Assembly: GCA_029098125.1 (NCBI GenBank)
Contig: JAQXNS010000003.1
Coordinates: 2,845 to 66,844, forward strand
From: a bacterium
GTDB taxonomy: Bacteria > Bacillota_I > Bacilli_A > RFN20 > CAG-826
Direction of reading: 5' to 3'
DNA length: 64,000 nucleotides
The translations under genes and the position numbers were made by a program. How positions within the stretch are numbered: position 1 is the stretch's first letter; each line of letters begins with the position of its first letter. Of this stretch, positions 1 through 64,000 are shown piece after piece. A model generated the notes under the pieces. The model had not been told where the DNA came from and searched no databases. It saw only the letters and a list, made by a program, of their open reading frames with translations.

Positions 1-947
1 TAGATGAAGTTGGCAAAACTTATCTTATTTGTAAAGGTGGCCGTGGCGGTAGAGGAAATGCTGCATTTAAAAACAGCAGAAACAAATGCCCTCGAGTTGC
101 TGAAAATGGTTTACCTGGTGAAAGAAAAAGACTTATTTTAGAATTAAAATTACTCGCAGATGTTGGAGTAATTGGTTTTCCAAGTGTTGGAAAATCTACT
201 TTTATTAGTTCAGTTACAAATTGTAAAGCTGAAGCAGGCGATTACGATTTTACAACAATCGTACCTAATTTAGGTGTTGCAAAAGTCGATCAAACTCGCA
301 GTTTTGTTATTGCAGATATGCCTGGTTTGATAAAAGGTGCGCACCTTGGAAAAGGTCTTGGTCTAATGTTTTTAAGACATATTGAAAGATGTAGAGTCCT
401 TGTTCATATGGTTGATATGTCTGGAGTTAGAGATCCTTATCAATCTTATCTTGATATTAGAGAAGAACTTAAAGAATATGGAATGCATTTAATTGATCGT
501 CCTGAAATTATTGTTGCATCAAAAATGGATGAAGAAGGAGCAGAAGAACGCTTAATTGAATTTAAAAACAAGGTACAAAAAGAGGTGATTCCAATCTCAT
601 GTTTGACCGAAGATAATCTTCAATTAGTTCTTTATAAATGTGCTGATGCACTCGAAAAAGCCCCTATATTCCCAGTATTTGATGAAAAAGATAAAGAAAT
701 TGTCTTTAATCTTGATGATCAAGAAAAGATTTTTGATATCGAAAAAGTTAGTGAAAATGAGTATAAAATTGTCGGTGAAAGAGTCGAAAGAACTTATGGT
801 TTAATCAACTTATCAACTGATGAAGGTATGGATAAATTAATTAAATACCTAAATAAAATCGGTGTTGATGAAGCTTTACATAAAGCCGGTGCAAAGGATG
901 GCGACACAGTCAAACTTTGTGATTTTGAATTTGAATATTTTGAATAA
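1..947 (+). CDS. obg: GTPase Obg (5' end cut by window edge)
   Basis: Frame open from position 3. Translation DEVGKTYLICKGGRGGRGNAAF...GFPSVGKSTFIS...DMPGLIKGA shows the Gly-rich Obg fold end plus G1 and G3 GTPase motifs. TAA stop at 945-947. Confidence 0.9.
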   Translation, partial: DEVGKTYLICKGGRGGRGNAAFKNSRNKCPRVAENGLPGERKRLILELKLLADVGVIGFPSVGKSTFISSVTNCKAEAGDYDFTTIVPNLGVAKVDQTRSFVIADMPGLIKGAHLGKGLGLMFLRHIERCRVLVHMVDMSGVRDPYQSYLDIREELKEYGMHLIDRPEIIVASKMDEEGAEERLIEFKNKVQKEVIPISCLTEDNLQLVLYKCADALEKAPIFPVFDEKDKEIVFNLDDQEKIFDIEKVSENEYKIVGERVERTYGLINLSTDEGMDKLIKYLNKIGVDEALHKAGAKDGDTVKLCDFEFEYFE

Positions 948-964
948 TCCATAAAAAATTATTA

Positions 965-1516
965 ATGTATTATGCACTTTTTGGCGAAGTAATCGCAATT
1001 TTTGAAGACCGCATTGCTTTGCTACTTGAATCTGGGATTGCTTTTTTAATTTACATAAGTGATTCTAAAAAATTTCAGCTAGATGAAAAAATTCGTCTTT
1101 ATATTTTAGATATTTTTAAAGATGATTTGATGAAACTTTATGGTTTTAAGGATTTAAAAGAATTAGAAATATTTAAAGAATTAATTGAAATTAATGGAAT
1201 TGGACCAAAAACTGGTATGCAAATTCTAAGAAATATTGATGTAAACACATTAATTTTATTAATTAATCAAGGCGAAGTTCAAAAATTAAGAAAAATTAGC
1301 GGTATTGGAATCAAAGCCGATAGAATTGTTTGCGAACTTAAAAATAAATTTGTTGGGAAAGAAATTATTATTCCACATTATGAAGAAGTTTTTGATATTT
1401 TATTAAAACTTGGCTACAAATCAGTCAAAATTCGAGAAGTTTTATCAAGCTTTCAAGATTTGTCGAACACTAGTGAGATAGTTCTTGAAGCGATAAAGAA
1501 GTTAAAAGATGAATAA
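965..1516 (+). CDS. ruvA: Holliday junction DNA helicase subunit RuvA
   Basis: 183 aa with two helix-hairpin-helix motifs (INGIGPKTGMQIL, ISGIGIKADRIV). Overlaps ruvB by 8 nt. Confidence 0.85.
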   Translation: MYYALFGEVIAIFEDRIALLLESGIAFLIYISDSKKFQLDEKIRLYILDIFKDDLMKLYGFKDLKELEIFKELIEINGIGPKTGMQILRNIDVNTLILLINQGEVQKLRKISGIGIKADRIVCELKNKFVGKEIIIPHYEEVFDILLKLGYKSVKIREVLSSFQDLSNTSEIVLEAIKKLKDE

Positions 1517-2471
1517 TGAAGGTTTAAATTTTGTCCGTCCAAAGAATTTTGATTCATTTTTTGGACAAAAACAAATAGTAAATGAGCTAAAAGTTTACAT
1601 TTATAGCGCAAACAAGAGAAATGAACCATTATCACATGTTTTATTATATGGACCAAGTGGAATGGGCAAAACTAGTTTAAGTTTTATTATTGCAAATGAA
1701 ACTGATTCAAAAATAAAGGTAATAAACGCTCCAATGATTGAAACAATCCAAGATTTGGTTGAAATCTTAGCTTCAATTAATGAAAAGGACATTCTTTTTA
1801 TCGATGAAATTCATCGCTTAGATCGAAGAATTGAAGAAACATTATACTCAGTTATGGAAGATTTTGTTGTAAATATCCCGTATAAAAGTGGCGATAATTT
1901 GAAATTAATTGGGGTAAAAATACCAAAATTTACCTTAATTGGAGCAACAACTTTAGATGGCTTGATTTCTGTTCCATTAAAAAATCGTTTTCCAATTCAA
2001 TTTCATTTCGAAAACTACAACTTGAATGAAATGATGCAAATTTTAATCAATAATTCTAAGCTTTATAAGCTTGAAATTGATGAAAAATGCGCAAAATTTT
2101 TCGCCGCTAGAACCAAAAATAATCCAAGAATTTTGAACAATTTATTACGCAGATTTTCAGATTATTTGTTGTATTTCAAGATATCAAAAGTTGATCTTGA
2201 AGTCGTTGAAAAATTCTTTAAATTTATCAAAATTGATGAATACGGAATCAATGATTTTGACAAAAAAGTAATTGCAACTTTGTATGAAAATTTCCAAGAT
2301 CAACCAACTAGTTTAGAATCAATTGCAAGTTTAATTAATGAAAACGTTTATAACATCAAAGAAAACTCTGAACCATACTTAGTTTCAATTGGTTTTATTA
2401 GGAGAACTAGAAGGGGAAGGATTTTAACTGATAGAGGTAAATTGTTTTATTGGAATAACATAAAATCGTGA
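1509..2471 (+). CDS. ruvB: Holliday junction branch migration helicase RuvB
   Basis: AAA+ Walker A GPSGMGKTS and Walker B FIDEIHRL, with a RuvB-type C-terminal winged helix. Ends in TGA, so TGA is a stop in this genome. Confidence 0.93.
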   Translation: MNNEGLNFVRPKNFDSFFGQKQIVNELKVYIYSANKRNEPLSHVLLYGPSGMGKTSLSFIIANETDSKIKVINAPMIETIQDLVEILASINEKDILFIDEIHRLDRRIEETLYSVMEDFVVNIPYKSGDNLKLIGVKIPKFTLIGATTLDGLISVPLKNRFPIQFHFENYNLNEMMQILINNSKLYKLEIDEKCAKFFAARTKNNPRILNNLLRRFSDYLLYFKISKVDLEVVEKFFKFIKIDEYGINDFDKKVIATLYENFQDQPTSLESIASLINENVYNIKENSEPYLVSIGFIRRTRRGRILTDRGKLFYWNNIKS

Positions 2472-2644
2472 TTTTTATCAAAAAATGTGATTTTTTAGGC
2501 TTTTTTTCATTATTTTGATAAAGTTTTGTTTTCAAAAATAAGTGAAAATATCGCAATGAAAATGAATGAAAAAATTTTCATATTATTTTCATAAATTCAA
2601 CAAATTTCGAGACCAAAAAAAGAAGAAAAATAATAATTATTCTT

Positions 2645-2673
2645 TTGTGTTTTAATTGTCATTGTAGTAAAAT
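2645..2673 (+). promoter_or_regulatory. Candidate sigma-A promoter for secDF (TTGTGT-17 nt-TAAAAT)
   Basis: Hexamers read directly at 2645-2650 and 2668-2673 with a 17-nt spacer, about 45 nt upstream of ATG 2719. AT-rich background makes chance matches likely. Confidence 0.3.
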
Positions 2674-2718
2674 ATGCAAGTATATTTATAAATTTATTTA
2701 TAAATCGTGAGGTATTAT

Positions 2719-5559
2719 ATGAAAAGATTTGCAGGATATTTATCACTTTGCGTGTCAGTCGTGACTGCAGTTTTAGTTGGAGTCGTTCCAACAATTTTAG
2801 GCACGAATGGCAGCGGCGATTATTCTTCTTCTAACAAATATGTTTTCAAAGTGAGCAACAAGCAAGTTAGCTCTAGTGAGTTTTCTGATGGAACAAACAA
2901 TGGTTTAACTTATGATGAAAACGGTAATACACCAGCTGAAGATATTTCAAATGAATTCAAAGTTAGATTAGGACAAGCTGGAATTACTGGATACCAACTT
3001 GCAACAATTAATGACGATATTATTGAATTAACTTTTAAAGACAGTCAAAACATTTATACAGATGTTATTGATTTTTTAACTTATTCAAATTCATTAATGG
3101 CAAAAACTTACGATGGAGAATATTCATTTGGTTTTAGCGCATCTGAAATTTATAACGGTGCAAAACCTTCTAATTCCACATTTTTAAAACCTGGAACAGC
3201 AAGAGTTGAGTATAGAGACAACTATCCTTATGTTATTATGGATTTAAATTCTCCAGAAGAGTTTAATAATGCAATTAAATCACTTACTCAAACAAGTAGC
3301 GATTCAGATAGCAATAGAAATGCAGGCGAATTATTAGGAAATACAATTAGAAAAGCTGGTGAATCAACATCCGAAGAAGAACAAACACCAAAAGTTGACC
3401 CAAAAAAGGCAATTTTTGTTTTAAACAACTGGTTAAATGACTTTACACTTGAAGGTTTATTAAATAACAGCAACGGAAATATCACAAATGATAATTTTCA
3501 TAATTACGTTTTAACTTATTTTGATGCTGCAGAACCATCAAAAATCTATTGGGATTATGATTCTTCTCTTTCAAGTGAAGACCAAAATAAAAAGATTTAT
3601 GAATCAATTTATTTTTCATTTTATAATCTCGGAGCAGCAAATGGTGAGGGTTGTTTAGATGTTACAACATCTTATTCTCTTTATAATGTTCAAGAAACTG
3701 ACTCAAAATTAGCTTATAGAAAAGCAAATATTTTAATGAATAAATTAAATTCAAGTGATTACAAATATCAAATTACTTTAATTAATGAATCAAAGGTTAA
3801 TGAAGGAACAAACACAGTTTCTCCATTTAAAGAATATTTAAAACGTGCTGGTTCAGTTAATTTATCAACTTTATTAATTTCAACAATTATTGCTGCAATT
3901 ATTGTATTTTTATTCTTAATTTTACATTATGGAGCAGCAGGAATTTTAAGTTTTGCATTATCTTTAGGCAACGTAATCGGTTCACTTGCTTTATTTAATT
4001 TCTTAGGAAATGAATTTAATATCGGTACAATTATCGGCTTATTTGGTGTTGCATTAATAACATTAATTACAACAATTCAATTTATGCATAAAGCAAAAGA
4101 AGAAGTTTACGCTGGCAAAGCTCTCAAAAAGGCTTATCAAGAAAGTGGTAAGAAAAACACATGGTTATTACTTGATGTTTCAGTTATTACTGTAATTTTA
4201 GGTTTAACATGCTATTTAATCCAAAACGCAAACTTAATTGCATTTGGAGGAATCACAATTATTGGTGCAATTATCAATGTTTTATTGAGCGGAATTGTCT
4301 TTAGAGGCTTCTCATGGTTCCTTTATAACTCTGATTTCGCTTCAAAACATCCAAGAGTACTTCAAATCGAACCAAAATTAATCCCTGATTTAACAAAAGA
4401 AGAAAAAGCAAAATATTTTGATGAATTTAACCGTGGTGATTCAAAACGTACATTTAAAGTTTACGGAATCGCTGGTCTTGTTTTACTTGTTGCTTCAATT
4501 GTTGGAATTACAACTTTCCAAGTTGTTAATGGAAATATTTACAATTCAACAGAAACATCAAAATACAATTCAGTTACTGTCCAATACAATTTAGTTAACG
4601 CTAACGATGAATTTATTGTTGATAATAAGATTTTAAAAATCGAAGAAGCATTTGATGATATTTATAAGGATCAAGATTTAAGCACTAAATATTTTAAAGC
4701 TGACTCAATTTCTGTAGATTCTTATTACAATGAATATTTAGCTGGTGAAACTAACCCAATTAAATACAGAGAATATTATTTTGTTGTTGATTTAGGATCA
4801 AATTACGATTTTGATACTTCTGTTTACTACTCAAATGGTGGTTCAAAAGTTGCTGATAAACTTGGAAATGTCATCAAAACATCAATTCAATCAAAATTAG
4901 ATACAAACTATCTTGTTTCAATCAATGTAACTAAGAATGTTAGTGATGATTTCAATAATAAAGATGTTGCAATTGCAGTAGCAATTACAGTCGCAATTCT
5001 TTTTGCTTACTTTATCTTAAGATTTGGCCCTTCAAAAGCATTAACTGCTTTATTAGTTGGCGCTTCATTATTAACAATTTCAATTGGTATCTTCTCACTT
5101 ATTAGAGGTAATTTCACAAGTGAATTAACTCTTGGATTACTTTTAATTACTTTATTAACTTATATTTCATTTACACTTTACTTTATTGATGAACAAGCTC
5201 TCGTTAGAGAAAACAAAAAAGAACTTTCCGATCTTGATAAGAGACAAGAAAAATTCGAATATTCAGCAAATATTACATATAAATTAGTGTTTAATATCGC
5301 ATTATTTGCAATATTTATCGTTATTAGTTTCTTCTTCTCAACATCTTTGCAAGGTTACACACTTTTATATTTCATTGTTTCTTTGATTTTATCCTCAATA
5401 TTAATTAAAGGAACAGCATTACCAATCGAAATGTTCTTCTCTAGATCTTTTAAGAAGATATTTAGCAAAAAACCAAATATCGTTATTAACAAAAAAAGTA
5501 AACAAAAATCTGATGATGATGGCCCACAAGAAGCTATCTTTATTGGAATTAATGACTAA
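2719..5559 (+). CDS. secDF: Protein-export membrane protein SecDF (fused)
   Basis: Two SecD/SecF-type multi-TM bundles (around ...LISTIIAAIIVFLFLILHYGAAG... and ...AIAVAITVAILFAYFILRFGPSKAL...), each preceded by a large extracytoplasmic domain. The ORF-track start at 2707 is GTG. The ATG at 2719 lies 6 nt after GAGG. Confidence 0.8.
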   Translation: MKRFAGYLSLCVSVVTAVLVGVVPTILGTNGSGDYSSSNKYVFKVSNKQVSSSEFSDGTNNGLTYDENGNTPAEDISNEFKVRLGQAGITGYQLATINDDIIELTFKDSQNIYTDVIDFLTYSNSLMAKTYDGEYSFGFSASEIYNGAKPSNSTFLKPGTARVEYRDNYPYVIMDLNSPEEFNNAIKSLTQTSSDSDSNRNAGELLGNTIRKAGESTSEEEQTPKVDPKKAIFVLNNWLNDFTLEGLLNNSNGNITNDNFHNYVLTYFDAAEPSKIYWDYDSSLSSEDQNKKIYESIYFSFYNLGAANGEGCLDVTTSYSLYNVQETDSKLAYRKANILMNKLNSSDYKYQITLINESKVNEGTNTVSPFKEYLKRAGSVNLSTLLISTIIAAIIVFLFLILHYGAAGILSFALSLGNVIGSLALFNFLGNEFNIGTIIGLFGVALITLITTIQFMHKAKEEVYAGKALKKAYQESGKKNTWLLLDVSVITVILGLTCYLIQNANLIAFGGITIIGAIINVLLSGIVFRGFSWFLYNSDFASKHPRVLQIEPKLIPDLTKEEKAKYFDEFNRGDSKRTFKVYGIAGLVLLVASIVGITTFQVVNGNIYNSTETSKYNSVTVQYNLVNANDEFIVDNKILKIEEAFDDIYKDQDLSTKYFKADSISVDSYYNEYLAGETNPIKYREYYFVVDLGSNYDFDTSVYYSNGGSKVADKLGNVIKTSIQSKLDTNYLVSINVTKNVSDDFNNKDVAIAVAITVAILFAYFILRFGPSKALTALLVGASLLTISIGIFSLIRGNFTSELTLGLLLITLLTYISFTLYFIDEQALVRENKKELSDLDKRQEKFEYSANITYKLVFNIALFAIFIVISFFFSTSLQGYTLLYFIVSLILSSILIKGTALPIEMFFSRSFKKIFSKKPNIVINKKSKQKSDDDGPQEAIFIGIND

Positions 5560-5564
5560 TTAAA

Positions 5565-5586
5565 GAAGGGAAGAAATTCCCTTTTT
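5565..5586 (+). terminator. Rho-independent terminator after secDF
   Basis: Stem AAGGGAA (5566-5572) / TTCCCTT (5577-5583) with loop GAAA, running into a T tract. Confidence 0.6.
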
Positions 5587-5593
5587 AAAATTT

Positions 5594-7135
5594 ATGACTT
5601 CATTTTTAGATAAATTATTGACATATTACGAACTTGATTATAGTTCATATTTGAAAAACAAGGAGAAATCACTTATTGATATCCCTAAATTTTCTCGTTT
5701 TCCAAATTTGAAAGAAGTTACAAACTATATCAAAGATTCCATAAAACAAAATAAGAAAATTCTTATTTATGGAGATTATGATTGCGATGGAATCATGTCA
5801 ACCTCAATAATTTATTTAACTTTGATGTATGGATCTGAATATCGTCCTGGTTTTTATATTCCAAATAGAGAAATTGATGGTTATGGTTTGACCATAAATA
5901 ACATCGATAAATTTAAAAAATTAGGTTATGACATTATAATTTTGGTCGATAACGGAATCAGTTTAATCGAACAAATAGATTACGCAAATTCTCTTGGAAT
6001 TGAATGTGTTATTCTTGATCATCATAATGTTGGTGAAAAATTGCCTAATGCAAAATACATTGTTCACCCAGATTTAGTTAATTTTGGTAAGTACAATATT
6101 AGTGCAGGAGTGGTTTCTTTTTATTTTTCATGGGCTTACCTTGAATATATAAATCCATATTTATTGTCTTTAGGTGCAATTTCAACAATTAGTGATGTCA
6201 TGATTTTGCAAGAATATAATTCATTAATTGTAAAAGAAGGCTTAAAAGCTATAAATAAGCATAAATTTTCTCAAATTTTCGATTTGCTAGGCAATACAAA
6301 AGAAAATTTAAACGAAAGCGATCTATCTTTACTCATTGTTCCAAAGATTAATTCTATTTGTCGCGTCTTAAATGACGATTCTAGATTTAAAATTGTGAAA
6401 TATTTTATCGATGAAAATGCTCATTTTCGAATTTTGCCTTGGATTTTCCAAATTAACGATAAAAGAAAAGAATTGTCTCATGCAAAAACTGAGGATGTTG
6501 ATTTCACAAAACCTGCAATTTTTTATATTAATCCAGAAAATGAAGGAATTAGTGGTTTAATTGCTGCAAATTTAATGACTCAATCACTAAAACCAACATT
6601 CGTACTTTGCCCAGAAAGATTTCATCCTAATATATTAAAAGGTAGCGCAAGGAGTTATAACAACTTTAATGTTGCAGAATCTTTAAATAAAGCAAGCGAA
6701 GTTTTAATAACTCATGGTGGACATGAATGCGCTGGTGGTTTTTCTTTAGATATAAAAGATTATGAAAAATTTCAAAACATTATTTATGAAATTGCAAAAA
6801 ATACACCCCCATATGAGAAGCAATATAAATATATTGAATTAGAATATGAGGAAATTAACCTTAAAAACTATGAAATTTATATGTCTTTTTCACCATTTGG
6901 ACAAGGGCATGAAAAACCACTTTTCTTATTAAAAGATTTTGTAATATCAAATTTTAAAAAGACAAATGATGGTAAACATTTACTTTTTAGGAATAATTTA
7001 TACTCAATTGTGTATTTTTCTTATGATAAAGAGATTGAAAAATACGATATTGCCTCGTTATTGTGCGAGTTTTCGCTTAATGAATTTCGCGGATCAAAAT
7101 CAGTTCAATTGAAAGTTATAGATTTTGTGAAATAA
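5594..7135 (+). CDS. recJ: Single-stranded-DNA-specific exonuclease RecJ (DHH family)
   Basis: DHH family motifs GDYDCDG, VDNG and LDHHN, plus DHHA1-like GGHECAGG. Position matches secDF-recJ-relA synteny. Confidence 0.8.
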   Translation: MTSFLDKLLTYYELDYSSYLKNKEKSLIDIPKFSRFPNLKEVTNYIKDSIKQNKKILIYGDYDCDGIMSTSIIYLTLMYGSEYRPGFYIPNREIDGYGLTINNIDKFKKLGYDIIILVDNGISLIEQIDYANSLGIECVILDHHNVGEKLPNAKYIVHPDLVNFGKYNISAGVVSFYFSWAYLEYINPYLLSLGAISTISDVMILQEYNSLIVKEGLKAINKHKFSQIFDLLGNTKENLNESDLSLLIVPKINSICRVLNDDSRFKIVKYFIDENAHFRILPWIFQINDKRKELSHAKTEDVDFTKPAIFYINPENEGISGLIAANLMTQSLKPTFVLCPERFHPNILKGSARSYNNFNVAESLNKASEVLITHGGHECAGGFSLDIKDYEKFQNIIYEIAKNTPPYEKQYKYIELEYEEINLKNYEIYMSFSPFGQGHEKPLFLLKDFVISNFKKTNDGKHLLFRNNLYSIVYFSYDKEIEKYDIASLLCEFSLNEFRGSKSVQLKVIDFVK

Positions 7136-7154
7136 TTAAAAGGGGATTGAACTT

Positions 7155-9422
7155 ATGGAAGAAATTATTAGAGAAGGCGCTTTTACTGTTGATGAAACGA
7201 AAAAAGAGAATAATGCAAGTGGAATTCAGCCAAATGGTGGATATACAATGCATACTTTTGAAGATGTAAAAGAAATTTATTTTGCATATATTCATGATGA
7301 AAATGATAGAGATTTGATTCAAAGAGCATATGATCTTGTAAAAGTTCAACATGATGGAATTTTTAGAAAAAGTGGTGAACCTTATTTACAACATTTAATC
7401 GAAGTCGCTTATATTTGTGCTAAACTTCAAGGCGGACCAACAACAATTGCTGCGGCATTTTTGCATGATGTTGTTGAAGATACAGATACAACAATTCAAG
7501 AAATTAATGAAAAATTTGGTGAAGATTGTGCAAAAATTGTCGATGCATTAACCAAAATTCAAAGAATGAAACTATCTCATAGAACTGAAGAAGAATTTGC
7601 AGCTGAAGATCATCGTAAAATCTTTTTAGGTATGGCAAAAGATGTTCGTGTCATTATTATTAAACTCGCTGATAGACTTCACAATATGAGAACAATTGAT
7701 GCTTTAAAACCTGAACGTCAACACGCACTTGCTCGTGAAACATTGGAAGTTTTTGCTCCAATTGCTCATCGTTTAGGTATTTATAGGGTTGAAAGCGAAT
7801 TAGAAGATTTATCATTAAGAATTGAAAAACCAACTGAGTTTAATGAGATCCAAAAATTATTAAATGAAAAAGTAAAATATAGACAAAAAGCTTTAAATAA
7901 TTTAAAGAAAAAAATTGCTGATATTTTGATTGAAGCAAATATTAAATTTACAATAGAATCAAGAATTAAATCGATATTTTCAATTTATAAAAAGATGTAC
8001 ATTAAAGGTCATTCTTTTGATGAAATTTATGATTTTTTAGCTTTAAGAGTTATCACAGAAACTGAGATAAATTGTTATGAAATTTTAGGTTTAGTACACG
8101 CTCACTTTAAGCCTATTCCTGGTAGATTTAAAGATTATATTGCTATGCCAAAACCAAATATGTATCAATCTTTACATACAACAGTCATTGCTGGCGATGG
8201 TAATATTTTTGAAGTTCAAATTAGAACTAAAGAAATGGATGAAATTGCTGAAACTGGAGTTGCTGCACACTGGAGATATAAAGAAAATGCACATTATTCT
8301 CCAAAACAAGAACAACAAGAAATCGAAGAAAAACTACATTGGTTTAGAGATTTTTTATCAATTAATAGTGATTCAAAAGATAAAAGTGCTACTGAATACA
8401 TGGAATCTCTTTCGAAAGATATTTTTGAAGCTAATGTTTATGTTTTCACACCAAAAGGTAAGGTTATTGACTTGCCAAACGGCTCAACACCTCTTGATTT
8501 AGCATATAAAATCCATACAAAAGTTGGTGATAGTGCAATTGGTGCAACTGTTAATGGCAATTTAGTTCCATTAAATACAATTTTAAAAACTGGTGATATT
8601 GTTGAAATTAAAACTTCAAAGACATCACCAGGACCAAATGAGAGCTGGCTTTCCATTGTAAAAACTACAAGCGCCAAAAACCACATTAAAAAATTCATTC
8701 AAAAGAAGAATAGTGACTTATTAAAGGATGAAAGAACAAAACAAGGACGTCAAGCTTGTGCAGATTTCTTTAAAGATCATGGAATTGATGAAAATGAAAT
8801 GATGTCTTTATTAAATACTGAACGTGTTTTAAAGAATTTCCAAGTTTCATCAGTTGAAGAATTATTTGTTAGAATTGTTGCGCATAACCCTAACCCAGCA
8901 CAAATTTGCGACTTTTTAGGAATAAAAAGAGTTTATAAAAAAGATACAAAATTGTTCAAAAAAGAAAATTTTGACGATGATAAGTGTCCAGTCACAATTG
9001 ATAATCAAACCGGATTTAAAATTACTTTAGGTAATTGCTGTACTCCAATTCCTGGCGATTCAATTGTTGGATATGTTACAAAAGGTAATGGAATTACAGT
9101 TCATAGAATCACATGTCCAAATGTTCAAAACCAACAAAGACTAATTGAAGTTCATTGGAAAGAAAATTTAGGAATTAAGTCTTATCCAGTCGATATCATG
9201 ATTGAATGTCAAGATAGAAACAATTTAATTGCTGATATTTTGAATATTTTTAACTCAAATAAGATTAAATGTACTGAAATCTCCGGTCGTTTGCATCCAG
9301 AAAGTGCAACAACAAGCATTTCCGCTCAAATTTATGTATCTGATGCAAATGTTTTAAATCATATTTTTGATATTTTAAGAAGTACAAAAGGTATTTATGA
9401 GGTTAGAAGAGTTATCCATTAA
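7155..9422 (+). CDS. relA: Bifunctional (p)ppGpp synthetase/hydrolase Rel/SpoT
   Basis: HD hydrolase domain (HLIEV...FLHDVVEDT), RelA/SpoT synthetase motif (FKDYIAMPKPNMYQSLHTTV...EVQIRT), and TGS and C-terminal ACT-like regions. The true start may be an internal Met (MHTFEDV). Confidence 0.92.
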   Translation: MEEIIREGAFTVDETKKENNASGIQPNGGYTMHTFEDVKEIYFAYIHDENDRDLIQRAYDLVKVQHDGIFRKSGEPYLQHLIEVAYICAKLQGGPTTIAAAFLHDVVEDTDTTIQEINEKFGEDCAKIVDALTKIQRMKLSHRTEEEFAAEDHRKIFLGMAKDVRVIIIKLADRLHNMRTIDALKPERQHALARETLEVFAPIAHRLGIYRVESELEDLSLRIEKPTEFNEIQKLLNEKVKYRQKALNNLKKKIADILIEANIKFTIESRIKSIFSIYKKMYIKGHSFDEIYDFLALRVITETEINCYEILGLVHAHFKPIPGRFKDYIAMPKPNMYQSLHTTVIAGDGNIFEVQIRTKEMDEIAETGVAAHWRYKENAHYSPKQEQQEIEEKLHWFRDFLSINSDSKDKSATEYMESLSKDIFEANVYVFTPKGKVIDLPNGSTPLDLAYKIHTKVGDSAIGATVNGNLVPLNTILKTGDIVEIKTSKTSPGPNESWLSIVKTTSAKNHIKKFIQKKNSDLLKDERTKQGRQACADFFKDHGIDENEMMSLLNTERVLKNFQVSSVEELFVRIVAHNPNPAQICDFLGIKRVYKKDTKLFKKENFDDDKCPVTIDNQTGFKITLGNCCTPIPGDSIVGYVTKGNGITVHRITCPNVQNQQRLIEVHWKENLGIKSYPVDIMIECQDRNNLIADILNIFNSNKIKCTEISGRLHPESATTSISAQIYVSDANVLNHIFDILRSTKGIYEVRRVIH

Positions 9423-9483
9423 CTCTATCAAAACTTAACAAAGTAGTAATAATTATTTATAATTATTAAAATGAGGTTTATAT

Positions 9484-11049
9484 ATGTATAGCTTAGTTAA
9501 AGGTACACACGATGTAATATTAGATGAAGCAGATAGATATACTGCTGTTGAAAATGTTTTGACTGCAACTGCAAAACTTTACGGTTATAGAGAATTTAGA
9601 ACTCCAATTCTTGAACATACAGAATTATTTTTAAGAAGTGTTGGCAATAGTAGTGATATTGTTCGTAAAGAAATGTACACTTTTATGGATAAATCAGATA
9701 GAAGTATCACTTTAAGACCTGAAATTACTGCAGGAACAATAAGATCAATTGTTAATAATAAACTTCTTGCTAATCAAGATTTTCCATTAAAAGCATATTA
9801 TATTGGTCCTAATTTTAGATATGAAAGACCACAACAAGGAAGATATAGACAATTTAATCAATTTGGTGTTGAATGCGTTGGTGTAGTTGGACCTGAAAGA
9901 GATGCAGAAGTCATTATTTTAGGATACCATCAACTAGATGAACTCGGTTTTGAAAATGTTACTTTAAAAATTAATACATTAGGTGATGAAAAAAGCCGTG
10001 AAGACTACAAAGAAGCATTAAAACAATATTTTAGCGAACATCTTGATGAAATGTGTTCCGATTGTAAAGAAAGGTTTAAGTTAAATATTCTTAGAATTCT
10101 CGATTGTAAAGTCGAAAATGATAGAAAAATTATCGAAAATGCACCAAAAATCATCGATTATTTAACTGATGAAGCAAAACAATATTTTGAAACTATTTGT
10201 AAAATATTAGATGAATCAGAAATCCCTTATGTAATCGATCATGATCTTGTTAGAGGCTTAGACTATTATAGTGGGCCTGTTTTCGAATTCCACTATACAT
10301 CTAAACTTGGAAAAAATTATGGCGCAATTGGTGCAGGTGGACACTATGGAAAATTAGTAAAAGAAGTTGGTGGACCTGATGTTGAAGGTTGCGGATTTGC
10401 AATGGGAATTGAAAGACTTGTCAGTGTTATGACAGATGATGGAATATTTGATGATTTCAAAGCAAAAATGGATGTTTATTTAATGCCATTATCTAAAGAT
10501 TATTATCATGCAGCCTTATGCCTTGCAAACGATCTAAGATCTGATGGTTATGTTGTTGAAGTTTGCTTAGAAAATAAGGGAATTTCTCAAATGTTTAAAA
10601 AGGCTGAAAGAAGAAATGCACGTTACGCTGGAATTATTGGTGAAACTGAAATTCTTACTAATACTATTATTTTGAAAAATTTAGAAACAAAAGAACAAAT
10701 TACAGTCCCACTTAAGAGTATAATTTATACTTTAGAACATTTGCTTAAACCAGAAGAAGAAAGTGAATGTTGTTGCGGAGACGATCATGAACATGAATGC
10801 TGCTGCGGGGATGATGATTGCTGTTGTGAACACAATCACGAAGATGATGATTGCTGCTGTGGACATGATCATGAACATGATGATTGCTGTTGCGGGCATA
10901 ATCATGAAGATGATGACTGCTGTTGTGAGCACGATGGTCTAGATTGTGATTGTTGCTCTAATCATAGCCATGATGAACATCATCAAGTATGGTCACATGA
11001 TGATAAAGATGAGGAATGTTGTTGTTGTGGCCATAAAAAGGACAAATAA
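9484..11049 (+). CDS. hisS: Histidine--tRNA ligase with a C-terminal Cys/His/Asp-rich repeat extension
   Basis: Class II core with motif 2 FRYERPQQGRYRQFNQFGVE, HisA LVRGLDYY and GFAMGIERL, followed by an anticodon-binding domain. Residues 429-521 form a CCC(G/E)HxHExDD repeat tail. SD GAGG lies upstream. Confidence 0.9.
   Translation: MYSLVKGTHDVILDEADRYTAVENVLTATAKLYGYREFRTPILEHTELFLRSVGNSSDIVRKEMYTFMDKSDRSITLRPEITAGTIRSIVNNKLLANQDFPLKAYYIGPNFRYERPQQGRYRQFNQFGVECVGVVGPERDAEVIILGYHQLDELGFENVTLKINTLGDEKSREDYKEALKQYFSEHLDEMCSDCKERFKLNILRILDCKVENDRKIIENAPKIIDYLTDEAKQYFETICKILDESEIPYVIDHDLVRGLDYYSGPVFEFHYTSKLGKNYGAIGAGGHYGKLVKEVGGPDVEGCGFAMGIERLVSVMTDDGIFDDFKAKMDVYLMPLSKDYYHAALCLANDLRSDGYVVEVCLENKGISQMFKKAERRNARYAGIIGETEILTNTIILKNLETKEQITVPLKSIIYTLEHLLKPEEESECCCGDDHEHECCCGDDDCCCEHNHEDDDCCCGHDHEHDDCCCGHNHEDDDCCCEHDGLDCDCCSNHSHDEHHQVWSHDDKDEECCCCGHKKDK
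10819..10950 (+). repeat. Four in-frame 33-nt (11-aa) coding repeats inside the hisS tail
   Basis: Units are CCCEHNHEDDD, CCCGHDHEHDD, CCCGHNHEDDD and CCCEHDGLDCD. Shorter related units lie on both sides (10768-11046). Cys codons alternate between TGT and TGC from unit to unit. Confidence 0.9.
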
Positions 11050-11069
11050 ATATTAACTGAGGTAAAAAT

Positions 11070-12833
11070 ATGGCAATGGAAGGCGTAGAAGAAGTATTTT
11101 TAAGAACTGATTATTGTGGAAATCTTAGATTAAAAGATGAAGGTAGAGTTGTAACTGTTATAGGTTGGGTCTCAAAAAGACGTAATCTAGGTTCTTTATT
11201 ATTCATTGATTTAAGAGATAGAGAAGGATATGTTCAAGTTTGTGTAAAAACTGATGAAATTAATGTTCCTGAAATTAGAAATGAATATATTCTTGAAGTT
11301 ACTGGCGTTGTAACTAAAAAAGATGTACCAAATAAAAATTTAGCAACTGGAGAAATTGAAGTTGTTGCAACAAATATCAAAGTTATTAATACTGCAAATC
11401 AACCACCAATTTCTACTCAAGAAGAAACTGATGCCAATGAAGATATTAGACTTAAATATAGATATTTAGATTTAAGAAGACTTTGTATGCAAAAAAGGCT
11501 CAGAATAAGAGCAAAAATTGTTCGTTCAATTCATGAATATCTCGATTCTAAGGATTTTATTGAAATTGAAACACCATATTTATCACCATCTACACCTGAA
11601 GGAGCTAGAGACTATTTAGTTCCAAGTAGAGTTCATAAAGGCTGTTTTTATGCTTTACCTCAATCACCTCAACTATTTAAACAAATGTTGATGGTTTCTG
11701 GTTTTGAAAGATATTATCAAATTGCTCGTTGCTTTAGAGATGAAGATTTAAGAGCTGATAGACAACCAGATTTTACTCAAGTTGATGTTGAAACAAGTTT
11801 TTTAAATCAAGATCAAATCTTAACACTTGGTGAAGAACTATGTGCAAAAGTTTTTAAAGATGTTTTAAATATTGATGTTAAACTTCCATTAAGAAGAATG
11901 GACTATCTCGAAGCTGTAAATAAATATGGAAGCGATAAACCAGATACAAGATATACATTATATTTAACTGATGTAAAAGATATCTTAAAAGATTCTGATT
12001 TTAAGGTTTATCAAGATAATAAATATATAAAAGCTATAAAAGTTGATGGTTTTGCAAAAGAATTGTCACGTAAAAAACAAGATCAAATCAATTTAACAGC
12101 ACCTAAATTCAATATGAAACAATTTGGTTTCTTAAAATATGAAAACGGAGCACTTGAAGGATCTGTTACTAAATTTTTATCTGAAGAAATCAAATCAAAA
12201 CTTGTCGAAAGACTAGAATTAAAAGAAAATGACGCTGTAATTATTGCAACAAGCAATATTTTAAGAGATGTGAACTTTGGACTTGGTGCAGTTAGAGTAA
12301 ATCTTGCTAAAGAATTAGGCTTAGTTAAACCAAATACTTATGATTTATTATGGGTTGTCCATTTCCCATTATTTGAAAAAAGCGAGGAAACAGGTGAAAT
12401 TACTCCATGCCATCACCCATTTACAAGACCTTGCGATGAAGACTTAGATAAATTATTTACTGAACCATACAATGTCTACAGTTATGCTTACGACATTGTA
12501 ATTAATGGTTATGAAGCAGGTGGTGGATCTTTAAGAATTTATGATCAAGATGTTCAAGAAAAGATTTTTAAAGTTCTTGGCTTCACTCAAGAAGATATAC
12601 AAAATAAATTTGGATTCTTTGTTGAATCCTTAAAATATGGAACACCTCCACATGGTGGTTTTGCTCTCGGACTTGATAGATTATCAATGATTCTAAGTGG
12701 AACAGATAACATTCGTGATGTCATTGCTTTCCCTAAAAATCTTGCTGCTACAGATCCTGTAACAAACGCACCATATGAAGTTGATCCAGAACAACTTGAT
12801 AATTTAGGAATTTGTATTAAAAAAGAGGATTAG
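11070..12833 (+). CDS. aspS: Aspartate--tRNA ligase
   Basis: 587 aa with an N-terminal OB anticodon-binding domain. Class II motifs FRDEDLRADRQPDFTQ and GGFALGLDRL. Follows hisS as in Firmicutes. Confidence 0.93.
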   Translation: MAMEGVEEVFLRTDYCGNLRLKDEGRVVTVIGWVSKRRNLGSLLFIDLRDREGYVQVCVKTDEINVPEIRNEYILEVTGVVTKKDVPNKNLATGEIEVVATNIKVINTANQPPISTQEETDANEDIRLKYRYLDLRRLCMQKRLRIRAKIVRSIHEYLDSKDFIEIETPYLSPSTPEGARDYLVPSRVHKGCFYALPQSPQLFKQMLMVSGFERYYQIARCFRDEDLRADRQPDFTQVDVETSFLNQDQILTLGEELCAKVFKDVLNIDVKLPLRRMDYLEAVNKYGSDKPDTRYTLYLTDVKDILKDSDFKVYQDNKYIKAIKVDGFAKELSRKKQDQINLTAPKFNMKQFGFLKYENGALEGSVTKFLSEEIKSKLVERLELKENDAVIIATSNILRDVNFGLGAVRVNLAKELGLVKPNTYDLLWVVHFPLFEKSEETGEITPCHHPFTRPCDEDLDKLFTEPYNVYSYAYDIVINGYEAGGGSLRIYDQDVQEKIFKVLGFTQEDIQNKFGFFVESLKYGTPPHGGFALGLDRLSMILSGTDNIRDVIAFPKNLAATDPVTNAPYEVDPEQLDNLGICIKKED

Positions 12834-12835
12834 TT

Positions 12836-14824
12836 ATGAGTAAAACTGCAAAAATTAAAAACATTGACGATTTAAGTATTGCCGCAATTCGTGCTACTTG
12901 TATTGATGGAATCAATAAATCAAAAAGTGGACATCCAGGTATGTGCATTAGCGCAGCACCTATTGTTTATTCTTTATTTAAAGATTTTTTAGTTTCAAAT
13001 CCATATCAATCAAAATGGATTAATCGTGATAGATTTGTCATGAGTTGTGGACATGGTAGTATGCTTTACTATACAATGTTACATTTATGCGGTTATAAGC
13101 TCACGATTGATGATTTAAAAAACTTCAGACAATTACATTCAAAAACACCTGGACACCCAGAATATGGTGTAACTGATGGTGTTGATGCAGGAAGCGGTCC
13201 ACTTGGACAAGGTATTGCCCAAGCTGTTGGTATGGCTATGGCAGAAACTAAGCTTCAATCAATGTATGGTAAAAATTTATATAATCATTATACCTATTGT
13301 TTATTAGGAGATGGTTGTTTAGAAGAGGGTATTTCTCAAGAAGCGATTAGTTTTGCTGGCTTGAATAAATTAAATAAATTAATCCTTTTATATGATAGAA
13401 ACAATGTCACATTAGATGGTCCATTAGGACAATCAAGCAATGAAAATGTAATTCAAAGATTTTTAGCTTGTGGTTGGAATGTTGTTTATTGTAAAAAAGG
13501 CAATAATTACAGCAAAATTAAAAAAGCAATTAAAAAAGCTAGAGGGTTTAAAAATGCTCCAACAATTGTAATTTTTAATACAGTTATTGGCTTAGGTTCT
13601 AAAAATGCAGGAACTTGTAAAGTTCATGGAGCTCCTTTAGGCGAAGAAGATGGAAATAACACAAAATTAAGTTATGGATATAACTATCCTCCATTTGAAA
13701 TTCCTCAAGAAGTATATGATAACTTTAAAAATACATTCATTAAACGTGGTGAAGATGCTTATAGCGAATATCAAAAAGAAATTTTCAAACTTCAAGCAAA
13801 TGATGCTGCTCGTTATCAAGAAATTATGGCATTTGCAAATAATGATGTTTCAAATGTTGTTGATAATGCAAAAATCGATACAACTTCAATTTACAAAACT
13901 GATGCAACAAGAAATATCAGTGGTAATTTATTAAATATTTATCATGAAATGTTACCAAATCTTGTTGGAGGGAGCGCTGATGTTGCAGGAAGTGTCAAAA
14001 CTGCATTGAAAAATGGCTCAACATGGGGTCCAAAAAATAGAGAGGGCACAAATATTAACTGGGGAATTAGAGAATTCTTCATGTCAAGTGCCGGAAATGG
14101 TATCTTATTACATGGTGGATTAAGAACTTATGTTGGTACATTTATGGTCTTTAGTGATTATTGTAAAGCAGCAATTAGAATGTCTGCATTACAAGGTCTA
14201 CCACAAATTTATCTATTTTCACACGATTCACTTGCTGTAGGTGAAGATGGTCCAACTCATGAACCAATCGAACAATTGGCAATGCTTCGTTCAATCCCTA
14301 ATCTTAATGTATTTAGACCAGCTGACGCTAAAGAAACTGCAGCTGCTTATAAATTAGCTTTAGAATCAACAAATACACCTTCAGTTATTATTTTAACAAG
14401 ACAAAATTTACCTCTTCTTGATGGAAGCAGCGACTATGATGGAGTTGCAAAAGGTGGATATATTGTCTCTAAAGAAAAAGCAAATAGAGTTGACTTCACA
14501 TTAATTGGAACTGGAAGTGAAGTTTCATTATGTATTGAAACTCAAAAGAAACTTGAAGCAATGGGATACAGTGTTAGAGTTGTTTCAATTCCATGCTTTG
14601 AATTATTTGATAAACAATCCAAATCCTATAAAGAGTCTATTTTAGGATATAATTACGGAAAACGTTTAATTGTCGAAATGGGTTCAACTTATGGATTGCA
14701 CAAATATGCTAAGTATGCTTTTGGTATCAATGAATTTGGTTTAAGTGGAAAAGCTAGTGAAGTTATGAGTTATTACGGATTTACAAGTGATAATCTTGTA
14801 TCAAATGTAATAAAATATATCTAA
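12836..14824 (+). CDS. tkt: Transketolase
   Basis: 662 aa with the ThDP motif GDGCLEEGISQEA...N and the transketolase signatures HPGMC..AP and EDGPTHEPIEQLA. Confidence 0.93.
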   Translation: MSKTAKIKNIDDLSIAAIRATCIDGINKSKSGHPGMCISAAPIVYSLFKDFLVSNPYQSKWINRDRFVMSCGHGSMLYYTMLHLCGYKLTIDDLKNFRQLHSKTPGHPEYGVTDGVDAGSGPLGQGIAQAVGMAMAETKLQSMYGKNLYNHYTYCLLGDGCLEEGISQEAISFAGLNKLNKLILLYDRNNVTLDGPLGQSSNENVIQRFLACGWNVVYCKKGNNYSKIKKAIKKARGFKNAPTIVIFNTVIGLGSKNAGTCKVHGAPLGEEDGNNTKLSYGYNYPPFEIPQEVYDNFKNTFIKRGEDAYSEYQKEIFKLQANDAARYQEIMAFANNDVSNVVDNAKIDTTSIYKTDATRNISGNLLNIYHEMLPNLVGGSADVAGSVKTALKNGSTWGPKNREGTNINWGIREFFMSSAGNGILLHGGLRTYVGTFMVFSDYCKAAIRMSALQGLPQIYLFSHDSLAVGEDGPTHEPIEQLAMLRSIPNLNVFRPADAKETAAAYKLALESTNTPSVIILTRQNLPLLDGSSDYDGVAKGGYIVSKEKANRVDFTLIGTGSEVSLCIETQKKLEAMGYSVRVVSIPCFELFDKQSKSYKESILGYNYGKRLIVEMGSTYGLHKYAKYAFGINEFGLSGKASEVMSYYGFTSDNLVSNVIKYI

Positions 14825-14839
14825 TTAGGAGGTGTTTAG

Positions 14840-15160
14840 ATGACAAATTATATATTTTTGGAAAATTATAGTAGTAAAATTGGTCGTTTAGGACTTTCTA
14901 AAAACGTTTTTAAATTCATCGGAATAAAAAGCATTAAAGATTTTAGAGATGTTTTAAGTAAAGATGATAAAAATTCAATTCATATTTCTTTTAGAAATAA
15001 TGTTGTAATTTACAAAATTAACCTTGCTGTTAAAAAGGGCACAAATTTACATTCAGTTAAAGAAAGTTTAACTAATACAATCAACAATAATCTTTTATTG
15101 GTTTCTGATCAATTCCCTGTTCAAACAAATATTAGATTGTCTGAAAAGGAAAATAGATAA
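14840..15160 (+). CDS. Asp23/Gls24-family (YqhY-like) small protein
   Basis: 106 aa with a strong SD (AGGAGG). Sits immediately upstream of nusB, where B. subtilis has yqhY. Sequence similarity judged by eye only. Confidence 0.45.
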   Translation: MTNYIFLENYSSKIGRLGLSKNVFKFIGIKSIKDFRDVLSKDDKNSIHISFRNNVVIYKINLAVKKGTNLHSVKESLTNTINNNLLLVSDQFPVQTNIRLSEKENR

Positions 15161-15166
15161 TTATTT

Positions 15167-15619
15167 ATGGAAAACACTAATATATCACGAGTTAAAGCAC
15201 AACAATTACTCGTGGAAATAATGTATTCTTTCATAATGCACGAAAATAATGATCTTCCAATTAATTTTGAAGATACAATCAGTGATATTTGTAAGGTTCC
15301 TTTTGAAGATTGCGATTTTTTCATTAAAATTATTCTTTTAAAAGCGATCAAAAACCAACATAAAATAGTCGAATATATATCAAAATACTTAAAAAATTGG
15401 AATTTTCATCGTTTAAATACTACAATTCAAGCAATTTTAATTATTTCTGTCACAGAATATTATTATAAAGGCGAAGATATCTTAAAAGCTATTGTTATTG
15501 ATAATGCAGTTACTCTTGCAAAAATATATGGTGATGGTGGAGAAAAAGATTACAAGTTTGTAAACGGAATTCTTGATAATTGCTTAGATAATGGAAAACA
15601 AAACTTATTACTCGATTAG
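15167..15619 (+). CDS. nusB: Transcription antitermination factor NusB
   Basis: 150 aa with the C-terminal NusB signature ...AVTLAKIYGDGGEKDYKFVNGILDN. Synteny with xseA/xseB. Confidence 0.8.
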   Translation: MENTNISRVKAQQLLVEIMYSFIMHENNDLPINFEDTISDICKVPFEDCDFFIKIILLKAIKNQHKIVEYISKYLKNWNFHRLNTTIQAILIISVTEYYYKGEDILKAIVIDNAVTLAKIYGDGGEKDYKFVNGILDNCLDNGKQNLLLD

Positions 15620-16802
15620 TCAAATAAATGAATTCATAAAATTACTTTTTGATAATACTGAACCTTTTAAAGATATATGTTTAAAAGGAGAGATATCAAA
15701 TTTTAAAGGTGCCAACAGAAGTGGGCATCTTTATTTTACTTTAAAGGACGAAAAATCATCAATTAATGCAGTTTTATTTAAATTTGATGCTTTAAGATTA
15801 AAATTTACTCCAAAAAATGGTGATGAAGTTATCGTTAGAGGTTCGATTTCTTCATATCCACCTAGTGGAACATATCAAATAATTTGCAAAAGCATTGAGT
15901 CTTTTGGAATTGGACAACTTTTATTAAAAAAAGAAGAATTAAAAAAGAAATTGTTCGCTGAAGGGCTTTTTGATGAAGAACATAAAAAATCTTTACCAAA
16001 ATTTCCTAAAAAAATAGCAATTATTACTGGAAAAAATAGTGCAGCAGCGATTGACTTTAAGTTTAACATAGAAAGACGCTATCCAATTTGCGAAATAATG
16101 CTGTTTTATTCTCTTGTTCAAGGCGAAAATGCTCCAAAAGATTTGATTAGAAACTTATTTGAGGCAGTTTCGGTTTCTCCTGATATTATATTAATAGGAA
16201 GAGGTGGAGGAGCAAGTGAGGACTTGAATGCATTTGATGATGAAAACCTAGTAAGAGAGATTTATAACTGTAAAATTCCAATTATTAGTGCCGTTGGACA
16301 TCAAATTAATCAAACTTTATGTGATTTAGTCGCTGATAAATATGCTTCAACCCCAACTGGAGCAGCTGAACTTGCTGTTCCTGATATAAATGAGATAGTA
16401 GAAGATTTAAAATACATGGATAATTTTATTTCTTCAGAAATTAATCGAAAAATTAATACATGCGAAAGAGAAATTAAATATATTTCTGAATCTAAATATT
16501 TTGTAAATGTCTTAAATTTATTTGATTCATATAAAGATCGAATTAATATAATTGAAGAAAAGATAGAAAATCAAATTAAAAATAAGGTGATTTTAAAAGA
16601 AAAAGAACTAAAATATATCGAAAATCACCTTGAATCTTTAAATCCAAATAATATTTTATCGAAAGGTTATTCTATTATTTATAAGGATGGTAAAGCAATT
16701 TCTGATATAACAGAGTTGAAGAAAGAAGATAATATCAATATCAAAATTAAGGGTGGTGAAGTAGCTGCTAAAATTGAGGAGGTTAAGGAAAATGGAAAAT
16801 AA
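15591..16802 (+). CDS. xseA: Exodeoxyribonuclease VII large subunit
   Basis: 403 aa with an N-terminal OB fold (GEISNFKGANRSGHLYFTLKD), the catalytic region IGRGGGASEDL, and a coiled-coil tail. Confidence 0.9.
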   Translation: MENKTYYSISQINEFIKLLFDNTEPFKDICLKGEISNFKGANRSGHLYFTLKDEKSSINAVLFKFDALRLKFTPKNGDEVIVRGSISSYPPSGTYQIICKSIESFGIGQLLLKKEELKKKLFAEGLFDEEHKKSLPKFPKKIAIITGKNSAAAIDFKFNIERRYPICEIMLFYSLVQGENAPKDLIRNLFEAVSVSPDIILIGRGGGASEDLNAFDDENLVREIYNCKIPIISAVGHQINQTLCDLVADKYASTPTGAAELAVPDINEIVEDLKYMDNFISSEINRKINTCEREIKYISESKYFVNVLNLFDSYKDRINIIEEKIENQIKNKVILKEKELKYIENHLESLNPNNILSKGYSIIYKDGKAISDITELKKEDNINIKIKGGEVAAKIEEVKENGK

Positions 16803-16983
16803 TTCTTTTGAAGAAAAGATGAAAAAACTAAATGAAATCGTCGAAAAATTAAGCGATGAATCAGTTTCTTTAAATGATTCTTTAAATTTATATGTTGAAG
16901 GAAAAGAGTTAATTAAAGAACTTTTTAAGTATATTAACGAAGCAAAGGAAAAAGTACAAGAAATAGATAAAAATACTAATTAG
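16792..16983 (+). CDS. xseB: Exodeoxyribonuclease VII small subunit
   Basis: MENNSFEEKMKKLNEIVEKL... is a typical XseB helical hairpin. The ORF-track start 16774 is TTG; the ATG at 16792 overlaps the xseA end by 11 nt. Its TAG stop (16981-16983) is the first TAG of repeat array 1. Confidence 0.8.
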   Translation: MENNSFEEKMKKLNEIVEKLSDESVSLNDSLNLYVEGKELIKELFKYINEAKEKVQEIDKNTN

Positions 16984-17052
16984 TAGATTTCTAGTAGGTT
17001 TCTAGTACATTTCTAGTACATTTCTAGTATGTTTCTAGTACATTTCTAGTAG
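16981..17052 (+). repeat. 11-bp CTAGTA tandem-repeat array 1 (about 6.5 units)
   Basis: tTAGTAGATTT CTAGTAGGTTT CTAGTACATTT CTAGTACATTT CTAGTATGTTT CTAGTACATTT CTAGTAG. CTAG starts at 16991, 17002, 17013, 17024, 17035 and 17046, an exact 11-nt period. Confidence 0.97.
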
Positions 17053-17075
17053 TAAAACATAAAAAATTTCTAAAA

Positions 17076-18287
17076 ATGAGCAAAATTATTTTACATATAG
17101 ATTTGAATCAATTCTTTGTTCGATGCGAAGAAATTAAAAATCCTTCATTAATTGGTAAGCCTGTTGCTGTTGGCGGCGATGGAAGAAGAGGGATTGTTTC
17201 AACTTGCTCCTATAAAGCTAGAGAATATGGGATTCATTCTGGAATGCCAATGTTTCAAGCAAAGATGCTTTGTAAAGATCTAATAATTACAGATGTTGAT
17301 TTCGAATATTATGAATTAATGTCTAAAGAATTCATCGATTATGTCAAAAAATATACTTACAAAATAGAGCAAATGTCTATTGATGAATGCTTTTGTGACA
17401 TTACAGAGGCTTATAATAAAATTGGAAATGGCGATATTTTAAAATTTTTAAAAGGTTTTCAAATTGGATTGTATAAAAAAACACAATTAAATTGTTCAAT
17501 TGGCGTTGCTTCAACAAAATTTTTAGCAAAAATGGGTTCTGATATTAAAAAACCAAATGGAATCACTATTATTAGAAAAAGAGATATTGAAAAAATTATT
17601 TTCCCATTACCTGTAAAAGATTTCTTTGGAATTGGCAAAAAAACTGCGCCACGACTTGAAAAAATTGGGTTTTCGACTATTGGTGAGCTATATTATGGCT
17701 TAAAAAATGATGATATTAGGTTAAAAGACTATTTTGAGAGCGGAAAAGATACAATAATTTCTCAACTTGAAGGCAATTCGAGCAACGAAATCTATTCGTC
17801 ATACGGTGATCCTAAATCAATTGGGCAAACTAGGACCTTAAATTACGATACAAATGATGCAGCGGTGATTAAAAAATTCCTCGAAAACATGATTGATAAC
17901 GTAATAAATGATTTTTTAAAGCTTAATATGCTTTGTAAAACTATTCAAATAACTTATAAAGATGCAGATTGTTCCAAAGATTTTAAAACAAAAACCTGTT
18001 CTAAATCATTTTCAGACTACACAAATGATAAAAAACAAATAAGAAATGCTGGTTTAGATCTTTTTACTGAAACTTACGACCACACAACAATTAGATTAAT
18101 TGGGTTTACTATTAAAAGTTTAAAAGCAAAACATGATGTTGCTGTCCAAATGACATTTGAAAACTTTGAACAGCATGAAAAAGAAAATAAAACTCAAATG
18201 ATAATAAATGATTTAAACAGAAAAGCAAAAAAGAAGATATTTTTTAGATTGAGCGACCTAACTGATAAACATTACGATGAAAATTGA
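17076..18287 (+). CDS. dinB: DNA polymerase IV (Y-family)
   Basis: N-terminus ILHIDLNQFFVRCEE..., SIDECFCD catalytic motif, and HhH GIGKKTAPRLEKIG. Confidence 0.9.
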   Translation: MSKIILHIDLNQFFVRCEEIKNPSLIGKPVAVGGDGRRGIVSTCSYKAREYGIHSGMPMFQAKMLCKDLIITDVDFEYYELMSKEFIDYVKKYTYKIEQMSIDECFCDITEAYNKIGNGDILKFLKGFQIGLYKKTQLNCSIGVASTKFLAKMGSDIKKPNGITIIRKRDIEKIIFPLPVKDFFGIGKKTAPRLEKIGFSTIGELYYGLKNDDIRLKDYFESGKDTIISQLEGNSSNEIYSSYGDPKSIGQTRTLNYDTNDAAVIKKFLENMIDNVINDFLKLNMLCKTIQITYKDADCSKDFKTKTCSKSFSDYTNDKKQIRNAGLDLFTETYDHTTIRLIGFTIKSLKAKHDVAVQMTFENFEQHEKENKTQMIINDLNRKAKKKIFFRLSDLTDKHYDEN

Positions 18288-19164
18288 TGAAGCTAAAAAT
18301 AAATTTTTAACTTTTTGCCAAATAGAAAAAGGTTTAACGAGCATAACCATTGAAGATTATAGGTTAGATTTTTTAAATTATGAAAAATGTTTTCCTGAAA
18401 TTAAAAGCGTAGAAGATATATCTATCGACGATTTATCGAATTTTGTTATATTTTTATCACTAAACGGGTTAAAAACAACATCAATTAGGCGAAAATTATC
18501 AACAATTAAGTCTTTTTATAGTTTTTTAGAAGAAGAAAACCTTGCTTCAAATATTGTCGATAAAGATGTTAGTGTTCAAAAAATTGCTAAAAATTTACCA
18601 AAATTTTTAACTAAAAATGAAATCCAAAAGCTATTAAATGCCACAAAAAAAGGTGATGAAGATGTTTTTGCTTATGCAGTTCTTAATCTATTATTTTCTT
18701 CAGGAATTAGAGTAAGCGAATTAGTAAATCTAAAGCTTAAAAATTTTAAAATTGAAGAAAAATTATTAATGGTTACTGGTAAAGGTATTAAAGATAGGTA
18801 CGTTCCATTAAGAGATGAAGCAATTTTTGCGATAAATGATTATTTAAAAAAGGTCAGAAATTTAATACCAAGGCCTTTAATTGACAAAGAAATCTTATTT
18901 TTAAATAAAAATGGCAGAAAATATAATAGAAATAGCATCTATTATTTAGTTAGGAAATATGCAAGTATTGCAAATATTCAAAAAGAAATTAGTCCGCATG
19001 TTTTAAGACATACGTTTGCAACTGTTTTAATAAATAATGGTGCAAGTGTAAGGCACGTACAAGAAATGTTAGGACATAAAAATGTCTCAACAACTGAAAT
19101 ATATACACATGTCGATACTAATCGTATTTTATCAACATATGATTTGTATTGGGACGACAACTAA
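18277..19164 (+). CDS. Xer-type tyrosine site-specific recombinase
   Basis: 295 aa with an N-terminal SAM-like core-binding domain. Catalytic R...HVLRHTFAT...GH...Y (LGHKNVSTTEIYTHV). Size and motifs fit XerC/XerD rather than a phage integrase. Confidence 0.8.
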   Translation: MKIDEAKNKFLTFCQIEKGLTSITIEDYRLDFLNYEKCFPEIKSVEDISIDDLSNFVIFLSLNGLKTTSIRRKLSTIKSFYSFLEEENLASNIVDKDVSVQKIAKNLPKFLTKNEIQKLLNATKKGDEDVFAYAVLNLLFSSGIRVSELVNLKLKNFKIEEKLLMVTGKGIKDRYVPLRDEAIFAINDYLKKVRNLIPRPLIDKEILFLNKNGRKYNRNSIYYLVRKYASIANIQKEISPHVLRHTFATVLINNGASVRHVQEMLGHKNVSTTEIYTHVDTNRILSTYDLYWDDN

Positions 19165-19188
19165 TTTATAATTTTTTTGGAGAAATAT

Positions 19189-20406
19189 ATGAAATTTAAA
19201 AGAATATTTTTAATAGTTACTGATAGTGCAGGCATAGGTAATGCTAGAGATGCTGCTAATTTTCATCAAGTAGGTAATCATAGTGATCTTGGTAGCAATA
19301 CATGGAAACATATTGCAGAAAGAATGGAAAATGGAATAAATGTACCAACACTTGAAGCTTTAGGTTTGGGCGATTTAGATGAAATTAATGGTGTAAAAGC
19401 TGGTTTGAATCACAAAAATTCTTATGCTGTTGCTCTAAATGAAGCAAGTAATGGCAAAGACACAATGACTGGTCATTGGGAAATGATGGGAATTCTAACA
19501 ACAAAGCCATTTCAAACTTTTACAGATACAGGCTTTCCAAAAGAATTAATTGATGAACTAGAAAAACGTACTGGTCATAAAATTATTGGCAACAAGAGTG
19601 CAAGTGGAACAGAAATTTTAAAAGAATTAGGCGAAGAATCAATCCGTGACAATTCTTTAATTGTTTATACAAGTAGTGATTCAGTTTTACAAATTTGTGG
19701 CCATGAAAAATATTTAGGTCTAGACAAATTATATGAATATTGTGAAATTGCACGTGAACTTTGTATGAAACCTGAATGGTTTGTTGGAAGAATCATTGCG
19801 AGACCTTATGTTGGTGAAAATAAAAACGAATTTAAGAGAACACCAAATAGACACGACTACACAGTTTCACCAAGTGGTAGAACTGTAATGGAAATTTTGA
19901 AAGAAAAAGGTTATTCAGTTAATTGTGTTGGGAAAATCAACGATATTTTTAACGGAGTAGGTGTTACAAGTACCGTTCATACAGTTTCAAATAGCGATGG
20001 AATGGCAAAAACATTAGATTTGGCTAAGGATTCTAACTTCAAAGAAGGTTTATGCTTTGTAAATTTAGTGGAATTTGACAGTGAATATGGCCATAGAAGA
20101 AATCCTGTTGGTTATGGAAAAGCACTTGAAACATTTGATAAAGAATTAGACGTACTTATCAAGAATTTACGTGAAAATGATTTATTAATGATAACAGCAG
20201 ATCATGGAAACGATCCAACTTGGGCTGGAACAGATCATACACGTGAAAAAGTCCCATTGATTATTTATTCAAAACTTATTAATGATGGTAAAAAATTGGA
20301 AGATAGAAATTCTTTCGCTGATATAGGAGATACAATTCTTAAAAATTTCAACTTAACTAAAGAAGAAGGTATGATCGGCGAAGCAATTGAAGAAGTTATT
20401 AGATAA
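19189..20406 (+). CDS. deoB: Phosphopentomutase
   Basis: MKFKRIFLIVTDSAGIG..., metal-binding TADHGNDPT...HTRE. The ORF-track start 19177 is TTG; the ATG at 19189 follows GGAGAAA. Confidence 0.9.
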   Translation: MKFKRIFLIVTDSAGIGNARDAANFHQVGNHSDLGSNTWKHIAERMENGINVPTLEALGLGDLDEINGVKAGLNHKNSYAVALNEASNGKDTMTGHWEMMGILTTKPFQTFTDTGFPKELIDELEKRTGHKIIGNKSASGTEILKELGEESIRDNSLIVYTSSDSVLQICGHEKYLGLDKLYEYCEIARELCMKPEWFVGRIIARPYVGENKNEFKRTPNRHDYTVSPSGRTVMEILKEKGYSVNCVGKINDIFNGVGVTSTVHTVSNSDGMAKTLDLAKDSNFKEGLCFVNLVEFDSEYGHRRNPVGYGKALETFDKELDVLIKNLRENDLLMITADHGNDPTWAGTDHTREKVPLIIYSKLINDGKKLEDRNSFADIGDTILKNFNLTKEEGMIGEAIEEVIR

Positions 20407-20408
20407 TT

Positions 20409-21365
20409 ATGAGAAATATTTATAGAATTTTAGCACTTTCATGTGCATGTTTTAGTTTTGTGTCATGCGCAAAAAGCAGCAATACAATAAAAACTAGTTT
20501 AATTATACCTAGCGGTGCACCAATTCTTGCTGCTTATAAAATTTTAACAAACTCTGATGCTTTTGATGTTGAAGTAAGATCCGATGCAACAACAATTCCT
20601 GCAGAATTTTTACTTGGAAATGCTAATTTCATCGTTTTTGATTCTATTAATGGTTCTAATATATTAAGTAAACAAGGTGAAAATGCTAAATATGAATATG
20701 TAAAAATGCTAACTGGAGGAAATTTTCATCTTTTAGCTTTTAATAAAGACACAATTGACATAAAAGATGAAGAAGTTGTTTATGGTTTTATGAGTAACTC
20801 AACACCAGGAAAATTATTTAGAGCAATTTATGGGGAAATTGGCTTTGATCAAAATTTTGATGGTGTAAGTGGTGTTAGAGACAGCTTACTTCAAATGAAT
20901 GAAAATTATGAAGTTAATGGTGTAAAAGTGGACTATGCAGTTGTTGCAGAGCCTGTTTCAACAGCAATAAAGTCAAAACTAAGCGCTAAAAACTTAAAAA
21001 TAACTGACATAAATCTTCAAAGTAAATTTAATGAAATCAAAGATGAATGGAAATTAGATTACATTTGTCAAGCTGGTTTGTTTGTAAATAAAGAATTTAA
21101 AAATTCAAATCCTAATGAATATTCAGCATTTATGAATGAAATAAATTCCGGAATTTCAAGTTTATTCACATCATTAGATACAGTAATTGCTACTTTTGAA
21201 GAAAAATTTGATGATGATGAATTATTTACAGCCAAATTTGGCTTTGCTAAAACCTTAGTTAAGGGTGTTCAAGGCGAAAATTCTTCAAAGAATGGCTTTG
21301 GAATAGTTCCAAACAAAGTAGAAATTAGAGTAGAAGACATTACAACTTTCTCATCCTTATTATAA
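20409..21365 (+). CDS. Lipoprotein, probable ABC-transporter substrate-binding protein
   Basis: Signal peptide with a lipobox-like FVS|C (Cys20). Sits 2 nt upstream of a permease gene. Fold assignment is not verifiable by eye. Confidence 0.5.
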   Translation: MRNIYRILALSCACFSFVSCAKSSNTIKTSLIIPSGAPILAAYKILTNSDAFDVEVRSDATTIPAEFLLGNANFIVFDSINGSNILSKQGENAKYEYVKMLTGGNFHLLAFNKDTIDIKDEEVVYGFMSNSTPGKLFRAIYGEIGFDQNFDGVSGVRDSLLQMNENYEVNGVKVDYAVVAEPVSTAIKSKLSAKNLKITDINLQSKFNEIKDEWKLDYICQAGLFVNKEFKNSNPNEYSAFMNEINSGISSLFTSLDTVIATFEEKFDDDELFTAKFGFAKTLVKGVQGENSSKNGFGIVPNKVEIRVEDITTFSSLL

Positions 21366-21367
21366 TA

Positions 21368-22138
21368 ATGAAGATATTTCCTTTTCTTAAAAAATATTCG
21401 AAATATATTTATGAATCATTAGGCGTAATTTTTCTTCTAGTTTTAGTTGAAATTATTGCAATTTTAATAAATGATCCATTGCTTTTTCCTGGAATTGATA
21501 AAATTTTCCTTGGATTAGGTACAATTATGTCAAATAAATCTTTTTATTTGGCTTTTTTTGAGTCTTTTTTAAGAACATTTATTGCTATTTTTTCTTCATT
21601 TATATTGGCTTTTGTTTTGGGGCTGATTGCAGGGTTATTTTCTAAAGTAAAATATTTTTTATCACCTCTTGTAGGTTTATTAAAATTAGCTCCAACGCCT
21701 TGCATCGTTTTTGTTTTATTTCTTGTGTCAAAAGGTGATGCCTACATTACATCACTAGTTATTACATTTTTGGTTGTTTTTCCTATTTTATATCAATCTT
21801 TTGTTAGTGGAATTGAAAATATTGACCCTTATATTAAATCTTCTTTAGTCATTGAAGGATTTTATACAAGAAAAACAATTTTTAATGTCATTGTTCCTCA
21901 AGCTAGCCCATATCTTTTATTAGGAGTGCTAAATTCACTAGCTTTAGGTGTTAAAGTGTCTATTGTTAGTGAAATACTTGTTGGTAGTGATTCAATATGG
22001 GGATTAGGTCGATTAATCTATGTATATAAAATTGATGCAAATTTCGATTTAATGATCGCAATGACGTTAATTATCGTCATTTTCTTTGCGTTTATTGACT
22101 TATTAACTATTGTTTTTAAAAAAATCTTAAAAAAATAA
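21368..22138 (+). CDS. ABC transporter permease (binding-protein-dependent, TauC/SsuC-like)
   Basis: 256 aa with about 6 TM segments and an EAA-like loop IEGFYTRKTIFNVIVPQASPYLLLG. No ATPase gene is adjacent. Confidence 0.6.
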   Translation: MKIFPFLKKYSKYIYESLGVIFLLVLVEIIAILINDPLLFPGIDKIFLGLGTIMSNKSFYLAFFESFLRTFIAIFSSFILAFVLGLIAGLFSKVKYFLSPLVGLLKLAPTPCIVFVLFLVSKGDAYITSLVITFLVVFPILYQSFVSGIENIDPYIKSSLVIEGFYTRKTIFNVIVPQASPYLLLGVLNSLALGVKVSIVSEILVGSDSIWGLGRLIYVYKIDANFDLMIAMTLIIVIFFAFIDLLTIVFKKILKK

Positions 22139-22143
22139 AAAAA

Positions 22144-22189
22144 TTTTTAAAAAAATTAATTTTGACTCCTTTTATTTATGTGAAAGGAG
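22144..22189 (+). promoter_or_regulatory. 46-bp leader, copy A, with SD-sequestering hairpin
   Basis: TTTTTAAAAAAATTAATTTTGACTCCTTTTATTTATGTGAAAGGAG is identical to the reverse complement of 47291-47336. CTCCTTT (22166-22172) can pair with AAAGGAG (22183-22189), which is the SD for ATG 22199. Confidence 0.75.
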
Positions 22190-22198
22190 GTTAAAAGT

Positions 22199-22759
22199 AT
22201 GTCAGATAAAAGTGATAATGAAAAAAGATATTTCATTGTTGAAAAAACAAGCAGCAAACTTGTTGAACAAATGGTATGGACTGAAGAAGCAATTAAAAAA
22301 GAGAACTATAATGAAGATAAACATAATTCCTTCTCTTTGAGAAAAGGTTTTGTTTATAAATATATTAAAAGAATTTCGTCCAACAATCGTATAATTTATG
22401 GTTTTTGTGTTGTTTTAGCTGATTCAGCTAAATATGATTCTCACGTACTAATTTGTCCTATTTATCCATTTATGGATAGTATTAACAAAATCAGTGTAAA
22501 TATTGGAGTAGTGCCACAACTTGATGGCACATGCGAGATAATTGGAAGTTTATGCGAAATAAATTTTGCAAGTAAAACAAGATTCATATTAAATAAAGAA
22601 AATGATATTGAACCTGTTCCTGTTTGTTATCTAAACAAAGATCAATATTTGAAATTACTTTTATCGTACAAAGATTTTATCTGCGCAATTGTTAAGAGCA
22701 ATTCTTCAATTCGCGTGTCTTATAGAAATCAAGATAATGAAATGACTTATACGTGCTAG
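22199..22759 (+). CDS. Hypothetical cytoplasmic protein (186 aa)
   Basis: Strong SD (AAAGGAGG). No motif recognised with confidence. The central region faintly resembles a PemK/MazF-like beta-barrel pattern (...YGFCVVLADS...HVLICPIYPF...). It is the last + strand gene before the strand switch. Confidence 0.55.
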   Translation: MSDKSDNEKRYFIVEKTSSKLVEQMVWTEEAIKKENYNEDKHNSFSLRKGFVYKYIKRISSNNRIIYGFCVVLADSAKYDSHVLICPIYPFMDSINKISVNIGVVPQLDGTCEIIGSLCEINFASKTRFILNKENDIEPVPVCYLNKDQYLKLLLSYKDFICAIVKSNSSIRVSYRNQDNEMTYTC

Positions 22760-22809
22760 ATTATTTTTAATAAACATATACCTTCCAAAAAATATCTATA
22801 ATTGCCAAA

Positions 22810-22875
22810 TTAGTAGGTTTCTAGTAGGTTTCTAGTACATTTCTAGTAGATTTCTAGTAGATTTCTAGTAGGTTT
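22810..22875 (+). repeat. 11-bp CTAGTA tandem-repeat array 2 (6 units)
   Basis: tTAGTAGGTTT CTAGTAGGTTT CTAGTACATTT CTAGTAGATTT CTAGTAGATTT CTAGTAGGTTT. Lies between convergent genes. Confidence 0.97.
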
Positions 22876-22927
22876 TTCAGATTTTCTGATTTAAAATTTG
22901 TTTAACCTACTTTTTTATTTTTTGAAT

Positions 22928-22955
22928 TTTTTACTTAATATATATTATGCGAAGT
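22928..22955. other. Candidate dif (Xer recombination) site
   Basis: TTTTTACTTAATATATATTATGCGAAGT. The right 19 nt (AATATATATTATGCGAAGT) match my recollection of B. subtilis dif (AATATATATTATGTAAACT) at 16/19. The left arm matches poorly. Located at the gene-orientation switch. Confidence 0.3.
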
Positions 22956-22975
22956 AGTTTTGAACATTAAAAAAG

Positions 22976-23596
22976 CTATAAATAGTACTCAACGCACTCT
23001 TTTGTATACTTATTCATCAATGTCGAACTATCTTCTTTTACTTTAGATTTTAGAAATTTCAGGTTTTCATTCAAAACTAAAATAAAACCTTTTTCATAGT
23101 CGTCTAACATAGCATCTATCATAAACTTACTATCGTATCCTCTTCTTGGATCGATTTTATCGCATGCATAGACGATTTTTTGATAAGTGTCCATTTCTCT
23201 ATTTCCGCTACAATGATATTTAACTGCATCAAGTATTTCTTTGTCAAAAATTCCAAAATCTCTCATTAGTATTAATTCGCCTAAAAACTGATGATATGAA
23301 AAATCAGGCATATCAATGTCATTTTTATAATATTTGTCCATTAAATTGTAAGATTTTTCGCTAGAAATATCTTTTGCAATATCGTGAAGCAGTCCAATTT
23401 CATAATATTTTTTAGGATTTGGTAGATTGTTTGCTATTGCCACCCTATATGAAAGCTCCGCTACTGACATTGAGTGCAAAAGTCTTTTTTTGTTAATGTA
23501 TGTAAGCAAAAAGTTGAAGAGTTCTTCTGCTACTTCAACTTGATTTTTGCTAAATTTTATATGTTCAAAGAGAATTTTTTCGTTTAATTTATCCAT
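22976..23596 (-). CDS. yqeK: HD-domain phosphohydrolase YqeK (Ap4A hydrolase family)
   Basis: HSMSVAELS...GLLHDIAKD HD motif. Last gene of a yqeG-yqeH-yhbY-yqeK cluster. Confidence 0.8.
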   Translation of the reverse strand: MDKLNEKILFEHIKFSKNQVEVAEELFNFLLTYINKKRLLHSMSVAELSYRVAIANNLPNPKKYYEIGLLHDIAKDISSEKSYNLMDKYYKNDIDMPDFSYHQFLGELILMRDFGIFDKEILDAVKYHCSGNREMDTYQKIVYACDKIDPRRGYDSKFMIDAMLDDYEKGFILVLNENLKFLKSKVKEDSSTLMNKYTKECVEYYL

Positions 23597-23598
23597 TT

Positions 23599-23910
23599 TT
23601 ATTTAGATAACACAATTCTATTGGAAATTTTATCGTTTGGCTTATATAAAAGGATTGAATTCCCAATTACTTGCACTACTTCACAGTTTAATAAACTAGT
23701 TAAATCAATTATTAATTCATTTTTGCTTTTTTGAGCCGTTGAGCTTTTTAGAAAACAAATTTTAACCAATTCCCTTGTATTAAACGCTTTGTTAATCATT
23801 TCTACAACGTTTTTATAGATTAAATCCTTTCCTACATTTACTTTTAAAATAGATTTTTCGTTTTGTTGAGCGAATCTTTTAATTTCTGCTTTATTTTTAT
23901 TACTTAACAT
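23599..23910 (-). CDS. yhbY: YhbY/YqeI CRM-domain RNA-binding protein
   Basis: 103 aa. The pattern ...KAEIKRFAQQ...ILKVNVGKDLIYKNVVEMINKAFNTRELVKI fits the CRS1/YhbY domain, and the position fits. Confidence 0.7.
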   Translation of the reverse strand: MLSNKNKAEIKRFAQQNEKSILKVNVGKDLIYKNVVEMINKAFNTRELVKICFLKSSTAQKSKNELIIDLTSLLNCEVVQVIGNSILLYKPNDKISNRIVLSK

Positions 23911-23912
23911 AA

Positions 23913-25040
23913 TTACATTTTACTACGTGATGTATACACGTATACTCCTTTTGGTACTGAAATTCTAAATGTTTGAGCACTTCCTTCAATTGTTATCCAT
24001 CCTAAACCAGCAATTCCGATATCTCTTTTACCGATTTGTTCAATTTCTAGATCGTAAATATCAAAATCTTTGAAGGTATTGTGTTTTTTGCTTGAAGGTT
24101 GATATTTATTACGTTCAATTTGCTTTTTGAAATATGTATCATTGTTGTTTTTATGAGTTTTTATATTAACTTTTGAAGAAACATATACATATGCATTCAT
24201 TTTTCCTTTTGAAAGTAACTCGACTTGACATAAACTACCAAATAAAATAGCTGTATTTTTGTTTAAAACAACTTTTTTCGCACTTACAGATTCATTCGGA
24301 ATGATAATATTCTGCATTTGTCTATCGATTTTCGAAAGTATTGAATTATCAATTGATGTTCCTGGTGTCTCATAAATATAGTTTTTATCACTAATTGGAA
24401 TGCTATATCCTATTAATTCAGTGTCTGTAAACTTATGAGTTGTGATTACTTTATTGGTTTTATTTGAGTAATTTTTAATTAAACTTTCAATTAAAGCTGA
24501 TTTACCACTTGTACTCGCCCCTAAAAAATAAACATCTCGATTATTACTATATTTTAAAATCGCATTATACATTTCATGAATGCCATAAGTTTTATTTACT
24601 GTTGATGTTGTAACAACATCTAAAACATTTAATTTAATTTCGTTTAGTTTTTGTTTTACATATTCTTTAATTTTTTCTTCTTTAAGATCAACTGGTAGCA
24701 AATCTCTCTTATTTCCAACCACTAAAATATCTAAACCGTTTAATAATTTGATTATTTTGTTAATAAACGAACCTTCAAAACTAAATAAGTTAACTACGTA
24801 AACGACTAAGGCATTTTTTCTTTTAATTTCTTCTAATACCTTCGTATATTCTTCATCAAATGATGCTTCTTTTGGGCCGTTAGAGAATTTTTCCGTTGAA
24901 AAACAATTGTTGCATAACAAAAATCCTTCAGGATATTTATTAATAATGTTGAAATCGATATATCCTTCTTTTGTCTCATCTTCGCATTGAAGGATAGCTC
25001 CACAATGATAACACCTTTGAATTTTTGATAGTTTGTCCAT
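23913..25040 (-). CDS. yqeH: Ribosome biogenesis GTPase YqeH
   Basis: N-terminal zinc ribbon CYHCGAILQC...CNNC and a circularly permuted GTPase (NKRDL ... GASTSGKS). Confidence 0.85.
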   Translation of the reverse strand: MDKLSKIQRCYHCGAILQCEDETKEGYIDFNIINKYPEGFLLCNNCFSTEKFSNGPKEASFDEEYTKVLEEIKRKNALVVYVVNLFSFEGSFINKIIKLLNGLDILVVGNKRDLLPVDLKEEKIKEYVKQKLNEIKLNVLDVVTTSTVNKTYGIHEMYNAILKYSNNRDVYFLGASTSGKSALIESLIKNYSNKTNKVITTHKFTDTELIGYSIPISDKNYIYETPGTSIDNSILSKIDRQMQNIIIPNESVSAKKVVLNKNTAILFGSLCQVELLSKGKMNAYVYVSSKVNIKTHKNNNDTYFKKQIERNKYQPSSKKHNTFKDFDIYDLEIEQIGKRDIGIAGLGWITIEGSAQTFRISVPKGVYVYTSRSKM

Positions 25041-25561
25041 TATAATTCTCTCCAGCTTTTCATTTTACCTTTCTTTGTTAAATATTTCCTAATGTATTTA
25101 TCGAAAAATTTGTTAATTTTTGTGAAAAATTGATCTTTTGGAACTAAATTCTCGCATAAAATCGTCTTTATTTCTAAACGATTGCCAAACCAAACGTCAG
25201 TAAATACTTGATCGCCAATAATTATTGCGTTATTTTTATCTATTTGATTTTTTTTGATAAAAGACTTTAATTTGAATATTAATGGCTTTCTAGTACTGTA
25301 TAAATAGTCACAATTTAACGATTTTGCGTATTTTGATACTCGTTTTTTAGTGTTATTTGAAATAACAATTAATTTAATACCTTTTTTCTGCACTTTATTT
25401 TTGAAATCAATTGCTTTATCTGATGCAATTTCAGAATAATAAGCATCAAGCGTATTATCTAAATCACAAAAAATATATTTAATTTTATTTTTTACAAAAA
25501 AGTTAACATCAATATCGTAGATGTTTTGTGAGACAGCAAATGGAGTTAATCTTGTAAACAT
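25040..25561 (-). CDS. yqeG: YqeG-family HAD-IIIA phosphatase
   Basis: DLDNTL catalytic motif, ISNN, GDQVFTD. First gene of the yqeG cluster. Confidence 0.8.
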   Translation of the reverse strand: MFTRLTPFAVSQNIYDIDVNFFVKNKIKYIFCDLDNTLDAYYSEIASDKAIDFKNKVQKKGIKLIVISNNTKKRVSKYAKSLNCDYLYSTRKPLIFKLKSFIKKNQIDKNNAIIIGDQVFTDVWFGNRLEIKTILCENLVPKDQFFTKINKFFDKYIRKYLTKKGKMKSWREL

Positions 25562-25640
25562 ATATACATTATAATATATAATTCATTTTATTAAAATATT
25601 TGTAGGTAAAATCAATCTTTACATTTCAAAAAATAAGTCT

Positions 25641-25714
25641 AACTACTAAAAACCTACTAGAAATGTACTAGAAACCTACTAGAAATGTACTAGAAACCTA
25701 CTAAAAAACTACTA
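25641..25714 (-). repeat. 11-bp CTAGTA tandem-repeat array 3 (5 clean plus 2 decayed units, minus orientation)
   Basis: Forward strand reads ...CTACTAA AAACCTACTAG AAATGTACTAG AAACCTACTAG AAATGTACTAG AAACCTACTAA AAAACTACTA. The GG and CA units alternate strictly. Lies in the divergent gap between yqeG and ORF 25763. Confidence 0.97.
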
Positions 25715-25762
25715 TACGCAAAAAATATGTATTTTTTATTCAGTTTAGTTTAATATATAGAT

Positions 25763-25993
25763 ATGAATTTTAAGGAAGCAGATTTTAATGTAAAACTAGC
25801 CAATGTCTTAATGATATTTGGCGGTTTCTTTACTATATTTATACCAATTATAGGTGCTGGTTTTTTTATTGCATCCATTTGTCTAACTTATTCACGAATG
25901 AACACAAAAATGGCACATACTTTTGTGGCTTCATTATTAGGTTTAATTTCTTGTTTAATAATTTTTATTATCTCTATAGTTAATACTCTTTAA
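25763..25993 (+). CDS. Small hypothetical membrane protein (76 aa, 2 TM)
   Basis: Two long hydrophobic segments and no SD. A TAATAT hexamer lies 6 nt upstream of the ATG. The coding status is uncertain. Confidence 0.4.
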   Translation: MNFKEADFNVKLANVLMIFGGFFTIFIPIIGAGFFIASICLTYSRMNTKMAHTFVASLLGLISCLIIFIISIVNTL

Positions 25994-28653
25994 TCGCCCA
26001 TATCATCAAAAATTGATATTTGCTCAACTCTCTCCTCGTGTTCTTCAGGAGAGTTTTTTTCTTTTGCATCAATTGTTACTAATTTTATCTTTTTATCTTT
26101 TGGCTGTTCTTCTTGTGGTTCACCAAAAATATTTAATTCAACAGGTGAAACTACATTTGTTGAATATTCGACTTTAAATTTAGAATCAACTATTTCGGCG
26201 TTATCGTTAAACACTGCCACTATTGATTTTGATTCAGGTAATTCTGGAATTGAACACTTGCAATATTTATCAAGTGATGTTGTATGATAATCATCAATAG
26301 TTAAATTTAATAAAGATCCATCACTAATTAAACAATTTAACTTTGTTGGTTCATTGATATTTGGAACCTTTCCAACAAAAATTGTTGAATGACAATCATT
26401 TTTGAAGCTTTTTAGTACTTGTTCTTTACCTTTGTAACGTTCTTTTAGTTTTAAAGAGTTAATATCAACAATTTTTATCATGCCTTTATCAGTTAAAAAG
26501 ATTAATTTTGCTCTTTCTTTACTGCTAAATGAAATACAGCTCATTGGAATGTCACTTGGACCTAATTTTGAGAATAATTTGACCCCAGATGCTTTTGGTT
26601 TTGAAATTGGGACGTTACTTTCATTGATATATGTGTAATATCCTTCTTTTGTTGTTGTTAAAATGTTTGAATTTCCATTTAATAAGCATGCATCAACCAA
26701 ATAATCAGAGTTTAAAATCTTCATTAATCCAGTTGGTTTTGTGGTTAATGATGAATTGATGTCAAGTAATGATGTTTTTTTGATGTTTCCTTGGCTTGAA
26801 ACTGTACAAATTTCAGCTTCTTTGGTGAAATCTTTAATCACAAAACATCTAATTATATTTTCATTTAGAGGTAAGTTACAAAGATAATTAATGTGTTTTC
26901 CTTCGTCTTTATATCTATTTTCAAATATTTCATGAACTGGAATTGTTAAGTAATTACCTTTTGATGTGATACAAACAATGGAATCGACTGTGTTACAAAT
27001 TGTATTTAAAACAATGACGTCATTTGTTTTTACACCTGGTAAAGATCCATTTGATGAAGAATAGCTTCTAATCGTACTTCTTTTAATGTATCCATCACGC
27101 GTAATGACAACGTAAACATCTTCTTTTGCGATCAAATCACGTTTATCGATTGAAACTTCTTCTTTTTTATCAATAATTAAACTTCTTCTTGGTATCCCAA
27201 ATTTTTTAACAATGTTTTTAAGATCATTGATTATTAAGCGTTTTAATTTATTTGGATTTTCTATTATTTCAGTTAATTCTTTAATTGCTTTTTCAAGATC
27301 TTCCTTTTCCTTTATATATATAGAGACATCTGTATGTGATAATCTGTATAAACGCATTGTAACAATTGCTTCTGCTTGAGGCTCACTAAAATTGTAAGTT
27401 TTCATTAAATTACGTTTTGAATCAGCTTTATCTTCACTCTTTTTAATAATTTTAATGATTTCATCAATAATTGATTGAGATCTAATAAGACCTTCGATAA
27501 TATGATGTCTATTTTTTGATTTTTCAAGGTCGAATTTACTTCTCTTGATTATTACTTCTTTTTGATAATCGTTATAATAATCTAAATATTTGATTAAACC
27601 TAATGTTTCAGGGTGTTTATTACAAATTGCGACAATATTTGATGTGTAAGAAATCTTCAAGTTTGTTTTGTTCATTAAATATTGAACGATAATTTCTGGG
27701 TCGATATCTTTTTTAAGTTCGATGACAATTTTAATTTCATCACCGCTAGAAAGATCTCTAACTTCTAAAATTCCATCAACTTCTTTGCTTTTTTTAATTT
27801 TATCAATAGAAACAACTAGTTGTTGCTTAACAACTCCATATGGAATTTCAGTAATTATAATCTCGTTGTAGTTTTTATTATCTTTATTAATTGAAAATTT
27901 TGATGCAATTTCAATTTTACCCTTACCAGTTTCGTATATATCACGAATCCCACTACTTTTATAGATTATACCTCCAGTTGGAAAATCTGGTGCTTTAACA
28001 ATTTCTAATAGTTCATCAAGGCTGCAGTTTGGATTTTCTAACCTATAAATTGCTGCATTACACATTTCTTCTAAATTGTGTGGAGGAATTGATGTTGCAA
28101 TTGCAACTGCGATTCCATCACTACCATTAACAAATAAATTTGGATATCTGCATGGTAAAACTACTGGCTCAAATTCTGTGTCATCAAAATTTAATGACAT
28201 ATCAACAGTATTTTTATCGATATCTTGAATTAATAATTCACTAAATTCATTTAGTTTTGCTTCAGTATAACGATAAGCAGCTGCTGGATCGTTATCGATT
28301 GAACCATTATTTCCTTGAAAAGTAACAAGTGGCATGGACATTTTCCATGTTTGAGAAAGTCTAACTAAGGCTTCATAAATTGAGGAGTCACCATGTGGGT
28401 GAAAACGACCCATGACATCACCAACAATCTTTGCACATTTTCTTGTTTGCTTTTCAAAAGTATTTCCGGTTTGGAACATGCTATAAATAATTCTACGTTG
28501 AACAGGTTTTAAGCCATCCCTAACATCTGGAATTGCTCTATCTTGGATGACATATTTTGCATAAACTGCATATCTATCGCCCATGATTCCATCGAGTGAT
28601 TCGTTATTAATATTTTCAATAATAGGAGCTTCTTCAATAACTTTTTTAGCCAT
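25990..28653 (-). CDS. parC: DNA topoisomerase IV subunit A
   Basis: GLKPVQRRIIY, HPHGDSSIYEALVRLSQTWK (ParC-type rather than the GyrA-type HPHGDSAVY...MAQ), and active-site AAAYRYTEAKL. Paired with parE and divergent from plsY, as in B. subtilis. Has a long acidic C-terminal tail. Confidence 0.8.
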   Translation of the reverse strand: MAKKVIEEAPIIENINNESLDGIMGDRYAVYAKYVIQDRAIPDVRDGLKPVQRRIIYSMFQTGNTFEKQTRKCAKIVGDVMGRFHPHGDSSIYEALVRLSQTWKMSMPLVTFQGNNGSIDNDPAAAYRYTEAKLNEFSELLIQDIDKNTVDMSLNFDDTEFEPVVLPCRYPNLFVNGSDGIAVAIATSIPPHNLEEMCNAAIYRLENPNCSLDELLEIVKAPDFPTGGIIYKSSGIRDIYETGKGKIEIASKFSINKDNKNYNEIIITEIPYGVVKQQLVVSIDKIKKSKEVDGILEVRDLSSGDEIKIVIELKKDIDPEIIVQYLMNKTNLKISYTSNIVAICNKHPETLGLIKYLDYYNDYQKEVIIKRSKFDLEKSKNRHHIIEGLIRSQSIIDEIIKIIKKSEDKADSKRNLMKTYNFSEPQAEAIVTMRLYRLSHTDVSIYIKEKEDLEKAIKELTEIIENPNKLKRLIINDLKNIVKKFGIPRRSLIIDKKEEVSIDKRDLIAKEDVYVVITRDGYIKRSTIRSYSSSNGSLPGVKTNDVIVLNTICNTVDSIVCITSKGNYLTIPVHEIFENRYKDEGKHINYLCNLPLNENIIRCFVIKDFTKEAEICTVSSQGNIKKTSLLDINSSLTTKPTGLMKILNSDYLVDACLLNGNSNILTTTKEGYYTYINESNVPISKPKASGVKLFSKLGPSDIPMSCISFSSKERAKLIFLTDKGMIKIVDINSLKLKERYKGKEQVLKSFKNDCHSTIFVGKVPNINEPTKLNCLISDGSLLNLTIDDYHTTSLDKYCKCSIPELPESKSIVAVFNDNAEIVDSKFKVEYSTNVVSPVELNIFGEPQEEQPKDKKIKLVTIDAKEKNSPEEHEERVEQISIFDDMGD

Positions 28654-28654
28654 A

Positions 28655-30592
28655 TTAATGCTTTACCTCCTCGATAAATTCATCTTGTTCGTTAAAATCA
28701 ACGTTTTGTTCAAGCCATTTTTTACGTTTATCAGCATCTTTACCCATTAAAACAGCGATTTTATTTTCAACGCTTAATGGATCGCCAATATTTACTTGAA
28801 TTAATAATCTATTTTTAGGGTTCATTGTAGTGTTTCTAAGTTGAGTATCACTCATTTCACCTAATCCTTTGTAACGTGCAACTTTATAGCCAGCGCCAAT
28901 TTTTTGCTTTGCTTCATTTAATCCAATATTATCCCAAGCATAAGTTTCTACAGTTTTTCCTTTACTATCTGTTTTAAAAATTCGATATAAAGGAGGCACA
29001 GCAACATATACCTTGCCTTCTGTAATTAATGGCCTCATGTAATTATAAAAGAAAGTTAAAAGTAAAGTTTGAATATGAGCACCATCAGTGTCAGCATCGG
29101 TCATGATGATAATTTTTCCATAATGTGATTCTTCGATATCAAAATTTGGTCCAACACCAGCACCAATCGTGTTAATAATTGTTGCAAATTCAGTATTTTG
29201 CAAGATTTTATCCATAGTTAAACTATCTGTGTTTAGAGGTTTTCCTCTTAATGGCAAAATAGCTTGATATCTAGGATCTCTTCCTTTTTTAGCTGTTCCA
29301 CCAGCAGAATCACCTTCAACGATAAAAAGTTCGTTTTTATCAAATTCTTTACTTTGTGCTGGTGTTAATTTGTCGCTTAAAAGAATTTGTTCTTTTGCTT
29401 TTTTATGATTTCTTGCTTCATCTTTTGCTTTTCTTGCTGCAAGACGAGCATTCATTGAATCTTGACATTTTTTTATAAGTTTAACGGCAAATTCTTTATT
29501 TTCGTTTAGATAATATGAAAATTTTGAATAAACTAGGTTATTTACAATGCTCATGGCTTGTTGAGTTCCTAATTTGCCTTTTGTTTGGCCTTCAAATTCA
29601 AGAATTGATTCAGGTAAACGCAAAGAAATTATTGCTGTCAAGCCTTCTCTGATATCGCTGCCCTCAAGTTTTTGCTTATTTCTCAATAAATTATTGTTTT
29701 CAGCGTAATCGTTAACAGCTCTAGTTATGCCTAATCTAAAACCAGTTTCATGTGTTCCGCCATCTCCAGTATGTACATTATTTACATAACTTCTGATTGT
29801 TTCGTTATAATCGTTGTAACAATATTGAAGTGCAATTTCTACATTGATTTCGTTTGAAGTATCTTCAAATGTAAAAACTGGACCAATTTTAATCTTTGAT
29901 TGATTAAGTTCCTCGACATATTCTTTCAATCCGTTTTCATAATAAAACTCATCTTTGTTGTTTGTTCTTTCATCTATAAGTAAAAATCTAACTTTTTTAA
30001 GCAAAAATGCGCTTTCTTGAAGATGACTTTTGATACGATCGTAACTAAATTCAACTGTTGAAAAGATTTTTGGGTCAGGTTTAAAGCGCACCGTTGTTCC
30101 ATGTTTGTATGTATTACCTAAAACTTCAAGTTTTCCAATCTTTTTTCCACCATTTTCGAATCTAATATGATTAATCTTACCATCATTGCATACTGTAACA
30201 TCACAATATACACTTAAAGCGTTGGTTACAGAGCTTCCAACACCATGCAAACCAGCACTAGATTTATATGCTGTATCTGAAAATTTACCACCGCTATGTA
30301 AAGTAGTAAAAATTAATTGAATTGCAGGTATTCCTGTTGCTTTGTGTATATCACAAGGAATTCCTCTACCTTCGTCTTGAACCGAGCATGATCCATCTTT
30401 ATGAAGAGTAACGGTGATTTTATCACCATAGCCATTTAATGCTTCATCAACTGCATTATCTACAATTTCCCATACTAAATGATGTAAACCAGTTGCATTT
30501 GTGCTTCCGATATACATTGCAGGTCTTTTTCTAACACCTTCTAGACCTTCTAATAATTCAATATTACTTGCGTTATAATTTTCCATAAACAT
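28655..30592 (-). CDS. parE: DNA topoisomerase IV subunit B
   Basis: GHKL ATPase (LHHLVWEIVDNAVDE, DEGRGIP) and Toprim (EGDSAGG, DADTDGAHI). Adjacent to parC and plsY. Confidence 0.8.
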   Translation of the reverse strand: MFMENYNASNIELLEGLEGVRKRPAMYIGSTNATGLHHLVWEIVDNAVDEALNGYGDKITVTLHKDGSCSVQDEGRGIPCDIHKATGIPAIQLIFTTLHSGGKFSDTAYKSSAGLHGVGSSVTNALSVYCDVTVCNDGKINHIRFENGGKKIGKLEVLGNTYKHGTTVRFKPDPKIFSTVEFSYDRIKSHLQESAFLLKKVRFLLIDERTNNKDEFYYENGLKEYVEELNQSKIKIGPVFTFEDTSNEINVEIALQYCYNDYNETIRSYVNNVHTGDGGTHETGFRLGITRAVNDYAENNNLLRNKQKLEGSDIREGLTAIISLRLPESILEFEGQTKGKLGTQQAMSIVNNLVYSKFSYYLNENKEFAVKLIKKCQDSMNARLAARKAKDEARNHKKAKEQILLSDKLTPAQSKEFDKNELFIVEGDSAGGTAKKGRDPRYQAILPLRGKPLNTDSLTMDKILQNTEFATIINTIGAGVGPNFDIEESHYGKIIIMTDADTDGAHIQTLLLTFFYNYMRPLITEGKVYVAVPPLYRIFKTDSKGKTVETYAWDNIGLNEAKQKIGAGYKVARYKGLGEMSDTQLRNTTMNPKNRLLIQVNIGDPLSVENKIAVLMGKDADKRKKWLEQNVDFNEQDEFIEEVKH

Positions 30593-30743
30593 TAATCCGA
30601 AATGTATTTTAACATAAAAATTGGTCTCAAAAAATGCAAAAATTTGCTTTTAATATAAATATTAAAATCAAAAAAATCTAAGATTTCATTTTTTGATATT
30701 CATAAATAAAAAGATATAGACTTTATTTCTTTTGTTGTAGAAT

Positions 30744-31499
30744 ATGTCCATGGGATTTTTTAGGGTATTAGTCTTATTAGGTTGTTTGACACTTGGATAT
30801 CTTCTTGGATCGATTCCAAATAGTGTCATAATTTGTAAAGTTTTCTATCATGTTGATCCAAGGAAGTTAGGTAGCCATAATCCTGGTGGGACTAATGTTG
30901 GAAGAGTTGTTTCGAAGAAGGCTGGATTAATTACTATCATTCTAGATATGCTGAAATTAATGATACCTTTTATAGGAACTTTCTTATTTTTTACATATTT
31001 TGAACCAGCAAGAGACTTCATGCTTGGTGAAAATTATGATTATAATGCTTTTGGTCAAGGTAATACTTTGGCAGAATTAACTTATTATCTTGTTGCATTA
31101 GGCGCAATGATTGGACATTCATATAGTTGTTTTATTAAATTCAAAGGTGGAAAAATTGTTTCAACATACGCTGGATTATCATTAGCTCTTACATGGTTAT
31201 CATTTCCTATATTTGGTTCTTGCTTCTTTTTAACACTCAAAAAAACAAAAATGGTTTCAGCTGCTTCTATTGTTACATCAGTTTTAATTGCTGTATTTGG
31301 TTGGACAAATTATGTTATTTATCTCATATTCGGTAGAACGATCGCAGGGTATTTTATGTTTACTGAATACGGTCCTCATTGCTGCATTTATTTACCTATA
31401 TTATGCACATTTGCTTGCATCCTTTTGATATTCAAACACAAAGAAAATATCAAAAGGATTAGAAATGGAACTGAAAACAAAATACATTGGATGAAATAG
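30744..31499 (+). CDS. plsY: Glycerol-3-phosphate acyltransferase PlsY
   Basis: GSIPNSVIICK...GSHNPGGTNVGR motif in a multi-TM protein. The start may be ATG 30750, 6 nt after TAGAAT (leaderless candidate). Confidence 0.88.
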   Translation: MSMGFFRVLVLLGCLTLGYLLGSIPNSVIICKVFYHVDPRKLGSHNPGGTNVGRVVSKKAGLITIILDMLKLMIPFIGTFLFFTYFEPARDFMLGENYDYNAFGQGNTLAELTYYLVALGAMIGHSYSCFIKFKGGKIVSTYAGLSLALTWLSFPIFGSCFFLTLKKTKMVSAASIVTSVLIAVFGWTNYVIYLIFGRTIAGYFMFTEYGPHCCIYLPILCTFACILLIFKHKENIKRIRNGTENKIHWMK

Positions 31500-31501
31500 C
31501 G

Positions 31502-31578
31502 CTAGTAGGAAACTAGTAGGTTTCTAGTACATTTCTAGTACATTTCTAGTAGGTTTCTAGTACATTTCTAGTACATTA
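31502..31578 (+). repeat. 11-bp CTAGTA tandem-repeat array 4 (7 units)
   Basis: CTAGTAGGAAA CTAGTAGGTTT CTAGTACATTT CTAGTACATTT CTAGTAGGTTT CTAGTACATTT CTAGTACATTA. Begins 2 nt after the plsY TAG stop and lies upstream of the plsY terminator. Confidence 0.97.
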
Positions 31579-31615
31579 AAAACCATGTGGAAATCTACAT
31601 AAAACATTGCTTATA

Positions 31616-31645
31616 TTAAAAAAAGTCGAATTAATTCGACTTTTT
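31616..31645. terminator. Bidirectional Rho-independent terminator
   Basis: A-run, then the palindrome GTCGAATTAATTCGAC (31625-31640), then TTTTT. Confidence 0.65.
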
Positions 31646-31688
31646 AATTGACTTTGTATCAGTTTTCCACAATATTTTGAAAAGAAAA

Positions 31689-31723
31689 AGATCTGCACCA
31701 CTTTTTCAAGCTTTTGCAGATCT
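31689..31723 (-). terminator. Terminator hairpin downstream of yneF
   Basis: AGATCTGCA (31689-31697) pairs with TGCAGATCT (31715-31723). A T-rich run follows on the minus strand. The 17-nt loop is large. Confidence 0.45.
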
Positions 31724-31736
31724 ATTTTAATCAATT

Positions 31737-31955
31737 TTATTTTTGTTTGTTAACACTATTCATTATGCTTCTGATTTGAGCTTCGCTAGGTTTTCTACCC
31801 ATTTGTTGATACATAACTCGAATCATTTTTTCATTAATTGGTGGGTTTTTTTGAAGTTCTTTTTTGAAGTAATATCTACCTCCAAAAAAGCCTGCTGCTC
31901 CACCAAGTATGAAAGTGAAGATGCACCACAATAGTACTTGCCACCACTCCATCAT
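31737..31955 (-). CDS. yneF: UPF0154 (YneF-like) small membrane protein
   Basis: Single N-terminal TM segment followed by PPINEKMIRVMYQQMGRKPSEAQIRSIMN, typical of the UPF0154 family. Confidence 0.75.
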   Translation of the reverse strand: MMEWWQVLLWCIFTFILGGAAGFFGGRYYFKKELQKNPPINEKMIRVMYQQMGRKPSEAQIRSIMNSVNKQK

Positions 31956-31960
31956 ATTAA

Positions 31961-32518
31961 TTAGTTAGCTCTTCCGTCGTAATCACCAGTATCTGTTCTG
32001 ACTAAAACATCATCGCCTTCATTGACGAATAATGGAACTCTGATTTTTAATCCAGTTTCAACTATTGCGTCTTTCATAGCTTTATTGACTGTATCGCCTC
32101 TAACTGCTGGTTCACAATGTGTAACATTTAATACTACTTTTGCAGGTAATGCAATTCCAAGAATCTCATCCTCATAAGTTGTAACATCGACTTCTGTATT
32201 TTCTTTTAAGAAATTGATTTCCCATTCAAGTCTTGCTTTAGGAATTTCAATTTGTTCATAAGTTTCATTATCCATGAATACTAAGAAATCGCCACTATCA
32301 TATAAATAATTCATTTTTTTCTTATCTAATCTAATAGTTTCAACTTGGTATCCACTATTTGCACTCATTTCAGTGATTGCGCCAGTTCTAATATTTTTAA
32401 TTTTTACTTTAGCAACCATTTTACGCATTGCAGTTTTATTTAATAAAATATCGAGTACTAAATATAAATTGCCTTCTTCAGTAAAATAATTACCAGGCCT
32501 TAATTCTGTAACGTTCAT
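31961..32518 (-). CDS. efp: Elongation factor P
   Basis: 185 aa: MNVTELRPGNYF...KPGKG-region equivalent...VETGLKIRVPLFVNEGD. Strong SD. Confidence 0.92.
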   Translation of the reverse strand: MNVTELRPGNYFTEEGNLYLVLDILLNKTAMRKMVAKVKIKNIRTGAITEMSANSGYQVETIRLDKKKMNYLYDSGDFLVFMDNETYEQIEIPKARLEWEINFLKENTEVDVTTYEDEILGIALPAKVVLNVTHCEPAVRGDTVNKAMKDAIVETGLKIRVPLFVNEGDDVLVRTDTGDYDGRAN

Positions 32519-32530
32519 TTTTTCTCCTTT

Positions 32531-33169
32531 CTATTTTAAATATGGATTATTTTCAAATTCTCTTTTTAAAGTAGTTTCATCACCATGTCCTGGATAAACT
32601 TTTATAGATTGATCTAATTTTTTTAGTTTTTCTAGGCTGTTTTTAGCTAATCTTTCATTTCCGGTAGGTAAATCTGTTCTTCCGATTGAATTTTTGAATA
32701 AAGTATCGCCAGTAAATATAGCATTTTCTTTTTCATATAAGAAGCAAACACTTCCAGAAGTGTGAAATGGTGTTTCAATTACTTTAAATAATAGTCCGTT
32801 TCCGAAATTTATTTCATCTTCATCATCTAAAAGATATTTATTTGTAACTTTTACTTGAATTTTTTCAATTTTCAATGATGCACTACCATTTAATCTAGGA
32901 TTATCTAGTAATTCATCATCTGATTTATCGATAAATGTTGTACAAGTAAATGTTTTTAAGAAATTTTCAATACCTCTTATATGATCAAAATGACCATGTG
33001 TTAATAAAATTCCAGAGCAAGAGGAATGATTTTGTTTGATATAATCTATAATTCTTTGTTGCGTTGAACCTAGGTCAATAACTACACAAGGATGTCCTTT
33101 TTCGCCAATAACGTAGGTATTTGCGCTAAATTCATTATAATCGTTATCAAAACGAAATACTTTTATCAT
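32531..33169 (-). CDS. MBL-fold metallo-hydrolase
   Basis: LLTHGHFDHIRG (HxHxDH) motif, with later GDTLF and PGHG. Confidence 0.8.
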   Translation of the reverse strand: MIKVFRFDNDYNEFSANTYVIGEKGHPCVVIDLGSTQQRIIDYIKQNHSSCSGILLTHGHFDHIRGIENFLKTFTCTTFIDKSDDELLDNPRLNGSASLKIEKIQVKVTNKYLLDDEDEINFGNGLLFKVIETPFHTSGSVCFLYEKENAIFTGDTLFKNSIGRTDLPTGNERLAKNSLEKLKKLDQSIKVYPGHGDETTLKREFENNPYLK

Positions 33170-33175
33170 TCTTTA

Positions 33176-33325
33176 TTATTTCTTTTCTTTGAAAACTTGA
33201 ACTTTTCTACAATGTGGACAATATTTTTTCTTTTCAATTCTATCAGGATTGTTTTTCTTGTTTTTTGATGTGATATATTGTTCTTCTCCACAAACTGTAC
33301 ATTTTAAGATAATGTTATCGCGCAT
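33176..33325 (-). CDS. rpmG: 50S ribosomal protein L33
   Basis: Not in the ORF track. My translation is [49 protein letters not shown] (49 aa) with a CxxC...CxxC zinc ribbon. SD AAAGGAG. Confidence 0.88.
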
Positions 33326-33415
33326 AATATCACTCCTTTCGCCATAATGCTTTAAAATTCTAGCACAAATCAGTTTTTGTTTCTATAATTATTATATTTT
33401 TATATAATAAAAAAT

Positions 33416-34468
33416 ATGAAAATTAGAGAAAAAACCAGAAAAATTACTATAGGAAATATAACTATTGGCGGTCAAGACAAAATATTAATTCAATCAATGT
33501 GCGATATTAAAACTTCAAATGTTTTAGAAGTTGCAAAACAAATAAATGAATGTGCTTCTTTAGGTGCAGATTTAATGAGAGTCAGTATTTTAGACGAAGA
33601 AGACGCTTTGGCCATCAAAGAAATTAAGAAATTAATCAATATTCCTCTTGTTGCTGATATTCATTTTGATTATAAATTAGGAATTTTATCAATTGAAAAT
33701 GGTGCTGATAAAATAAGAATTAATCCTGGCAATATTGGTGATGATCAAAAATTACTCGAAATAATCAATACTGCAAAAAAGTATAATGTTCCTATCAGAA
33801 TTGGCGTTAATAAGGGTTCTTTAGAGAAAGATTTAATAAACGCAAATCTTTCTGAAGAGGAAAAACTTGTTTCTAGTGCTTTAAAATATATCGAAAAGTT
33901 TGAAAAATATGATTTTAGAAATCTTGTTATTTCTGTAAAAGCGTCAAATCCACTTGTTACATTAAATGCTTATCGATTAATTTCTTCAAAAACTGATTAC
34001 CCACTTCATATTGGTGTTACTGAAAGCGGTTATGATGAAATTGGAATTATTCGCTCAGTTAGTGCACTTTCACCACTTATTTTGGATGGAATTGGTGATA
34101 CAATTCGAATTTCTTTAACTCATAATCCACAAAAAGAAATCAAAACATGTGTTAGATTGTTACATGATTTAGGATTATATCCAAATTATCCAACTATTAT
34201 TTCTTGCCCAACATGTGGCAGATGCCAAGTTACTAATACAGCAAAAATAGCTGATCAAGTGTTAAATTATTTAATTGAACACAAAAAATACATTACTGTT
34301 GCAATTATGGGCTGCATTGTTAATGGCGTAGGTGAAGGAAAAGCTGCAGATTTAGGAATTGCTGGCGGAAATAATAGCTTTATTATATTTAAAAAGGGAA
34401 ATATTATAAAAACTGTTAATCAAAGCGAAGCTCTTGAAGCTCTTTTTGAAGAAATTAACAAATTTTAA
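33416..34468 (+). CDS. ispG: 4-hydroxy-3-methylbut-2-en-1-yl diphosphate synthase IspG
   Basis: TIM-barrel N-domain (RVSILD..., ADIHFD) and Fe-S ligands present (SCPTCGRC, GCIVNGVGE). Confidence 0.9.
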   Translation: MKIREKTRKITIGNITIGGQDKILIQSMCDIKTSNVLEVAKQINECASLGADLMRVSILDEEDALAIKEIKKLINIPLVADIHFDYKLGILSIENGADKIRINPGNIGDDQKLLEIINTAKKYNVPIRIGVNKGSLEKDLINANLSEEEKLVSSALKYIEKFEKYDFRNLVISVKASNPLVTLNAYRLISSKTDYPLHIGVTESGYDEIGIIRSVSALSPLILDGIGDTIRISLTHNPQKEIKTCVRLLHDLGLYPNYPTIISCPTCGRCQVTNTAKIADQVLNYLIEHKKYITVAIMGCIVNGVGEGKAADLGIAGGNNSFIIFKKGNIIKTVNQSEALEALFEEINKF

Positions 34469-35379
34469 CTTTCCCTTGGGTCATAAAATAGATAATCTGT
34501 GTATGATGTTTTAACATCGATACATCTATCTTTAGTAAGTTTTGAAAAATCAATGAATAATTCAGCATTCTTAACGTTGCACATTGTTTTATAAATAATC
34601 AAATCTAAGTTTTTGGTAATATTGTTAGATGCTATATCTCTATAAAAATCTAAATCATAATAGCCTTTTTGTGCAAATTCACACTTTTTTTGATTAAATT
34701 TTGAAATATTTGAAAGAATTACACCTTCTACCTCTTCACTTGTAAGATTTTTAAATAAAGAATTAAATAAAAATTTAGCAGATTTAATTCCATCTCCATA
34801 AAATGTTAAGAAGCTAAATAAATCGATAAAGCATTTTGCTTTTATGTTATTCTTGTTTAAAAAATTTAGTAATTTCTTTATGCTTTTAGCGTCATTGTTG
34901 AAATTAACGGTAGAATTTGTTGAATTTTGAATAAAAATTTCAATGTTTTTATATCTTGATTGGACTTCAAAAAGAAATGTTTTTATATTTTCAAAATACA
35001 ATTTAATATCATCATTTTCTTTTGGCAAATTAAAACAAAAAATGTATTTTCTTACTAAAATTGTCGAAAAAATTCGATAGACTCGATCAAATTTATATAT
35101 TTCTTTGTAAAAATTGAAAGATTTTTCATTATAATTTGAAAATGCTTTCCAAGTTATATATATTTTTGTTAAATCAAATGATAATTTTTCTGCAATCGGT
35201 ATGACGTTGCTTTTAGCTAGTGTATCAAATGCATCGTTGTAAACAAACTTTTGTTGAATTAAATCTAAAATAAAATAATCTACATTATTGTACACACATG
35301 TTTCGATGCATCTAACTAAACAATTTATATCTACATGTGGTTTTGTTGCAACACAAATACCTAATTTTCTATCTGTCAA
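34465..35379 (-). CDS. Hypothetical protein; probable degenerate endonuclease IV (Nfo)-like TIM barrel
   Basis: 304 aa. Occupies the nfo (yqfS) slot between cshB and ispG. Block similarity by eye to B. subtilis Nfo (CFIDLFSF vs CFDTCHTH, IFIQNS vs IALETM, ILSNISK vs LHINDSK), but most metal-ligand positions are substituted. Confidence 0.4.
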   Translation of the reverse strand: MTDRKLGICVATKPHVDINCLVRCIETCVYNNVDYFILDLIQQKFVYNDAFDTLAKSNVIPIAEKLSFDLTKIYITWKAFSNYNEKSFNFYKEIYKFDRVYRIFSTILVRKYIFCFNLPKENDDIKLYFENIKTFLFEVQSRYKNIEIFIQNSTNSTVNFNNDAKSIKKLLNFLNKNNIKAKCFIDLFSFLTFYGDGIKSAKFLFNSLFKNLTSEEVEGVILSNISKFNQKKCEFAQKGYYDLDFYRDIASNNITKNLDLIIYKTMCNVKNAELFIDFSKLTKDRCIDVKTSYTDYLFYDPRES

Positions 35380-36737
35380 TTTTTGTTACTCTCTTGTCTA
35401 TATCTTTCTTCTCTTTGTCTTCTGATATCTTTTTTGATAATTTCTCTTTTATGTTTTCTTTTGACTTTATCAATCGCAGTTTTAACTTTTTTCTTGTAAC
35501 CAGGTTTGACAGTTTTACCCATTGCTTTTGATTTAGCTTTTTTAATTTCTTTTTCTAAATCGTTATTTGTATGCCTTTTTTTAGTGATTTTTTCTTTTAT
35601 AATTGGTGAATCTTCAATTAATTCGCCATCTTTGAATTTTAAATAATCAACTTTTAGTCCATCACGAATGAGTTTTAGTGGAATATTTGTAGTGTCATTA
35701 TCAAAAAATGAGTAGCAATCTCCGTTTTTATAGTTTCTTCCGGATCTACCTGCTCTATGATAGTAGTATTCGATGTTATTTGGTAAATCAAAATTTAAAA
35801 CATCAGTAACATTTTCAATATCTAGACCCCTAGCAGCTAAATCAGAGCAAACAACTACTTGGAATTCGTTATTTTTAATTCTTCTTAGCATGTTTTTTCT
35901 TTCTCTTGCTTCTAACGCACCGCTAATTATTCCTGAATTAAGGTTATTTGATGATAAGAAATTGTAAATTTTAGTAACTTCATCTTTAGAGTTGGCAAAA
36001 ACAAGCAAGAAATATGGGTTTTTGATTTTTATAAAATCTAAAATTAACTGATATCTATCATTATGCTTTGTGTTGATGAAATGATGATTAACTGTTGATG
36101 AAGTATTATGTTCTTCATTTACTGTTAAGATAAAATCAGGTGAAATATATTTTCTTAAAAAGTCTCTAACTTTATTGGAAATTGTGGCACTATATACTTC
36201 AATTTGTGGTTTTTGAGGTATTTTTTTAATGATTTTATCAATATCTTCAAAAAATCCACTATCAAAAAGCATATCAGCTTCATCAAGAATTACAGTAGTT
36301 ACATCTTCTAAAGATAGAGAAGAATTTTCAATTAAATAATTTAGCTTTCCAGGTGTTGCAATAATAATTTCTGAACCATTGTTAAATGATTTCAAATCCT
36401 TTACTGTATCTTCACCACTAACAAATAATTTAACTTGTAAATTTTTGTAATATTCATATTTTCTAACTTGATCGATAAAGGCATAAGTTTGTCTTCCGAG
36501 TTCGCGCGTTGGAGTTAGAATGATTGCTTGTAATTTTTTGTTGAATTTTACGTTTGAAAGCAATGGAATTAAAAAAGCATGAGTTTTTCCACTTCCTGTT
36601 TCGCTTTTTACAATAATATTTTCATTTTTTAAGGCTTTTGGAATAACTACTTCTTGAACTTTTGTAGGATTTACATATCCTAATTTAGCTAAAATCTCTA
36701 TAAGTTGTGGCTTAATATTAAATGTTGAAAATTTCAT
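35376..36737 (-). CDS. cshB: DEAD-box ATP-dependent RNA helicase (CshB-like)
   Basis: Q-motif, SETGSGKTHAF, DEAD, SAT, HRAGRSGR, and a Lys/Arg-rich tail. The ATG at 36737 (MKFSTFNI...) is preferred over the ORF-track start 36767, which lies upstream of a TTGATG-16-TATATT promoter-like pair. Confidence 0.85.
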   Translation of the reverse strand: MKFSTFNIKPQLIEILAKLGYVNPTKVQEVVIPKALKNENIIVKSETGSGKTHAFLIPLLSNVKFNKKLQAIILTPTRELGRQTYAFIDQVRKYEYYKNLQVKLFVSGEDTVKDLKSFNNGSEIIIATPGKLNYLIENSSLSLEDVTTVILDEADMLFDSGFFEDIDKIIKKIPQKPQIEVYSATISNKVRDFLRKYISPDFILTVNEEHNTSSTVNHHFINTKHNDRYQLILDFIKIKNPYFLLVFANSKDEVTKIYNFLSSNNLNSGIISGALEARERKNMLRRIKNNEFQVVVCSDLAARGLDIENVTDVLNFDLPNNIEYYYHRAGRSGRNYKNGDCYSFFDNDTTNIPLKLIRDGLKVDYLKFKDGELIEDSPIIKEKITKKRHTNNDLEKEIKKAKSKAMGKTVKPGYKKKVKTAIDKVKRKHKREIIKKDIRRQREERYRQESNKN

Positions 36738-36795
36738 ACAATAGATTTTAATATATTTAAGGTGCATTTTTCATCAAAAATGTTAAAATTATTTT

Positions 36796-37731
36796 ATGAA
36801 TACAGTATTAGTTGAACCTTTTGGTTACTCAAAAACATTAACAACAGTTTTAGAAGTTTGTAAAAGAGCTAGAGCAGAAAATCCATATAGCGATATTGTT
36901 ATGCTCGGTAACGTTTTAAATGGTGATCCAATTAAAGACGAAATTAAAAAATTAGGTATTAAAAACATTATCATACCACCTATTGGCTTTGGTGACTTCT
37001 TGAATAATGTAAAAAAAGACACAATTATAATAACTTCTCCTTATGGAACAAAAAGTGAACTCATAAAGATTATTCAAAAAAGAAAATTAATTCACTATGA
37101 TTGTACATCGCCAACTATTATTGAAAAACGTGATTTTATTTTGCAAAACAAAAATAAAACTATCATTTATGTTGCGAATGTTAATACTGTTGAAGCTGAT
37201 TATTTAGCTAATGAAACAAGACACGGTTTCTTATTTTACGATCTTTCTTCAACAACTTCTGTTTATAATCGCAAAATTTTTAAGAAAAAATATAATAAAG
37301 AATCTACAATTGTTATTTTCCAAAGTGATGCATCTGAAGATGTATTGATTAGAGCATTAAGAAAAATACACGCTTTTTTACCAAAAGCTGTAATTAACAA
37401 AAATATATCTGATGAAAATTACGCAAAGAAAAAAGTCATCGCTGAGAATATTAAGGAAGGCGATTTGCTTTTAAATGTTTCTTGCTATAAAAAACCAACA
37501 AAATATTTATTAAATTACTATCATTTATCTAATAAAAATGTTTATTTTGCTACTGTTGGTTCAGTCACTGAAGCAATGCTACTTAATGTAAACGATGACA
37601 AAAATATTGTTATTGTATCAGATGGAAGTGTTTCTAAAAATATTATTTTAGAGATATACAATTACTTTTATTACAAATCAATAAAGGTAAATCTTCGTGA
37701 TTCAAAGATAGAATTTCAAAGTCTGAATTAA
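36796..37731 (+). CDS. IspH (LytB)-like protein lacking the three Fe-S cysteines
   Basis: 311 aa in the ispH (yqfP) slot next to nif3. By-eye alignment to E. coli IspH: GFCAGV->GYSKTL, FSAHGVS->TSPYGTK, DATCPLV->DCTSPTI, DICYATTNRQ->NISDENYAKK, GASAPD->DGSVSK. Confidence 0.55.
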   Translation: MNTVLVEPFGYSKTLTTVLEVCKRARAENPYSDIVMLGNVLNGDPIKDEIKKLGIKNIIIPPIGFGDFLNNVKKDTIIITSPYGTKSELIKIIQKRKLIHYDCTSPTIIEKRDFILQNKNKTIIYVANVNTVEADYLANETRHGFLFYDLSSTTSVYNRKIFKKKYNKESTIVIFQSDASEDVLIRALRKIHAFLPKAVINKNISDENYAKKKVIAENIKEGDLLLNVSCYKKPTKYLLNYYHLSNKNVYFATVGSVTEAMLLNVNDDKNIVIVSDGSVSKNIILEIYNYFYYKSIKVNLRDSKIEFQSLN

Positions 37732-38449
37732 TAGATTTTAGCACTTTTTCCATTTGAGGCATGAAAATTCTTTCAACTTCATGTGGAACATTTAAAAAAT
37801 TATACTTTGAAGTAACTACGCCCCTTCTTCCATGGTGAGGAATATCACCACTGATGAAGATATCGTAGTTTTCTTTTTGCGCAATTTCATATGAATGCCA
37901 TCCGCCACCACCAATTATTGCAACAGTTTTGATTCTTTTTTTACCTTCATTGATTAAAGTACCATAATCAACTTTAAGTTTTTCTAAAGCGTAATGTGAA
38001 AATTCAATGACATCCATTTCTTCTTTTAATTCTCCACCTCTTGCCATTGGTTCAAGTTGTAGTTGCTTAATGTTTTGCAGATCTAATGATTCAGCAAGAG
38101 CGTCATTCATACCATTTTTACCTGTATCAAAATTCGTATGATAACTATAAATCGGAATATTTAATTGCTCCATTTTTTCATAAAGTAGCCTTTTCTTCTC
38201 ATCAAATTTCAAAACTTTACTTTTTTTGCCGAAAATAAAAGGATGATGAGTAATAATTAAATCAATTTTATCTTCAAGGTGATTTTTTATAATGTAATCA
38301 TAAGTAATTTCATCAAAATCTAAGCACAAAAAAATAGTATTTGTTTCTTCTTTTATTTTATTCACTTGAATTCCGATATAATCACGTGAATCTGCTATCT
38401 TTTTTGGAAAATAAGCCGACAATTTTTTAAGTAATAATTTAGTTTTCAT
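37643..38449 (-). CDS. Nif3-family dinuclear metal centre protein (YqfO-like, short form)
   Basis: LIITHHPFIF motif, C-terminal GDIPHH, and the position after trmK. Its 3' end overlaps the convergent ORF 36796-37731 by 89 nt. Confidence 0.8.
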   Translation of the reverse strand: MKTKLLLKKLSAYFPKKIADSRDYIGIQVNKIKEETNTIFLCLDFDEITYDYIIKNHLEDKIDLIITHHPFIFGKKSKVLKFDEKKRLLYEKMEQLNIPIYSYHTNFDTGKNGMNDALAESLDLQNIKQLQLEPMARGGELKEEMDVIEFSHYALEKLKVDYGTLINEGKKRIKTVAIIGGGGWHSYEIAQKENYDIFISGDIPHHGRRGVVTSKYNFLNVPHEVERIFMPQMEKVLKSINSDFEILSLNHEDLPLLICNKSNCISLK

Positions 38450-39116
38450 TTAAAATTTCCTCTATTTCTTTGATATATATCATTATTTCATCTCTTTTTT
38501 TATTATTTTCAGGCAAATCATTATAAATTCTTTTAAACTCTTCGCGTTTAGATTTTAAATATAAAACAAACGTTTCTTCTTTTCTATTAATATTGATTGG
38601 TCCGTATTTTAACTCATTTTTATTATATTTTTGTATTTCTTTCGTCTTTTTAAAGTGAATTAGACTATAAAAAATACCTTTTTCAAAAATCATAGTTTCA
38701 TTAAAAACATCATATCCGATTGATAAAAAGAAAGGCCTGATTTCTTCTATATTTGTATGCGCATCAATATAAAAATTTTTGATAAATGAAGTTTTTTCAA
38801 TATTTGATAGAATGATTTTTTTAATTAAAGTATAGCCCATTCCTGCAATTACAACATTTACGAAATTAGGAGTTAAATCTTTGATTCCATCACTCAATAT
38901 GGCGTTTATGTCACATTTATAAGCAAAATTAATGTTTTTTACTTCATTTAAAAGGGCATTAAATGGTCCATTTTTGTTTTCGACGCCTAAAAGTTTGTGT
39001 GAAAAACCGTTTTTTGCTAGTTCAAAAAGAAGATAGCCGTGATCGCTACCAATATCTGCTAAATCACCACTATCTTCAATTAAATTTGCTATTTTTTTGA
39101 TTCTTTCAGAAATCAT
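38439..39116 (-). CDS. trmK: tRNA (adenine22-N1)-methyltransferase TrmK
   Basis: LADIGSDHGYL SAM-binding motif and the position downstream of sigA. Confidence 0.8.
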   Translation of the reverse strand: MISERIKKIANLIEDSGDLADIGSDHGYLLFELAKNGFSHKLLGVENKNGPFNALLNEVKNINFAYKCDINAILSDGIKDLTPNFVNVVIAGMGYTLIKKIILSNIEKTSFIKNFYIDAHTNIEEIRPFFLSIGYDVFNETMIFEKGIFYSLIHFKKTKEIQKYNKNELKYGPININRKEETFVLYLKSKREEFKRIYNDLPENNKKRDEIMIYIKEIEEILNEN

Positions 39117-39124
39117 TTTTTAGA

Positions 39125-40390
39125 TCAAAAGTCGTCTAATTTCTTTTGTCTATTTGGATGTCTTAATTTGCGTATAGCTTTTGCTTCGATTTGTCTAATA
39201 CGTTCTCTTGTGACACCAAATTCTTTTCCAACTTCTTCAAGAGTTCTAGGCTTATTATCATCTAAACCATAGCGTAAACGTAAAACTCTCTCTTCTCTAT
39301 CAGTTAAGTCGTTCATAACGTTGTATAAAGCATCTCTTAACATTGATTTTGTTGTGTAATCAGTAGGAGAAATTGAGTCTTTATCTTCGACGAAGTCACC
39401 TAAATGGCTGTCATCTTCTTCGCCGATTGGACTTTCTAATGAAACTGGTTCCATTGACATGCTCAAAATTTCTCTAATTCTTTCTGGTGTGTATGCACTA
39501 TTGTCCATATTTGCAGAAATTTCTTCGCATGTTGGTTCTCTACCATATTCTTGAACTAATTGACGTTGAACTTTAGTAATTTTATTAATAGTTTCAACCA
39601 TGTGAACAGGAATACGAATTGTTCTAGCTTGGTCTGCAATAGCTCTTGTAATTGCTTGTCTAATCCACCAAGTAGCATATGTTGAGAATTTATATCCTCT
39701 TGTGTAGTCGAATTTATCAACTGCTTTCATCAATCCTAAGTTTCCTTCTTCGATTAAATCAAGAAGTTGCATGCCTCTACCGATATAATGTTTCGCAATT
39801 GAAACAACTAATCTTAAATTTGCTTCGATTAATTTGTTTTTTGCTCTCATATCGCCATTTTGGATCTTTATAGCTAAGTCAATTTCTTCTTCTTGCTTTA
39901 ATAATGGAACTCTTCCAATTGATTTTAAGTATAATTTGACACTATCGTTAACTTTTACATCTGTGTTTTCATAGTTATCAAATGTAGCCATGTCAAGTTC
40001 ACGAGCTTCGCCAGATGATTCTTCATCAAAATCTGTATCATCGAAGTCATCTTCTTGATTTTCTAAGTCTTCTTCTGAAAAATTATCAGGAATATCTTCA
40101 TCATCTAGGTCTTCTTCATCTTCTGATCCGACTTCAAAACCTGCTTTTTTAAACTTTTCGAAAATTTTGATATATTGTTCATCTGAGACATCTAAAAATG
40201 AGGTAGCTTCATAAAATTCTTGCTGATCAATGAACTTTGTACCTTTATATTTAGTTTCGAATTGTTTAATGATTTGTTCTAATTTTTTCTTATCATCATC
40301 CGTTTCGTCTTGCTCAGGAATGTAATCATCCTCAATAATTTCTTCTTCCTCAGTGTTTTCAGCTAATTGTTTTTTTGCTTTTGCAGCCAT
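39125..40390 (-). CDS. sigA: RNA polymerase sigma factor SigA/RpoD
   Basis: Acidic N-terminal region, region 2 ([16 protein letters not shown]...[13 protein letters not shown]) and region 4.2 ([20 protein letters not shown]). Confidence 0.95.
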
Positions 40391-40391
40391 T

Positions 40392-42257
40392 TTAATTCCT
40401 CCTTTTTTTATCCAGTTCAGTAATCTGATTTTTAATTTTGTTAAGACATGCTTTTGCGTATTTAGATTTTTCTATTTCTGACATGTTTTTCGATGAAGTT
40501 TTGTAAAAATCTAAGTTTGAAATCGTTTGACGTTCATTTTTGATTGTTTCCACAAGTTCTTTAAATATTTCATCACTATAGGGTGGGATTTTCATCGAAT
40601 TTAATGATAAATCAATCAAATCGTTAGTGATTTGTTCTTTGTTATTGATTTTTACATCGCTATTTGAAAGATATGAAATGATAGATTTAACGTTATATTC
40701 ATCATCTTCTTTAACATTTAATATGTAATCAGCGATTAAATTTGCAATATCTTTATATTCTGGTGTTATAAAATAACTCAATTGTACTTCAAACTTATCA
40801 ACTACTTCTTTGTTATTTAACATGTAATGTAGTAATTCTTTTTCTGCAAGTTGAAGTTTTGAAATTACTTGATTTTTCGATTTTTTAACTTGTGTAGGTG
40901 TTTCTGTGTAATCGGTTGAAACAATATTGTCTTTTTTATTGTTGCGATTATACTTTTTTAAAGCGTTAATAATTACTTTTTTGTCTAAATCAGTAATTTT
41001 TGATACTGTTGTAATATAATATTCAAGTTCGATATCTTCTTTAATTGATGATAAATAAGGGATCATACTGTTAATGAATTTCCTTTTTCCGTCTAATAAA
41101 GATAAATCTAGATTTTTACGTAAATAGTTGATTAACCATTCTCCATAGCTAACTAAATTTGTTAAATAAGACCTTAATTTTTCCTCTCCATACTTTGAAA
41201 GTATTTCGTCAGCATCTTTTTCTGTGAAATCAACATCATTATTCACAAATTTATAAGATAAACCAGATTCTTCAAGTTGTTTTCCTATTTTATACATATT
41301 AAGTTGGCCAGGACTATCTAAATCAAGGCATACTCTAATCTCAGCTTTTAAATATCTGAGTTGTTGAATATTTTCTTGAGTTAATGCTGTACCCATTATA
41401 GCTACAGCACTCTTGACACCTGCTCTGTAACATGCAATAACATCCATAAATCCTTCTAATAAATAGACGTATTTTACTTTATTTGCTTCATTTATTGCGT
41501 TATCGAAATTGTATAAAATTGTACTTTTGTTAAATAATTTAGTTGAACTTGTATTTATGTATTTTGCAACTGAAGTATCACTTTCTCTAAATTTTCTGCA
41601 ACTGAAACCAATTACATTTGAATTTCTATCTGTGATTGAAAAAGCGATTCTCCCGGAATTTGTATCTCTATAAGGTGTTGATTCAAGGTTTAAAATACCT
41701 GTCTCGCTGATAGTTTTTAATGAAAAATTCTTTGATTTTAAGAAATCAATGGTATTTTTTCCGTTTGTTTGAGAAAAACCAATCTTAAAATATTTAATTG
41801 TTTCATCATCAAGACCACGATTATGAAGATATTCTAGCGCATCTTTTCCATCTTCGCTTAAAAATAAGCTTGTTGAATAAAAATCCGAGATATTTTTTAA
41901 ACAATTTCTGATTTCTTCTTCTTCTGGATTGACATATTTCTTGATTTTGGCGCCTTTTAAACGTTCATCATCGAATCCTATTATCTCAGCAGTTTTTAAA
42001 ACTGCTTCTTCATAGGTACAATGTGTGATTTTTTGAACGAAATTTATGGCGTTTCCACCAGCTCCGCAGGAAAAACACTTAAAAATACCTTTTGTTTTGC
42101 TGATATAAAAGTTTCCGTATTCTTTATCATCATGAAAAGGACATAGTGCTATGTAGTTTTTACCGCTTTTTTCAACTTTAATAAAATGCGATGCAACTTC
42201 AACTATATCAGCTTGTTTTAAAATCTCGTTAGCAATTTGAAATAAGTTTTCTATCAT
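40392..42257 (-). CDS. dnaG: DNA primase
   Basis: Zinc ribbon [31 protein letters not shown] and Toprim EGFMDV...DLDSPG. Forms a dnaG-sigA operon. Confidence 0.92.
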
Positions 42258-43627
42258 TTATAAAATGTTTTTTTGAATAAATAATCTTTTAGTTCTGAAA
42301 TTTTGATTCTTTCTTGTAACATTGTATCTCTGTCTCTAACAGTGACACTTTCATCATTTGCAGTTTCGAAGTCAACAGTGATGCAATATGGTGTCCCAAT
42401 TTCATCATTTCTACGATATCTTTTACCAATGCTTCCTGTATCGTCGTAATTTACTCTAATATAAGGAATTAAATCATTGAAAATTTCTCTTGCTTTTTCG
42501 TTTAATTGCTTACTTAATGGTAAAATACTTGCTTTAAATGGAGCCAAAGCTGGATTTAAATGCATAACTTTTCTAATTTCACCATTTTCGAGAGTCTCTT
42601 CATCATAGCTATCGACAGTAATCATTAAGAATAATCTATCTAAGCCTAAACTTGGTTCGATACAATAAGGAACGTATTTTTCATTATTTGTTGGATCTAA
42701 ATAATCTAGTGATTCACCACTATAATCTTGATGTCTCTTTAAATCGTAGTCAGTTCTATCTGCGATACCCCAGATTTCGCCCCATCCGAATGGGAATTTG
42801 TATTCAATATCAGTTGTTGCTTTTGAATAAAAAGCAAGTTCTTCTGGTTCATGATCTCTAAATCTTAAGTTTTCCTCTTTTACACCTAAAGATTTGACAA
42901 AATCAATAGAATAATCTTTCCAATATTTAAACCATTCTAAATCTGTTCCTGGTTTGCAGAAAAATTCTAATTCCATTTGAGTAAATTCTCTTGTTCTAAA
43001 AATGAAATTCCCTGGAGTGATTTCGTTTCTATATGATTTGCCAACATTTGCAATTCCTAATGGCAATTTTTTTCTCGTGGCTCTTTGGACATTTTTAAAA
43101 TTAACAAAAACACCTTGTGCTGTTTCAGGTCTTAAATAAACAAGGCTTTTTGCATCTTCAGTAACGCCAATATGAGTTTTAAACATCATATTGAATTGTC
43201 TGACATCAGTGAAGTTATGTTTTCCACAAGTTGGACATGTTACTTCGTGCTCTTGAATAAATTTACCCATTTCTTCCATTGACATTGCATTAACATCAAC
43301 TTCTGGATATTGTTCTGAAATTAAATCATCGGCTCTAAATCTACCTCTGCATGATTTGCAGTCAATTAATGGATCATTAAAAGTTGAAACGTGTCCAGTT
43401 GCTTCCCAAACACGTGGATTCATTAATATAGCTGTATCTAATCCTACGTTTGTAGGCTGTTCATTAACGAATTTTTTCCACCATAATTGTTGTAAATTGT
43501 TCTTTAATTCACTACCTAATGGGCCATAATCCCATGAATTTGATAATCCACCATAGATTTGCGATCCTTGAAATATATATCCTGTTGTTTGTAAGTGTGT
43601 TGCTATTTTCTCAAATTTATTATCCAT
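42254..43627 (-). CDS. glyQS: Glycine--tRNA ligase (homodimeric GlyQS type)
   Basis: 457 aa with class II motifs [16 protein letters not shown] and GLDRL, plus a C-terminal anticodon-binding domain. Confidence 0.92.
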
Positions 43628-43645
43628 ATTAAAAACCTCTTCGAT

Positions 43646-43674
43646 ATTTTAAAAATAATCGATATGCTTGTCAA
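43646..43674 (-). promoter_or_regulatory. Sigma-A promoter for glyQS (TTGACA-17 nt-TAAAAT)
   Basis: Minus-strand reading: TTGACA agcatatcgattatttt TAAAAT atcgaaGAGGtttttaat ATG. Confidence 0.55.
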
Positions 43675-43690
43675 GGTACTATGAGTGTAC

Positions 43691-44311
43691 TTATATTAAA
43701 TTTTTTGAAATTATTTTTGTTTCTGAATATTTTTCTATCATTTCAAGAAAAAATACAATTAATCTCGACATTTTGATATTTTTATAATCAAAATTTAGTA
43801 GTTCTTTGTATCTTTTTGAAAGCAATTCATTTATTAGACATTCGAAGTCATCTGTTAAATTTAATTCATTTTTAAAATCGTATCCTAATAATTTAATCAA
43901 AATAATTATGTAACTTAAAACACAGATTTCAGCATTATCTTTTGAGAAATTTTGAACAGTCAATTTTAAAAGTTGGTAATTTTTAGTGAAATCATCCACT
44001 ACTGGAAACTTGTAAACTAATTCTTTTAATACTTCAACTAGAGATAATATTTGAAAACCATCTTCGATTTGTGGCTGAAAAAAACGTTTTATGATCGCCC
44101 CATCTCTAACTGATTTATATTTTTGCCCACCTTTATAAGTTTCAAGTTTTACTTCGTTTAAAGGAGCTATTATTGAATGTAAATGTGAGTTTTTACCTGA
44201 AAATGCACGAATTTTTGCACTATCAAGCCCATTTTCATTCAAAATTGTGATTATTGCATCATTTTCTCTGTATTGGGAAACTGAAGTTATTATTCCAGAA
44301 ATTTCTTCCAT
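43691..44311 (-). CDS. recO: DNA repair protein RecO (divergent, short)
   Basis: 206 aa. The N-terminal OB-like pattern (GIITSVSQYRENDAIITIL...) and the position between era and glyQS match Firmicute synteny. Confidence 0.6.
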   Translation of the reverse strand: MEEISGIITSVSQYRENDAIITILNENGLDSAKIRAFSGKNSHLHSIIAPLNEVKLETYKGGQKYKSVRDGAIIKRFFQPQIEDGFQILSLVEVLKELVYKFPVVDDFTKNYQLLKLTVQNFSKDNAEICVLSYIIILIKLLGYDFKNELNLTDDFECLINELLSKRYKELLNFDYKNIKMSRLIVFFLEMIEKYSETKIISKNLI

Positions 44312-45186
44312 TATTCTCTAAACCATGTCTTGTTTAAAAATTTATTAGAATTTCTCCAATTTTCAACTACTTGAACTAACAATTTCAAATCAATATGCCT
44401 TCCCATCATATCTTCAATATCATGTCTAGCTCTAATTCCGATTTTTTTGATCATTTTTCCTTTAGAACCGATGACAATTGATTTTTGACTTTCTTTTTCA
44501 ACAATAATTTTGCAATAAATCTCTAATGGATTTGAATCTTTTACAATATCTGTACATATTACCGTAGTTGAATGAGGAACTTCCTCTTTAAGTAAAACCA
44601 GCATTTTTTCTCTAATAATTTCTTGGATTCTAAAAGCCAGATCCATATTAGTTACTGTATTAACGTCATAATATTGAGGACCTTCTTCTAAATTATTTTT
44701 AATACTCTTTATCAAATCATCTAATCCAAATTTTTCGATAGCACTTGTTTCTATTATATTAATAGGATTATAGCGTTCTTGATATTTTTTCTTAAGTTCG
44801 CTAATTAATTCAATATTTGTTTCATCAATTTTGTTGAAAACAACGATTAATTTACAATCAAAATTTAAATGATCGAATAAATATTGGTCACCTTCATCAA
44901 ATTTTTTGCTTGCATCAACAATAAATAAAGCGATATCACAGTCTCTAATTGATGAATATGACGCTTTATCCATCATTTCGCCCAAAACTGAACGTGGTTT
45001 ATGAATACCTGGAGTATCTATAAAAATGATTTGTGAGTCATCATCGTTATAAATTCCTTGAATTGAGTTTCTTGTAGTTTGGTTTTTCGATGTAACAATT
45101 GAAATTTTGCTACCAATAATTGCGTTTAAAATTGTAGATTTACCAACATTTGGTTTTCCTACGATTGCAACAAATCCACTTTTCAT
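44311..45186 (-). CDS. era: GTPase Era
   Basis: GKPNVGKST, DTPG, NKID, and a C-terminal KH domain (VIGSKGKMIKKIG). Confidence 0.93.
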   Translation of the reverse strand: MKSGFVAIVGKPNVGKSTILNAIIGSKISIVTSKNQTTRNSIQGIYNDDDSQIIFIDTPGIHKPRSVLGEMMDKASYSSIRDCDIALFIVDASKKFDEGDQYLFDHLNFDCKLIVVFNKIDETNIELISELKKKYQERYNPINIIETSAIEKFGLDDLIKSIKNNLEEGPQYYDVNTVTNMDLAFRIQEIIREKMLVLLKEEVPHSTTVICTDIVKDSNPLEIYCKIIVEKESQKSIVIGSKGKMIKKIGIRARHDIEDMMGRHIDLKLLVQVVENWRNSNKFLNKTWFRE

Positions 45187-45188
45187 AA

Positions 45189-45587
45189 TTATAAATCTGA
45201 GCTGTCGAATGAATATGGTAATAATTCATCAACGTTTGTAACTTTTATATCGCAATTTAAATTTGCTAAATAAATTGGTTTATCACGAGGAAATAATTCA
45301 CTAATGACTTGTCTACAAGCACCACATGGAGATACTGGAAGAACTGTATCAGCAACAATTGCTAAAGCTTCGATATCTTCTTGATTAATTCCATGGCAAT
45401 AGGCGTTAAATAAAGCGTTTCTTTCAGCACACATTGATAATCCAAAGCTTGCATTTTCGATATTTGTACCTAGATACACTTCACCATCGCTTGTTAAAAC
45501 TGCAGCGCCAACCTTAAATTTTGAATATGGAGAATATGAAAGTTCTCTTGCCTCGATTGCTTTTAAAATTAATTCTTCTTTTGTCAT
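45189..45587 (-). CDS. cdd: Cytidine deaminase
   Basis: CAERNA and PCGACRQ zinc-binding motifs; 132 aa. Confidence 0.92.
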   Translation of the reverse strand: MTKEELILKAIEARELSYSPYSKFKVGAAVLTSDGEVYLGTNIENASFGLSMCAERNALFNAYCHGINQEDIEALAIVADTVLPVSPCGACRQVISELFPRDKPIYLANLNCDIKVTNVDELLPYSFDSSDL

Positions 45588-46034
45588 TTACAATTCTCCT
45601 TCTAAAATTACTTCTTGTAACGGGAACATTTGCTCTTCTTGCTCTTTTGTTTGGTGATCATAGCCTAATAAATGCAATAAGCCATGAACAAATAAGAAAC
45701 AAAGCTCTCTTTTTATTGAATTTTGATATTTTTGACGATTTTCATCAGCTACTTCGTAGCAAATATAAATTTCACCTAAATCTACAGGAATATCGCCAAT
45801 AATAACTTCGTTTTTATCGTCTAAAAAAGCAAAACTAATAACGTCTGTTGGTGCATCTTTAAAACGATATGTTTTATTGATTTCGTGAATTGTTGGTTTA
45901 TCAACAAAAGTAACGCTCATAATTGAATTTTCATTCTTTTTGAGTAATTTTAAAGTTTTTGCAAATAATTTATTGTATAAATTTTCATATTCTGACAAAT
46001 CTATATCTAATTCGTTGTTAAAATCTAATTCCAT
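45588..46034 (-). CDS. ybeY: rRNA maturation endoribonuclease YbeY
   Basis: HGLLHLLGYDH metal-binding motif; 148 aa. No SD, and a TGTTATAAT motif ends 6 nt upstream of the ATG. Confidence 0.9.
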   Translation of the reverse strand: MELDFNNELDIDLSEYENLYNKLFAKTLKLLKKNENSIMSVTFVDKPTIHEINKTYRFKDAPTDVISFAFLDDKNEVIIGDIPVDLGEIYICYEVADENRQKYQNSIKRELCFLFVHGLLHLLGYDHQTKEQEEQMFPLQEVILEGEL

Positions 46035-46086
46035 GTGTTAATTATAACATAGGTTTTAGCAACAAATATATTTTAATAATATATTT

Positions 46087-47283
46087 TTACTCCATCGAGT
46101 AATATTTATAGAGACATTTATAGTATTTATATTCTTCTTGATGCATAACTATTTCTACGATTTTAGCAACATTTTTAGAAAGAGTTAGATACATAAAAAG
46201 ATGGAACAATATAAAATTTAGCGAAATTGAATCAGAAAGAGATGAATAAACTAAAGATAAAATTCCAGCAATAAAAATGACTATATAATTTTTTAAGTTT
46301 TCTAAATTTACATAACGATATGTTTTATTTTGGATTAAAACCATCCTAGATTTAAAATCCATTTTTGATGTAATTCGATCTTCGAAAATGTTTCTTTCTA
46401 AATTATCAATTTCATATGTATCACTTTTGAAGCATTTTTGTTGAACAAAAGTCATAATCAACATCGTTGAAACGATAATTATGAAATTTAAAATATTTAA
46501 ATATGAGTTAAAACCTAAAATTAGTAAGCCAAAACCTGTAACTAATATAAGATTAGCTATTTGCATAGGTGTTCCAAGGTGCAATTTCTTAAAATTTGTC
46601 ATTTGTATATAACGATCTTTAAAATCAACTGCCAATCCATTAAAAACAGTATTCATAATCTTCTTGTCAAAATATTTCATTTCTTTTATAACTAAAAACT
46701 TATAAAAAATTTCGCATACTATAAATGCAGCTAAAAAAATCAATGGAATATAGAATTTTATTTCTGTATCGATTGTCGACATTGCTAATGCAAGTATTAA
46801 AAAAGATACAAATTGCAAAGCTAAAACCCCGTATGAAAATAAAGGAGGTACAATTTTAATTTTTGGACACTTATAATCTTTATAAAAAACTTCTTTAATT
46901 TCTAAGCATGAGCCATCCCAAATTCGATTCAATTCGCTAATTGTATAGTAAATTTTGCCTCTTTTTGGATCATAAACGGTAATTTTTTCTCTTTTTATCT
47001 TTCTAATTAGGACCATGTGCAAAGTATTACCATCTTTTACTGGGATTAATAATGGCAATTTACTCTCTTTTAAAAGATCGTCTTTGTATTTAAATCTAAA
47101 TGCAGTCAAAATAACGCCTTCACCTTTGGCAAGCTTTATTATTTCTTCAAGTGAATAACTTCTATCGATATCATTTTGTTGATAATACAAATAATCTTTA
47201 TTTTTATGTGTAATTGCTAAAAGCATTTTTAAGCAGGCAAATGCACAATCTTTTTGGCCTAATTGTCGTATGAAATATTTCAT
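46087..47283 (-). CDS. Peptidase C39 domain / transmembrane protein without an ABC ATPase domain
   Basis: N-terminal Q-x5-C (QLGQKDCAFACLKML) and HMVLI...ITVYDP match the C39 Cys/His/Asp pattern. About 6 hydrophobic helices follow. The protein ends at 398 aa with no Walker motifs. Confidence 0.65.
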   Translation of the reverse strand: MKYFIRQLGQKDCAFACLKMLLAITHKNKDYLYYQQNDIDRSYSLEEIIKLAKGEGVILTAFRFKYKDDLLKESKLPLLIPVKDGNTLHMVLIRKIKREKITVYDPKRGKIYYTISELNRIWDGSCLEIKEVFYKDYKCPKIKIVPPLFSYGVLALQFVSFLILALAMSTIDTEIKFYIPLIFLAAFIVCEIFYKFLVIKEMKYFDKKIMNTVFNGLAVDFKDRYIQMTNFKKLHLGTPMQIANLILVTGFGLLILGFNSYLNILNFIIIVSTMLIMTFVQQKCFKSDTYEIDNLERNIFEDRITSKMDFKSRMVLIQNKTYRYVNLENLKNYIVIFIAGILSLVYSSLSDSISLNFILFHLFMYLTLSKNVAKIVEIVMHQEEYKYYKCLYKYYSME

Positions 47284-47290
47284 AAAAAAA

Positions 47291-47336
47291 CTCCTTTCAC
47301 ATAAATAAAAGGAGTCAAAATTAATTTTTTTAAAAA
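47291..47336 (-). promoter_or_regulatory. 46-bp leader, copy B, with SD-sequestering hairpin
   Basis: Reverse complement is identical to 22144-22189. The stem 47291-47297 / 47308-47314 contains the SD of the C39 gene. On the minus strand it is followed by U7 and then ATG, so it could also terminate rpsU transcripts. Confidence 0.75.
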
Positions 47337-47355
47337 ATATTTCAATTTTTTTAAA

Positions 47356-47529
47356 TTATCTATATTTTTTTCTTGCGTTTTCGCTTTTTAATTTTCTTTT
47401 AAGATTTTTCTTTAAAAAGCATTCTCTTCTTCTGCATTCTTGGATAGTTCCAGCTTTATTAACTTGTCTTTTGAATCTACGTAATGCATCATCGAGTGTT
47501 TCGCCATCTCTAATTACTACTTTTGACAT
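47356..47529 (-). CDS. rpsU: 30S ribosomal protein S21
   Basis: Not in the ORF track. My translation is [57 protein letters not shown] (57 aa). SD GGAGGTGAAGG. Confidence 0.9.
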
Positions 47530-47598
47530 CTCACCTTCACCTCCTTCGCTAAATGCTATAAAAGTTTACTAAATCAATAATTAATTTTCAATATATTT

Positions 47599-48234
47599 TT
47601 ACATTAATTTAGCGCCTGAACTTGTGCCAATTCTTGTTGCGCCATTTTCGATCATTTCTAACATTTCTTCGTGAGTTCTTACTCCACCTGCAGCTTTAAC
47701 ACCCATTAATGGTCCTACTGTTTCTCTCATTAACTTAATATCTTCTTTTGTTGCACCCCATTTTGAGAAACCAGTACTTGTTTTAACAAAATCTGCTCCT
47801 GCTTCTTTTGCTAACTTACATGCAATAACTTTTTCTTCGTCAGTTAATAAGCAGCATTCAATGATTACTTTTAATACTTTTTTGCCAACTGCGCCTTTAA
47901 TTTGTTCGATTTCTGTTTTTACATAATCATATTGTTTGTCTTTTAACATTGAAATATTTATGACCATATCAACTTCATCAGCGCCTTTTTTAACAGCGTC
48001 CATGGCTTCAAAAACTTTGGCTTCTGTTGTCATGCTTCCTAAAGGAAAGCCAATAACTGTACAAATTAAAACGTCACTCCCTTTTAAAAATTCTTTTGCA
48101 GCTTTAATAAAACATGGATTAATGCAAACTGATTTAAAATCATAAATTTTGCTTTCCTCACATAATCTTTTAATGTCTTCGATTGTTGCATCTGCTTTTA
48201 ATATTGTGTTATCAATAAATTTGTTATATTTCAT
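47599..48234 (-). CDS. deoC: Deoxyribose-phosphate aldolase
   Basis: 211 aa with Schiff-base region [10 protein letters not shown] and CINP...VIGFPLG. Confidence 0.92.
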
Positions 48235-48279
48235 TTTTTAACTCCTAATTTATTAAATTTATTTCATTTTTGTTTTGCA

Positions 48280-48356
48280 CTATCTACTAGAAATGTACTA
48301 GAAACATACTAGATATATACTAGAAACCTACTAGAAATGTACTAGAAATCTACTAG
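48280..48356 (-). repeat. 11-bp CTAGTA tandem-repeat array 5 (7 units, minus orientation)
   Basis: Forward strand reads CTATCTACTAG AAATGTACTAG AAACATACTAG ATATATACTAG AAACCTACTAG AAATGTACTAG AAATCTACTAG. The last unit contains the TAG stop (48353-48355) of the upstream pseudogene. Confidence 0.97.
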
Positions 48357-49299
48357 TTAGTGTTTTTTTGTATTTTTGATATTAAATCCATTACTTTTTG
48401 TGTATCGCTGTGTGGCATTGATTTTGTTTCAATTTTTTTGTTAGTTATTGCGTCGTAACACTCATAAAATTGATATTCGTAGCCATTTATTTGATCAACA
48501 AATTTCTTTGTACTGATAAGATTTCCGCTATTATCATAAACAATTATTTGGTATGGATTATTTATATTATCAACGTATAAATATCCTTTTGATCCATAAA
48601 TATAACCGCTTCTATCTGATCTTCCTTTCATGGAAGAATATAAAATTGCGGATACATTATTTGGGTAAATTAAATGTATGATGTCGGTTTCGTCTACCCC
48701 ATTGTTCATAAATAAAGTCGATTTTACGTCAATATAATTGTCTCCTAGAACCATTAATGCAAAATTTATTGGATAAACTCCTACATCCAATAGGGCTCCA
48801 CCACCAAGTTCTTTCTTGATTAATCTTTCAATATTATCGATTTTATATGATAATTTGCTGAAACCAGATAAATATCCCCAATTATTCCATCATTTATCAA
48901 TTCATTGATGTAAATTCTTGATGGCATATATCTTGTCCATATTGCTTCTGCTAAGAAAACATTGTTTTTATGCGATAGTTTGATCAATTCTTCACTTTCT
49001 TTTGAATTAACAGTAAATGATTTTTCAACAATCACGTTCTTTTTAGCTTCTAGGCAAGCTTTTACATCATTAAAATGGTTCGAAATATATGTCGAAACAT
49101 ATACTAAATCAACGTTATCATCTTTTAAAAGATCTTCATAACTTTCATAGGCTTTTTGAAATCCTAGCTCATTTTTATACTCTAAACATCTAGAATAATC
49201 TCTTGAAGCACAGCCAAAAAGAACGAATCTTTCATCGTTTTTTAAAGCTTCTACTATTTTTCTTCCTATTTTGGAACATCCATAAAATGCTAAATTCAT
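48353..49299 (-). pseudogene. Gfo/Idh/MocA-family oxidoreductase, frameshifted
   Basis: ORF 48820-49299 encodes the Rossmann N-domain and ORF 48353-48790 the C-domain. The -1 frame across 48790-48860 reads ...KIDNIERLIKKELGGGALLDVGVY, joining the two, so a single frameshift lies near 48830-48865. Confidence 0.7.
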
Positions 49300-49341
49300 G
49301 GTTTAATTATACAAAGTTTTTTATTTAATAAAAATAATCAA

Positions 49342-49364
49342 ATAAAAAACTCCTTTCGGAGTTT
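49342..49364 (-). terminator. Rho-independent terminator after rpmF
   Basis: AAACTCC (49347-49353) / GGAGTTT (49358-49364) with loop TTTC. A T run follows on the minus strand. Confidence 0.7.
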
Positions 49365-49375
49365 CACCTAGTTAC

Positions 49376-49549
49376 TTATTTTTTAATAACTTGTTTTCCG
49401 TCGTAATAACCACATTTTGGGCAAACTGTATGTGATTTAATCATTTCACCACAGTGTGAACAAACTGTAACACCTGTAACGTGTAATTTATAGTGTGTTC
49501 TTCTCATTCTTTTTGTAGTTTTACTAGTTCTTCTAAATGGTACTGCCAT
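49376..49549 (-). CDS. rpmF: 50S ribosomal protein L32
   Basis: Not in the ORF track. My translation is [57 protein letters not shown] (57 aa). SD AAGGAG. Confidence 0.9.
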
Positions 49550-49574
49550 ACTAAATTCTCCTTAAGCAAGATAT

Positions 49575-49602
49575 ATTATAGTCAATTCAAAAAGTGTGTC
49601 AA
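49575..49602 (-). promoter_or_regulatory. Consensus sigma-A promoter for rpmF (TTGACA-16 nt-TATAAT)
   Basis: Minus-strand reading: TTGACA cactttttgaattgac TATAAT atatcttgcttAAGGAGaatttagt ATG. Confidence 0.65.
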
Positions 49603-49637
49603 CAAATATTTTTGATATTTTTTAAAATTCAACGAAA

Positions 49638-49657
49638 ATATCGAATTAATTCGGTAT
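49638..49657 (-). terminator. Terminator hairpin after mtaB
   Basis: ATATCGAATTAATTCGGTAT is an imperfect palindrome flanked by A/T runs. It shares the core TCGAATTAATTCG with the terminator at 31625-31640. Confidence 0.5.
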
Positions 49658-49675
49658 TTTTAAATTTTGACACTG

Positions 49676-50968
49676 TCAAAAATCTAGTTTATTTTCTTTA
49701 TCAAATTTCAATCTTACTACTTCATTAACTATGTTTTTGTTGCTAAAAATTTTAGTTTCTAAGTAATTTGATGAATGTCCAACAAATGCTTGCAATTTAG
49801 AATCGTAGTTTTCGCATAAAAATTCTATCTCTTGCCCATAAAATCTACTTGAATATTCTTCTTCAAGCAGTTTTGAAAGGCTTAAAAGGCGATTAACACG
49901 ATCTTTTTTTGTTTTTGGATCTATTTTGTCTTTTCTTTTAGACGCTACAGTTCCTGCTCGATCTGAATATGGGAAAACATGGATTTTTGAAAAGTTAATT
50001 TTTTTACAAAAATCATAAGTTTCTTGAAAATCTTCTTCAGTTTCACCAGGAAATCCAACAATTACATCAGTTGTAATTGAAATATCTGGTCTTATTTCTC
50101 TAATTTTTGAGATTTTTTCAAAAAAAGATGGAATATTATATTTTCTGTTCATGTTTTTTATAACTGAAGCACTGCCACTTTGAAGTGGCATATGTAAATG
50201 ATTAGCTAAAATTTGATTATTTTTTAACAAATCGATAAATTTTTCATCAATTTGACTTTCTTCAAGACTAGAAATTCTTAATCTATATAAATTATTTGTT
50301 TTTTGAAGTATTTCTTCTATTAAATCACTAAAAGTGATTTTTTCATTTAAATCTAGCCCATAACTTGACATATCTATACCAGTTAAAACGATTTCTTTGT
50401 ATCCATTTTGAACTAAATTGTTAATTTCTTTTAAAATGTCATCTTTATTTCTGCTTCTTGAGCGGCCTCTGACATATGGAATCAAACAATAAGAACAATA
50501 ATTATTGCAACCATCTTGAATTTTTACATATGCACGAGTATTAAATTGGAAACGATCTAATTTTAGATTCTCATACCTTTTAATTGTGTTATTTTCATCA
50601 ATTTTGATGATTTTTTCGTTATTTTCTTTAAATTTTTCAACTAAATCGAATAATTCATCTCTATGCGATGTTCCAATACAAATATCTGCTCCAAGTTCAT
50701 CGATGATATATTGATATCCATATTGAGCATAACAGCCCATAACAACTAAAATTGAATTTGGATAAGTTCTTTTAAATTTTCTTATAGTTTTTTTGTCTTT
50801 TGTGACACTCGTTTCGGTAACTGCACAAGTATTTACCACTATTACATCAGGTTGATCGTTTGAAGATTCATTAAAAAAAGAGTAGCCATGATTTATAAAA
50901 TCTTTTGCTACACATTCAGCTTCATAACTGTTGACTTTGCAACCTAAAAATTCAATTAAAATCGTCAT
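49676..50968 (-). CDS. mtaB: tRNA t6A37 methylthiotransferase MtaB (radical SAM, MiaB-like)
   Basis: N-terminal UPF0004 cysteines, radical-SAM CNNYCSYC, a C-terminal TRAM-like region, and the position after rsmE. Confidence 0.85.
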   Translation of the reverse strand: MTILIEFLGCKVNSYEAECVAKDFINHGYSFFNESSNDQPDVIVVNTCAVTETSVTKDKKTIRKFKRTYPNSILVVMGCYAQYGYQYIIDELGADICIGTSHRDELFDLVEKFKENNEKIIKIDENNTIKRYENLKLDRFQFNTRAYVKIQDGCNNYCSYCLIPYVRGRSRSRNKDDILKEINNLVQNGYKEIVLTGIDMSSYGLDLNEKITFSDLIEEILQKTNNLYRLRISSLEESQIDEKFIDLLKNNQILANHLHMPLQSGSASVIKNMNRKYNIPSFFEKISKIREIRPDISITTDVIVGFPGETEEDFQETYDFCKKINFSKIHVFPYSDRAGTVASKRKDKIDPKTKKDRVNRLLSLSKLLEEEYSSRFYGQEIEFLCENYDSKLQAFVGHSSNYLETKIFSNKNIVNEVVRLKFDKENKLDF

Positions 50969-51726
50969 AATTTTGATGTTTTACATATTTTCCTAAAAAC
51001 ATGATAACTAATTAAATCATTTTTATATAAAAGATATACAAAATGATTAAAATCATTATTGTAATACGCTTGGACTAAAGGCTTAACTTTATCGATAATG
51101 TTATATTTATGTGGATTTTTCATATATTTATCAAATAAATAAATGACATTGTCCACTGTACCTTGCTTATTTATTATAACAATTGCATTAAAATCGTAAT
51201 GATAAAATGCAACACTTGTAAAAGATTCATCAATTTTCACTAATTGAGTAAATAGAGATGAAAATAAATCAACATTATAGCTTTCAAATGGATCTATAAT
51301 GAAAGAATCATATTTTTTTGCCAAACTTATGTATGGATATTGAAATACTTTTTCATTTTCCTCACCATAAACTATATTTGTTGATTTATTAAAAAATGGA
51401 ACATAAACTTTGTAATTTCCATATTTAATATATGGCAAATCGCATATTCTTTCTTTTATTCGCATTTTTATTTTTTCAGTACTTTCATTTTGATTTGTAA
51501 CGTATTCTTCATCAATAATTGAATCTAGTTCTTCTTTATTTATAATTGAACGAATAATTATGTTTGCTTTAACAATGTCAAAATCATCTTCAATATCTAA
51601 ATATTTATTGAATGCAGCATTACTTTTAAGCATACCTTTAAATTTTTTAAAAAAAGTATACTCTTCACTTCTTTTGATAGCTTTTTTATTACGTGCTTTC
51701 TTTAGTATCTTAAATATTTGACCCAT
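50965..51726 (-). CDS. Hypothetical protein (253 aa)
   Basis: Intact ORF translationally coupled (4-nt overlap) to mtaB. No recognisable motif. Confidence 0.5.
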   Translation of the reverse strand: MGQIFKILKKARNKKAIKRSEEYTFFKKFKGMLKSNAAFNKYLDIEDDFDIVKANIIIRSIINKEELDSIIDEEYVTNQNESTEKIKMRIKERICDLPYIKYGNYKVYVPFFNKSTNIVYGEENEKVFQYPYISLAKKYDSFIIDPFESYNVDLFSSLFTQLVKIDESFTSVAFYHYDFNAIVIINKQGTVDNVIYLFDKYMKNPHKYNIIDKVKPLVQAYYNNDFNHFVYLLYKNDLISYHVFRKICKTSKL

Positions 51727-51729
51727 AGT

Positions 51730-52446
51730 TTACCTATCCATATAAAAAGATAATAAAGAAAGAATGTAAAAACAAGCAGTTTCACTTCTTAAAATCCTTT
51801 TTCCTAGTGAAATTTCTTTATAATTTAATGAAATTGCATAGTTGACTTCGTCTTTAGATAATCCACCTTCAGCGCCAACAATGACATTTACAGTCTTATT
51901 TCTTGAATTTTTTAATTCAATTTCTAAGTCATCAAGTGTCATTTTTGTGTTTTCGTATGCAATTAATGATAAATCAGCTGGATAATCTTTAATATTTTTA
52001 AAAGAGATAACATCTTTTAAAATAGGCAAAACAGTTCTTTTTGATTGCTCTGCTGCTTCTTTAATGATTTTTGAAAAACGAAGTAGCTTCTTTTCTTTGT
52101 TTTCGTTAGTAATCTTTGCAATTGATCTTTCAGAATTGATTAAAACTATTTCATTTACACCTAATTCAGCTGCTTTTTGTATTACTAAATCAATTTTTTC
52201 ACCTTTTGGGATGCAATAAAGAAGTCTAATATATCCATGTATTTCGTGATTTTCTTCTTTTTTCTCTAAAATTTCATAAGAAAAAGGTGAAGTTTCTTTC
52301 ACTGAACATAGATAGATATCACCATCTAAGTTAAGTTCGAAACAGTCACCTTTTTTCATTCTCATAACTTTTGTGATATGAAAAATATCATCGTTTGCAA
52401 TGATTATTTCATGTTTTGAATTTTTTGAAGCAAAATATCTTTGCAT
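51730..52446 (-). CDS. rsmE: 16S rRNA (uracil1498-N3)-methyltransferase RsmE
   Basis: MQRYF..., PUA-like N-domain, and SPOUT C-domain (IVGAEGGLSKDEV...LGKRILRSETA). Confidence 0.88.
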   Translation of the reverse strand: MQRYFASKNSKHEIIIANDDIFHITKVMRMKKGDCFELNLDGDIYLCSVKETSPFSYEILEKKEENHEIHGYIRLLYCIPKGEKIDLVIQKAAELGVNEIVLINSERSIAKITNENKEKKLLRFSKIIKEAAEQSKRTVLPILKDVISFKNIKDYPADLSLIAYENTKMTLDDLEIELKNSRNKTVNVIVGAEGGLSKDEVNYAISLNYKEISLGKRILRSETACFYILSLLSFYMDR

Positions 52447-52910
52447 TAACGAACAAAGACCCCGTTTGAATCCTTTTTATTTTTTGTATAAAATCTTGTG
52501 ATTCCAAGGATAAAATAAATTATAAACAAAAAAATAAATGCAAATATATAATGATAATAGAAATCAAAAACTAAACTTGAATTTATTAAAGGAAGAAGGA
52601 AAAGTGAAGCAGTTCCTAAAACTGCAGTAATTACAAAATTGATTATAATTCTATAAAAACCATACTTTTTAAAGCCTAAATAGAAACAATCTGCACCAAA
52701 AAATCCTAAAAACATACAATAAAGTGCCATAATTTTTTTACTGTGTTGCTTAAATGGCTTAATTTTGTCTTTTGAAATTGTATCAATTGTTTGTGTGATA
52801 TCTTGTGTTAAATATTCACTTCCTTCAAAAGGTTTCTTTCCACCACAAAAAGGACAGATTTCTCTGTCGAATTTTGTAATATTTTCATGACAATATCTAC
52901 ACTTTGGCAT
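52446..52910 (-). CDS. Zinc-ribbon / TM2-domain membrane protein
   Basis: N-terminal CRYC...CPFCGG ribbon and a TM2-like segment ALYCMFLGFFGADCFYLGFKKYG. Confidence 0.6.
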   Translation of the reverse strand: MPKCRYCHENITKFDREICPFCGGKKPFEGSEYLTQDITQTIDTISKDKIKPFKQHSKKIMALYCMFLGFFGADCFYLGFKKYGFYRIIINFVITAVLGTASLFLLPLINSSLVFDFYYHYIFAFIFLFIIYFILGITRFYTKNKKDSNGVFVR

Positions 52911-52949
52911 ATTTTTTCTCTTTCAGCATTAAATTCTAACATTTAAAAG

Positions 52950-54101
52950 TTACTTTTTAAATGCTCTTTTAAATTTGTCAAAAAAATTGTCGCCTGCTTT
53001 TGAAGCTTTTTTGTATGCTTCAAGAGCTGCTTTTTGATCTTTGTTTAAATATGTTGGTGTTTTTAAGTTTATATGCACATATTCATTGCCATATGTTCCA
53101 TTTCTTAAATCTTTTGCACCTTTTCCCTTAATTGATAATACATCATTTGGTTGAGTGCCAGCTGGAATTTTTAATTCACTTTCTCCATAAACTGTTGGAA
53201 CGCTAATTGTTGTTCCTAAGCAAGCATCAACAAAGTCAAGTGGAATATCTATATGGATATCGTTTCCATCACGGGTGAAGAAATCATGTTTTGCAACGAT
53301 AACTTCAATATAAAGATCTCCATTTGATCCACCATTGTATCCTCTATCGCCTTTTCCAGCGACTCTGATTTGTTGTCCACTTTGAATACCTGCTGGAATT
53401 TTGACATTTATATCTTTTTTAACTTTTGTATAACCTTGACCATTGCATTTTGGACAAGAAGTTTTAACTTTTCTACCAGTTCCATGGCAATCCGGACATA
53501 TATTTTCAGATTGAATGATGCCAAAAATGCTTCTTTGCTGAGTTAATATCCTACCTCTACCATGACATCTTGGACATTCTGTGAATTCAGTGCCATTTAA
53601 TGCGCCTGTTCCTTTACAATCTGAGCAAGTTTCTTCATATGTTAATGGAATTGTGACTTCTTTACCGTTTATTGAATCCATGAAGCCAATTTTTATTCTC
53701 ATTAATGAGTCATCACCTCTTTGTGGGTCATTTGAGCGAGTTCTAGATTGAGAGAATCCCCCACCAAAACCACCAAACATCTTACTCAAAATGTCATTTA
53801 AATCATCAAATGAGCCACCATTGAAGTTAAATCCTTCAAATCCGCTGCCACTAAATGGGTTTGCACCACCTGCAGTTTGATCAAATGCTGCACTTCCGTA
53901 TGTATCGTAACGTTTACGTTTATCTGGATCGCTTAAAACACTGAATGCTTCAGAACATTCTTTAAATTTTTCAGCATCACCAGTTTCTTTATTATCTGGA
54001 TGATATTTTTTAGCTAATTGTCTATAGGCTTTTTTAATTTCGTCTTGAGTTGCAGATTTATTTACGCCTAAAACATCATAATAATCTCTTTTTTCTGCCA
54101 T
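52950..54101 (-). CDS. dnaJ: Molecular chaperone DnaJ
   Basis: J domain (DYYDVLGV...HPD), G/F region and four CxxCxGxG repeats. The ATG at 54101 follows AGAGGTGA. The ORF-track GTG at 54110 lies inside the SD. Confidence 0.93.
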
Positions 54102-54127
54102 TTTTATCACCTCTTATTAACTTAGTA

Positions 54128-54149
54128 AAGGGAAGTTTGCACTTCCCTT
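54128..54149 (-). promoter_or_regulatory. Intercistronic hairpin between dnaK and dnaJ
   Basis: AAGGGAAGT (54128-54136) / ACTTCCCTT (54141-54149), a 9-bp stem with a 4-nt loop and no clear U tract. Possibly an attenuator or a stabiliser. Confidence 0.45.
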
Positions 54150-54162
54150 ACCTTTAATTTGA

Positions 54163-56004
54163 TTAGTCTGTGAAATCTGCATCAATGACATCATCGTCTT
54201 TTTTAGAATTTGATGTAGATTGATGAGTTTGTTCTTGAGATTCATTACCAGGATTTGGATTACTGCCTTGTTGAGCAGTTTGTTGTTGCATGAATTCAGC
54301 AGCTTTTTCTAAATCGTTGATTTTTGATCTCAATGTGTTCATATCGTTGTTATCAAGAGCTGTTTTTAATTCATCTCTTAATTTTTGTGTTTCTTCTTTT
54401 TGTTTTGCATCGATTGAATCGCCTTTTTCTCTTAAAGCTTGGTCGATTGATGCGATGTAACTTTCAGCTTTATTCTTTAATTCGATGTCAGCTTTACGTT
54501 TTTCATCTTCTTCTTTGTTCATTTCAGCTTCTCTAACCATTCTATCAATTTCTTCTTTTGATAAACCGTTTGAACCACTGATTGTAATTTCTTGTTCTTT
54601 TTGTGAATCAAGATCTTTTGCACTGACTTTAACAATACCGTTGACATCGATACTGAATGTAACTTCGATTCTTGGAGTTCCTCTTGGTGCTGGTTTAATT
54701 CCTGATAATTGGAAGTGACCTAATAACTTGTTATCATGAGCCATTGGTCTTTCACCTTGATAAACCATGATATCAACAGCAGGTTGATTGTCAGCTGCAG
54801 TTGAGAAAATTTGTGATTTTGTTGTAGGGATTGTAGTATTTCTTGGAATTAATGGAGTCATAACGCCACCCATTGTTTCAATACCAAGTGTTAAAGGTGT
54901 AACATCGAGAAGAATAACATCTTTAACATCACCACTTAAGATACCACCTTGATATGCTGCACCGATTGAGACAGCTTCATCTGGATTAACACTTAAGTTA
55001 GGTTTTTTACCAGTAATACGAGCAACTAAGTTTTGAACAGCTGGCATTCTGATTGAACCACCAATTAATAAAACTTCATCAATATCAGAATATGATAATT
55101 TAGCATCTTGAATTGCTTTTTCAAGAGGTGTAATACATCTATCTAAAAGATGTTTTGTCATTGCTTCAAAATTTGCTCTTGTTAATGTTGTTTCAAAGCT
55201 TATAGGACCATTTGCTCCCATTCCGATAAATGGCAATGAAATAGTTGTTGAAAGATTGCTTGAAAGTTCAATTTTTGCTTTTTCTGCTGCATCTTTATAT
55301 CTTTGAAGAGCCATTTTGTCGCAAATATCTTGATTAAATTCAATCTTGATTTGTGCTCTGATCCATTCAGCAACGACATTATCCCAGTCATCGCCACCTA
55401 ATTTGTTATCACCACTTGTTGAAACAACTTCGAATGTACCATCACCGATATCAAGAATTGAAACATCTAATGTACCACCACCTAAGTCGAATACACAGAT
55501 TTTTTCACTCTTATCTTTACCTAAACCATAAGCAAGAGCTGCTGCTGTTGGTTCGTTGATGATTCTAACAACATCAAGACCTGCAATAGTTCCAGCATCT
55601 TTAGTTGCTTGTCTTTGTGCATCGTTGAAGTAAGCTGGACATGTAATAACTGCTTTTTTAATTTCGTGACCAATGTTCTTTTCAGCATATGATTTCATAT
55701 ATGCAAGAACTTTTGCACTAATTTCTTGTGGTGTAAAATCTTTATTAATTGAGTTAATGTGAACTTTATAATCACTACCCATATATCTTTTAATACTTGA
55801 AACTGTATCTGGGTTAGTAATTGCTTGTCTTTTACCTGCATTACCAATAATAACTTCACCATTTGCTTTAAATCCGACAACACTTGGAGTTGTCATTGTT
55901 CCTTCTGGGTTTGGGATAACCTTAACAGTTCCATCACTTTGAAGATAACTAACAACTGAGTTTGTTGTACCTAAATCGATACCTAAAATAATTTCTTTTG
56001 CCAT
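54163..56004 (-). CDS. dnaK: Molecular chaperone DnaK (Hsp70)
   Basis: [20 protein letters not shown], and other full Hsp70 signatures. SD AGGAGG. Confidence 0.97.
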
Positions 56005-56031
56005 AATTTAATCCTCCTGATTAATTTATAT

Positions 56032-56622
56032 TTATTCTTTAGCTTGAGATTCTTCTTCTCTTTTGTCCTCTGCTTTTTCATCCTTAGGACTTGGATGTTT
56101 ACTAACTGCTACCATTGCAGCTCTGATTAAGTGATCGTGAAGTTTATAACCTTTCATTCTAACTTCTGTAATTAAGTTTTCTTCGCCATCACTTTCTTTT
56201 GTTTCAACGGCATGCATAGTATTTTCATCGAATTTATCACCAATTTTTGGTTCAAGAATTTGAATTCCTTCATTTTCAAGAACACTCAACAACGAATTGT
56301 GAACATACTCAAATCCAATTAAGTAGTTTTTCATTTCAGTTGTAGTTGGTTTATTTTTTAAAGCCATATCGAATGCATCTAAGATACTTAATAAATTTTC
56401 AGCGAATCCTTCAATTCTGTATTTTAGAGATTCTCTATGATCTTTTTCGATCTGTTTTCTTAAATTTGCCATATCAGCATAAGCTTTATAATACTCATTT
56501 TTCCAATGTTCAGCGTCTGATTTGGCTTTTAAAAGTTCTTCTTCAACATTTCTTTCTTCTTTTTTGTCTTCTTTTTGAGTAGCTGATGTTTTTTCTTGAA
56601 CTTTTTCTTCTTTATTTTCCAT
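56032..56622 (-). CDS. grpE: Nucleotide exchange factor GrpE
   Basis: Coiled-coil followed by a beta-domain (...GDKFDENTMHAV...). The ATG at 56622 follows GAAGGAG and overlaps the hrcA end by 11 nt. The ORF-track start 56658 is less likely. Confidence 0.88.
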   Translation of the reverse strand: MENKEEKVQEKTSATQKEDKKEERNVEEELLKAKSDAEHWKNEYYKAYADMANLRKQIEKDHRESLKYRIEGFAENLLSILDAFDMALKNKPTTTEMKNYLIGFEYVHNSLLSVLENEGIQILEPKIGDKFDENTMHAVETKESDGEENLITEVRMKGYKLHDHLIRAAMVAVSKHPSPKDEKAEDKREEESQAKE

Positions 56623-57661
56623 CTGTGCTTTCTCCTTCTTTTTCTTGAATACCTTCATATGAAAAGTGCTCCATTATTTTACTTGCAACATATTCTAATG
56701 TATTAATTACATTTGAATAATCCATTCTTGTAGGCCCAATAATTGCGATTTTCCCCATTGATTTTCCGTTAGCGATTAAATCTTTTGAGATAACTCCAAC
56801 ATCTTCATAATGTTCTTCGACATCACCACAATTTATTAAGATATCATTTCCAGCTTGTTCAATTATGCTAATGATATCTTGCTTTGAGTTGAATAATCCG
56901 AATAGTTTTTTAAGTTCTTCTGGATTATCTTTGAATTCAGGTTGAGTCAATAAGTTTTCTCTTCCATAAATTTCTCCGCTTCTTTTTGAAGCGATATCGT
57001 AGAATGTTTTGATCAATAAATCATAAATGAAGTTGTAGTTTGTTATATATTCACTAAGAATTGGCTTGATATTGGACATTTTTTCAACTAATAAGCTTAC
57101 TTTTGTTCCTTTTAAACGTTCATTTAGTAAACTTACACATTGCTTGATGTCTTCAATATTTAAATCATCCTTAAGATTGAATGTTTTGTTTTCAACATAA
57201 CCTTTGTCGGTAACAAATATTGCAGTTACTGTGAAACTATTGATTGGTACAAGTTGAATGCTAACAAGTTTTTCTTCATCAGCACTTGGTCCAAGAACCA
57301 CACTTGCTAGATTTGTCATGTGTGAAAGAATTTCACAACTTTCTTTTAATACTTCATCTACTGAAGTTGTTTTTGAGAAGATTGTGTTAATCTCGTTTTT
57401 GACATTTTCATCAATTTGTGAGTTTCTTAAGTTTTCAATGTAATATTTATAACCTTCATTTGAAGGAACTCTTCCACTGGATGTATGAGTTTTTTCTAAC
57501 AAACCTTCTTTTTCAAGTGCATTCATCTCATTTCTGATTGTCGCGCTTGAAATATTTAAGTTGTATTTTTGAATTAGATAGTTCGAACCAACTGGTTCAG
57601 CTGTCTTAATAAAATCTTCAACTATTAATTTTAATAAAGTTTGTTTTCTAGTAAGCCCCAT
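56612..57661 (-). CDS. hrcA: Heat-inducible transcription repressor HrcA
   Basis: N-terminal winged helix (MGLTRKQTLLKLIVEDFIKTAEPVGSNYL...SSATIRNEM..LEKEGLLEKTHTSSGRVP). The ATG at 57661 follows GAGGT. The ORF-track start is GTG 57679. Confidence 0.9.
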   Translation of the reverse strand: MGLTRKQTLLKLIVEDFIKTAEPVGSNYLIQKYNLNISSATIRNEMNALEKEGLLEKTHTSSGRVPSNEGYKYYIENLRNSQIDENVKNEINTIFSKTTSVDEVLKESCEILSHMTNLASVVLGPSADEEKLVSIQLVPINSFTVTAIFVTDKGYVENKTFNLKDDLNIEDIKQCVSLLNERLKGTKVSLLVEKMSNIKPILSEYITNYNFIYDLLIKTFYDIASKRSGEIYGRENLLTQPEFKDNPEELKKLFGLFNSKQDIISIIEQAGNDILINCGDVEEHYEDVGVISKDLIANGKSMGKIAIIGPTRMDYSNVINTLEYVASKIMEHFSYEGIQEKEGESTDGK

Positions 57662-57672
57662 AATCACTACCT

Positions 57673-57699
57673 CTAGCACTCATTTTCTTTAAGTGCTAA
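57673..57699 (-). promoter_or_regulatory. CIRCE operator 1
   Basis: CTAGCACTC-ATTTTCTTT-AAGTGCTAA versus the consensus TTAGCACTC-N9-GAGTGCTAA. Lies between the -10 box and the hrcA SD. Confidence 0.85.
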
Positions 57700-57703
57700 C
57701 TAT

Positions 57704-57731
57704 ATTATAAAGACTTATCTAGCACTGTCAA
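57704..57731 (-). promoter_or_regulatory. Sigma-A promoter of the hrcA-grpE-dnaK-dnaJ operon (TTGACA-16 nt-TATAAT)
   Basis: Minus-strand TTGACA (57726-57731) and TATAAT (57704-57709). The -35 box is embedded in CIRCE 2. Confidence 0.7.
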
Positions 57732-57745
57732 CAAAAAAGTGCTAA
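57719..57745 (-). promoter_or_regulatory. CIRCE operator 2
   Basis: CTAGCACTG-TCAACAAAA-AAGTGCTAA, a second inverted repeat with a 9-nt spacer, 19 nt from the first. Confidence 0.75.
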
Positions 57746-57764
57746 AAATTTTAAAATTTCTTTT

Positions 57765-58883
57765 TTAGAACAATTTTTCTAAAACAAAATCTAAGAGCAT
57801 TATGCCTTCATCAGTGCAAAACAACCTATTATTTTCTATTTTTATTAAGTTTCTATTTATTAAATCGCTAATTTCTGACTTTTTTAAGTCTAAAATGTCG
57901 ATATTATATCTATTTTTGAATGTTTCTAACAAAAAACCTTCCTGAAGTCTTAAATTGCATAGCAAAAAGTATTCAATATCATCTTTTTGTGACACTTCTT
58001 CTTTAACGCCATCTCTTATTCCTTTTATATATTTAGTTAAGGATGCTGAATTTTTATATCTAATATTATTAATATATCCACTCGCACCAACTCCAAGTGC
58101 AATATATTCTTCATTTTTCCAATAAGTTATATTGTGTTTTGACTCAAAACCTGGTTTTGCAAAATTACTAACTTCGTATCTTGAAAAACCATTTTTTCTG
58201 AAATTATCTAAAATATAATCGTAATATTTTCTTAGAATTTCATCTGATGTTTCCTTATATCCTTTTATATTATATAAGGATGGACCATCGATAATTAAAG
58301 AATATGTTGAAATATGAGGTATATCTAATTTTAAAAATACCTCGACATCATGTTTTAATTCTTCAAAAGTTTCATCTAAAATTCCATAAATCAAATCAAC
58401 ATTAATATTTGAAAAATATTTTTTTGCAAGTTTAATTTTTGAAGGTATATCAATGGCATAATCTCTATCAATTAGTTTAAGTAATCTTGCGTTAAAAGTT
58501 TGAATTCCGATAGAAATTCGATTAATTTTGTTATTTTTTAATGTTTTTAATATATTTTCGTCAATATTTTCAGGATTTAATTCAATTGTAAATTCATAAC
58601 TGTCTTCTAATAATGGAGTAATTTTTGAAAATAAATCACAAATTTGGCTAGAAGACAAAATAGACGGTGTTCCACCGCCTATATATATTGTTTTGAATTT
58701 ATATCTTTTTTGAATTAATTGATCTAAATCTTTCTTTAATTCTACAAGATATTGATTTAGAAATGATTCGTTGTAAATAAATTTAACAAAATCGCAATAA
58801 GGACAAATTCTTTTGCAAAAAGGAATATGAATGTAAAGACTATTTATCTTGTGATTCATTTTTTTGATTTTTAAATTCTTCAA
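57765..58883 (-). CDS. hemW: Radical SAM heme chaperone HemW (HemN-like)
   Basis: LYIHIPFCKRICPYCDF (CxxxCxxC), GGGTPS, and the position between lepA and hrcA. The alternative start is ATG 58859. Confidence 0.88.
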   Translation of the reverse strand: MKNLKIKKMNHKINSLYIHIPFCKRICPYCDFVKFIYNESFLNQYLVELKKDLDQLIQKRYKFKTIYIGGGTPSILSSSQICDLFSKITPLLEDSYEFTIELNPENIDENILKTLKNNKINRISIGIQTFNARLLKLIDRDYAIDIPSKIKLAKKYFSNINVDLIYGILDETFEELKHDVEVFLKLDIPHISTYSLIIDGPSLYNIKGYKETSDEILRKYYDYILDNFRKNGFSRYEVSNFAKPGFESKHNITYWKNEEYIALGVGASGYINNIRYKNSASLTKYIKGIRDGVKEEVSQKDDIEYFLLCNLRLQEGFLLETFKNRYNIDILDLKKSEISDLINRNLIKIENNRLFCTDEGIMLLDFVLEKLF

Positions 58884-59091
58884 ATTGTTTTTTTGTTTCT
58901 GGATCTTCTACTTCTTCTAAAATTCTGCTTAAATTTTCATCAGCAGCTTTTTCTAAGTCGACTTCTTCGCTGCTATTTTTATTTAATATAAACTTTCTTA
59001 AAAGAAAAACTCCAAGAGCGATTAATCCAAAAATCCCAAGAATTAATAATAAAATAGCCCAGGATTCATTGTACCATTCTGTAAAAATCAT
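58840..59091 (-). CDS. Small hypothetical membrane-anchored acidic protein (83 aa)
   Basis: Single N-terminal TM segment (WAILLLILGIFGLIALGVFLL) followed by a Glu/Lys-rich tail. Overlaps the hemW start. Confidence 0.45.
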   Translation of the reverse strand: MIFTEWYNESWAILLLILGIFGLIALGVFLLRKFILNKNSSEEVDLEKAADENLSRILEEVEDPETKKQFEEFKNQKNESQDK

Positions 59092-59103
59092 CTTTTTAAA
59101 CTC

Positions 59104-60690
59104 CTAATTACGTTTGATTGGGACATAAACAAACTTTTTGCCCATAATTTCTTTCTTATAATAACCTAAAACTACCAAATCGTTCATGCTTTTTCTAGCA
59201 GTTTCGTATGCACAACCAATTTCTTTTTGATATTGATTAACTGTATAGAACATACCAATTGTACAATGACGTGCATAGAAATATGCTTGCCCGTGTGTTA
59301 TTAATGGGTTCATTTCCATTAAATGATTTTCAAGTCTCATTGCTTCTTCATCAGTTAATCCAGTTGGAACGTTAGAAATTGCAATATTTTTTGAGAAAAC
59401 AACAGTCTTGTTTTGTGGAACAAGTTCTTTATCGTTTTGAATTAATTCAGGAATTTCAATTCTTCTTGGTGTATCAACCTTGTTTTCTTGTGGTTTTTCT
59501 TCAATTTTTACTTCTTTTTCAACAGGTTTTGCTATTATTTCGACTTCTTGAACCTTTTTTTCTTGTTCTAAAGTGTCTTTTTTAGCTTGAACTTCTTCTA
59601 AACTTGTTGGAATGACTGTATTTAATTCTTCTTTTGTAATACCAACTTTTTCAAATAATGGTTCTTTTGTGAGAAAACTATTAGTTGGTTCTGACTGATA
59701 TAAGTCTTTTTTTACTGATAAATTCTCAGAAAAAACCATTTCATCAGCGACATTTGCTAAAATTTTGTCTGTTTTTGCTAAGAAAAAGTCTAATAAGTAT
59801 GTTAAATCGTAGTTTGCTTGACATTCTTGAATTACTTTTTCGACTTCATCTTTACAATTTAAGATACAATCAAAGTTTAAAGTTGCAGCAACACCTTCTA
59901 TATCGTTATAAGCTAAGACTTTTTTGAAGAATAATAATGCAATTTCTTCATTATATGTGCTAAATGGTTTAACAAAGTAAATATAATAGAAAGTGCAAAC
60001 AGCCTTAGCAAATAAATCTAAATCATTATTAGAATAATCTAAAAAATCAATTAAATTATCGATATAACTTTCAATTTTTTGAGGTGGGACACCTAAGCGA
60101 AGAACTTTATATGAGTATTCGCCATTACTTCCACTGTAATTTCCTGTTCTATAATATTCGGTTAAATCATCAGTTCCCATTAAATATGTATAAAATTCAC
60201 CAATTGTATCTGCAGAAATATCTTTTAAACAATTAAATTCAATCTCTTTTAAGCAGTTAAAATATCTTTGAATGATAACTTTATCATATGATAATGCATT
60301 CCCGCTTTCTCTAATTATATTGTCGTAAACAGATTCTTCAGCTTCAATTCTATAAGATTTACTAATTTCTTTAAGAATTCTTCTGTAACTGATCAATCGA
60401 TAATTATCGATATTGTAATCTCTTTGAAGTTTAGCGTATTTATTTGATAAATTTGATAATTTTCTTTCAATTGTGTTTAATTTTGCATTAATTGATGGAG
60501 TAAAACAAATTGAAAAATTTGTATTGTCAATATGTTTTAAATTGATTGGTTTCATAAATTGTTGTCTATAAGATAAGATTTGAGTCCAAATCCCATCAAT
60601 TAAGTTTGTTTTCATTTCAACAACAACATCATGTTTTGTAGCATATTTTTCTTCGCTAAATTTTTTGATTTTTTCATTCACGATTGCCAT
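59104..60690 (-). CDS. Fic/Fido-like protein with a degenerate active-site motif and a C-terminal winged-helix-like domain
   Basis: 528 aa. The region FAKAVCTFYYIYFVKPFSTYNEEIALLFF resembles the Fic core, but HPFxxGNGR is replaced by KPFSTYNEE. The C-terminus (...YETARKSMNDLVVLGYY...) looks like a wHTH. All judged by eye. Confidence 0.4.
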   Translation of the reverse strand: MAIVNEKIKKFSEEKYATKHDVVVEMKTNLIDGIWTQILSYRQQFMKPINLKHIDNTNFSICFTPSINAKLNTIERKLSNLSNKYAKLQRDYNIDNYRLISYRRILKEISKSYRIEAEESVYDNIIRESGNALSYDKVIIQRYFNCLKEIEFNCLKDISADTIGEFYTYLMGTDDLTEYYRTGNYSGSNGEYSYKVLRLGVPPQKIESYIDNLIDFLDYSNNDLDLFAKAVCTFYYIYFVKPFSTYNEEIALLFFKKVLAYNDIEGVAATLNFDCILNCKDEVEKVIQECQANYDLTYLLDFFLAKTDKILANVADEMVFSENLSVKKDLYQSEPTNSFLTKEPLFEKVGITKEELNTVIPTSLEEVQAKKDTLEQEKKVQEVEIIAKPVEKEVKIEEKPQENKVDTPRRIEIPELIQNDKELVPQNKTVVFSKNIAISNVPTGLTDEEAMRLENHLMEMNPLITHGQAYFYARHCTIGMFYTVNQYQKEIGCAYETARKSMNDLVVLGYYKKEIMGKKFVYVPIKRN

Positions 60691-60758
60691 GATATTTCTC
60701 CGTTAAAGTTAAAAATATTATAACACATGTATTCTGATTTTAAAGATAATTTTTGAAA

Positions 60759-60846
60759 ATTATTACTAGAAATGTACTAGAAACCTACTAGTTATCTACT
60801 AGAAACCTACTAGAAATGTACTAGAAACCTACTAATTATCTACTAA
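60759..60846 (-). repeat. 11-bp CTAGTA tandem-repeat array 6 (8 units, minus orientation)
   Basis: Forward strand reads ATTATTACTAG AAATGTACTAG AAACCTACTAG TTATCTACTAG AAACCTACTAG AAATGTACTAG AAACCTACTAA TTATCTACTAA. Lies between lepA and the Fic-like gene. Confidence 0.97.
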
Positions 60847-60885
60847 ATGCCATTTCTTGGAAAAAACTGACATTTTTTACATTTT

Positions 60886-62700
60886 TTAATTATCTTCGTC
60901 GTCAATACTTAAAATTGACATGAAAGCATCTTGTGGAACTTCGACACTTCCGATAGCTTTCATACGTTTTTTGCCTTCTTTTTGTTTCTCTAAAAGTTTC
61001 TTTTTACGTGTGATATCGCCACCATAACATTTTGCTAAAACATCTTTTCTCATTGCTTTGATATCAGCACGAGCAATAATTTTACCATTCACTGCTGCTT
61101 GAACAGGAATTTCGAATTGTTGTTTTGGAATAACTTCTTTTAATTTTGAGACTAATTTTAATCCACGTTTGAAAGCAAATGGTTTGTAAACGATTGAAGA
61201 CAAAGCATCAATTGTTTCACCATTTAATAAAATATCCATTTTTGTTAAATTGCTTTCCTTGTAATCGCAAAATTCGTAATCTAAACTTGCATATCCTTTT
61301 GTAAATGATTTTAATTTATCAAAAAAGTTGTAAATAATTTCACTTAAAGGCATTTCATAAACCAAAATCATTCTTGTTTCGTCAAAATATTCAAGATTTT
61401 TATAAATTCCCCTTCTATCTTGGCACAATTGCATAACTGTACCTATGAAATCTTTAGGCATCATCATTTCTGCTTTAACATATGGTTCTTCTATTGATTT
61501 TATTGTTGTTAGGTCAGGCATTTTACTAGGATTGTCAAGATCAATGGATGTCCCGTTTGTTAAATTTATTTTATAAATAACGCTTGGCGCGGTTAAAATT
61601 AGGTCTAAATTGTATTCTCTTTCTAGTCTTTCTTGTATTACATCCATGTGTAAGAGACCTAAAAATCCACATCTAAAGCCAAAACCTAATGCTTGAGAAG
61701 TTTCTGCTTCAAATTTTAAGCTTGCGTCATTTAAAGATAATTTTTCTAACGCTTCTTTTAAATCTTCGTATTTTTTTGAATCTGTAGGATATATTCCACA
61801 ATAAACCATCGGATTTATTTTTTTATAACCAGGTAATGGCAATAATGCTGGATTATCTCTTAAAGTTATGGTGTCACCAACATGAACTTGCTTAATATCT
61901 TTAATTTGTGCACATAAATATCCAACTTCACCACAATTTAATACATCAGTTTGTAATTCTTTTGGTGTTCTAATACCTAATTCTGTTACTAAGAAGTCAC
62001 AATTTGATTTCATTAAATGAATAGTATCACCAACTTTTACGCAACCATCTTTAACTCTAATTAATACAACAACACCTCGATATGAGTCGTAATAACTATC
62101 AAAAATAAGCGCTTTTAATGGATCATCGTTAGATCCTTGAGGTTCTGGAATATCTGTAACGACTCTTTCTAGTACTTCTTTGATATTTTGGCCTGTTTTT
62201 GCACTAACTAATACTGAACTTGAACCATCTAGACCAATTCTATTTGAAATTTCCTCTTTACACATCTCTACTCTTGCGCTTGCAAGGTCGATTTTGTTAA
62301 TTACAGGAACAATTGTAAGATCGTTATCAATTGCAAGGTACATATTTGCAAGAGTTTGTGCCTCAACTCCTTGAGTTGCGTCCACTACTAAAATAGCACC
62401 TTCGCAAGCTGCTAAAGAACGTGATACTTCATATGTAAAATCGACGTGCCCAGGGGTGTCAATAATATTAAAAATATATTCTTCACCATTATCTGCCTTA
62501 TATTTTGCAGTAACAGCATTCAATTTGATTGTAATTCCTCTTTCACGTTCAAGATCCATATCATCAAGAATTTGAGCTTTCATTTCTCTTTTTTGGATTG
62601 TTTCAGTCAACTCTAAAATTCTATCGCATAAGGTGGATTTGCCATGATCGATATGAGCAATAACACTAAAATTTCTAATCTTTGATTTATCGTAATTCAT
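60886..62700 (-). CDS. lepA: Translation elongation factor 4 (LepA)
   Basis: [29 protein letters not shown], and the LepA-specific C-terminal domain. Confidence 0.96.
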
Positions 62701-62823
62701 ATTGATAGATTATACCAAAAAAATTGTGAGAAAAAGATAATAAAAATACATAATATTCACGAATTTAATCAAATTTTATCCAATGTTTTGAATTTTTATA
62801 ATTGATATATTTAATTATTGGAA

Positions 62824-64000
62824 TTATGAATAAAAATTAGATAATTCATTAAAAATATCGTCGCAATTTTTTACATCTGCACCATTTTTATAACGTGCTA
62901 AAATGATATCTTTATAAGCTTTATATGAGTATCGTTTATCAATAATTAAAGCTGTTCCAACATCTTCAGGTGATCGAATAACTCGACCAATTGCTTGCAA
63001 TATTTTGTTAATCCCTGGATTTACATAAGCAAGTTCGAAGCCATTTAGTTCTTTTTCTTCATAAAATTGCTTAATTAAGTTGTTTTCAAAGTTTATTTGA
63101 GGCAATCCAACACCAACAACTACAACTCCGATTAGTCTTTCACCAACTAAATCGATACCTTCTGAAAAACTTCCGCCTAAAACACATACTCCAACATGTG
63201 TTTCTTGAGGAAAATTTTCAAAATAATTTAGAAAATATTGTTTTTCTTTCGCACTCATATTTTTTTCTTGGAATATGAATCGAGAATCATTTTCTAAATA
63301 ATTTTTTAGAAGGTTTAGGTATTCAAATGAAGGAACAAAAATCATGTAATTTCCAATTTTTGCATCGATGTACGCTTCAATTTCGTTTGCAATTTCTAAA
63401 ACTGTCTGATTTCTGTCTTTATAAAAGGTTGAAATTTTGCTATTTACTAGCATTTTGAAGTTTTTATCATCAAATGGAGAATCTAATTTTAGATAATTTT
63501 CTTCAGTTTTTCCTAAAATCATTTCTTGATAGTATTGAATTGGCGATAAAGTAGCACTAAAAAATGTTGCTCCAAATAACTTATTCAATACATCTTTTAT
63601 ATGATGAGCATTATCAATTGAGAATAATTTAAAGGTTAAACTCTTATCCTTATTTATATACATTCTATATCCGTCATTCATCATTTCAAAAATTTTTAGA
63701 AATTTAAATAAATCAACTGAAAAAGTTCTAAATGATTTAGTATCAAATTTAGGATGATCTTTTTCATATTTTTTAAGCGTTTCATTTAATTTTGATAGAT
63801 GTTTGATAAAATCTTCATCGATTTTTTCAATGATTAATTCTTTTTCAAATTCCATTGTTTCAAACATTTTGAAATCTTTATTAACATTTGAAATTGCCTT
63901 TTTAATCGATTTTTCTTTTATATCTTTAAAAGATTTTTTAAGATTTTTAAAATCATCGAAAGAAATACTTGCAGAATACATATCTCTCACTCTTTCAATT
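62824..64000 (-). CDS. DinG/Rad3-family helicase, C-terminal part (5' end beyond the window)
   Basis: Helicase C-terminal motifs GGSFSEGIDLVGERLIGVVVVGVGLP and QAIGRVIRSPEDVGTALIIDKRY. The reading frame stays open to position 64000. Confidence 0.7.
   Translation of the reverse strand, partial: IERVRDMYSASISFDDFKNLKKSFKDIKEKSIKKAISNVNKDFKMFETMEFEKELIIEKIDEDFIKHLSKLNETLKKYEKDHPKFDTKSFRTFSVDLFKFLKIFEMMNDGYRMYINKDKSLTFKLFSIDNAHHIKDVLNKLFGATFFSATLSPIQYYQEMILGKTEENYLKLDSPFDDKNFKMLVNSKISTFYKDRNQTVLEIANEIEAYIDAKIGNYMIFVPSFEYLNLLKNYLENDSRFIFQEKNMSAKEKQYFLNYFENFPQETHVGVCVLGGSFSEGIDLVGERLIGVVVVGVGLPQINFENNLIKQFYEEKELNGFELAYVNPGINKILQAIGRVIRSPEDVGTALIIDKRYSYKAYKDIILARYKNGADVKNCDDIFNELSNFYS

Follow-up and report, generated by a model that had tools for sequence, protein, structure and literature searches.

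The histidyl-tRNA synthetase (HisRS) encoded in the 64,000-nucleotide stretch of bacterial DNA analysed here (the window) ends in a 93-residue tail rich in Cys, His, Asp and Glu, which, judging from its composition and from analogy with metallothioneins and SlyD, is probably (at a probability of roughly 0.6) an intrinsically disordered, multi-site metal-binding segment carried by a housekeeping enzyme. Bacterial aminoacyl-tRNA synthetases are usually seen as bare catalytic machines, the appending of domains with extra functions being mainly a eukaryotic theme. A search of the literature for Cys/His-tailed HisRS found no description, and such tails on the HisRS of this gut-bacterial group are apparently undescribed.

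A complete HisRS that continues into a tail

The hisS product was assigned to HisRS by the NCBIfam model TIGR00442 hisS (463 bits, cut-off 286.75), while its score with the HisZ model TIGR00443 (169 bits) lies under the cut-off of 271.65. The solved structures nearest to it are those of S. aureus (1QE0, 3e-106) and E. coli (1KMM), and an identical protein is present in GenBank as the MAG entry MDD5932682.1. In the AlphaFold2 model the pLDDT is mostly >90 in the core and remains >90 through the anticodon-binding domain until about residue 420. Alignment to 1KMM equates E80, R112, E130, R257, Y262, E268 and R311 with Glu83, Arg113, Glu131, Arg259, Tyr264, Glu270 and the motif 3 Arg, respectively, and these seven catalytic or histidine-pocket residues are invariant across a 45-sequence HisRS alignment. 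In addition, the HisA motif RGLDYY is kept, and of the nine charged residues that PMC8558854 gives as conserved in every HisRS it compared, eight are present. Judged by its domains, residues and gene neighbourhood, window hisS is a complete, orthologous housekeeping HisRS gene. A complete synthetase with an in-frame appendage is also what a sequence-only reading of this DNA had described, and both the Pfam domains and the reading frame, which runs on past ...YTLEHLLKPEEESE into the tail up to a stop codon at 11047-11049, bear this description out.

Table 1. Features of the hisS locus, in window coordinates
Feature	Coordinates	Strand	Basis
relA/spoT family gene, upstream neighbour	7155..9422	+	TIGR00691, 710 bits
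Promoter-like site upstream of hisS	9435..9463	+	TTAACA-17-TATAAT, 11/12 matches
hisS, histidine--tRNA ligase, 521 aa with tail	9484..11049	+	ORF listing
Class II catalytic core, aa 7-312	9502..10419	+	Pfam PF13393 tRNA-synt_His, E 3.5e-43
HisB motif variant G-G-H-Y-G, aa 285-289	10336..10350	+	residue-by-residue alignment to 1KMM
Anticodon-binding domain, aa 330-417	10471..10734	+	Pfam PF03129 HGTP_anticodon, E 3.6e-14
Acidic linker KPEEESE, aa 422-428	10747..10767	+	read from translation
Cys/His/Asp/Glu-rich tail, aa 429-521, predicted disordered	10768..11046	+	composition, AlphaFold2
33-nt tandem repeat array, CCC-x-H-x-H-E-x-D-D units	10810..10932	+	Tandem Repeats Finder
Non-repetitive element Q-V-W-S-H, aa 501-505, inside tail	10984..10998	+	alignment with P0002 tail
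aspS, downstream neighbour	11070..12833	+	NF001750, 773 bits

The HisB motif of the window HisRS reads AGGHYGKL versus AGGRYDGL in E. coli, Arg287 being replaced by His and Asp289 by Gly (E. coli numbering). That the segment expected to hold GGRYD reads GAGGHYGKL had been remarked from the letters alone; the 1KMM alignment agrees, and His287 is found throughout the clade. GGHY occurs in all 120 of the closest HisRS homologues and, among the related loci listed, is confined to L001-L007; it is present in 5 of 150 HisRS representatives, among which further AT-rich lineages have Q, C, E or F at position 287. According to PMC8558854, Arg287 of GGRYD is conserved in all 12 solved HisRS compared, lies about 13 Å from the phosphate and makes a small catalytic contribution. 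Arg287 of the HisB motif is not a curated criterion of HisRS membership, and His287 does not bar it. Two other views of the substitution were rejected, namely that His287 replaces the catalytic Arg259 (the changed residue is Arg287, and Arg259 is intact as R257 in the 1KMM alignment) and that His-for-Arg recruits a metal to the active site (the residue is again Arg287, and GGRYD enzymes are also tailed). The fact that canonical GGRYD HisRS also bear tails indicates that R287H is not tied to the tail.

Composition and repeat structure of the tail

The tail comprises 25 Cys, 22 Asp, 16 His, 10 Glu and 6 Gly (27% Cys, 34% Asp plus Glu), with one Trp and neither Phe nor Tyr, a recount that matches the 25 Cys and 16 His reported earlier exactly. 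Set against the background of the window's other ORFs (19,172 residues; Cys 1.4%, His 1.5%), a 93-residue segment would hold 25 or more Cys with a probability of about 9e-25 and 16 or more His with one of about 8e-13. The start of the tail had previously been placed at 10753; the sequence quoted for it is correct, but the Cys-rich part begins only at 10768, and the earlier start takes in the acidic linker, a position at which homologues also have an acidic stretch. The G+C content of the tail is 42% versus 28.6% in the window, while its Cys and His codons are used as they are elsewhere in the window, rare codons not being favoured. Tandem Repeats Finder resolved the array as 3.7 copies with a period of 33 nt, free of indels and with 83% matches. 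Successive units write the Cys triplet with different codons (TGT TGT TGC, TGC TGC TGC, TGC TGT TGT, TGC TGC TGT, TGC TGT TGC and others), and the codon layout thereby confirms the synonymous TGT/TGC variation noticed at first reading. The Q-V-W-S-H element aligns with Q-E-W-S-H in the tail of P0002, the core of which is 75% identical.

AlphaFold2, run on the 45-sequence alignment, found no fold for the tail, which is modelled without secondary structure at a pLDDT of 27-38, and Pfam returned no family in it even at E <= 1. A tail-only search of 5.8 billion proteins yielded 362 word-sharing candidates, of which none reached E <= 0.001, composition-bias correction removing such matches. When all frames of the 64 kb window were scanned for other Cys/His-rich stretches, only two non-genes were encountered (the reverse strand of the tail and one non-coding frame). 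The ORFs at 10732-10932 (-) and 10763-10942 (+) are by-products of the codon repeat of the tail. Folded as RNA, the tail region scored z = -2, a value which the self-complementarity of GAUGAU and AUCAUC explains and which is not taken as a signal.

Authenticity, strain variation and selection

Repeats can in principle mislead assemblers, so the tail was considered as a product of misassembly, a frameshift or a chimera, but no actual support for this was found and the chance of it is negligible. The exact 521-aa protein is in GenBank and was also met in a number of ENA and Logan assemblies that are independent of one another; 124 members make up its 90% cluster, and a second contig with 98.4-98.8% nucleotide identity over relA-hisS-aspS carries the same tail. 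Homologous tails are furthermore present in most relatives, and the artefact reading, along with that of a tail absent from all relatives, is refuted as far as sequence data allow.

Within the species, HisRS lengths of 510, 521, 531 and 532 aa were recorded; these variants are set apart by complete units of 11 residues, every indel keeps the reading frame, and the tail grows or shrinks by gain or loss of 33-nt units. A 503-aa variant (P0130) is a possible nonsense allele. Compared with a 98.8%-identical strain, the tail has five codon differences, four synonymous and one non-synonymous, and the HisRS core 12 synonymous and two non-synonymous. In alignable tail pairs 94% of Cys and 97% of His are retained, as against 61% of Asp, so that Cys and His are the best-kept residues of the tail while its exact sequence is free to vary; per site, the tail diverges at about 3.5 times the rate of the core, which was counted against the metal-binding reading. 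The earlier suggestion of an old repeat rather than recent slippage holds in part: as a trait the tail is old, but strains of this one species still differ today in how many 33-nt units they carry. The composition of the tail is conserved against the AT bias of the genome, and these comparisons indicate that the tail is real, inherited and under protein-level constraint.

Distribution of tails on related HisRS

Of the 120 closest HisRS, 99 have tails with at least two His and 62 have tails with at least two Cys; as to distribution, the counts from the genome and metagenome scans are samples rather than censuses. Pooled over the 120 homologues, the tails contain 22.5% H, 21.5% E, 17.5% C and 13.8% D (Asp plus Glu about 35%), and the cores 1.8% C and 1.2% H. 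These tails are between 4 and 100 residues long, those of a few close relatives being only IKEE, IDED or ESDHE; both the spread and the apparent dispensability in these relatives were counted against metal binding. The minimal conserved form is an acidic stretch followed by HHH, encoded by a run of three to four His codons. Acidic His-rich tails, mostly EHHHHE, are also present on the canonical HisRS of cultured Erysipelotrichaceae, and cultured relatives with shorter HisRS tails include Allobaculum stercoricanis DSM 13633 and Faecalicoccus pleomorphus. The Cys/His composition is kept across HisRS that are merely 40-65% identical in the core, and unit expansions arose independently in different lineages (e.g. 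P0099 and P0031). Among 125 ORF-like stretches in 15 related loci, HisRS is the only one with a Cys/His-rich stretch. Metagenomes yielding tailed HisRS came from gut and rumen, the matches listed being dominated by one abundant human-gut taxon. The tail is not an oddity of one genome; on the HisRS of gut Bacilli and Erysipelotrichales tails form a continuum that starts at EHHHE and reaches 100 residues, and the window tail stands at its extreme.

The CCCGHHHE motif in other proteins

The motif CCCGHHHE, common in the tails of HisRS homologues, was sought in metagenomes with an exact degenerate DNA pattern. Among the matches listed, at least 14 carriers are COG0523/CobW GTPases and at least 10 are P1B-type ATPases with HMA domains, and the motif was also seen on SlyD-type FKBPs and on one further tailed HisRS. 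Motifs of this type are thus found on proteins that are known to handle Zn, Ni, Co or Cd. On the other hand, 59 of the 120 matches listed belong to a 3-hydroxyisobutyrate-dehydrogenase-like oxidoreductase, and because the motif thus also occurs on enzymes without an obvious metal-trafficking role, it is by itself no proof of a dedicated function. Four loci labelled HisRS by a local HMM (L093, L165, L191 and L192; E 1e-6 to 1e-7) were rejected as COG0523 or FKBP proteins, L191 and L192 being identified by Pfam and L093 and L165 by CobW_C-like sequence context; the spurious labels arose because the local HisRS HMM took in tail columns, and L084 is the only true HisRS among the CCCGHHHE loci so labelled. 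The tail, initially likened to metallothioneins and Hpn for its composition, does match known metal-binding tails in composition and in motifs such as the CCCGHHHE of its homologues.

Locus and expression context

A spacer of 61 nt separates relA from hisS, and aspS starts 20 nt past the hisS stop, with no terminator-like site found between the two genes. Neither a T-box nor any other Rfam family reached the gathering score in the whole window, and the aspS product bears no Cys/His tail. No metal-homeostasis genes were found near hisS, a result that was counted against metal binding. The order recJ-relA-hisS-aspS-tkt is kept in L002, L005 and L007, and relA-hisS-aspS-tkt in L001, L003, L004, L006, L008 and L084; relA lies upstream of hisS in every related locus that reaches that far. 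The succession relA-hisS-aspS is the ordinary gene order in Bacillus-type genomes, where, in B. subtilis, hisS has a T-box leader. Compared with such a T-box-regulated hisS-aspS operon, no T-box was found upstream of the window hisS.

A predicted metal-binding segment and its alternatives

If the tail binds metal, its thiolate and imidazole ligands (25 Cys and 16 His), together with the Asp and Glu beside them, would allow each subunit to chelate several divalent ions of soft or borderline character, most likely Zn(II), possibly Ni(II) or Co(II), and perhaps also Cu(I). By analogy with metallothioneins, the ligand count would correspond to about 8-14 ions per HisRS subunit. Because a single ion cannot be bound by all three Cys of a triplet, the coordination chemistry is not deducible from sequence, a point counted against the reading. 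The HisRS dimer, abundant and essential, might on this view also serve as a buffer or reservoir of metal in the cytosol, and the enzyme might be protected or tuned by the metal occupancy of its tail. The metal-binding reading leaves the choice of HisRS as host unaccounted for. Possible links are that histidine, the substrate of the enzyme, is a major ligand of labile Zn and Ni, and that a metal- or pH-tunable acidic tail beside the anticodon-binding domain could modulate tRNA binding. An extended form of this proposal, which must be considered quite unlikely, would make the tail a lineage-wide regulatory module on the HisRS of gut Bacilli and Erysipelotrichales, whose metal occupancy controls charging of tRNA-His, be it directly or through the removal of metal from its complexes with histidine, and so conveys Zn/Ni status to translation and, via uncharged tRNA-His and RelA, to the stringent response.

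Several other explanations have to be weighed. It is unlikely, if conceivable, that the tail is a functionless low-complexity expansion, in which slippage or unequal recombination lengthened a short His/acidic run that was tolerated at the solvent-exposed C-terminus. This would agree with the polymorphic unit copy number within the species, with the range of lengths down to tail-less close relatives, with divergence at about 3.5 times the core rate and with the independent unit expansions. However, Cys is heavily under-represented in prokaryotic low-complexity regions (PMC6821194), and slippage at 28.6% G+C should yield Asn-, Lys- and Ile-rich runs, not a stretch with 42% G+C and 27% Cys. The maintenance of composition across distant HisRS cores, the superior retention of Cys and His, the mostly synonymous strain changes with indels always in frame, and the restriction of the tail to HisRS in each neighbourhood examined also argue against it. 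Acidic tails of proteins such as SSB and HMGB1 compete with nucleic acid, and the HisRS tail could similarly be an acidic autoinhibitor competing with tRNA, in which cation binding or protonation of His and Cys shifts the competition and couples charging of tRNA-His, hence RelA activation, to metal status or pH. The start of the tail straight after the last helix of the anticodon-binding domain, its high content of Asp and Glu here and in homologues, the minimal form of an acidic stretch plus HHH, and the upstream position of relA would all suit such a role. This is nevertheless decidedly improbable: AlphaFold2 shows no docking of the tail, and relA adjacency weighs little because the gene order is an ordinary one. 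The autoinhibitor overlaps the metal-binding explanation and does not exclude it.

The very high Cys density and the gut and rumen sources would also be in keeping with a thiol redox or sulfide sensor or scavenger, the 25 Cys being oxidised or persulfidated by oxygen, ROS or H2S in a strict gut anaerobe so as to alter HisRS activity or solubility, or to absorb oxidants. Such a role has a very small probability, since many relatives have His-only tails (as the excess of His-bearing over Cys-bearing tails among the 120 homologues and the EHHHHE form of Erysipelotrichaceae illustrate) and the motifs are shared with metal transporters and chaperones; from the His-only tails it would follow that the ancestral, common feature is imidazole plus carboxylate, which points to metal chemistry and not to thiol redox. 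A still more remote proposal is that of a translational sensor, whereby the run of His and Cys codons stalls ribosomes at low His- or Cys-tRNA, like the leader peptide of a his operon, and alters expression of hisS or aspS in a T-box-less genome. The short spacer without a T-box or Rfam element, the closeness of aspS without an intervening terminator, and the three to four His codons of the minimal tail would permit this. Stalling within hisS, however, would cut HisRS output just when more is needed, and the RNA structure signal is weak. The codon usage of the tail also shows no bias towards rare codons and, since Cys and His are kept while codons vary, selection acts on residues; the model assigns no function to the Asp/Glu/Gly spacing or to the terminal CCCG motif. 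Two further candidates were rejected by reasoning, namely a RiPP or SCIFF-type precursor (no maturase neighbours) and Fe-S cluster binding (consecutive Cys triplets are unlike Fe-S motifs).

Significance

The finding concerns an essential synthetase with a tail whose Cys/His composition is conserved across abundant, mostly uncultured gut bacteria with reduced genomes. Should the tail bind metal in the way of its counterparts on SlyD, COG0523 proteins and metal ATPases, HisRS would provide a sizeable store or buffer of cytosolic Zn or Ni in organisms that meet metal restriction by the host, metal status and histidine charging could be linked, and the tail would represent a natural metal-binding tag of high density. 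The regulatory-module reading, if true, would describe the first metal-sensing appendage of an aminoacyl-tRNA synthetase in bacteria. Even an inert tail would document an unusual Cys-rich low-complexity region, a class reported to be strongly disfavoured in prokaryotes. The hypothesis is directly testable, as cultured relatives with shorter tails exist.

Comparison with known systems

The canonical HisRS of E. coli (1KMM) and S. aureus (1QE0) share with the window enzyme the class II core with HisA RGLDYY, Arg259, Glu83, Arg113, Glu131 and Glu270, the anticodon-binding domain and the relA-hisS-aspS locus; they differ in stopping about five residues past the last helix, at 420-424 aa instead of 521, and in having GGRYD where the window clade has GGHY(G/N/S). 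As regards the tail, prokaryotic His-rich low-complexity regions have been associated with Ni, Co and metal-ion GO terms (PMC6821194). Metallothioneins have about 30% Cys in CC, CxC or CxxC arrangements and few aromatic residues, and the tail resembles them (for example the bacterial SmtA and BmtA) in its Cys content (about 27%, arranged as CC, CCC and CxC), in His as co-ligand and in the near-zero share of aromatic and hydrophobic residues; they are small stand-alone proteins, whereas the window tail is fused into a 521-aa enzyme, strongly acidic and predicted to be disordered; the tail matched no metallothionein family in Pfam.

Among dedicated metal proteins, members of COG0523, a family linked to Zn homeostasis (PMC2770081), contain repeated HEEGHCCCGHHHEEHEHHHH-type units and use the motif vocabulary of the HisRS tail (L083, L101 and L192). 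These COG0523/CobW GTPases are dedicated metal chaperones in which the GTPase domain is separated from CobW_C by the low-complexity stretch, and homology with HisRS is absent outside that stretch. P1B heavy-metal ATPases similarly carry DDDCCCGHDHEQEHHHHH repeats ahead of their HMA domains (L091, gut metagenome), and the di-Cys motifs and His stretch of the HMA4 tail are reported to give nanomolar Zn affinity (PMC6255694). Such extensions, N-terminal in the bacterial ATPases and C-terminal in plant HMA4, differ from the HisRS tail in belonging to membrane transporters, where they are sensory or regulatory in metal export.

Closer parallels are offered by housekeeping proteins of the cytosol. 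The His/Cys-rich C-terminus of SlyD binds Ni and Zn (PMC3292732), and SlyD of E. coli and H. pylori is like the window HisRS in having an unstructured C-terminal tail rich in His, Cys, Asp, Glu and Gly, with adjacent Cys, on a housekeeping cytosolic host; a SlyD-type FKBP from a gut metagenome (L191) even shares CCCGHHHE with the tails of HisRS homologues. The SlyD host is, however, a chaperone and FKBP-type prolyl isomerase with ties to the maturation of hydrogenase, and the window tail, on a HisRS, is richer in Cys and made of triple-Cys units. H. pylori HspA (GroES) has a lineage-specific C-terminal extension rich in His and Cys, such extensions on chaperonins binding Ni or Cu. The His-rich tail of mycobacterial GroEL1 binds Cu (PMC10170517), and in both HspA and GroEL1, as in HisRS, an essential and abundant housekeeping host has acquired a lineage-specific, His(/Cys)-rich C-terminus. 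Those tails are about 10-27 residues long, His-dominated, borne by chaperonins and experimentally tested as to function, whereas the HisRS tail is known from sequence. In conclusion, the window tail fits the SlyD/HspA type in composition and predicted disorder and may function likewise, on a host, HisRS, that lies outside the FKBP and chaperonin families.

The hisS gene and its C-terminal tail

The histidyl-tRNA synthetase (HisRS) encoded in the window scores 463 bits against the NCBIfam hisS equivalog model (cut-off 286.75), and the model for its paralogue HisZ stays under its own cut-off. The last 100 residues are without a Pfam match, and AlphaFold2, run on a 45-sequence alignment, gives most of the HisRS core a pLDDT above 90 and residues 425-521 a pLDDT of 27-38 without secondary structure. 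It had been claimed from the sequence that the 93-residue tail holds 25 Cys and 16 His, and a recount returned exactly these numbers, along with 22 Asp, 10 Glu and 6 Gly; elsewhere in the window ORFs contain 1.4% Cys and 1.5% His, and the probability of such enrichment by chance is about 1e-24 for Cys and about 1e-12 for His. A scan of all reading frames of the 64 kb window found no comparable Cys/His stretch elsewhere in a real gene. At the codon level the repeat units read CCC-(G/E)-H-x-H-E-x-D-D and, as the sequence-only reading had stated, the Cys triplets are spelled differently from unit to unit. Two ORFs of 59-66 aa overlap the tail, one antisense at 10732-10932 (-) and the other out of frame with hisS at 10763-10942 (+); both are side effects of the repeated codons, without other support.

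Features of the hisS region (window positions; aa, residues of HisRS)
Feature	Position	Strand	Basis or remark
relA-hisS spacer	9423-9483	+	61 nt
Promoter-like site TTAACA-17-TATAAT	9435-9463	+	near-consensus, upstream of hisS
hisS ORF	9484-11049	+	521 residues
HisRS catalytic core	aa 7-312	+	Pfam
HisB motif GGHYG (canonical GGRYD)	10336-10350 (aa 285-289)	+	alignment to E. coli 1KMM
Anticodon-binding domain	aa 330-417	+	Pfam
Acidic linker KPEEESE	after last helix, before tail	+	translation
Cys/His tail	10768-11046	+	93 residues; composition
33-nt tandem repeat, 3.7 copies	10810-10932	+	Tandem Repeats Finder, 83% matches, no indels
Q-V-W-S-H, non-repetitive tail element	10984-10998 (aa 501-505)	+	Q-x-W-S-H common to homologue P0002

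Inheritance and evolution of the tail

That the tail is an artefact can be practically dismissed, as it recurs in independent records: the exact 521-aa protein is GenBank MDD5932682.1 ('MAG: histidine--tRNA ligase [bacterium]'), its 90%-identity cluster comprises 124 sequences (ENA, Logan and NCBI assemblies), and a second contig (L081), with 98.4-98.8% nucleotide identity across relA-hisS-aspS, carries the same tail. The tails of L081 and the window differ at 5 codons, of which 4 are synonymous and 3 of those lie at Cys, and the HisRS cores show 12 synonymous and 2 non-synonymous differences. Strain variants of 510, 531 and 532 residues from the same species (among homologues P0127-P0130) have lost or gained one CCCxHxHExDD unit, always in frame, and one 503-residue version (P0130) terminates directly after tail Trp503, which could represent a nonsense allele in which the next codon, TCA, became TAA or TGA. 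The in-frame variants and the mostly synonymous strain differences indicate that the tail is passed on and constrained at the level of the protein; in this respect the earlier view of an old repeat holds, but its dismissal of recent slippage does not extend to unit number, which is still changing among strains.

In homologue pairs with tails that align gap-free, a small sample that is not phylogenetically independent, amino-acid differences per site amount to 4.4% in the tail versus 1.25% in the core (~3.5 times), the tail exchanges being mainly D/E, D/N and E/K, and positions are retained at 94% for Cys, 97% for His and 61% for Asp. The G+C content of the tail is 42% versus 28.6% for the window, and its codon usage for Cys and His is indistinguishable from that elsewhere in the window (Fisher p 0.5 and 1.0), which fits long residence in the genome. 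The tail of P0002 (core 75% identical) shares the terminal CCC(C)G-K-K and has Q-E-W-S-H where the window tail has Q-V-W-S-H, an element that may form a small specific site inside an otherwise compositional tail. Such a pattern is what a disordered region shows when selection acts on the density of ligands rather than on the precise sequence.

Distribution among related bacteria

The 120 closest HisRS in a collection of 5.8 billion proteins (55-99% identical), derived from MAGs labelled Bacilli, Mollicutes or Erysipelotrichales, mostly carry a tail, with at least two His in 99/120, at least two Cys in 62/120 and a CCC triplet in 42/120. Tail length past the last core helix ranges from 4 to 100 residues (median 18), and the pooled tails contain 22.5% H, 21.5% E, 17.5% C and 13.8% D, with 1.8% C and 1.2% H in the cores. 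CCCGHHHE(K) is the terminal sequence of many tails, and the shortest are made up of an acidic run together with HHH(H)E. A small number of relatives are wholly without a tail (ending in IKEE or IDED), and lineage-specific unit expansions occur, for example in P0099 and P0031. Tails are also found on distant HisRS (41-45% identical) among the matches listed from species-representative genomes (L008, L009, L010, L011 and L020), including Allobaculum stercoricanis DSM 13633 (L009) and an Izemoplasmatales MAG (L020). A search seeded with the Allobaculum enzyme revealed that acidic His-rich C-terminal tails are common in Erysipelotrichaceae HisRS, such as that of Faecalicoccus pleomorphus (EEEHEHHHQEEEE), some containing Cys (e.g. 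CTCGQENCTCGHDH and CDDPNCSCHHHD). Thus, the window tail is the extreme of a continuum across gut and rumen anaerobes that form a group at the order level.

Genome loci L001-L008 and metagenome locus L084 share the gene order relA-hisS-aspS-tkt, with recJ additionally upstream in L002, L005 and L007; their hisS genes are orthologues of the single housekeeping hisS and not paralogues. Among 125 ORF-like stretches at 15 related loci the Cys/His-rich segment occurs in HisRS only, one other match being a spurious reverse-strand frame.

The hisS neighbourhood in the window is purely housekeeping (including ruvAB, a SecDF-like gene, recJ, relA/spoT, hisS, aspS, tkt, nusB, xseA, dinB, xerD, topoisomerase subunits, plsY, efp and ispG), and no metal-homeostasis genes were found in it. 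Rfam returned no family at threshold in the 64 kb window, not even a tRNA, and no T-box leader in the relA-hisS spacer; no terminator was found between hisS and aspS. TGA serves as stop in 7 of 53 window ORFs, which means that the code is the standard bacterial one. A 950-aa ORF at 2707-5559 (+) gives weak SecDF-model matches far under the cut-offs, the best being the mycoplasma-type SecDF_plasm (126 bits vs cut-off 500, aa 337-950), and its long N-terminal part is unmatched.

Variation in the HisB motif

The suspected departure from GGRYD is borne out by alignment to E. coli HisRS (1KMM), where AGGHYGKL faces AGGRYDGL and the residue corresponding to Arg287 is His. This is not the catalytic Arg259 (R of LVRGLDYY), which is kept as R257. 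According to PMC8558854, nine charged residues are conserved in all 12 HisRS structures compared, and its calculations give Arg287, ~13 A away from the phosphate, small contributions; the window enzyme has eight of the nine listed there, Arg287 alone being changed. GGHY is present in 120/120 closest homologues, limited to L001-L007 among the 80 genome loci listed, and found in 5 of 150 representatives (50% clustering), among which other AT-rich lineages have Q, C, E or F in place of the supposedly invariant residue. Cys/His-rich tails are commoner with GGHY (3/5 vs 1/137 representatives; Fisher p 8e-5, not phylogeny-corrected), but canonical GGRYD enzymes of Erysipelotrichaceae are also frequently tailed, so that GGHY and the tail are not mechanistically tied.

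The CCCGHHHE motif in other proteins

Because composition-bias correction defeats a tail-only protein search, the metagenome collection was scanned with an exact degenerate DNA pattern for CCCGHHHE, which yielded at least 120 loci, and the ORF around each match was identified. The matches listed include at least 14 COG0523/CobW GTPases (motif repeated in the linker ahead of CobW_C), 10 P1B-type ATPases (DDDCCCGHDHEQEHHHHH repeats before HMA domains), 2 SlyD-type FKBPs (motif within the C-terminal tail), one further tailed HisRS (L084, 510 aa) and 59 3-hydroxyisobutyrate-dehydrogenase-like oxidoreductases with a terminal motif, essentially from one abundant human-gut taxon. The HisRS tail therefore shares its motif vocabulary with proteins handling Zn, Ni, Co or Cd, and the same vocabulary also decorates assorted enzymes of gut Firmicutes.

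The 3-hydroxyisobutyrate/6-phosphogluconate-dehydrogenase-like NAD-binding oxidoreductase of human-gut metagenomes (L085:62-1297 (+), L172:409-1461 (-) and 57 similar loci) has a 45-residue Cys/His/Gly C-terminal tail (...GHGHDDGHECCCGHHHEE), and a PduL-type phosphate propanoyltransferase (L118), likewise matched by the pattern, has the C-terminus CCCEGDDECCCGHHHE. Also among the matches is a 154-aa protein without Pfam family (L086:1436-1897 (+) and four similar loci), which has MLLEEEKCGCEHDHEEDECCCGHHHEHHEDECCCGHHHDH at its start and an acidic domain after it; it may be a small protein devoted to metal binding.

Proposed role and alternative explanations

Given its anatomy, inheritance, compositional selection, predicted disorder and motif sharing, the tail is probably (about 0.6), by analogy, a disordered extension of a housekeeping HisRS that binds soft or borderline metal ions at several sites. 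Zn(II) would be the most likely metal, since COG0523 proteins and Zn/Cd-type ATPases use the same motifs, with Ni, Co or Cu(I) possible; ligand counting suggests that each subunit could take up roughly ten ions, and the tail might make an abundant protein into a metal buffer or reservoir.

A passive sponge does not account for HisRS as host over a deep clade, which is the main reason why regulatory readings stay alive. Labile Zn and Ni have histidine itself among their main ligands. Next to the anticodon-binding domain, an acidic tail that can be tuned might also affect how tRNA binds; an autoinhibitory segment of this kind is considered quite improbable. A thiol redox or sulfide switch is still harder to credit, weakened by the fact that what the clade has in common is His plus carboxylate, not Cys. 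That the His and Cys codons act as a translational sensor in place of the missing T-box is very improbable, as the feedback sign is wrong, the codons of the tail show no bias and it is the residues that are under selection. Neutral slippage, to which changing unit number might be ascribed, is unlikely, because Cys and His are best retained in aligned tails and strain changes are mostly synonymous.

The tailed HisRS is real, widespread and open to test in cultured relatives, but its mechanism is drawn from analogy, some relatives dispense with the tail and similar tails sit on many unrelated enzymes. No description of a Cys/His-tailed HisRS was found in a full-text literature search of incomplete coverage, which extended to term look-ups in a 2024 review of bacterial metallostasis. 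Among known systems, the His/Cys-rich C-terminus of SlyD binds Ni and Zn (PMC3292732), di-Cys motifs plus a His stretch give HMA4 nanomolar Zn affinity (PMC6255694), the His-rich GroEL1 tail binds Cu (PMC10170517) and COG0523 is tied to Zn homeostasis (PMC2770081). A survey of prokaryotic low-complexity regions associates His-rich ones with Ni, Co and metal-ion binding and finds Cys strongly under-represented (PMC6821194), which makes a 27%-Cys tail unusual. In conclusion, bacterial HisRS and His/Cys-rich metal-binding tails are each already known, while the two joined in one protein, conserved throughout a clade and with so extreme a Cys content, seem not to have been described before.

Follow-up and report, generated by a model that had tools for sequence, protein, structure and literature searches.

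Bacterial proteins are known to read short cores repeated head-to-tail every 11 bp. ArcA sites consist of 2-5 direct repeats with an 11-bp centre-to-centre distance and occasional 22-bp gaps (PMC3798270), and parC of plasmid R1 comprises two sets of five 11-bp iterons, with approximately one ParR dimer per iteron (PMC2241845), its 11-bp iterons having been named correctly in the sequence-only reading that preceded this work. A comparable spacing is found at the RNA level, where the primary binding site of Rho has been modelled as [(YC)N9-13]n and the single-molecule footprint of 57 +/- 2 nt, divided over six sites, leaves linkers of ~9 nt, i.e. ~11 nt per subunit, while GG/GGT motifs and G richness are negative predictors of Rho termination in E. 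coli (PMC6144790). The winged helix of Rok, a xenogeneic silencer of B. subtilis, prefers the pentamer TACTA, which Rok-bearing genomes deplete (PMC6212790).

Here, we describe arrays with a strict 11-nt period in an uncultured Bacilli lineage of the gut, labelled 'Candidatus Onthovivens sp.', which has a small genome of 28% GC, reads UGA as Trp and uses only UAA and UAG as stop codons, with a preference for UAA (45 of 59). The window, i.e. the whole 64-kb stretch of DNA analysed, covers the replication terminus, and the whole array sample lies within ~50 kb of it. As an element the arrays are undescribed, no described element matching them, and the function discussed below is a proposal.

Results

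Six arrays share one unit and one period

The window holds 6 arrays with together 42 TAGTA cores (Table 1). That six 11-bp arrays are present, as first noted, is borne out by Tandem Repeats Finder (period 11 and 5.9-7.5 copies in all six), by core counts and by shuffling, with 28 exact matches to CTAGTANNTTT observed against 0.83 +/- 0.95 in shuffles and none of 100 shuffles reaching 28. No TAGTA-N6-TAGTA pair occurs outside the six arrays on either strand of the window. The commonest units are CTAGTACATTT (n=13) and CTAGTAGGTTT (n=10), followed by those with GATTT (n=3) and TGTTT (n=2). The same arrays recur in 8 further independent assemblies of the species and are therefore not assembly artefacts. 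Comparison of unit counts between strains, as suggested beforehand, revealed variable copy number (e.g. 6 versus 7 units in array 4), and some strains carry mutated cores.

Table 1 TAGTA arrays in the window and their gene context.
Array	Position	Strand	TAGTA units	Setting	Neighbouring genes
1	16980..17051	+	7	xseB-dinB junction	xseB stop codon is the first TAG; dinB ATG 24 nt past the last unit
2	22810..22875	+	6	convergent intergenic region	begins 51 nt past the stop of a clade-specific 193-aa ORF
3	25641..25715	-	7	co-oriented with parC and yqeG	parC 275 nt upstream; yqeG 82 nt downstream
4	31502..31578	+	7	convergent intergenic region	3 nt past plsY stop
5	48280..48356	-	7	upstream of deoC	first TAG terminates a frameshifted Gfo/Idh/MocA-type oxidoreductase ORF; deoC ATG 50 nt past the last unit
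6	60759..60846	-	8	lepA to Fic-like 528-aa gene	40 nt past lepA stop; 73 nt ahead of the ATG of the Fic-like gene

The supposed avoidance of CTAG fails here, as 89 copies lie outside the arrays where ~106 (Markov) to 166 (mononucleotide) are expected. TAGTA/TACTA, in turn, ranks second from the bottom in abundance outside the arrays among the 80 pentamers made of four A/T and one G/C, and one third of all its copies fall in 0.7% of the sequence. This scarcity may be caused simply by avoidance of TA steps and stop codons. The density of one array per 10 kb given earlier holds as an average only, with the first 17 kb of the window and the 10 kb past its right end free of arrays.

Core and period are conserved at orthologous junctions

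A check of related lineages, proposed at the outset, recovered TAGTA arrays of 11-nt period in relatives at 53-65% ParC identity, at orthologous junctions and in the same orientation, each relative having arrays at three or four junctions. In L128, L130, L131, L133 and L135 the xseB-dinB gap is filled by orthologous arrays; those at the junction of array 2 start -3 to +7 nt from the stop of the clade-specific ORF, and those at the junction of array 3 end 2-10 nt ahead of the yqeG ATG in L128, L130 and L131. In L135 the small ORF is absent and a degenerate array, which we read as starting at the parC stop, lies within a 39-bp parC-yqeG gap. The array at the lepA junction is likewise conserved, directly past lepA in L142, L143 and L144, and L143 has an additional array between hemW and hrcA. 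At plsY, all 8 species aligned retain three AGTA/TAGTA blocks at 11-nt intervals without change.

The relatives' arrays hold 2-4 repeats, mostly 3-4 units and in the most distant lineages 2 or degenerate ones, the middle unit being degenerate on occasion. Alignments of three junctions that made no use of the motif show diverging spacers around a TAGTA core and an exact 11-nt period that never vary; the conserved unit is therefore TAGTA+N6, which can also be written as (T/C)TAGTA followed by 5 free positions. The unit CTAGTA-NN-TTT of the sequence-only reading is thus valid for the window species and not as the conserved unit, since its C and TTT are species-specific: among relatives the base ahead of TAGTA is T in 62-64% and C in ~20%, and the T3 tract is lacking, so that phased T-tract curvature, also suggested, cannot be what is conserved. 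In the window species the spacer has been altered to TTTC...[G/C][A/G] alike at all six sites, a common change that fits a single trans-acting factor co-evolving with the arrays. Judged against its relatives, with 3-4 units, this species has expanded the arrays to 6-8 units and made the spacer homogeneous.

The expansion, the copy-number differences between strains and the mutated cores would fit slippage-prone minisatellites devoid of function. Independent satellites would, however, neither share core and period at at least 7 junctions in at least 8 species nor hold the core invariant while spacers diverge, and on these comparative data such an origin appears largely refuted and scarcely plausible. 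The same evidence, i.e. orthologous conservation, invariant TAGTA and period, and free spacers, strongly backs the earlier suggestion that a sequence-specific protein probably reads the arrays.

The arrays follow stop codons in the sense orientation

All six arrays are intergenic under genetic code 4, in line with the original description, and arrays 1 and 5, noted there as overlapping the upstream stop, both supply the TAG that ends the upstream ORF. Every array is in sense with the gene whose end immediately precedes it. Its first core is usually close to that gene's stop, at -10 to +7 nt at the xseB, plsY, 18x-aa ORF and oxidoreductase junctions and likewise at the lepA junction of L144, and stop-anchored arrays include two convergent intergenic regions of ~100-460 bp. 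Some arrays extend to the start of the next gene, ending in relatives 2-10 nt ahead of the dinB and yqeG start codons. Array 3 sits between a divergent 76-aa ORF and the yqeG promoter region; the interval from array 6 to the Fic-like gene contains an extended -10 element (TGTGTTATAAT).

Arrays that begin at or beside a stop codon, and sometimes provide it, could constitute a fail-safe translational stop cassette, with each unit offering UAG followed by U. With a period of 11 nt the frame moves by -1 at each unit, so that an array of at least three units would halt ribosomes in every frame; the 3-4 units of the relatives approximate this minimum, and only UAA and UAG function as stops in this organism. 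No such cassette is needed, however, because at 28% GC chance stop codons arise about every 16 codons, as estimated from base composition; moreover, the arrays employ UAG despite the preference for UAA, periods of 4, 5, 7, 8 or 10 nt would serve equally well and yet it is always 11, and 6-8 units are superfluous. Any tandem repeat containing TAG trivially ends the ORFs that enter it, as seen in unrelated contigs, and we consider this explanation very unlikely.

Taken without the proximity argument, orientation is informative at only 3 of 7 independent sites, the co-directional ones, and for the five arrays other than array 4 gene orientation is confounded with replichore. Array 4 is oriented as plsY, which is head-on to replication; orientation therefore tracks transcription and not replichore. 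This bears on the idea that the arrays, like Ter sites, are polar replication-fork barriers which enclose the terminus in a fork trap. The arrays do flank the dif-like site, 5 of 6 point toward it, and one lies ~50-80 bp away in the window and occupies the same junction in all relatives, array 2 being followed by a weak hairpin and then, ~50-80 nt further, by the dif-like site. Array 4 nevertheless points the opposite way, with plsY, in an arrangement conserved in 8 species, the remaining five suffer from the confounding above, arrays extend to +38 kb at gene junctions, and no Tus- or RTP-like gene was recognised, making a fork trap most improbable.

The sequence-only reading itself had proposed chromosomal loading or organising sites, i.e. 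nucleation, loading or centromere-like sites for a nucleoid organiser (for example a Rok-like minor-groove binder, a ParR-like adaptor or a terminus-domain organiser) without a direct role in transcription. In agreement, parC has the same 11-bp tandem architecture, TACTA is the reverse complement of TAGTA and the pair is depleted outside arrays here too, and all arrays seen lie -6 to +38 kb relative to the dif-like site. We nonetheless regard it as improbable, as it leaves unexplained the sense orientation and the 0-7 nt stop proximity of most arrays, the pentamer depletion has the trivial alternative given above, and no par, rep or other partner gene adjoins the arrays. Sense orientation and stop proximity rather point to a role at transcription-unit boundaries.

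Relation to terminators and RNA structure

No hairpin terminators were found in the gaps bearing arrays 1, 3, 5 and 6, and strong hairpins occur in the array-free gaps past rpsU and past a 65-aa ORF. Array 4 is followed by a DnaA-box-like 9-mer and a bidirectional hairpin terminator; in the aligned species with visible flank, a conserved intrinsic terminator is present 40-50 nt past the plsY array, which is thus not needed as a terminator there. The earlier statement that stable hairpins are absent was right in substance: predicted folds are weak and array-specific (z-scores -0.85 to -2.5), with no fold consistent across arrays. In searches for a described repeat family, the arrays hit nothing in Rfam at E<=1, nor any plasmid or phage.

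These features also define the main rival to a DNA-bound protein, an RNA-level factor site of Rho-rut-like geometry, in which (Y)UAGUA every 11 nt in a transcribed 3' UTR or intercistronic region loads an oligomeric RNA-binding factor once the ribosome leaves the stop codon. A Rho-type hexamer, with the array as its idealised rut site, could be that factor, as could some other protein that forms rings or filaments; alternatively, the units could mark RNase cleavage. Sense orientation, a start 0-7 nt past the stop codon, unstructured array RNA and the location of array 4 within a 3' UTR, ahead of a hairpin terminator, all agree with it, and the window arrays are exactly (UC)N9 repeated 6-8 times over 66-88 nt, matching the ~11 nt per Rho subunit. 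Against this, the relatives' units often lack the C, units have G >= C plus GG/GGT motifs, a 2-nt Rho pocket does not explain the invariant AGUA, and it would be chance that the period agrees exactly with the helical repeat of DNA. Furthermore, a Rho-type site 2-10 nt ahead of the dinB and yqeG starts would terminate those downstream genes. We consider an RNA-level site possible, albeit rather unlikely.

Discussion

Because the relatives keep their arrays at the same junctions, our best reading, held tentatively, is that the arrays are docking sites for a boundary-marking protein, i.e. head-to-tail DNA binding sites for a putative clade-specific protein that form a boundary or operator between transcription units. 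A protein ligand, its recognition of DNA and not of RNA, and an outcome of termination, insulation or repression are all inferred. In favour of DNA recognition, the 11-bp period approximates one helical turn.

We propose that the putative sequence-specific protein would recognise one (T/C)TAGTA site per turn of the duplex and bind cooperatively, head-to-tail, along 2-8 sites, in an architecture such as that of ParR on parC and of ArcA/OmpR/PhoB-type winged-helix proteins. With the sites placed at the transcription-unit junction, directly past the upstream stop codon and in the orientation of the upstream gene, the bound filament would act as a polar boundary that stops or attenuates RNA polymerase leaving that gene. 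Where the array abuts the next start or promoter, as at dinB, yqeG and the Fic-like gene, the filament may in addition occlude or tune the promoter.

A DNA roadblock accounts less naturally for the tight stop proximity than a mechanism at the RNA level or coupled to translation does. No candidate gene for the putative protein adjoins the arrays, and the neighbouring 193-aa ORF fell into no recognisable class. We also know of no natural bacterial system with dedicated DNA-bound terminator arrays, and the prior for the docking-site reading is consequently low.

Comparison with known systems

The closest analogue for array action may lie in the eukaryotic rDNA and mitochondrial terminators (TTF-I/Reb1 Sal-box repeats, mTERF), which are DNA-bound and polar and halt the polymerase. 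They are protein-binding repeats and, like the TAGTA arrays, are set in tandem with a fixed orientation just past a transcription unit, but belong to another domain of life, have longer repeats of unrelated sequence, and share a termination role with the TAGTA arrays only as proposed here. To our knowledge, such terminator repeats have no bacterial counterpart.

Enterobacterial REP/BIME elements are similarly short, dispersed, oriented and situated just past stop codons in transcribed intergenic regions; REPs are, however, imperfect palindromes that form hairpins, whereas TAGTA arrays are direct repeats without a consistent fold. The pentamer preferred by Rok is TAGTA read on the other strand, and it is scarce in the rest of the genome, but Rok sites are not phased tandem arrays and Rok is known only from Bacillus. 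With rut sites, the arrays of the window species have in common a UC dimer every 11 nt over 6-8 units (66-88 nt), unstructured RNA and a sense-strand position directly past the stop codon at transcription-unit ends. Rut sites are degenerate rather than exact tandem repeats, and TAGTA arrays are not C-rich and G-poor, often lack C in relatives and contain an invariant AGUA without rut counterpart.

The parC locus of R1 shows the same exact 11-bp tandem period, with 5-8 units per block and no spacers, and the cooperative coating by a small protein demonstrated for parC is plausible for TAGTA arrays. It is a single, autoregulatory plasmid locus flanking the par promoter, whereas TAGTA arrays occupy at least six dispersed chromosomal loci with no parM/parR nearby, are tied to gene 3' ends and are unrelated in sequence. 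ArcA boxes (OmpR/PhoB family) differ in their unrelated core, whereas TAGTA arrays are anchored to the upstream stop codon, reach up to 8 units and in two cases occupy convergent regions that offer no promoter for regulation. They nevertheless resemble TAGTA arrays in consisting of head-to-tail direct repeats with one short core per 11 bp at dispersed chromosomal sites, with 2-5 repeats per site and occasional 22-bp gaps, some of the sites overlapping or abutting promoters and start codons, as do the arrays at the dinB and yqeG junctions.

Six period-11 arrays near a replication terminus

Six tandem arrays of TAGTA-containing units with a period of 11 bp are present in the window (see the table below), as claimed in the sequence-only reading, and their presence was confirmed by Tandem Repeats Finder, by direct reading of the sequence at all six sites and by the count of CTAGTANNTTT, which occurs 28 times in the window compared to 0.83 expected. 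Outside the six arrays, no TAGTA-N6-TAGTA pair was detected on either strand of the whole 64 kb. Six other assemblies of the same species contain arrays 2-4 and two more contain array 6, at identical positions. Comparison of unit counts between strains, proposed earlier as a check for VNTR behavior, revealed a mildly variable copy number: array 4 consists of 6 or 7 units depending on the assembly, two variable unit positions differ between assemblies, and a few cores are mutated in one strain. The arrays could be used as typing markers. In total, ~74 kb of the window species was covered, along with syntenic loci of 22 kb each from relatives, all near the terminus.

The GC content of the window is ~28%, and dense ORFs are obtained only with UGA read as Trp (20 in-frame TGA; stops TAA 45 and TAG 14). 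Exact protein matches stem from a large number of gut metagenome assemblies and from MAGs that bear the label 'bacterium' or 'Candidatus Onthovivens sp.'. Near 22.8 kb, both gene strand and GC skew switch, and this position harbors a sequence that we take to be XerCD dif-like from by-eye comparison with dif consensus sequences. It is conserved in all relatives, e.g. as tttacataatagatattatacgaagtaa in L128 (a ParC-centred locus of a relative), and is probably the site in the terminus where chromosome dimers are resolved. Taken together, the skew and strand switches and the dif-like sequence place the replication terminus within the window.

The last gene before the dif-like site is always a clade-specific ORF of 186-193 aa. 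For the 193-aa protein of the window, considered as a candidate for the array-binding factor, no Pfam, PHROG or PDB sequence match was found, a word-based search recovered its own species only, and a single-sequence AlphaFold model (pLDDT 35) was unusable; a by-eye impression of a PemK/MazF-like protein was unsupported and was dropped. Separately, the 33-bp repeat inside the hisS-like ORF gives its product an unusual C-terminal extension (CCCGDDHEHE...), rich in Cys, His and Asp and metal-binding in appearance.

Coordinates of the arrays and of neighboring features in the window
Feature	Position	Strand	Remarks
hisS-like ORF	9484-11049		histidyl-tRNA synthetase by eye
33-bp tandem repeat	10810-10932		3.7 copies, inside hisS-like ORF
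Array 1, period 11	16981-17051	+	Tandem Repeats Finder; 7 TAGTA units
193-aa ORF	22178-22759	+	array 2 follows
Array 2, period 11	22811-22875	+	Tandem Repeats Finder; 6 TAGTA units
dif-like sequence (presumed)	22921-22955		tttacttaatatatattatgcgaagtag
Array 3, period 11	25643-25714	-	Tandem Repeats Finder; 7 TAGTA units
76-aa hydrophobic ORF	25763-25993	+	antisense to parC, 4-nt overlap with parC stop
Array 4, period 11	31513-31577	+	Tandem Repeats Finder; 7 TAGTA units
DnaA-box-like 9-mer	31586-31594	+	TGTGGAAAT
Hairpin	31620-31645		bidirectional terminator between plsY and UPF0154 gene
DnaA-box-like 9-mer	31663-31671	-	TGTGGAAAA
Gap with small ribosomal-protein gene	33170-33415	-	by eye; below 60-aa cut-off; the L33 gene called in related loci
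Gap with rpsU-like gene	47284-47598	-	by eye; below 60-aa ORF cut-off; then strong hairpin terminator
Array 5, period 11	48285-48356	-	Tandem Repeats Finder; 7 TAGTA units
ORF pair upstream of array 5	48353-49299	-	two overlapping frames, 48820-49299 and 48353-48940
Array 6, period 11	60764-60845	-	Tandem Repeats Finder; 8 TAGTA units

Core and period are conserved at orthologous junctions

Syntenic loci of other species were found via ParC homologues (65, 64-63, 60, 58, 56 and 53% identity), covering four of the junctions of the window, and three further loci via LepA homologues (86, 83 and 81% identity). Relatives with 58-65% ParC identity maintain the exact 11-nt TAGTA spacing at three or four of the four junctions, with the orientation kept and 3-4 units per array. 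The conserved junctions are xseB|dinB, the plsY 3' end, the region upstream of yqeG (array not seen in L134, one of the ParC-centred loci) and the 3' end of the dif-adjacent 18x-aa ORF. In the relatives with 56 and 53% ParC identity, 2-3 units remain, partly degenerate. The LepA-centred loci display an array after lepA, and one of them, L143, an extra 4-unit array between hemW and hrcA.

Junction alignments were built without reference to the motif. At the plsY junction, with eight species aligned, the sole invariant blocks are three AGTA/TAGTA blocks, 11 columns apart, and the xseB|dinB and 18x-aa ORF junctions follow the same pattern. The spacers diverge, being AT-rich in the relatives, e.g. 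TTAGTAGATAA and TTAGTAATAAA, and of the type TTTC...[G/C][A/G] in the window species. The functional unit is, as judged from these alignments, (T/C)TAGTA followed by five free positions. Thus, of the unit CTAGTA-NN-TTT described in the sequence-only reading, the TAGTA core and the 11-bp period are invariant across relatives, whereas the T3 tract is species-specific; the curvature invoked there is consequently not a conserved property. Nor is CTAG conspicuous through avoidance, as had been argued, since it occurs outside the arrays at roughly the expected frequency.

Invariance of core and period at orthologous junctions with differing spacers indicates that both are under selection. The comparative data effectively exclude a neutral minisatellite, a reading to which we assign a minimal probability. 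In the window lineage, the arrays have been enlarged and their spacer has become uniform across all sites, suggesting either co-evolution with a single factor or concerted evolution.

The arrays are sense-oriented and placed at gene ends

Every array is sense-oriented with respect to the gene ending just upstream. The distance from the stop codon to the first TAGTA is -10 to +5 nt for xseB, +1 to +5 nt for plsY, -3 to +7 nt for the 18x-aa ORF in relatives (51 nt in the window), -3 nt for the oxidoreductase, +1 to +40 nt for lepA, 53 nt for hemW in L143, and 275-296 nt for parC where a small antisense ORF intervenes. This ORF, of 76 aa in the window, is conserved in most relatives and stands, where present, between parC and array 3. 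It is absent in L135, a ParC-centred locus in which a degenerate array occupies the 39-bp parC-yqeG gap and, by reading, starts at the parC stop. We note that the ORF pair upstream of array 5, by eye a Gfo/Idh/MocA-type oxidoreductase, is split between two overlapping frames owing to a frameshift, to pseudogene formation or to an error in the assembly.

On the downstream side, the array ends 5-12 nt before the dinB ATG in relatives and 2-10 nt before the yqeG ATG in three relative species, compared to 24-82 nt before dinB, deoC, yqeG and the Fic-like gene in the window, where a clear extended -10 element is located between array 6 and the Fic-like gene. At the plsY and 18x-aa ORF sites, where the flanking genes converge on an intergenic region of about 100-460 bp, the array is located on the side of the co-oriented gene, at its stop codon (in the window at the offset given for the 18x-aa ORF). 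As plsY is head-on to replication, array orientation tracks transcription and not the replichore. A replication fork trap of the Ter/Tus-RTP type, for which polar sites in two opposed groups on either side of the terminus would be expected, was rejected and is scarcely credible despite the terminal location, since array 4 departs from the mirror symmetry and instead takes the orientation of its gene, in an arrangement conserved in 8 species. Overall, seven independent junctions are available, three of which inform on orientation without an argument from proximity.

The arrays could also simply serve as three-frame stop cassettes. However, that an array supplies a stop codon is uninformative in itself, because TAG in all three frames ends any entering ORF, and we regard such a function as very improbable. 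The informative feature is the placement at gene ends.

Hairpin terminators and DnaA-box-like sequences

Hairpin terminators are scarce in the window. Two gaps without array, one following rpsU and the other a 65-aa ORF, contain strong hairpins, and no hairpin terminator was found in the gaps of arrays 1, 3, 5 and 6 and only a weak one in the gap of array 2. A hairpin terminator is present 40-50 nt after array 4, and it is kept in the aligned relatives with visible flank. With a conserved terminator downstream, the array at this site is located in the 3' UTR and is not required as a terminator.

The two DnaA-box-like 9-mers lie on either side of this hairpin, at a great distance from any origin. 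A TGTGGAWAA-type box follows the plsY array in most relatives and also the dif-adjacent array in L134, L135 and L145 (ParC-centred loci), and DnaA-box-like 9-mers also occur at the site by the dif-like sequence in some relatives. A link to DnaA was rejected, as the 9-mers show no enrichment in the window (64 vs 57 expected), where they accompany array 4 only. The DnaA-trio consists of contiguous 3-nt repeats of the 5'-TAG-3' type beside a DnaA box; this element was excluded, since the array period is 11 and not 3, with only one or two contiguous TAG per unit.

Comparison to known element classes and to other 11-bp arrays

CRISPR arrays comprise 24-40-bp repeats separated by unique spacers, REP/BIME and MITE elements form hairpins from imperfect palindromes or terminal inverted repeats, and the exclusion of these classes and of terminators in the sequence-only reading holds. 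The units are 11 bp long, head-to-tail and spacer-free, the folds are weak and differ per array (z = -0.85 to -2.5), and a G+C-rich hairpin with U tract is absent within the arrays. The relatives lack the CTAG palindrome and hence its self-complementarity, which together with the weak, array-specific folds also argues against a structured RNA. Replication-origin iterons of plasmids and phages, which are found beside a rep or initiator gene together with DnaA boxes and an AT-rich unwinding element, were rejected based on the lack of a rep gene, the restriction of DnaA-box-like 9-mers to the vicinity of array 4, a GC skew typical of the terminus, and the absence of plasmid or phage similarity. 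MazF UACAU sites, 16S-tail mimicry and a sigma-dependent pause (-10-like) fit the window spacer or some units only and are not conserved in relatives.

In the whole window, the covariance models of Rfam 15 yielded nothing, neither at the gathering score nor with a cut-off of E<=1. No similarity to plasmid and phage records was revealed by BLAST, although the low-complexity filter may mask such queries, and no description of such arrays was found in the literature on 11-bp repeats in Mollicutes, TAGTA direct repeats and Onthovivens. The earlier statement that no family could be named is thereby upheld.

In a species-representative genome collection without the source species, three CTAGTANNTTT units matched solely an unrelated, gammaproteobacterial Pseudomonadales MAG (L001, CAJQJT010000359.1). 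Positions 84-138 of this contig contain five copies of TTCTAGTAATT with an 11-bp period and the same CTAGTA core, flanked on one side by a hairpin terminator and on the other by the start of what by eye is a probable dnaB gene; the site is also present in contig L102. For metagenome contigs with four TAGTA at period 11, only unrelated 11-bp satellites, none of the Onthovivens type, were found among the matches listed, and the AT-rich ones among these share no common context. Virus contigs gave four matches, roughly the level expected by chance. Two low-GC IMG/VR phage contigs (L140, 10880-10917; L138, 1631-1668) comprise four 11-bp units with TTTCTAGTA, located ~120 bp upstream of a by-eye replication module of 220-aa, 281-aa and DnaB-helicase-like ORFs. 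These arrays may be phage iterons or operators, with a resemblance to the window unit within the chance level expected.

A second, unrelated 11-bp family with 4-6 units of TTAGTAGGTGA / TTAGTATGTGA was detected in Bacteroidota-like contigs of GC 0.44-0.52 (L016, L018, L019, L022, L037, L048, L050, L053, L079, L092, L099, L104, L114, L121 and L124). In most of these contigs, the array is followed by a 'ggttata(a/t)...' motif and, at least in L022, L050 and L114, by a conserved 145-aa ORF (MAKI(I/F)YS(A/S)GIDLTTGALD...) without Pfam or PHROG match. These arrays may belong to a mobile element, as its iteron or operator.

Discussion

Based on the comparative analyses, we conclude that the arrays are real and constitute a cis-element that is sharply defined, has been conserved in evolution and matches no described family. 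An invariant 5-nt core per 11 nt in 2-8 head-to-tail copies would, by analogy, be the signature of cooperative protein binding to one face of duplex DNA. In conjunction, the placement at gene ends, the sense orientation and the location between transcription units lead us to propose, tentatively and at somewhat less than even probability, that the arrays are boundary elements bound by a putative protein. The candidate protein would coat the array cooperatively as a filament along one face of the duplex, and the bound filament would halt or attenuate polymerases leaving the upstream gene. Where the array abuts the next promoter or start codon, the filament would also occlude that promoter.

Alternatively, the arrays may operate at the RNA level, the main rival, which we consider possible if unlikely. 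A factor loading on RNA that is free of ribosomes would account most naturally for the short distance to the stop codon, and Rho is one candidate. Rut sites require YC dimers at intervals of 9-13 nt over about 60-80 nt of unstructured, G-poor RNA with C>G skew. The Rho primary-site model is [(YC)N9-13]n, with a footprint of ~11 nt per subunit (PMC6144790), and the window arrays, read as (UC)N9 x 6-8, contain such YC dimers and would be a geometrically ideal primary-site ligand. However, relatives often lack C in the unit (~20% C at that position) and hence contain the YC dimers only in part, C does not prevail over G as expected (3 G and 1 C in the GG-type unit, 1 G and 2 C in the CA-type unit), and a 2-nt pocket leaves the invariant AGUA unexplained.

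In a further reading, the arrays might mark a hitherto unknown, factor-dependent way of ending or insulating transcription units in bacteria through polar halting of RNA polymerase by a dedicated protein, a more speculative proposal that we regard as doubtful. Such a protein would sit on the phased TAGTA array after the stop codon, either on DNA, like the eukaryotic TTF-I, Reb1 and mTERF, or on nascent RNA, and the system would take over part of the role of hairpin terminators in this lineage of gut Bacilli, which is reduced and AT-rich and uses UGA=Trp.

Little is understood about the delimitation of transcription units in genomes that are reduced, AT-rich and poor in hairpin terminators, notably those of Mollicutes-like Bacilli, and a clade-wide gene-end cis-element with an invariant pentamer and an exact period represents a concrete handle on this question. 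Such an element predicts a single trans-acting factor, as well as a signature that should be measurable in metatranscriptomes of the gut. A factor that acts as a polar terminator bound to DNA would constitute a new mode of termination in bacteria; if Rho is the factor, no cleaner natural rut sites than these arrays would be known; and in the case of a global regulator or nucleoid protein, the arrays would define its regulon in a gut lineage that is both widespread and uncultured.

Among known systems, type II ParR/parC centromeres are built from tandem direct repeats of about 11 bp (or 20 bp), to which the adaptor binds cooperatively. In parC of plasmid R1, the 11-bp iterons are grouped in fives, with one ParR dimer on each iteron (PMC2241845). 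The arrays are similar in being tandem direct repeats of period 11, with 6-8 units each, but occupy six dispersed loci, unlike the single ParR/parC locus at the parM-parR promoter. No par genes were found beside the arrays, the neighbors being xseB/dinB, plsY, parC/yqeG, lepA, deoC and others. A centromere or an organizing site of the chromosome, the function favored in the sequence-only reading, is improbable. ArcA sites consist of 2-5 direct repeats at 11 bp centre-to-centre with occasional 22-bp gaps, and the arrays resemble OmpR/PhoB/ArcA operators in containing at least two direct repeats at 10-11-bp centre-to-centre spacing (PMC3798270). A promoter-proximal operator role is plausible at the dinB, yqeG, deoC and Fic-like junctions but not at the convergent plsY and 193-aa ORF sites, and there is no response regulator gene within the window. 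Rok has a winged helix with a preference for TACTA, which is the core read in reverse complement, and TACTA is depleted from genomes that encode Rok (PMC6212790). The array core thus matches the pentamer of Rok-type high-affinity targets (TACTA/AACTA). Outside the arrays, TAGTA/TACTA is the 2nd rarest of 80 comparable pentamers, a pattern that would also arise if TA steps and stop codons were avoided. We know of no direct-repeat binding-array family with dispersed, sense-oriented and stop-codon-anchored use; the architecture of the arrays itself is, by analogy, that of known direct-repeat protein-binding arrays.

Follow-up and report, generated by a model that had tools for sequence, protein, structure and literature searches.

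Does a short polar repeat in a bacterial chromosome take its orientation from the transcription of the genes beside it or from the course of replication, and what could such a repeat be for? This question is raised by a stretch of 64,000 nucleotides from a bacterium (the whole stretch is called the window below), in which six intergenic tandem arrays were detected by TRF, by a scan for CTAGTA and by direct reading. Each array consists of 6–8 units with a period of 11 bp, (C/T)TAGTA followed by 5 nt, the unit in the window being CTAGTA(GG/CA)TTT, and along the window arrays 1–6 lie on the strands + + - + - -. CTAGTA is found 43 times, compared with 16.3 ± 3.9 expected, and none of 100 shuffles reached 43. 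An earlier note had described the arrays with these strands, places and neighboring genes, all of which we could confirm. For gene reading, the Mollicutes code 4 was rejected since in-frame TGA was found only at gene ends; TGA is thus a stop codon and table 11 applies. The window spans the replication terminus: at about 22 kb the GC skew switches from + to -, the gene orientation switches as well, and a dif site is located at this point. The features are as follows.

16980–17051, + strand: array 1, 7 units, 5.9 kb left of dif, pointing towards dif
22810–22875, + strand: array 2, 6 units, about 60 bp from dif on the XerD-arm side, in the convergent terminus gap, pointing towards dif
22930–22955, - strand: dif site with XerC arm ACTTCGCATAA, spacer and XerD arm, at the switch of skew and gene orientation
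25644–25715, - strand: array 3, 7 units in the gap between parC and yqeG, 2.7 kb right of dif, pointing towards dif
31502–31573, + strand: array 4, 7 units, 8.6 kb right of dif, pointing away from dif
31586–31594, + strand: degenerate DnaA-box-like motif TGTGGAAAT, 12 nt past array 4 (in relatives TGTGGA(A/T)AAC)
31620–31645, + strand: hairpin resembling an intrinsic terminator, 3′ of array 4 and the DnaA-box-like motif
48285–48356, - strand: array 5, 7 units, 25 kb right of dif, pointing towards dif
60764–60846, - strand: array 6, 8 units, 38 kb right of dif, pointing towards dif

The flanking genes are xseB (Pfam Exonuc_VII_S), ORF 22199–22759, plsY, a split oxidoreductase, lepA and yqeG, as the earlier note had them. 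In array 1, the TAG of the first unit is the stop codon of xseB, and 24 nt separate the end of the array from the start of dinB. Array 3 is located 274 nt downstream of a co-oriented parC-like gene (887 aa). Array 4 begins 2 nt past the plsY stop codon in a gap convergent with efp, and the terminator-like hairpin 3′ of array and box places it between this stop codon and a terminator. The split oxidoreductase ORF takes its stop from array 5, which is located 50 nt upstream of deoC, and array 6 lies 39 nt past lepA and 73 nt before a Fic-like gene of 528 aa. All 17 arrays of this genome, in which non-coding DNA makes up 11.4%, are intergenic, and neither conserved flanks nor a mobile-element structure was found around the arrays. 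Very many arrays abut stop codons (-4 to +9 nt) and are followed by terminators, and this position indicates that the arrays are probably transcribed; arrays oriented against the adjoining gene abut stop codons, too.

Five arrays share the orientation of the gene ending upstream and array 3 that of yqeG, from which a strict polarity following transcription had been concluded. As a description this is correct, while as evidence it is limited: arrays 2 and 4 lie in convergent gaps, where either orientation matches a gene ending upstream, and are therefore uninformative, and the four informative arrays 1, 3, 5 and 6 are all co-oriented with a two-sided p of only 0.125. For a census, 14 of the 17 arrays of this genome could be scored against the nearest gene ending beside the array. 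Seven of them were co-oriented; the window's contig contributes 6/7 and the rest of the genome 1/7 (Fisher p=0.03). Compared with the sign of the local GC skew, 5 arrays were co-oriented and 12 anti-oriented; arrays off the terminus contig mostly oppose genes and GC skew alike, and five arrays are antisense between co-directional genes. Orientation is thus close to random in this genome. In the terminus regions of 16 relatives, co-orientation with the gene is a real tendency (50 of 65 arrays; raw total 57/79), but this number is inflated because orthologous sites are inherited. After collapsing orthologous sites of the 17 genomes to independent site groups, 27 were co-oriented and 17 anti-oriented (p=0.17), so that the strict rule does not hold here either.

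The position relative to dif gave a clearer picture. Among the independent sites of the 17 genomes, 26/36 point towards dif (p=0.011) and about 28% point away from it, including the conserved plsY array 8.6 kb off. Where the two rules are in conflict, the dif rule holds for 4 site groups and the gene rule for 2, both of the latter representing the single conserved plsY site. The view that transcription prevails over replication direction, for which array 4 had been put forward, is not supported; if anything, the relation to replichore and dif is the better predictor of array orientation. The co-orientation with genes in the window is mainly a by-product, since in this region the genes, the direction of replication and the arrays are all convergent towards dif. 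The tidy rule of one window, that arrays follow transcription, reflects its local geometry of two convergent gaps and genes co-oriented with replication.

Terminus contigs of the 16 relatives carry a single dif-type site each, located at the skew switch, and on 16 contigs from 3 families equivalents of array 2 are found 100–160 bp from dif on the XerD-arm side. Arrays are concentrated around dif, over about 50 kb to either side, with per-genome p values of about 1e-4 to 1e-8. In this assembly, 7 of 17 arrays lie on the window's contig, which represents 6.8% of the assembly (p=7e-5). In relative G107, with a genome of 1.0 Mb and dnaA on the opposite side, 529 kb from dif, 5/7 arrays are located within 53 kb of dif, and in relative G051 9/13 are clustered around it. 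Arrays thus show the clustering around the terminus that is demanded of fork-trap sites.

YTAGTA-N5 arrays were present in 38 of 60 genomes of the genus, and in 14 of 44 genera (34 of 151 genomes) of the order; the reversed control pattern gave 0 matches in the more than 200 genomes of both scans. Genomes scored as array-negative include some with 2-unit versions of the dif-proximal array and the DnaA box. The 14 orthologous site groups, some of them extending across families at about 50% protein identity, include the gaps after xseB, between parC and yqeG, after lepA, after plsY and beside dif. The xseB–dinB gap carries an ortholog of array 1 in 5 species of the genus, arrays 3 and 6 have orthologs in 4 species each, with 2–3 TTAGTA units at the place of array 6 in more distant relatives, and an array downstream of plsY was found at most of the 30 loci of the genus and in two families, co-oriented with plsY in every case. 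Hexamer and 11-bp period are kept while spacers diverge freely between arrays; in this species, units have increased at every locus (6–8 compared with 3–4 in relatives) and spacers are homogenised. The exact pattern also matched unrelated phyla and 95 viral contigs, but nearly all of these matches were perfect 11-mer minisatellites and were discarded as background; a species-specific 28-mer had no matches in a metagenome scan.

Beside some arrays lies a DnaA box of the type clustered in the rpmH-dnaA origin region (oriC) of relatives. In families f1, f3 and f7, the dif-proximal array is followed at a conserved distance of +19 or +30/31 nt by such a box, and the box usual in relatives has been lost at array 2 of this genome. 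Only two conserved arrays, the dif-proximal one and that of plsY, come with a box, which was found within 100 nt of 14/75 arrays. No arrays were found in the oriC regions examined.

With a probability of roughly 55%, we regard the arrays as helically phased binding sites for a putative terminus-associated DNA-binding protein, which would mark the terminus region. Both the binding of a protein and the role of the arrays are what we infer from these data. Three to eight direct (C/T)TAGTA repeats one helical turn (11 bp) apart may be bound cooperatively, along one face of the DNA, by a sequence-specific protein. The innermost array, by dif on the XerD-arm side and paired with a DnaA box in relatives, would be accompanied by further arrays in fixed intergenic gaps over roughly 50–100 kb on both sides of dif, mostly pointing to it. 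The role we favor would be that of a polar barrier or organiser for the machines converging on the terminus, either translocases of the SMC or FtsK type or, in the manner of a Ter trap, replication forks. The proportion of sites pointing away from dif, with the conserved plsY array at 8.6 kb among them, would not be compatible with a tight fork trap.

Among known systems, RTP-Ter of B. subtilis also has a handful of polar, mostly opposed sites on both sides of the terminus, each of about 30 bp with several binding units. The B. subtilis Ter consensus KMACTAANWNNWCTATGTACYAAATNTTC has the core GTACTAA (PMC3317982), the reverse complement of TTAGTAC in the arrays; this is weak evidence. Only this 7-mer is shared, and the Ter consensus is not matched. 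In contrast to the overlapping A and B sites of Ter with spacings of 7, 9 or 16 bp, the arrays have 3–8 direct units at 11 bp, about a quarter of their sites are in the 'wrong' orientation, and no RTP-family protein was found with them. Tus-Ter of E. coli likewise uses polar sites, which are scattered over that half of the chromosome in which the terminus lies, and related Ter sites are found beside the origins of plasmids (R6K, R1); here, two related phage contigs have, upstream of the replication module, a host-like array of 4 units whose spacers vary, which we take as weak evidence. Each Ter, however, is one site of 23 bp to which a monomer binds and lacks sequence similarity to the arrays, and Tus is known only from Proteobacteria. 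The matS sites of MatP and XDS resemble the arrays as few, discrete, terminus-confined sites marking a region for chromosome organisation or SMC unloading, but matS is a non-polar palindrome and XDS approximates a dif half-site, whereas the arrays are asymmetric, tandem and unlike the local XerD arm.

The orientation bias towards dif on both arms is reminiscent of KOPS/SRS, recognised by FtsK/SpoIIIE. These are single 8-mers skewed genome-wide, while single hexamers outside arrays show little or no bias here, and a KOPS-like motif skew was therefore rejected: in 0.93 Mb of terminus contigs, towards-dif ratios were 624:559 for the hexamer (p=0.06), 480:415 for TTAGTA alone (p=0.03), 51:62 for intergenic copies and 13:11 for 2-unit motifs. 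In architecture, the arrays resemble OmpR/PhoB/ArcA operators and plasmid or phage iterons, in which 2–5 repeats of a hexamer or heptamer plus spacer with an 11-bp period are bound head-to-tail on one DNA face; iterons often adjoin a DnaA box, too. Unlike these, the arrays are not found at promoters or origins but at the ends of genes and in convergent gaps. TTAGTA also resembles the FapR half-site; the arrays are direct and not inverted repeats.

A search for the binder with the RTP family (Pfam PF02334) gave no match at E<=1 in this genome; within the order, 27 genomes yielded nothing above the cut-off, with a positive B. subtilis control. An OmpR/PhoB-family binder was rejected, as Trans_reg_C (PF00486) was not found in the array-bearing genomes G107, G145, G134, G137 and G129. 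ORF 22199–22759 beside dif was rejected as well: it has no Pfam domain and is absent from family f7, which keeps arrays. At the RNA level, Rfam 15 covariance models gave no match at gathering score (window 14000–64000, both strands), and folds compared with shuffles had z values of 0.45 to -1.5 for five of the six arrays and -3.05 for array 2, none of them convincing. A structured-RNA function is without support, and terminus clustering would be hard to explain at this level. Of the strand-specific functions proposed for the arrays earlier, oriented protein binding is still plausible.

These results bear on other explanations of the arrays. One of them is coupling to transcription: an array in sense orientation where the upstream gene ends might act as an RNA element, within a 3′UTR or between genes of an operon, or as a roadblock of bound protein that helps to halt RNA polymerase. 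The many arrays beginning at or within a few nucleotides of a stop codon with a terminator hairpin next, the raw co-orientation and the fact that the xseB, lepA and plsY arrays keep to the upstream gene's 3′ end across genera would agree with this, as would a UC dinucleotide every 11 nt on the sense strand, a spacing resembling one that favors Rho loading. We nevertheless consider it unlikely, given the 7/14 and 27:17 counts, the automatic 'co-orientation' in convergent gaps, the five antisense arrays, the stop codons abutted by anti-oriented arrays and the Rfam and folding results; clustering at dif would also be left unexplained by an RNA or terminator function. The second explanation, which we find quite improbable, does involve the terminus: arrays and DnaA box near dif and after plsY would bind DnaA and an accessory protein in a datA/DARS-like locus, and replication of the terminus would then either change how much DnaA is available or signal that the cycle is complete. 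The oriC-type box, which across families follows two conserved arrays on their 3′ side with constant spacing, speaks for it, and DnaA-trios at origins have the same layout, in which TAG-rich repeats are located 5′ of a DnaA box and share its strand (PMC10316083). Yet trios are contiguous 3-nt TAG/TAA repeats at the origin, and the arrays repeat TAG every 11 nt at the terminus, so that they do not represent a DnaA-trio/basal unwinding system; besides, most arrays have no box, oriC regions have no arrays, and this genome lost the box at dif while expanding its arrays.

Neutral or selfish minisatellites persisting in intergenic DNA, with orientation arising from slippage or insertion bias, would match the unit expansion and homogenised spacers of this species and the common background of perfect YTAGTA-containing 11-mer repeats in viral contigs. 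This is very improbable in view of a conserved hexamer and period between diverging spacers, orthologous positions kept across families, the empty reversed control and the tight clustering at dif.

Returning to binding sites of a terminus-associated protein, the known replication fork traps are only Tus-Ter and RTP-Ter, the known terminus organisers are few (MatP-matS, XerD-XDS), each of these systems is found in a narrow group, and most Firmicutes are assumed to have none. Tentatively, an order of uncultured gut Bacilli with small genomes may possess an undescribed terminus system of TTAGTA arrays and a putative binder, convergent on dif and with a DnaA box in the innermost site, which would represent a third independently evolved fork trap or organiser and possibly couple completion of replication to DnaA. 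The arrays are a concrete, testable candidate for terminus definition in a large uncultured lineage, and their signature, three or more YTAGTA-N5 repeats near dif, can be used as a terminus finder for fragmented metagenome-assembled genomes. As a minor observation, ORF 22199–22759 appears by eye to have a MazF/PemK-type fold.

Six arrays with an 11-bp period were located in the window by Tandem Repeats Finder at the positions named in the earlier note, and a scan for CTAGTA gave the strands of arrays 1–6 as +, +, −, +, − and −. Both results bore out its description, as did our own gene calls for the flanking genes. The window contains 43 copies of CTAGTA versus an expected 16.3 ± 3.9, the excess being confined almost wholly to the six arrays. 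By direct reading of the sequence, the unit is CTAGTA(GG/CA)TTT, each array contains 6–8 units with end units degraded to TTAGTA or ATAGTA, and frequent alternation of GG and CA units results in a 22-bp super-period. In three species, dinB starts 23–26 nt past the array (window 17052–17078); it has no recognizable Shine-Dalgarno sequence while neighboring genes have one, which points to an unusual mode of translation initiation or to expression kept deliberately low.

The genome containing the window is that of an uncultured member of the Bacilli and is small (1.43 Mb, 28% GC, 140 contigs). The encoded LepA shares 74% identity with LepA of ruminant-gut MAGs. Genes were called with our own simple ORF and codon-usage caller. 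In-frame TGA codons are confined to the extreme ends of genes, and therefore table 11 is used by the organism. A Mollicutes-like code (table 4) was rejected despite the similar size and GC content, as TGA read-through only lengthens genes by a few residues at their ends.

The earlier note had proposed that array polarity strictly follows transcription rather than replication direction. Within the window, each array is indeed co-oriented with some gene ending upstream (6/6, ORF-based calls), but arrays 2 and 4 are located in gaps between convergent genes, where, whichever way an array points, a co-oriented gene ends upstream. The match is therefore automatic there, array 4 cannot serve as the informative case, and only the arrays in tandem (co-directional) gaps, i.e. 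1, 3, 5 and 6, test the rule; these were co-oriented in 4/4 cases (two-sided p = 0.125). Since GC skew and gene orientation both switch at ~22 kb, gene and replication direction are confounded almost everywhere in the window. For the genome-wide census, which the note itself had named as the test, co-orientation was scored relative to the nearest gene with its 3′ end facing the array. Of the 17 arrays in the assembly, seven belong to the window's contig (C3) and ten to other contigs; all 17 are intergenic, the non-coding share of the assembly being 11.4% according to our gene calls. Co-orientation was found for 7 of 14 scored arrays, which contradicts strict polarity, with 6/7 on C3 and 1/7 elsewhere (Fisher p = 0.03); five arrays outside C3 lie antisense between co-directional genes. 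Relative to the sign of the local GC skew, which is noisy on short contigs, 5 arrays were co-oriented and 12 anti-oriented. The seventh C3 array lies beyond the window:

C3:84553–84624 (window-equivalent 81709–81780), + strand, array of 7 units, 59 kb right of, and directed away from, the XerC/XerD recombination site dif; a minus-strand gene ends 9 nt from the array, which is anti-oriented to its nearest terminating gene

For comparison with relatives, the three-unit pattern YTAGTA-N5-YTAGTA-N5-YTAGTA was used. Within the genus, 38 of 60 genomes carried it; across the order, the count was 34 of 151, spread over 14 of 44 genera and at least three families. The control, this pattern read in reverse, gave zero matches in any genus or order genome searched. 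By homology of both flanking genes, with approximate collapsing of orthologs, 14 orthologous site groups were obtained:

xseB|dinB, five species
parC|yqeG, four species
lepA|Fic-like gene, four species
after plsY, six genomes from two families
dif gap, five genera
nine remaining, smaller groups

In the genus, most of 30 loci share one layout after plsY: stop codon, 3–4 TTAGTA units, TGTGGA(A/T)AAC and terminator. Hexamer and 11-bp period are kept between species, while the 5-nt spacers and the unit number vary; the genome of the window is exceptional in having 6–8 units with homogenized spacers at every locus.

A single dif site, ACTTCGCATAAT-N4-ATTATGTAAA, was found in the plsY-bearing contigs of 16 relatives, exactly where GC skew changes from + to − and genes converge. 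In the window, the following features were assigned:

22930–22955, dif, TTTACTTAATATATATTATGCGAAGT on the + strand with XerC arm ACTTCGCATAA on the − strand, at the switch of skew and gene orientation
18277–19164, xerD-like recombinase gene near dif
22199–22759, ORF of 186 aa immediately upstream of the dif-proximal array

This ORF has no Pfam match, and its middle part resembles, by eye, a MazF/PemK-type fold. Fast-evolving homologs occupy the same dif-adjacent position in the relatives G051, G066, G107 and G019; it is absent from family f7. In G107, a single contig covers 879 kb of the 1.0-Mb genome, on which dif lies at 184 kb and dnaA directly across the chromosome at 714 kb. Pattern matches in relatives are concentrated on the plsY-carrying contig, and many of the compared genomes are fragmented MAGs.

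Clustering of arrays at the terminus (binomial p values)
Genome of the window, 7/17 arrays on C3 (6.8% of assembly), p = 7e-5
G107, 5/7 within 53 kb around dif, genome about 1.0 Mb, p = 8e-6
G051, 9/13 on a 113-kb contig, genome about 1.6 Mb, p = 2e-8
G066, 10/15 on a 212-kb contig, genome about 1.2 Mb, p = 4e-5
G018, 6/6 within 114 kb, genome about 0.8 Mb, p = 8e-6

By synteny, two further array-bearing contigs of the window's genome (C33, C135) are placed 45–100 kb from dif in relatives.

Polarity was then counted on the larger sample, both raw and for 48 independent sites with orthologs merged and the dif gap set aside.

Polarity of arrays in the larger sample
Co-oriented with nearest terminating gene, terminus contigs of 16 relatives, raw: 50/65
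Co-oriented with nearest terminating gene, all 17 genomes, raw: 57/79
Pointing towards dif, relatives' terminus contigs and C3, raw: 52/70
Co-oriented versus anti-oriented, 48 independent sites: 27:17, p = 0.17 (tandem gaps alone 17:11)
Pointing towards dif, 48 independent sites: 26/36, p = 0.011

Where the two rules conflict, dif prevails in four site groups and the gene in two, which both represent the plsY site. A preference for transcription over replication was thus not supported, dif being the better predictor if either is: arrays tend to converge on dif, neither rule being strict, and the seeming link to transcription is for the most part a matter of inherited geometry. The dif-ward bias fades past 50 kb (5/10).

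Every family examined has one array that points at dif from its XerD-arm side at a distance of 100–160 bp. After this array comes the motif TGTGGATAAC or TGTGGAAAAC, with an offset of +19 nt in genus g24 and of +30/31 nt in family f7. This motif is a canonical DnaA box, and the same variant forms clusters of several copies in the relatives' rpmH-dnaA intergenic region, the presumed origin. Genomes negative by the strict three-unit pattern carry a 1- or 2-unit array in which the box keeps its position; this reduced composite occurs in genera g18, g19, g20, g21, g22, g25 and g26. Most other arrays have no DnaA box. In the genome of the window, the box beside dif is lost, and the only box kept is a degenerate copy after plsY:

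31586–31594, degenerate DnaA box

Genus g40 has zero arrays of at least three units but shows a variant architecture; contigs L207, L208 and L206 (genomes G124, G120 and G132) carry many TTAGTA-N5-TTAGTAC copies with an inverted (A/T)ACTA(A/T) about 8 nt later, crowded into the 300 bp to either side of dif.

An 11-bp period places successive hexamers on one helix face, a hallmark of cooperative protein-DNA binding. We regard the arrays, with a probability of roughly 0.55, as protein-bound DNA elements marking the terminus. The evidence argues against a function at the RNA level: Rfam gave no match, sense RNAs show no folding advantage over shuffled sequence apart from array 2 (z = −3.05), and the terminus clustering would be left unexplained. 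As protein-bound elements, the arrays may block or unload SMC or FtsK-type translocases, or serve as a DnaA-linked regulatory site. DnaA-trios at origins are likewise TAG repeats 5′ of a DnaA box (PMC10316083), but the TAG pairs of the arrays recur every 11 nt, at the terminus, and mostly without a box. A KOPS-like mechanism is unlikely, since single hexamers and 2-unit motifs outside arrays have little or no skew towards dif. The best-known binders of direct repeats at 11-bp spacing are OmpR/ArcA-type regulators; such a binder was rejected, as five array-bearing genomes are without any Trans_reg_C domain.

The arrays could also form a polar barrier to replication forks. Such a fork trap would agree with discrete, few and mostly convergent sites, a footprint of ~30 bp with several binding units, and the array core TTAGTAC, whose reverse complement, GTACTAA, is part of the B. 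subtilis Ter consensus (PMC3317982). It would also agree with 4-unit CTAGTA-N5 arrays with host-like variable spacers in two related IMG/VR contigs (25–26% GC):

L098:1631–1669, phage array
L100:10880–10918, phage array

About 100 nt of conserved flank is shared around these arrays, which lie about 170 nt upstream of differing replication modules (one encoding a Phg_2220_C organizer and an IstB-like loader, the other a DnaB-type helicase), a placement reminiscent of Ter sites next to the origins of R6K and R1. Several findings speak against a fork trap: the conserved plsY array faces the wrong way, as do roughly one in four of the remaining sites; arrays of the window's genome away from the terminus oppose replication; and an RTP-family protein is absent from the 27 genomes searched. 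The 95 viral pattern matches were mostly perfect 11-mer minisatellites and counted as background, and the species-specific repeat had no match in the metagenome scan. In L100, a TGTGGATAA box is present about 190 nt upstream.

Just upstream of mraZ on C33 (~10120–10160), direct repeats GTGGAAGAAAGTGGAAGAAAGTG have the look of MraZ operator repeats (10-bp period), and similar repeats are present in G066, G018 and G107; on C33, going another 270 nt upstream, there is a TTAGTA-type array that is anti-oriented.
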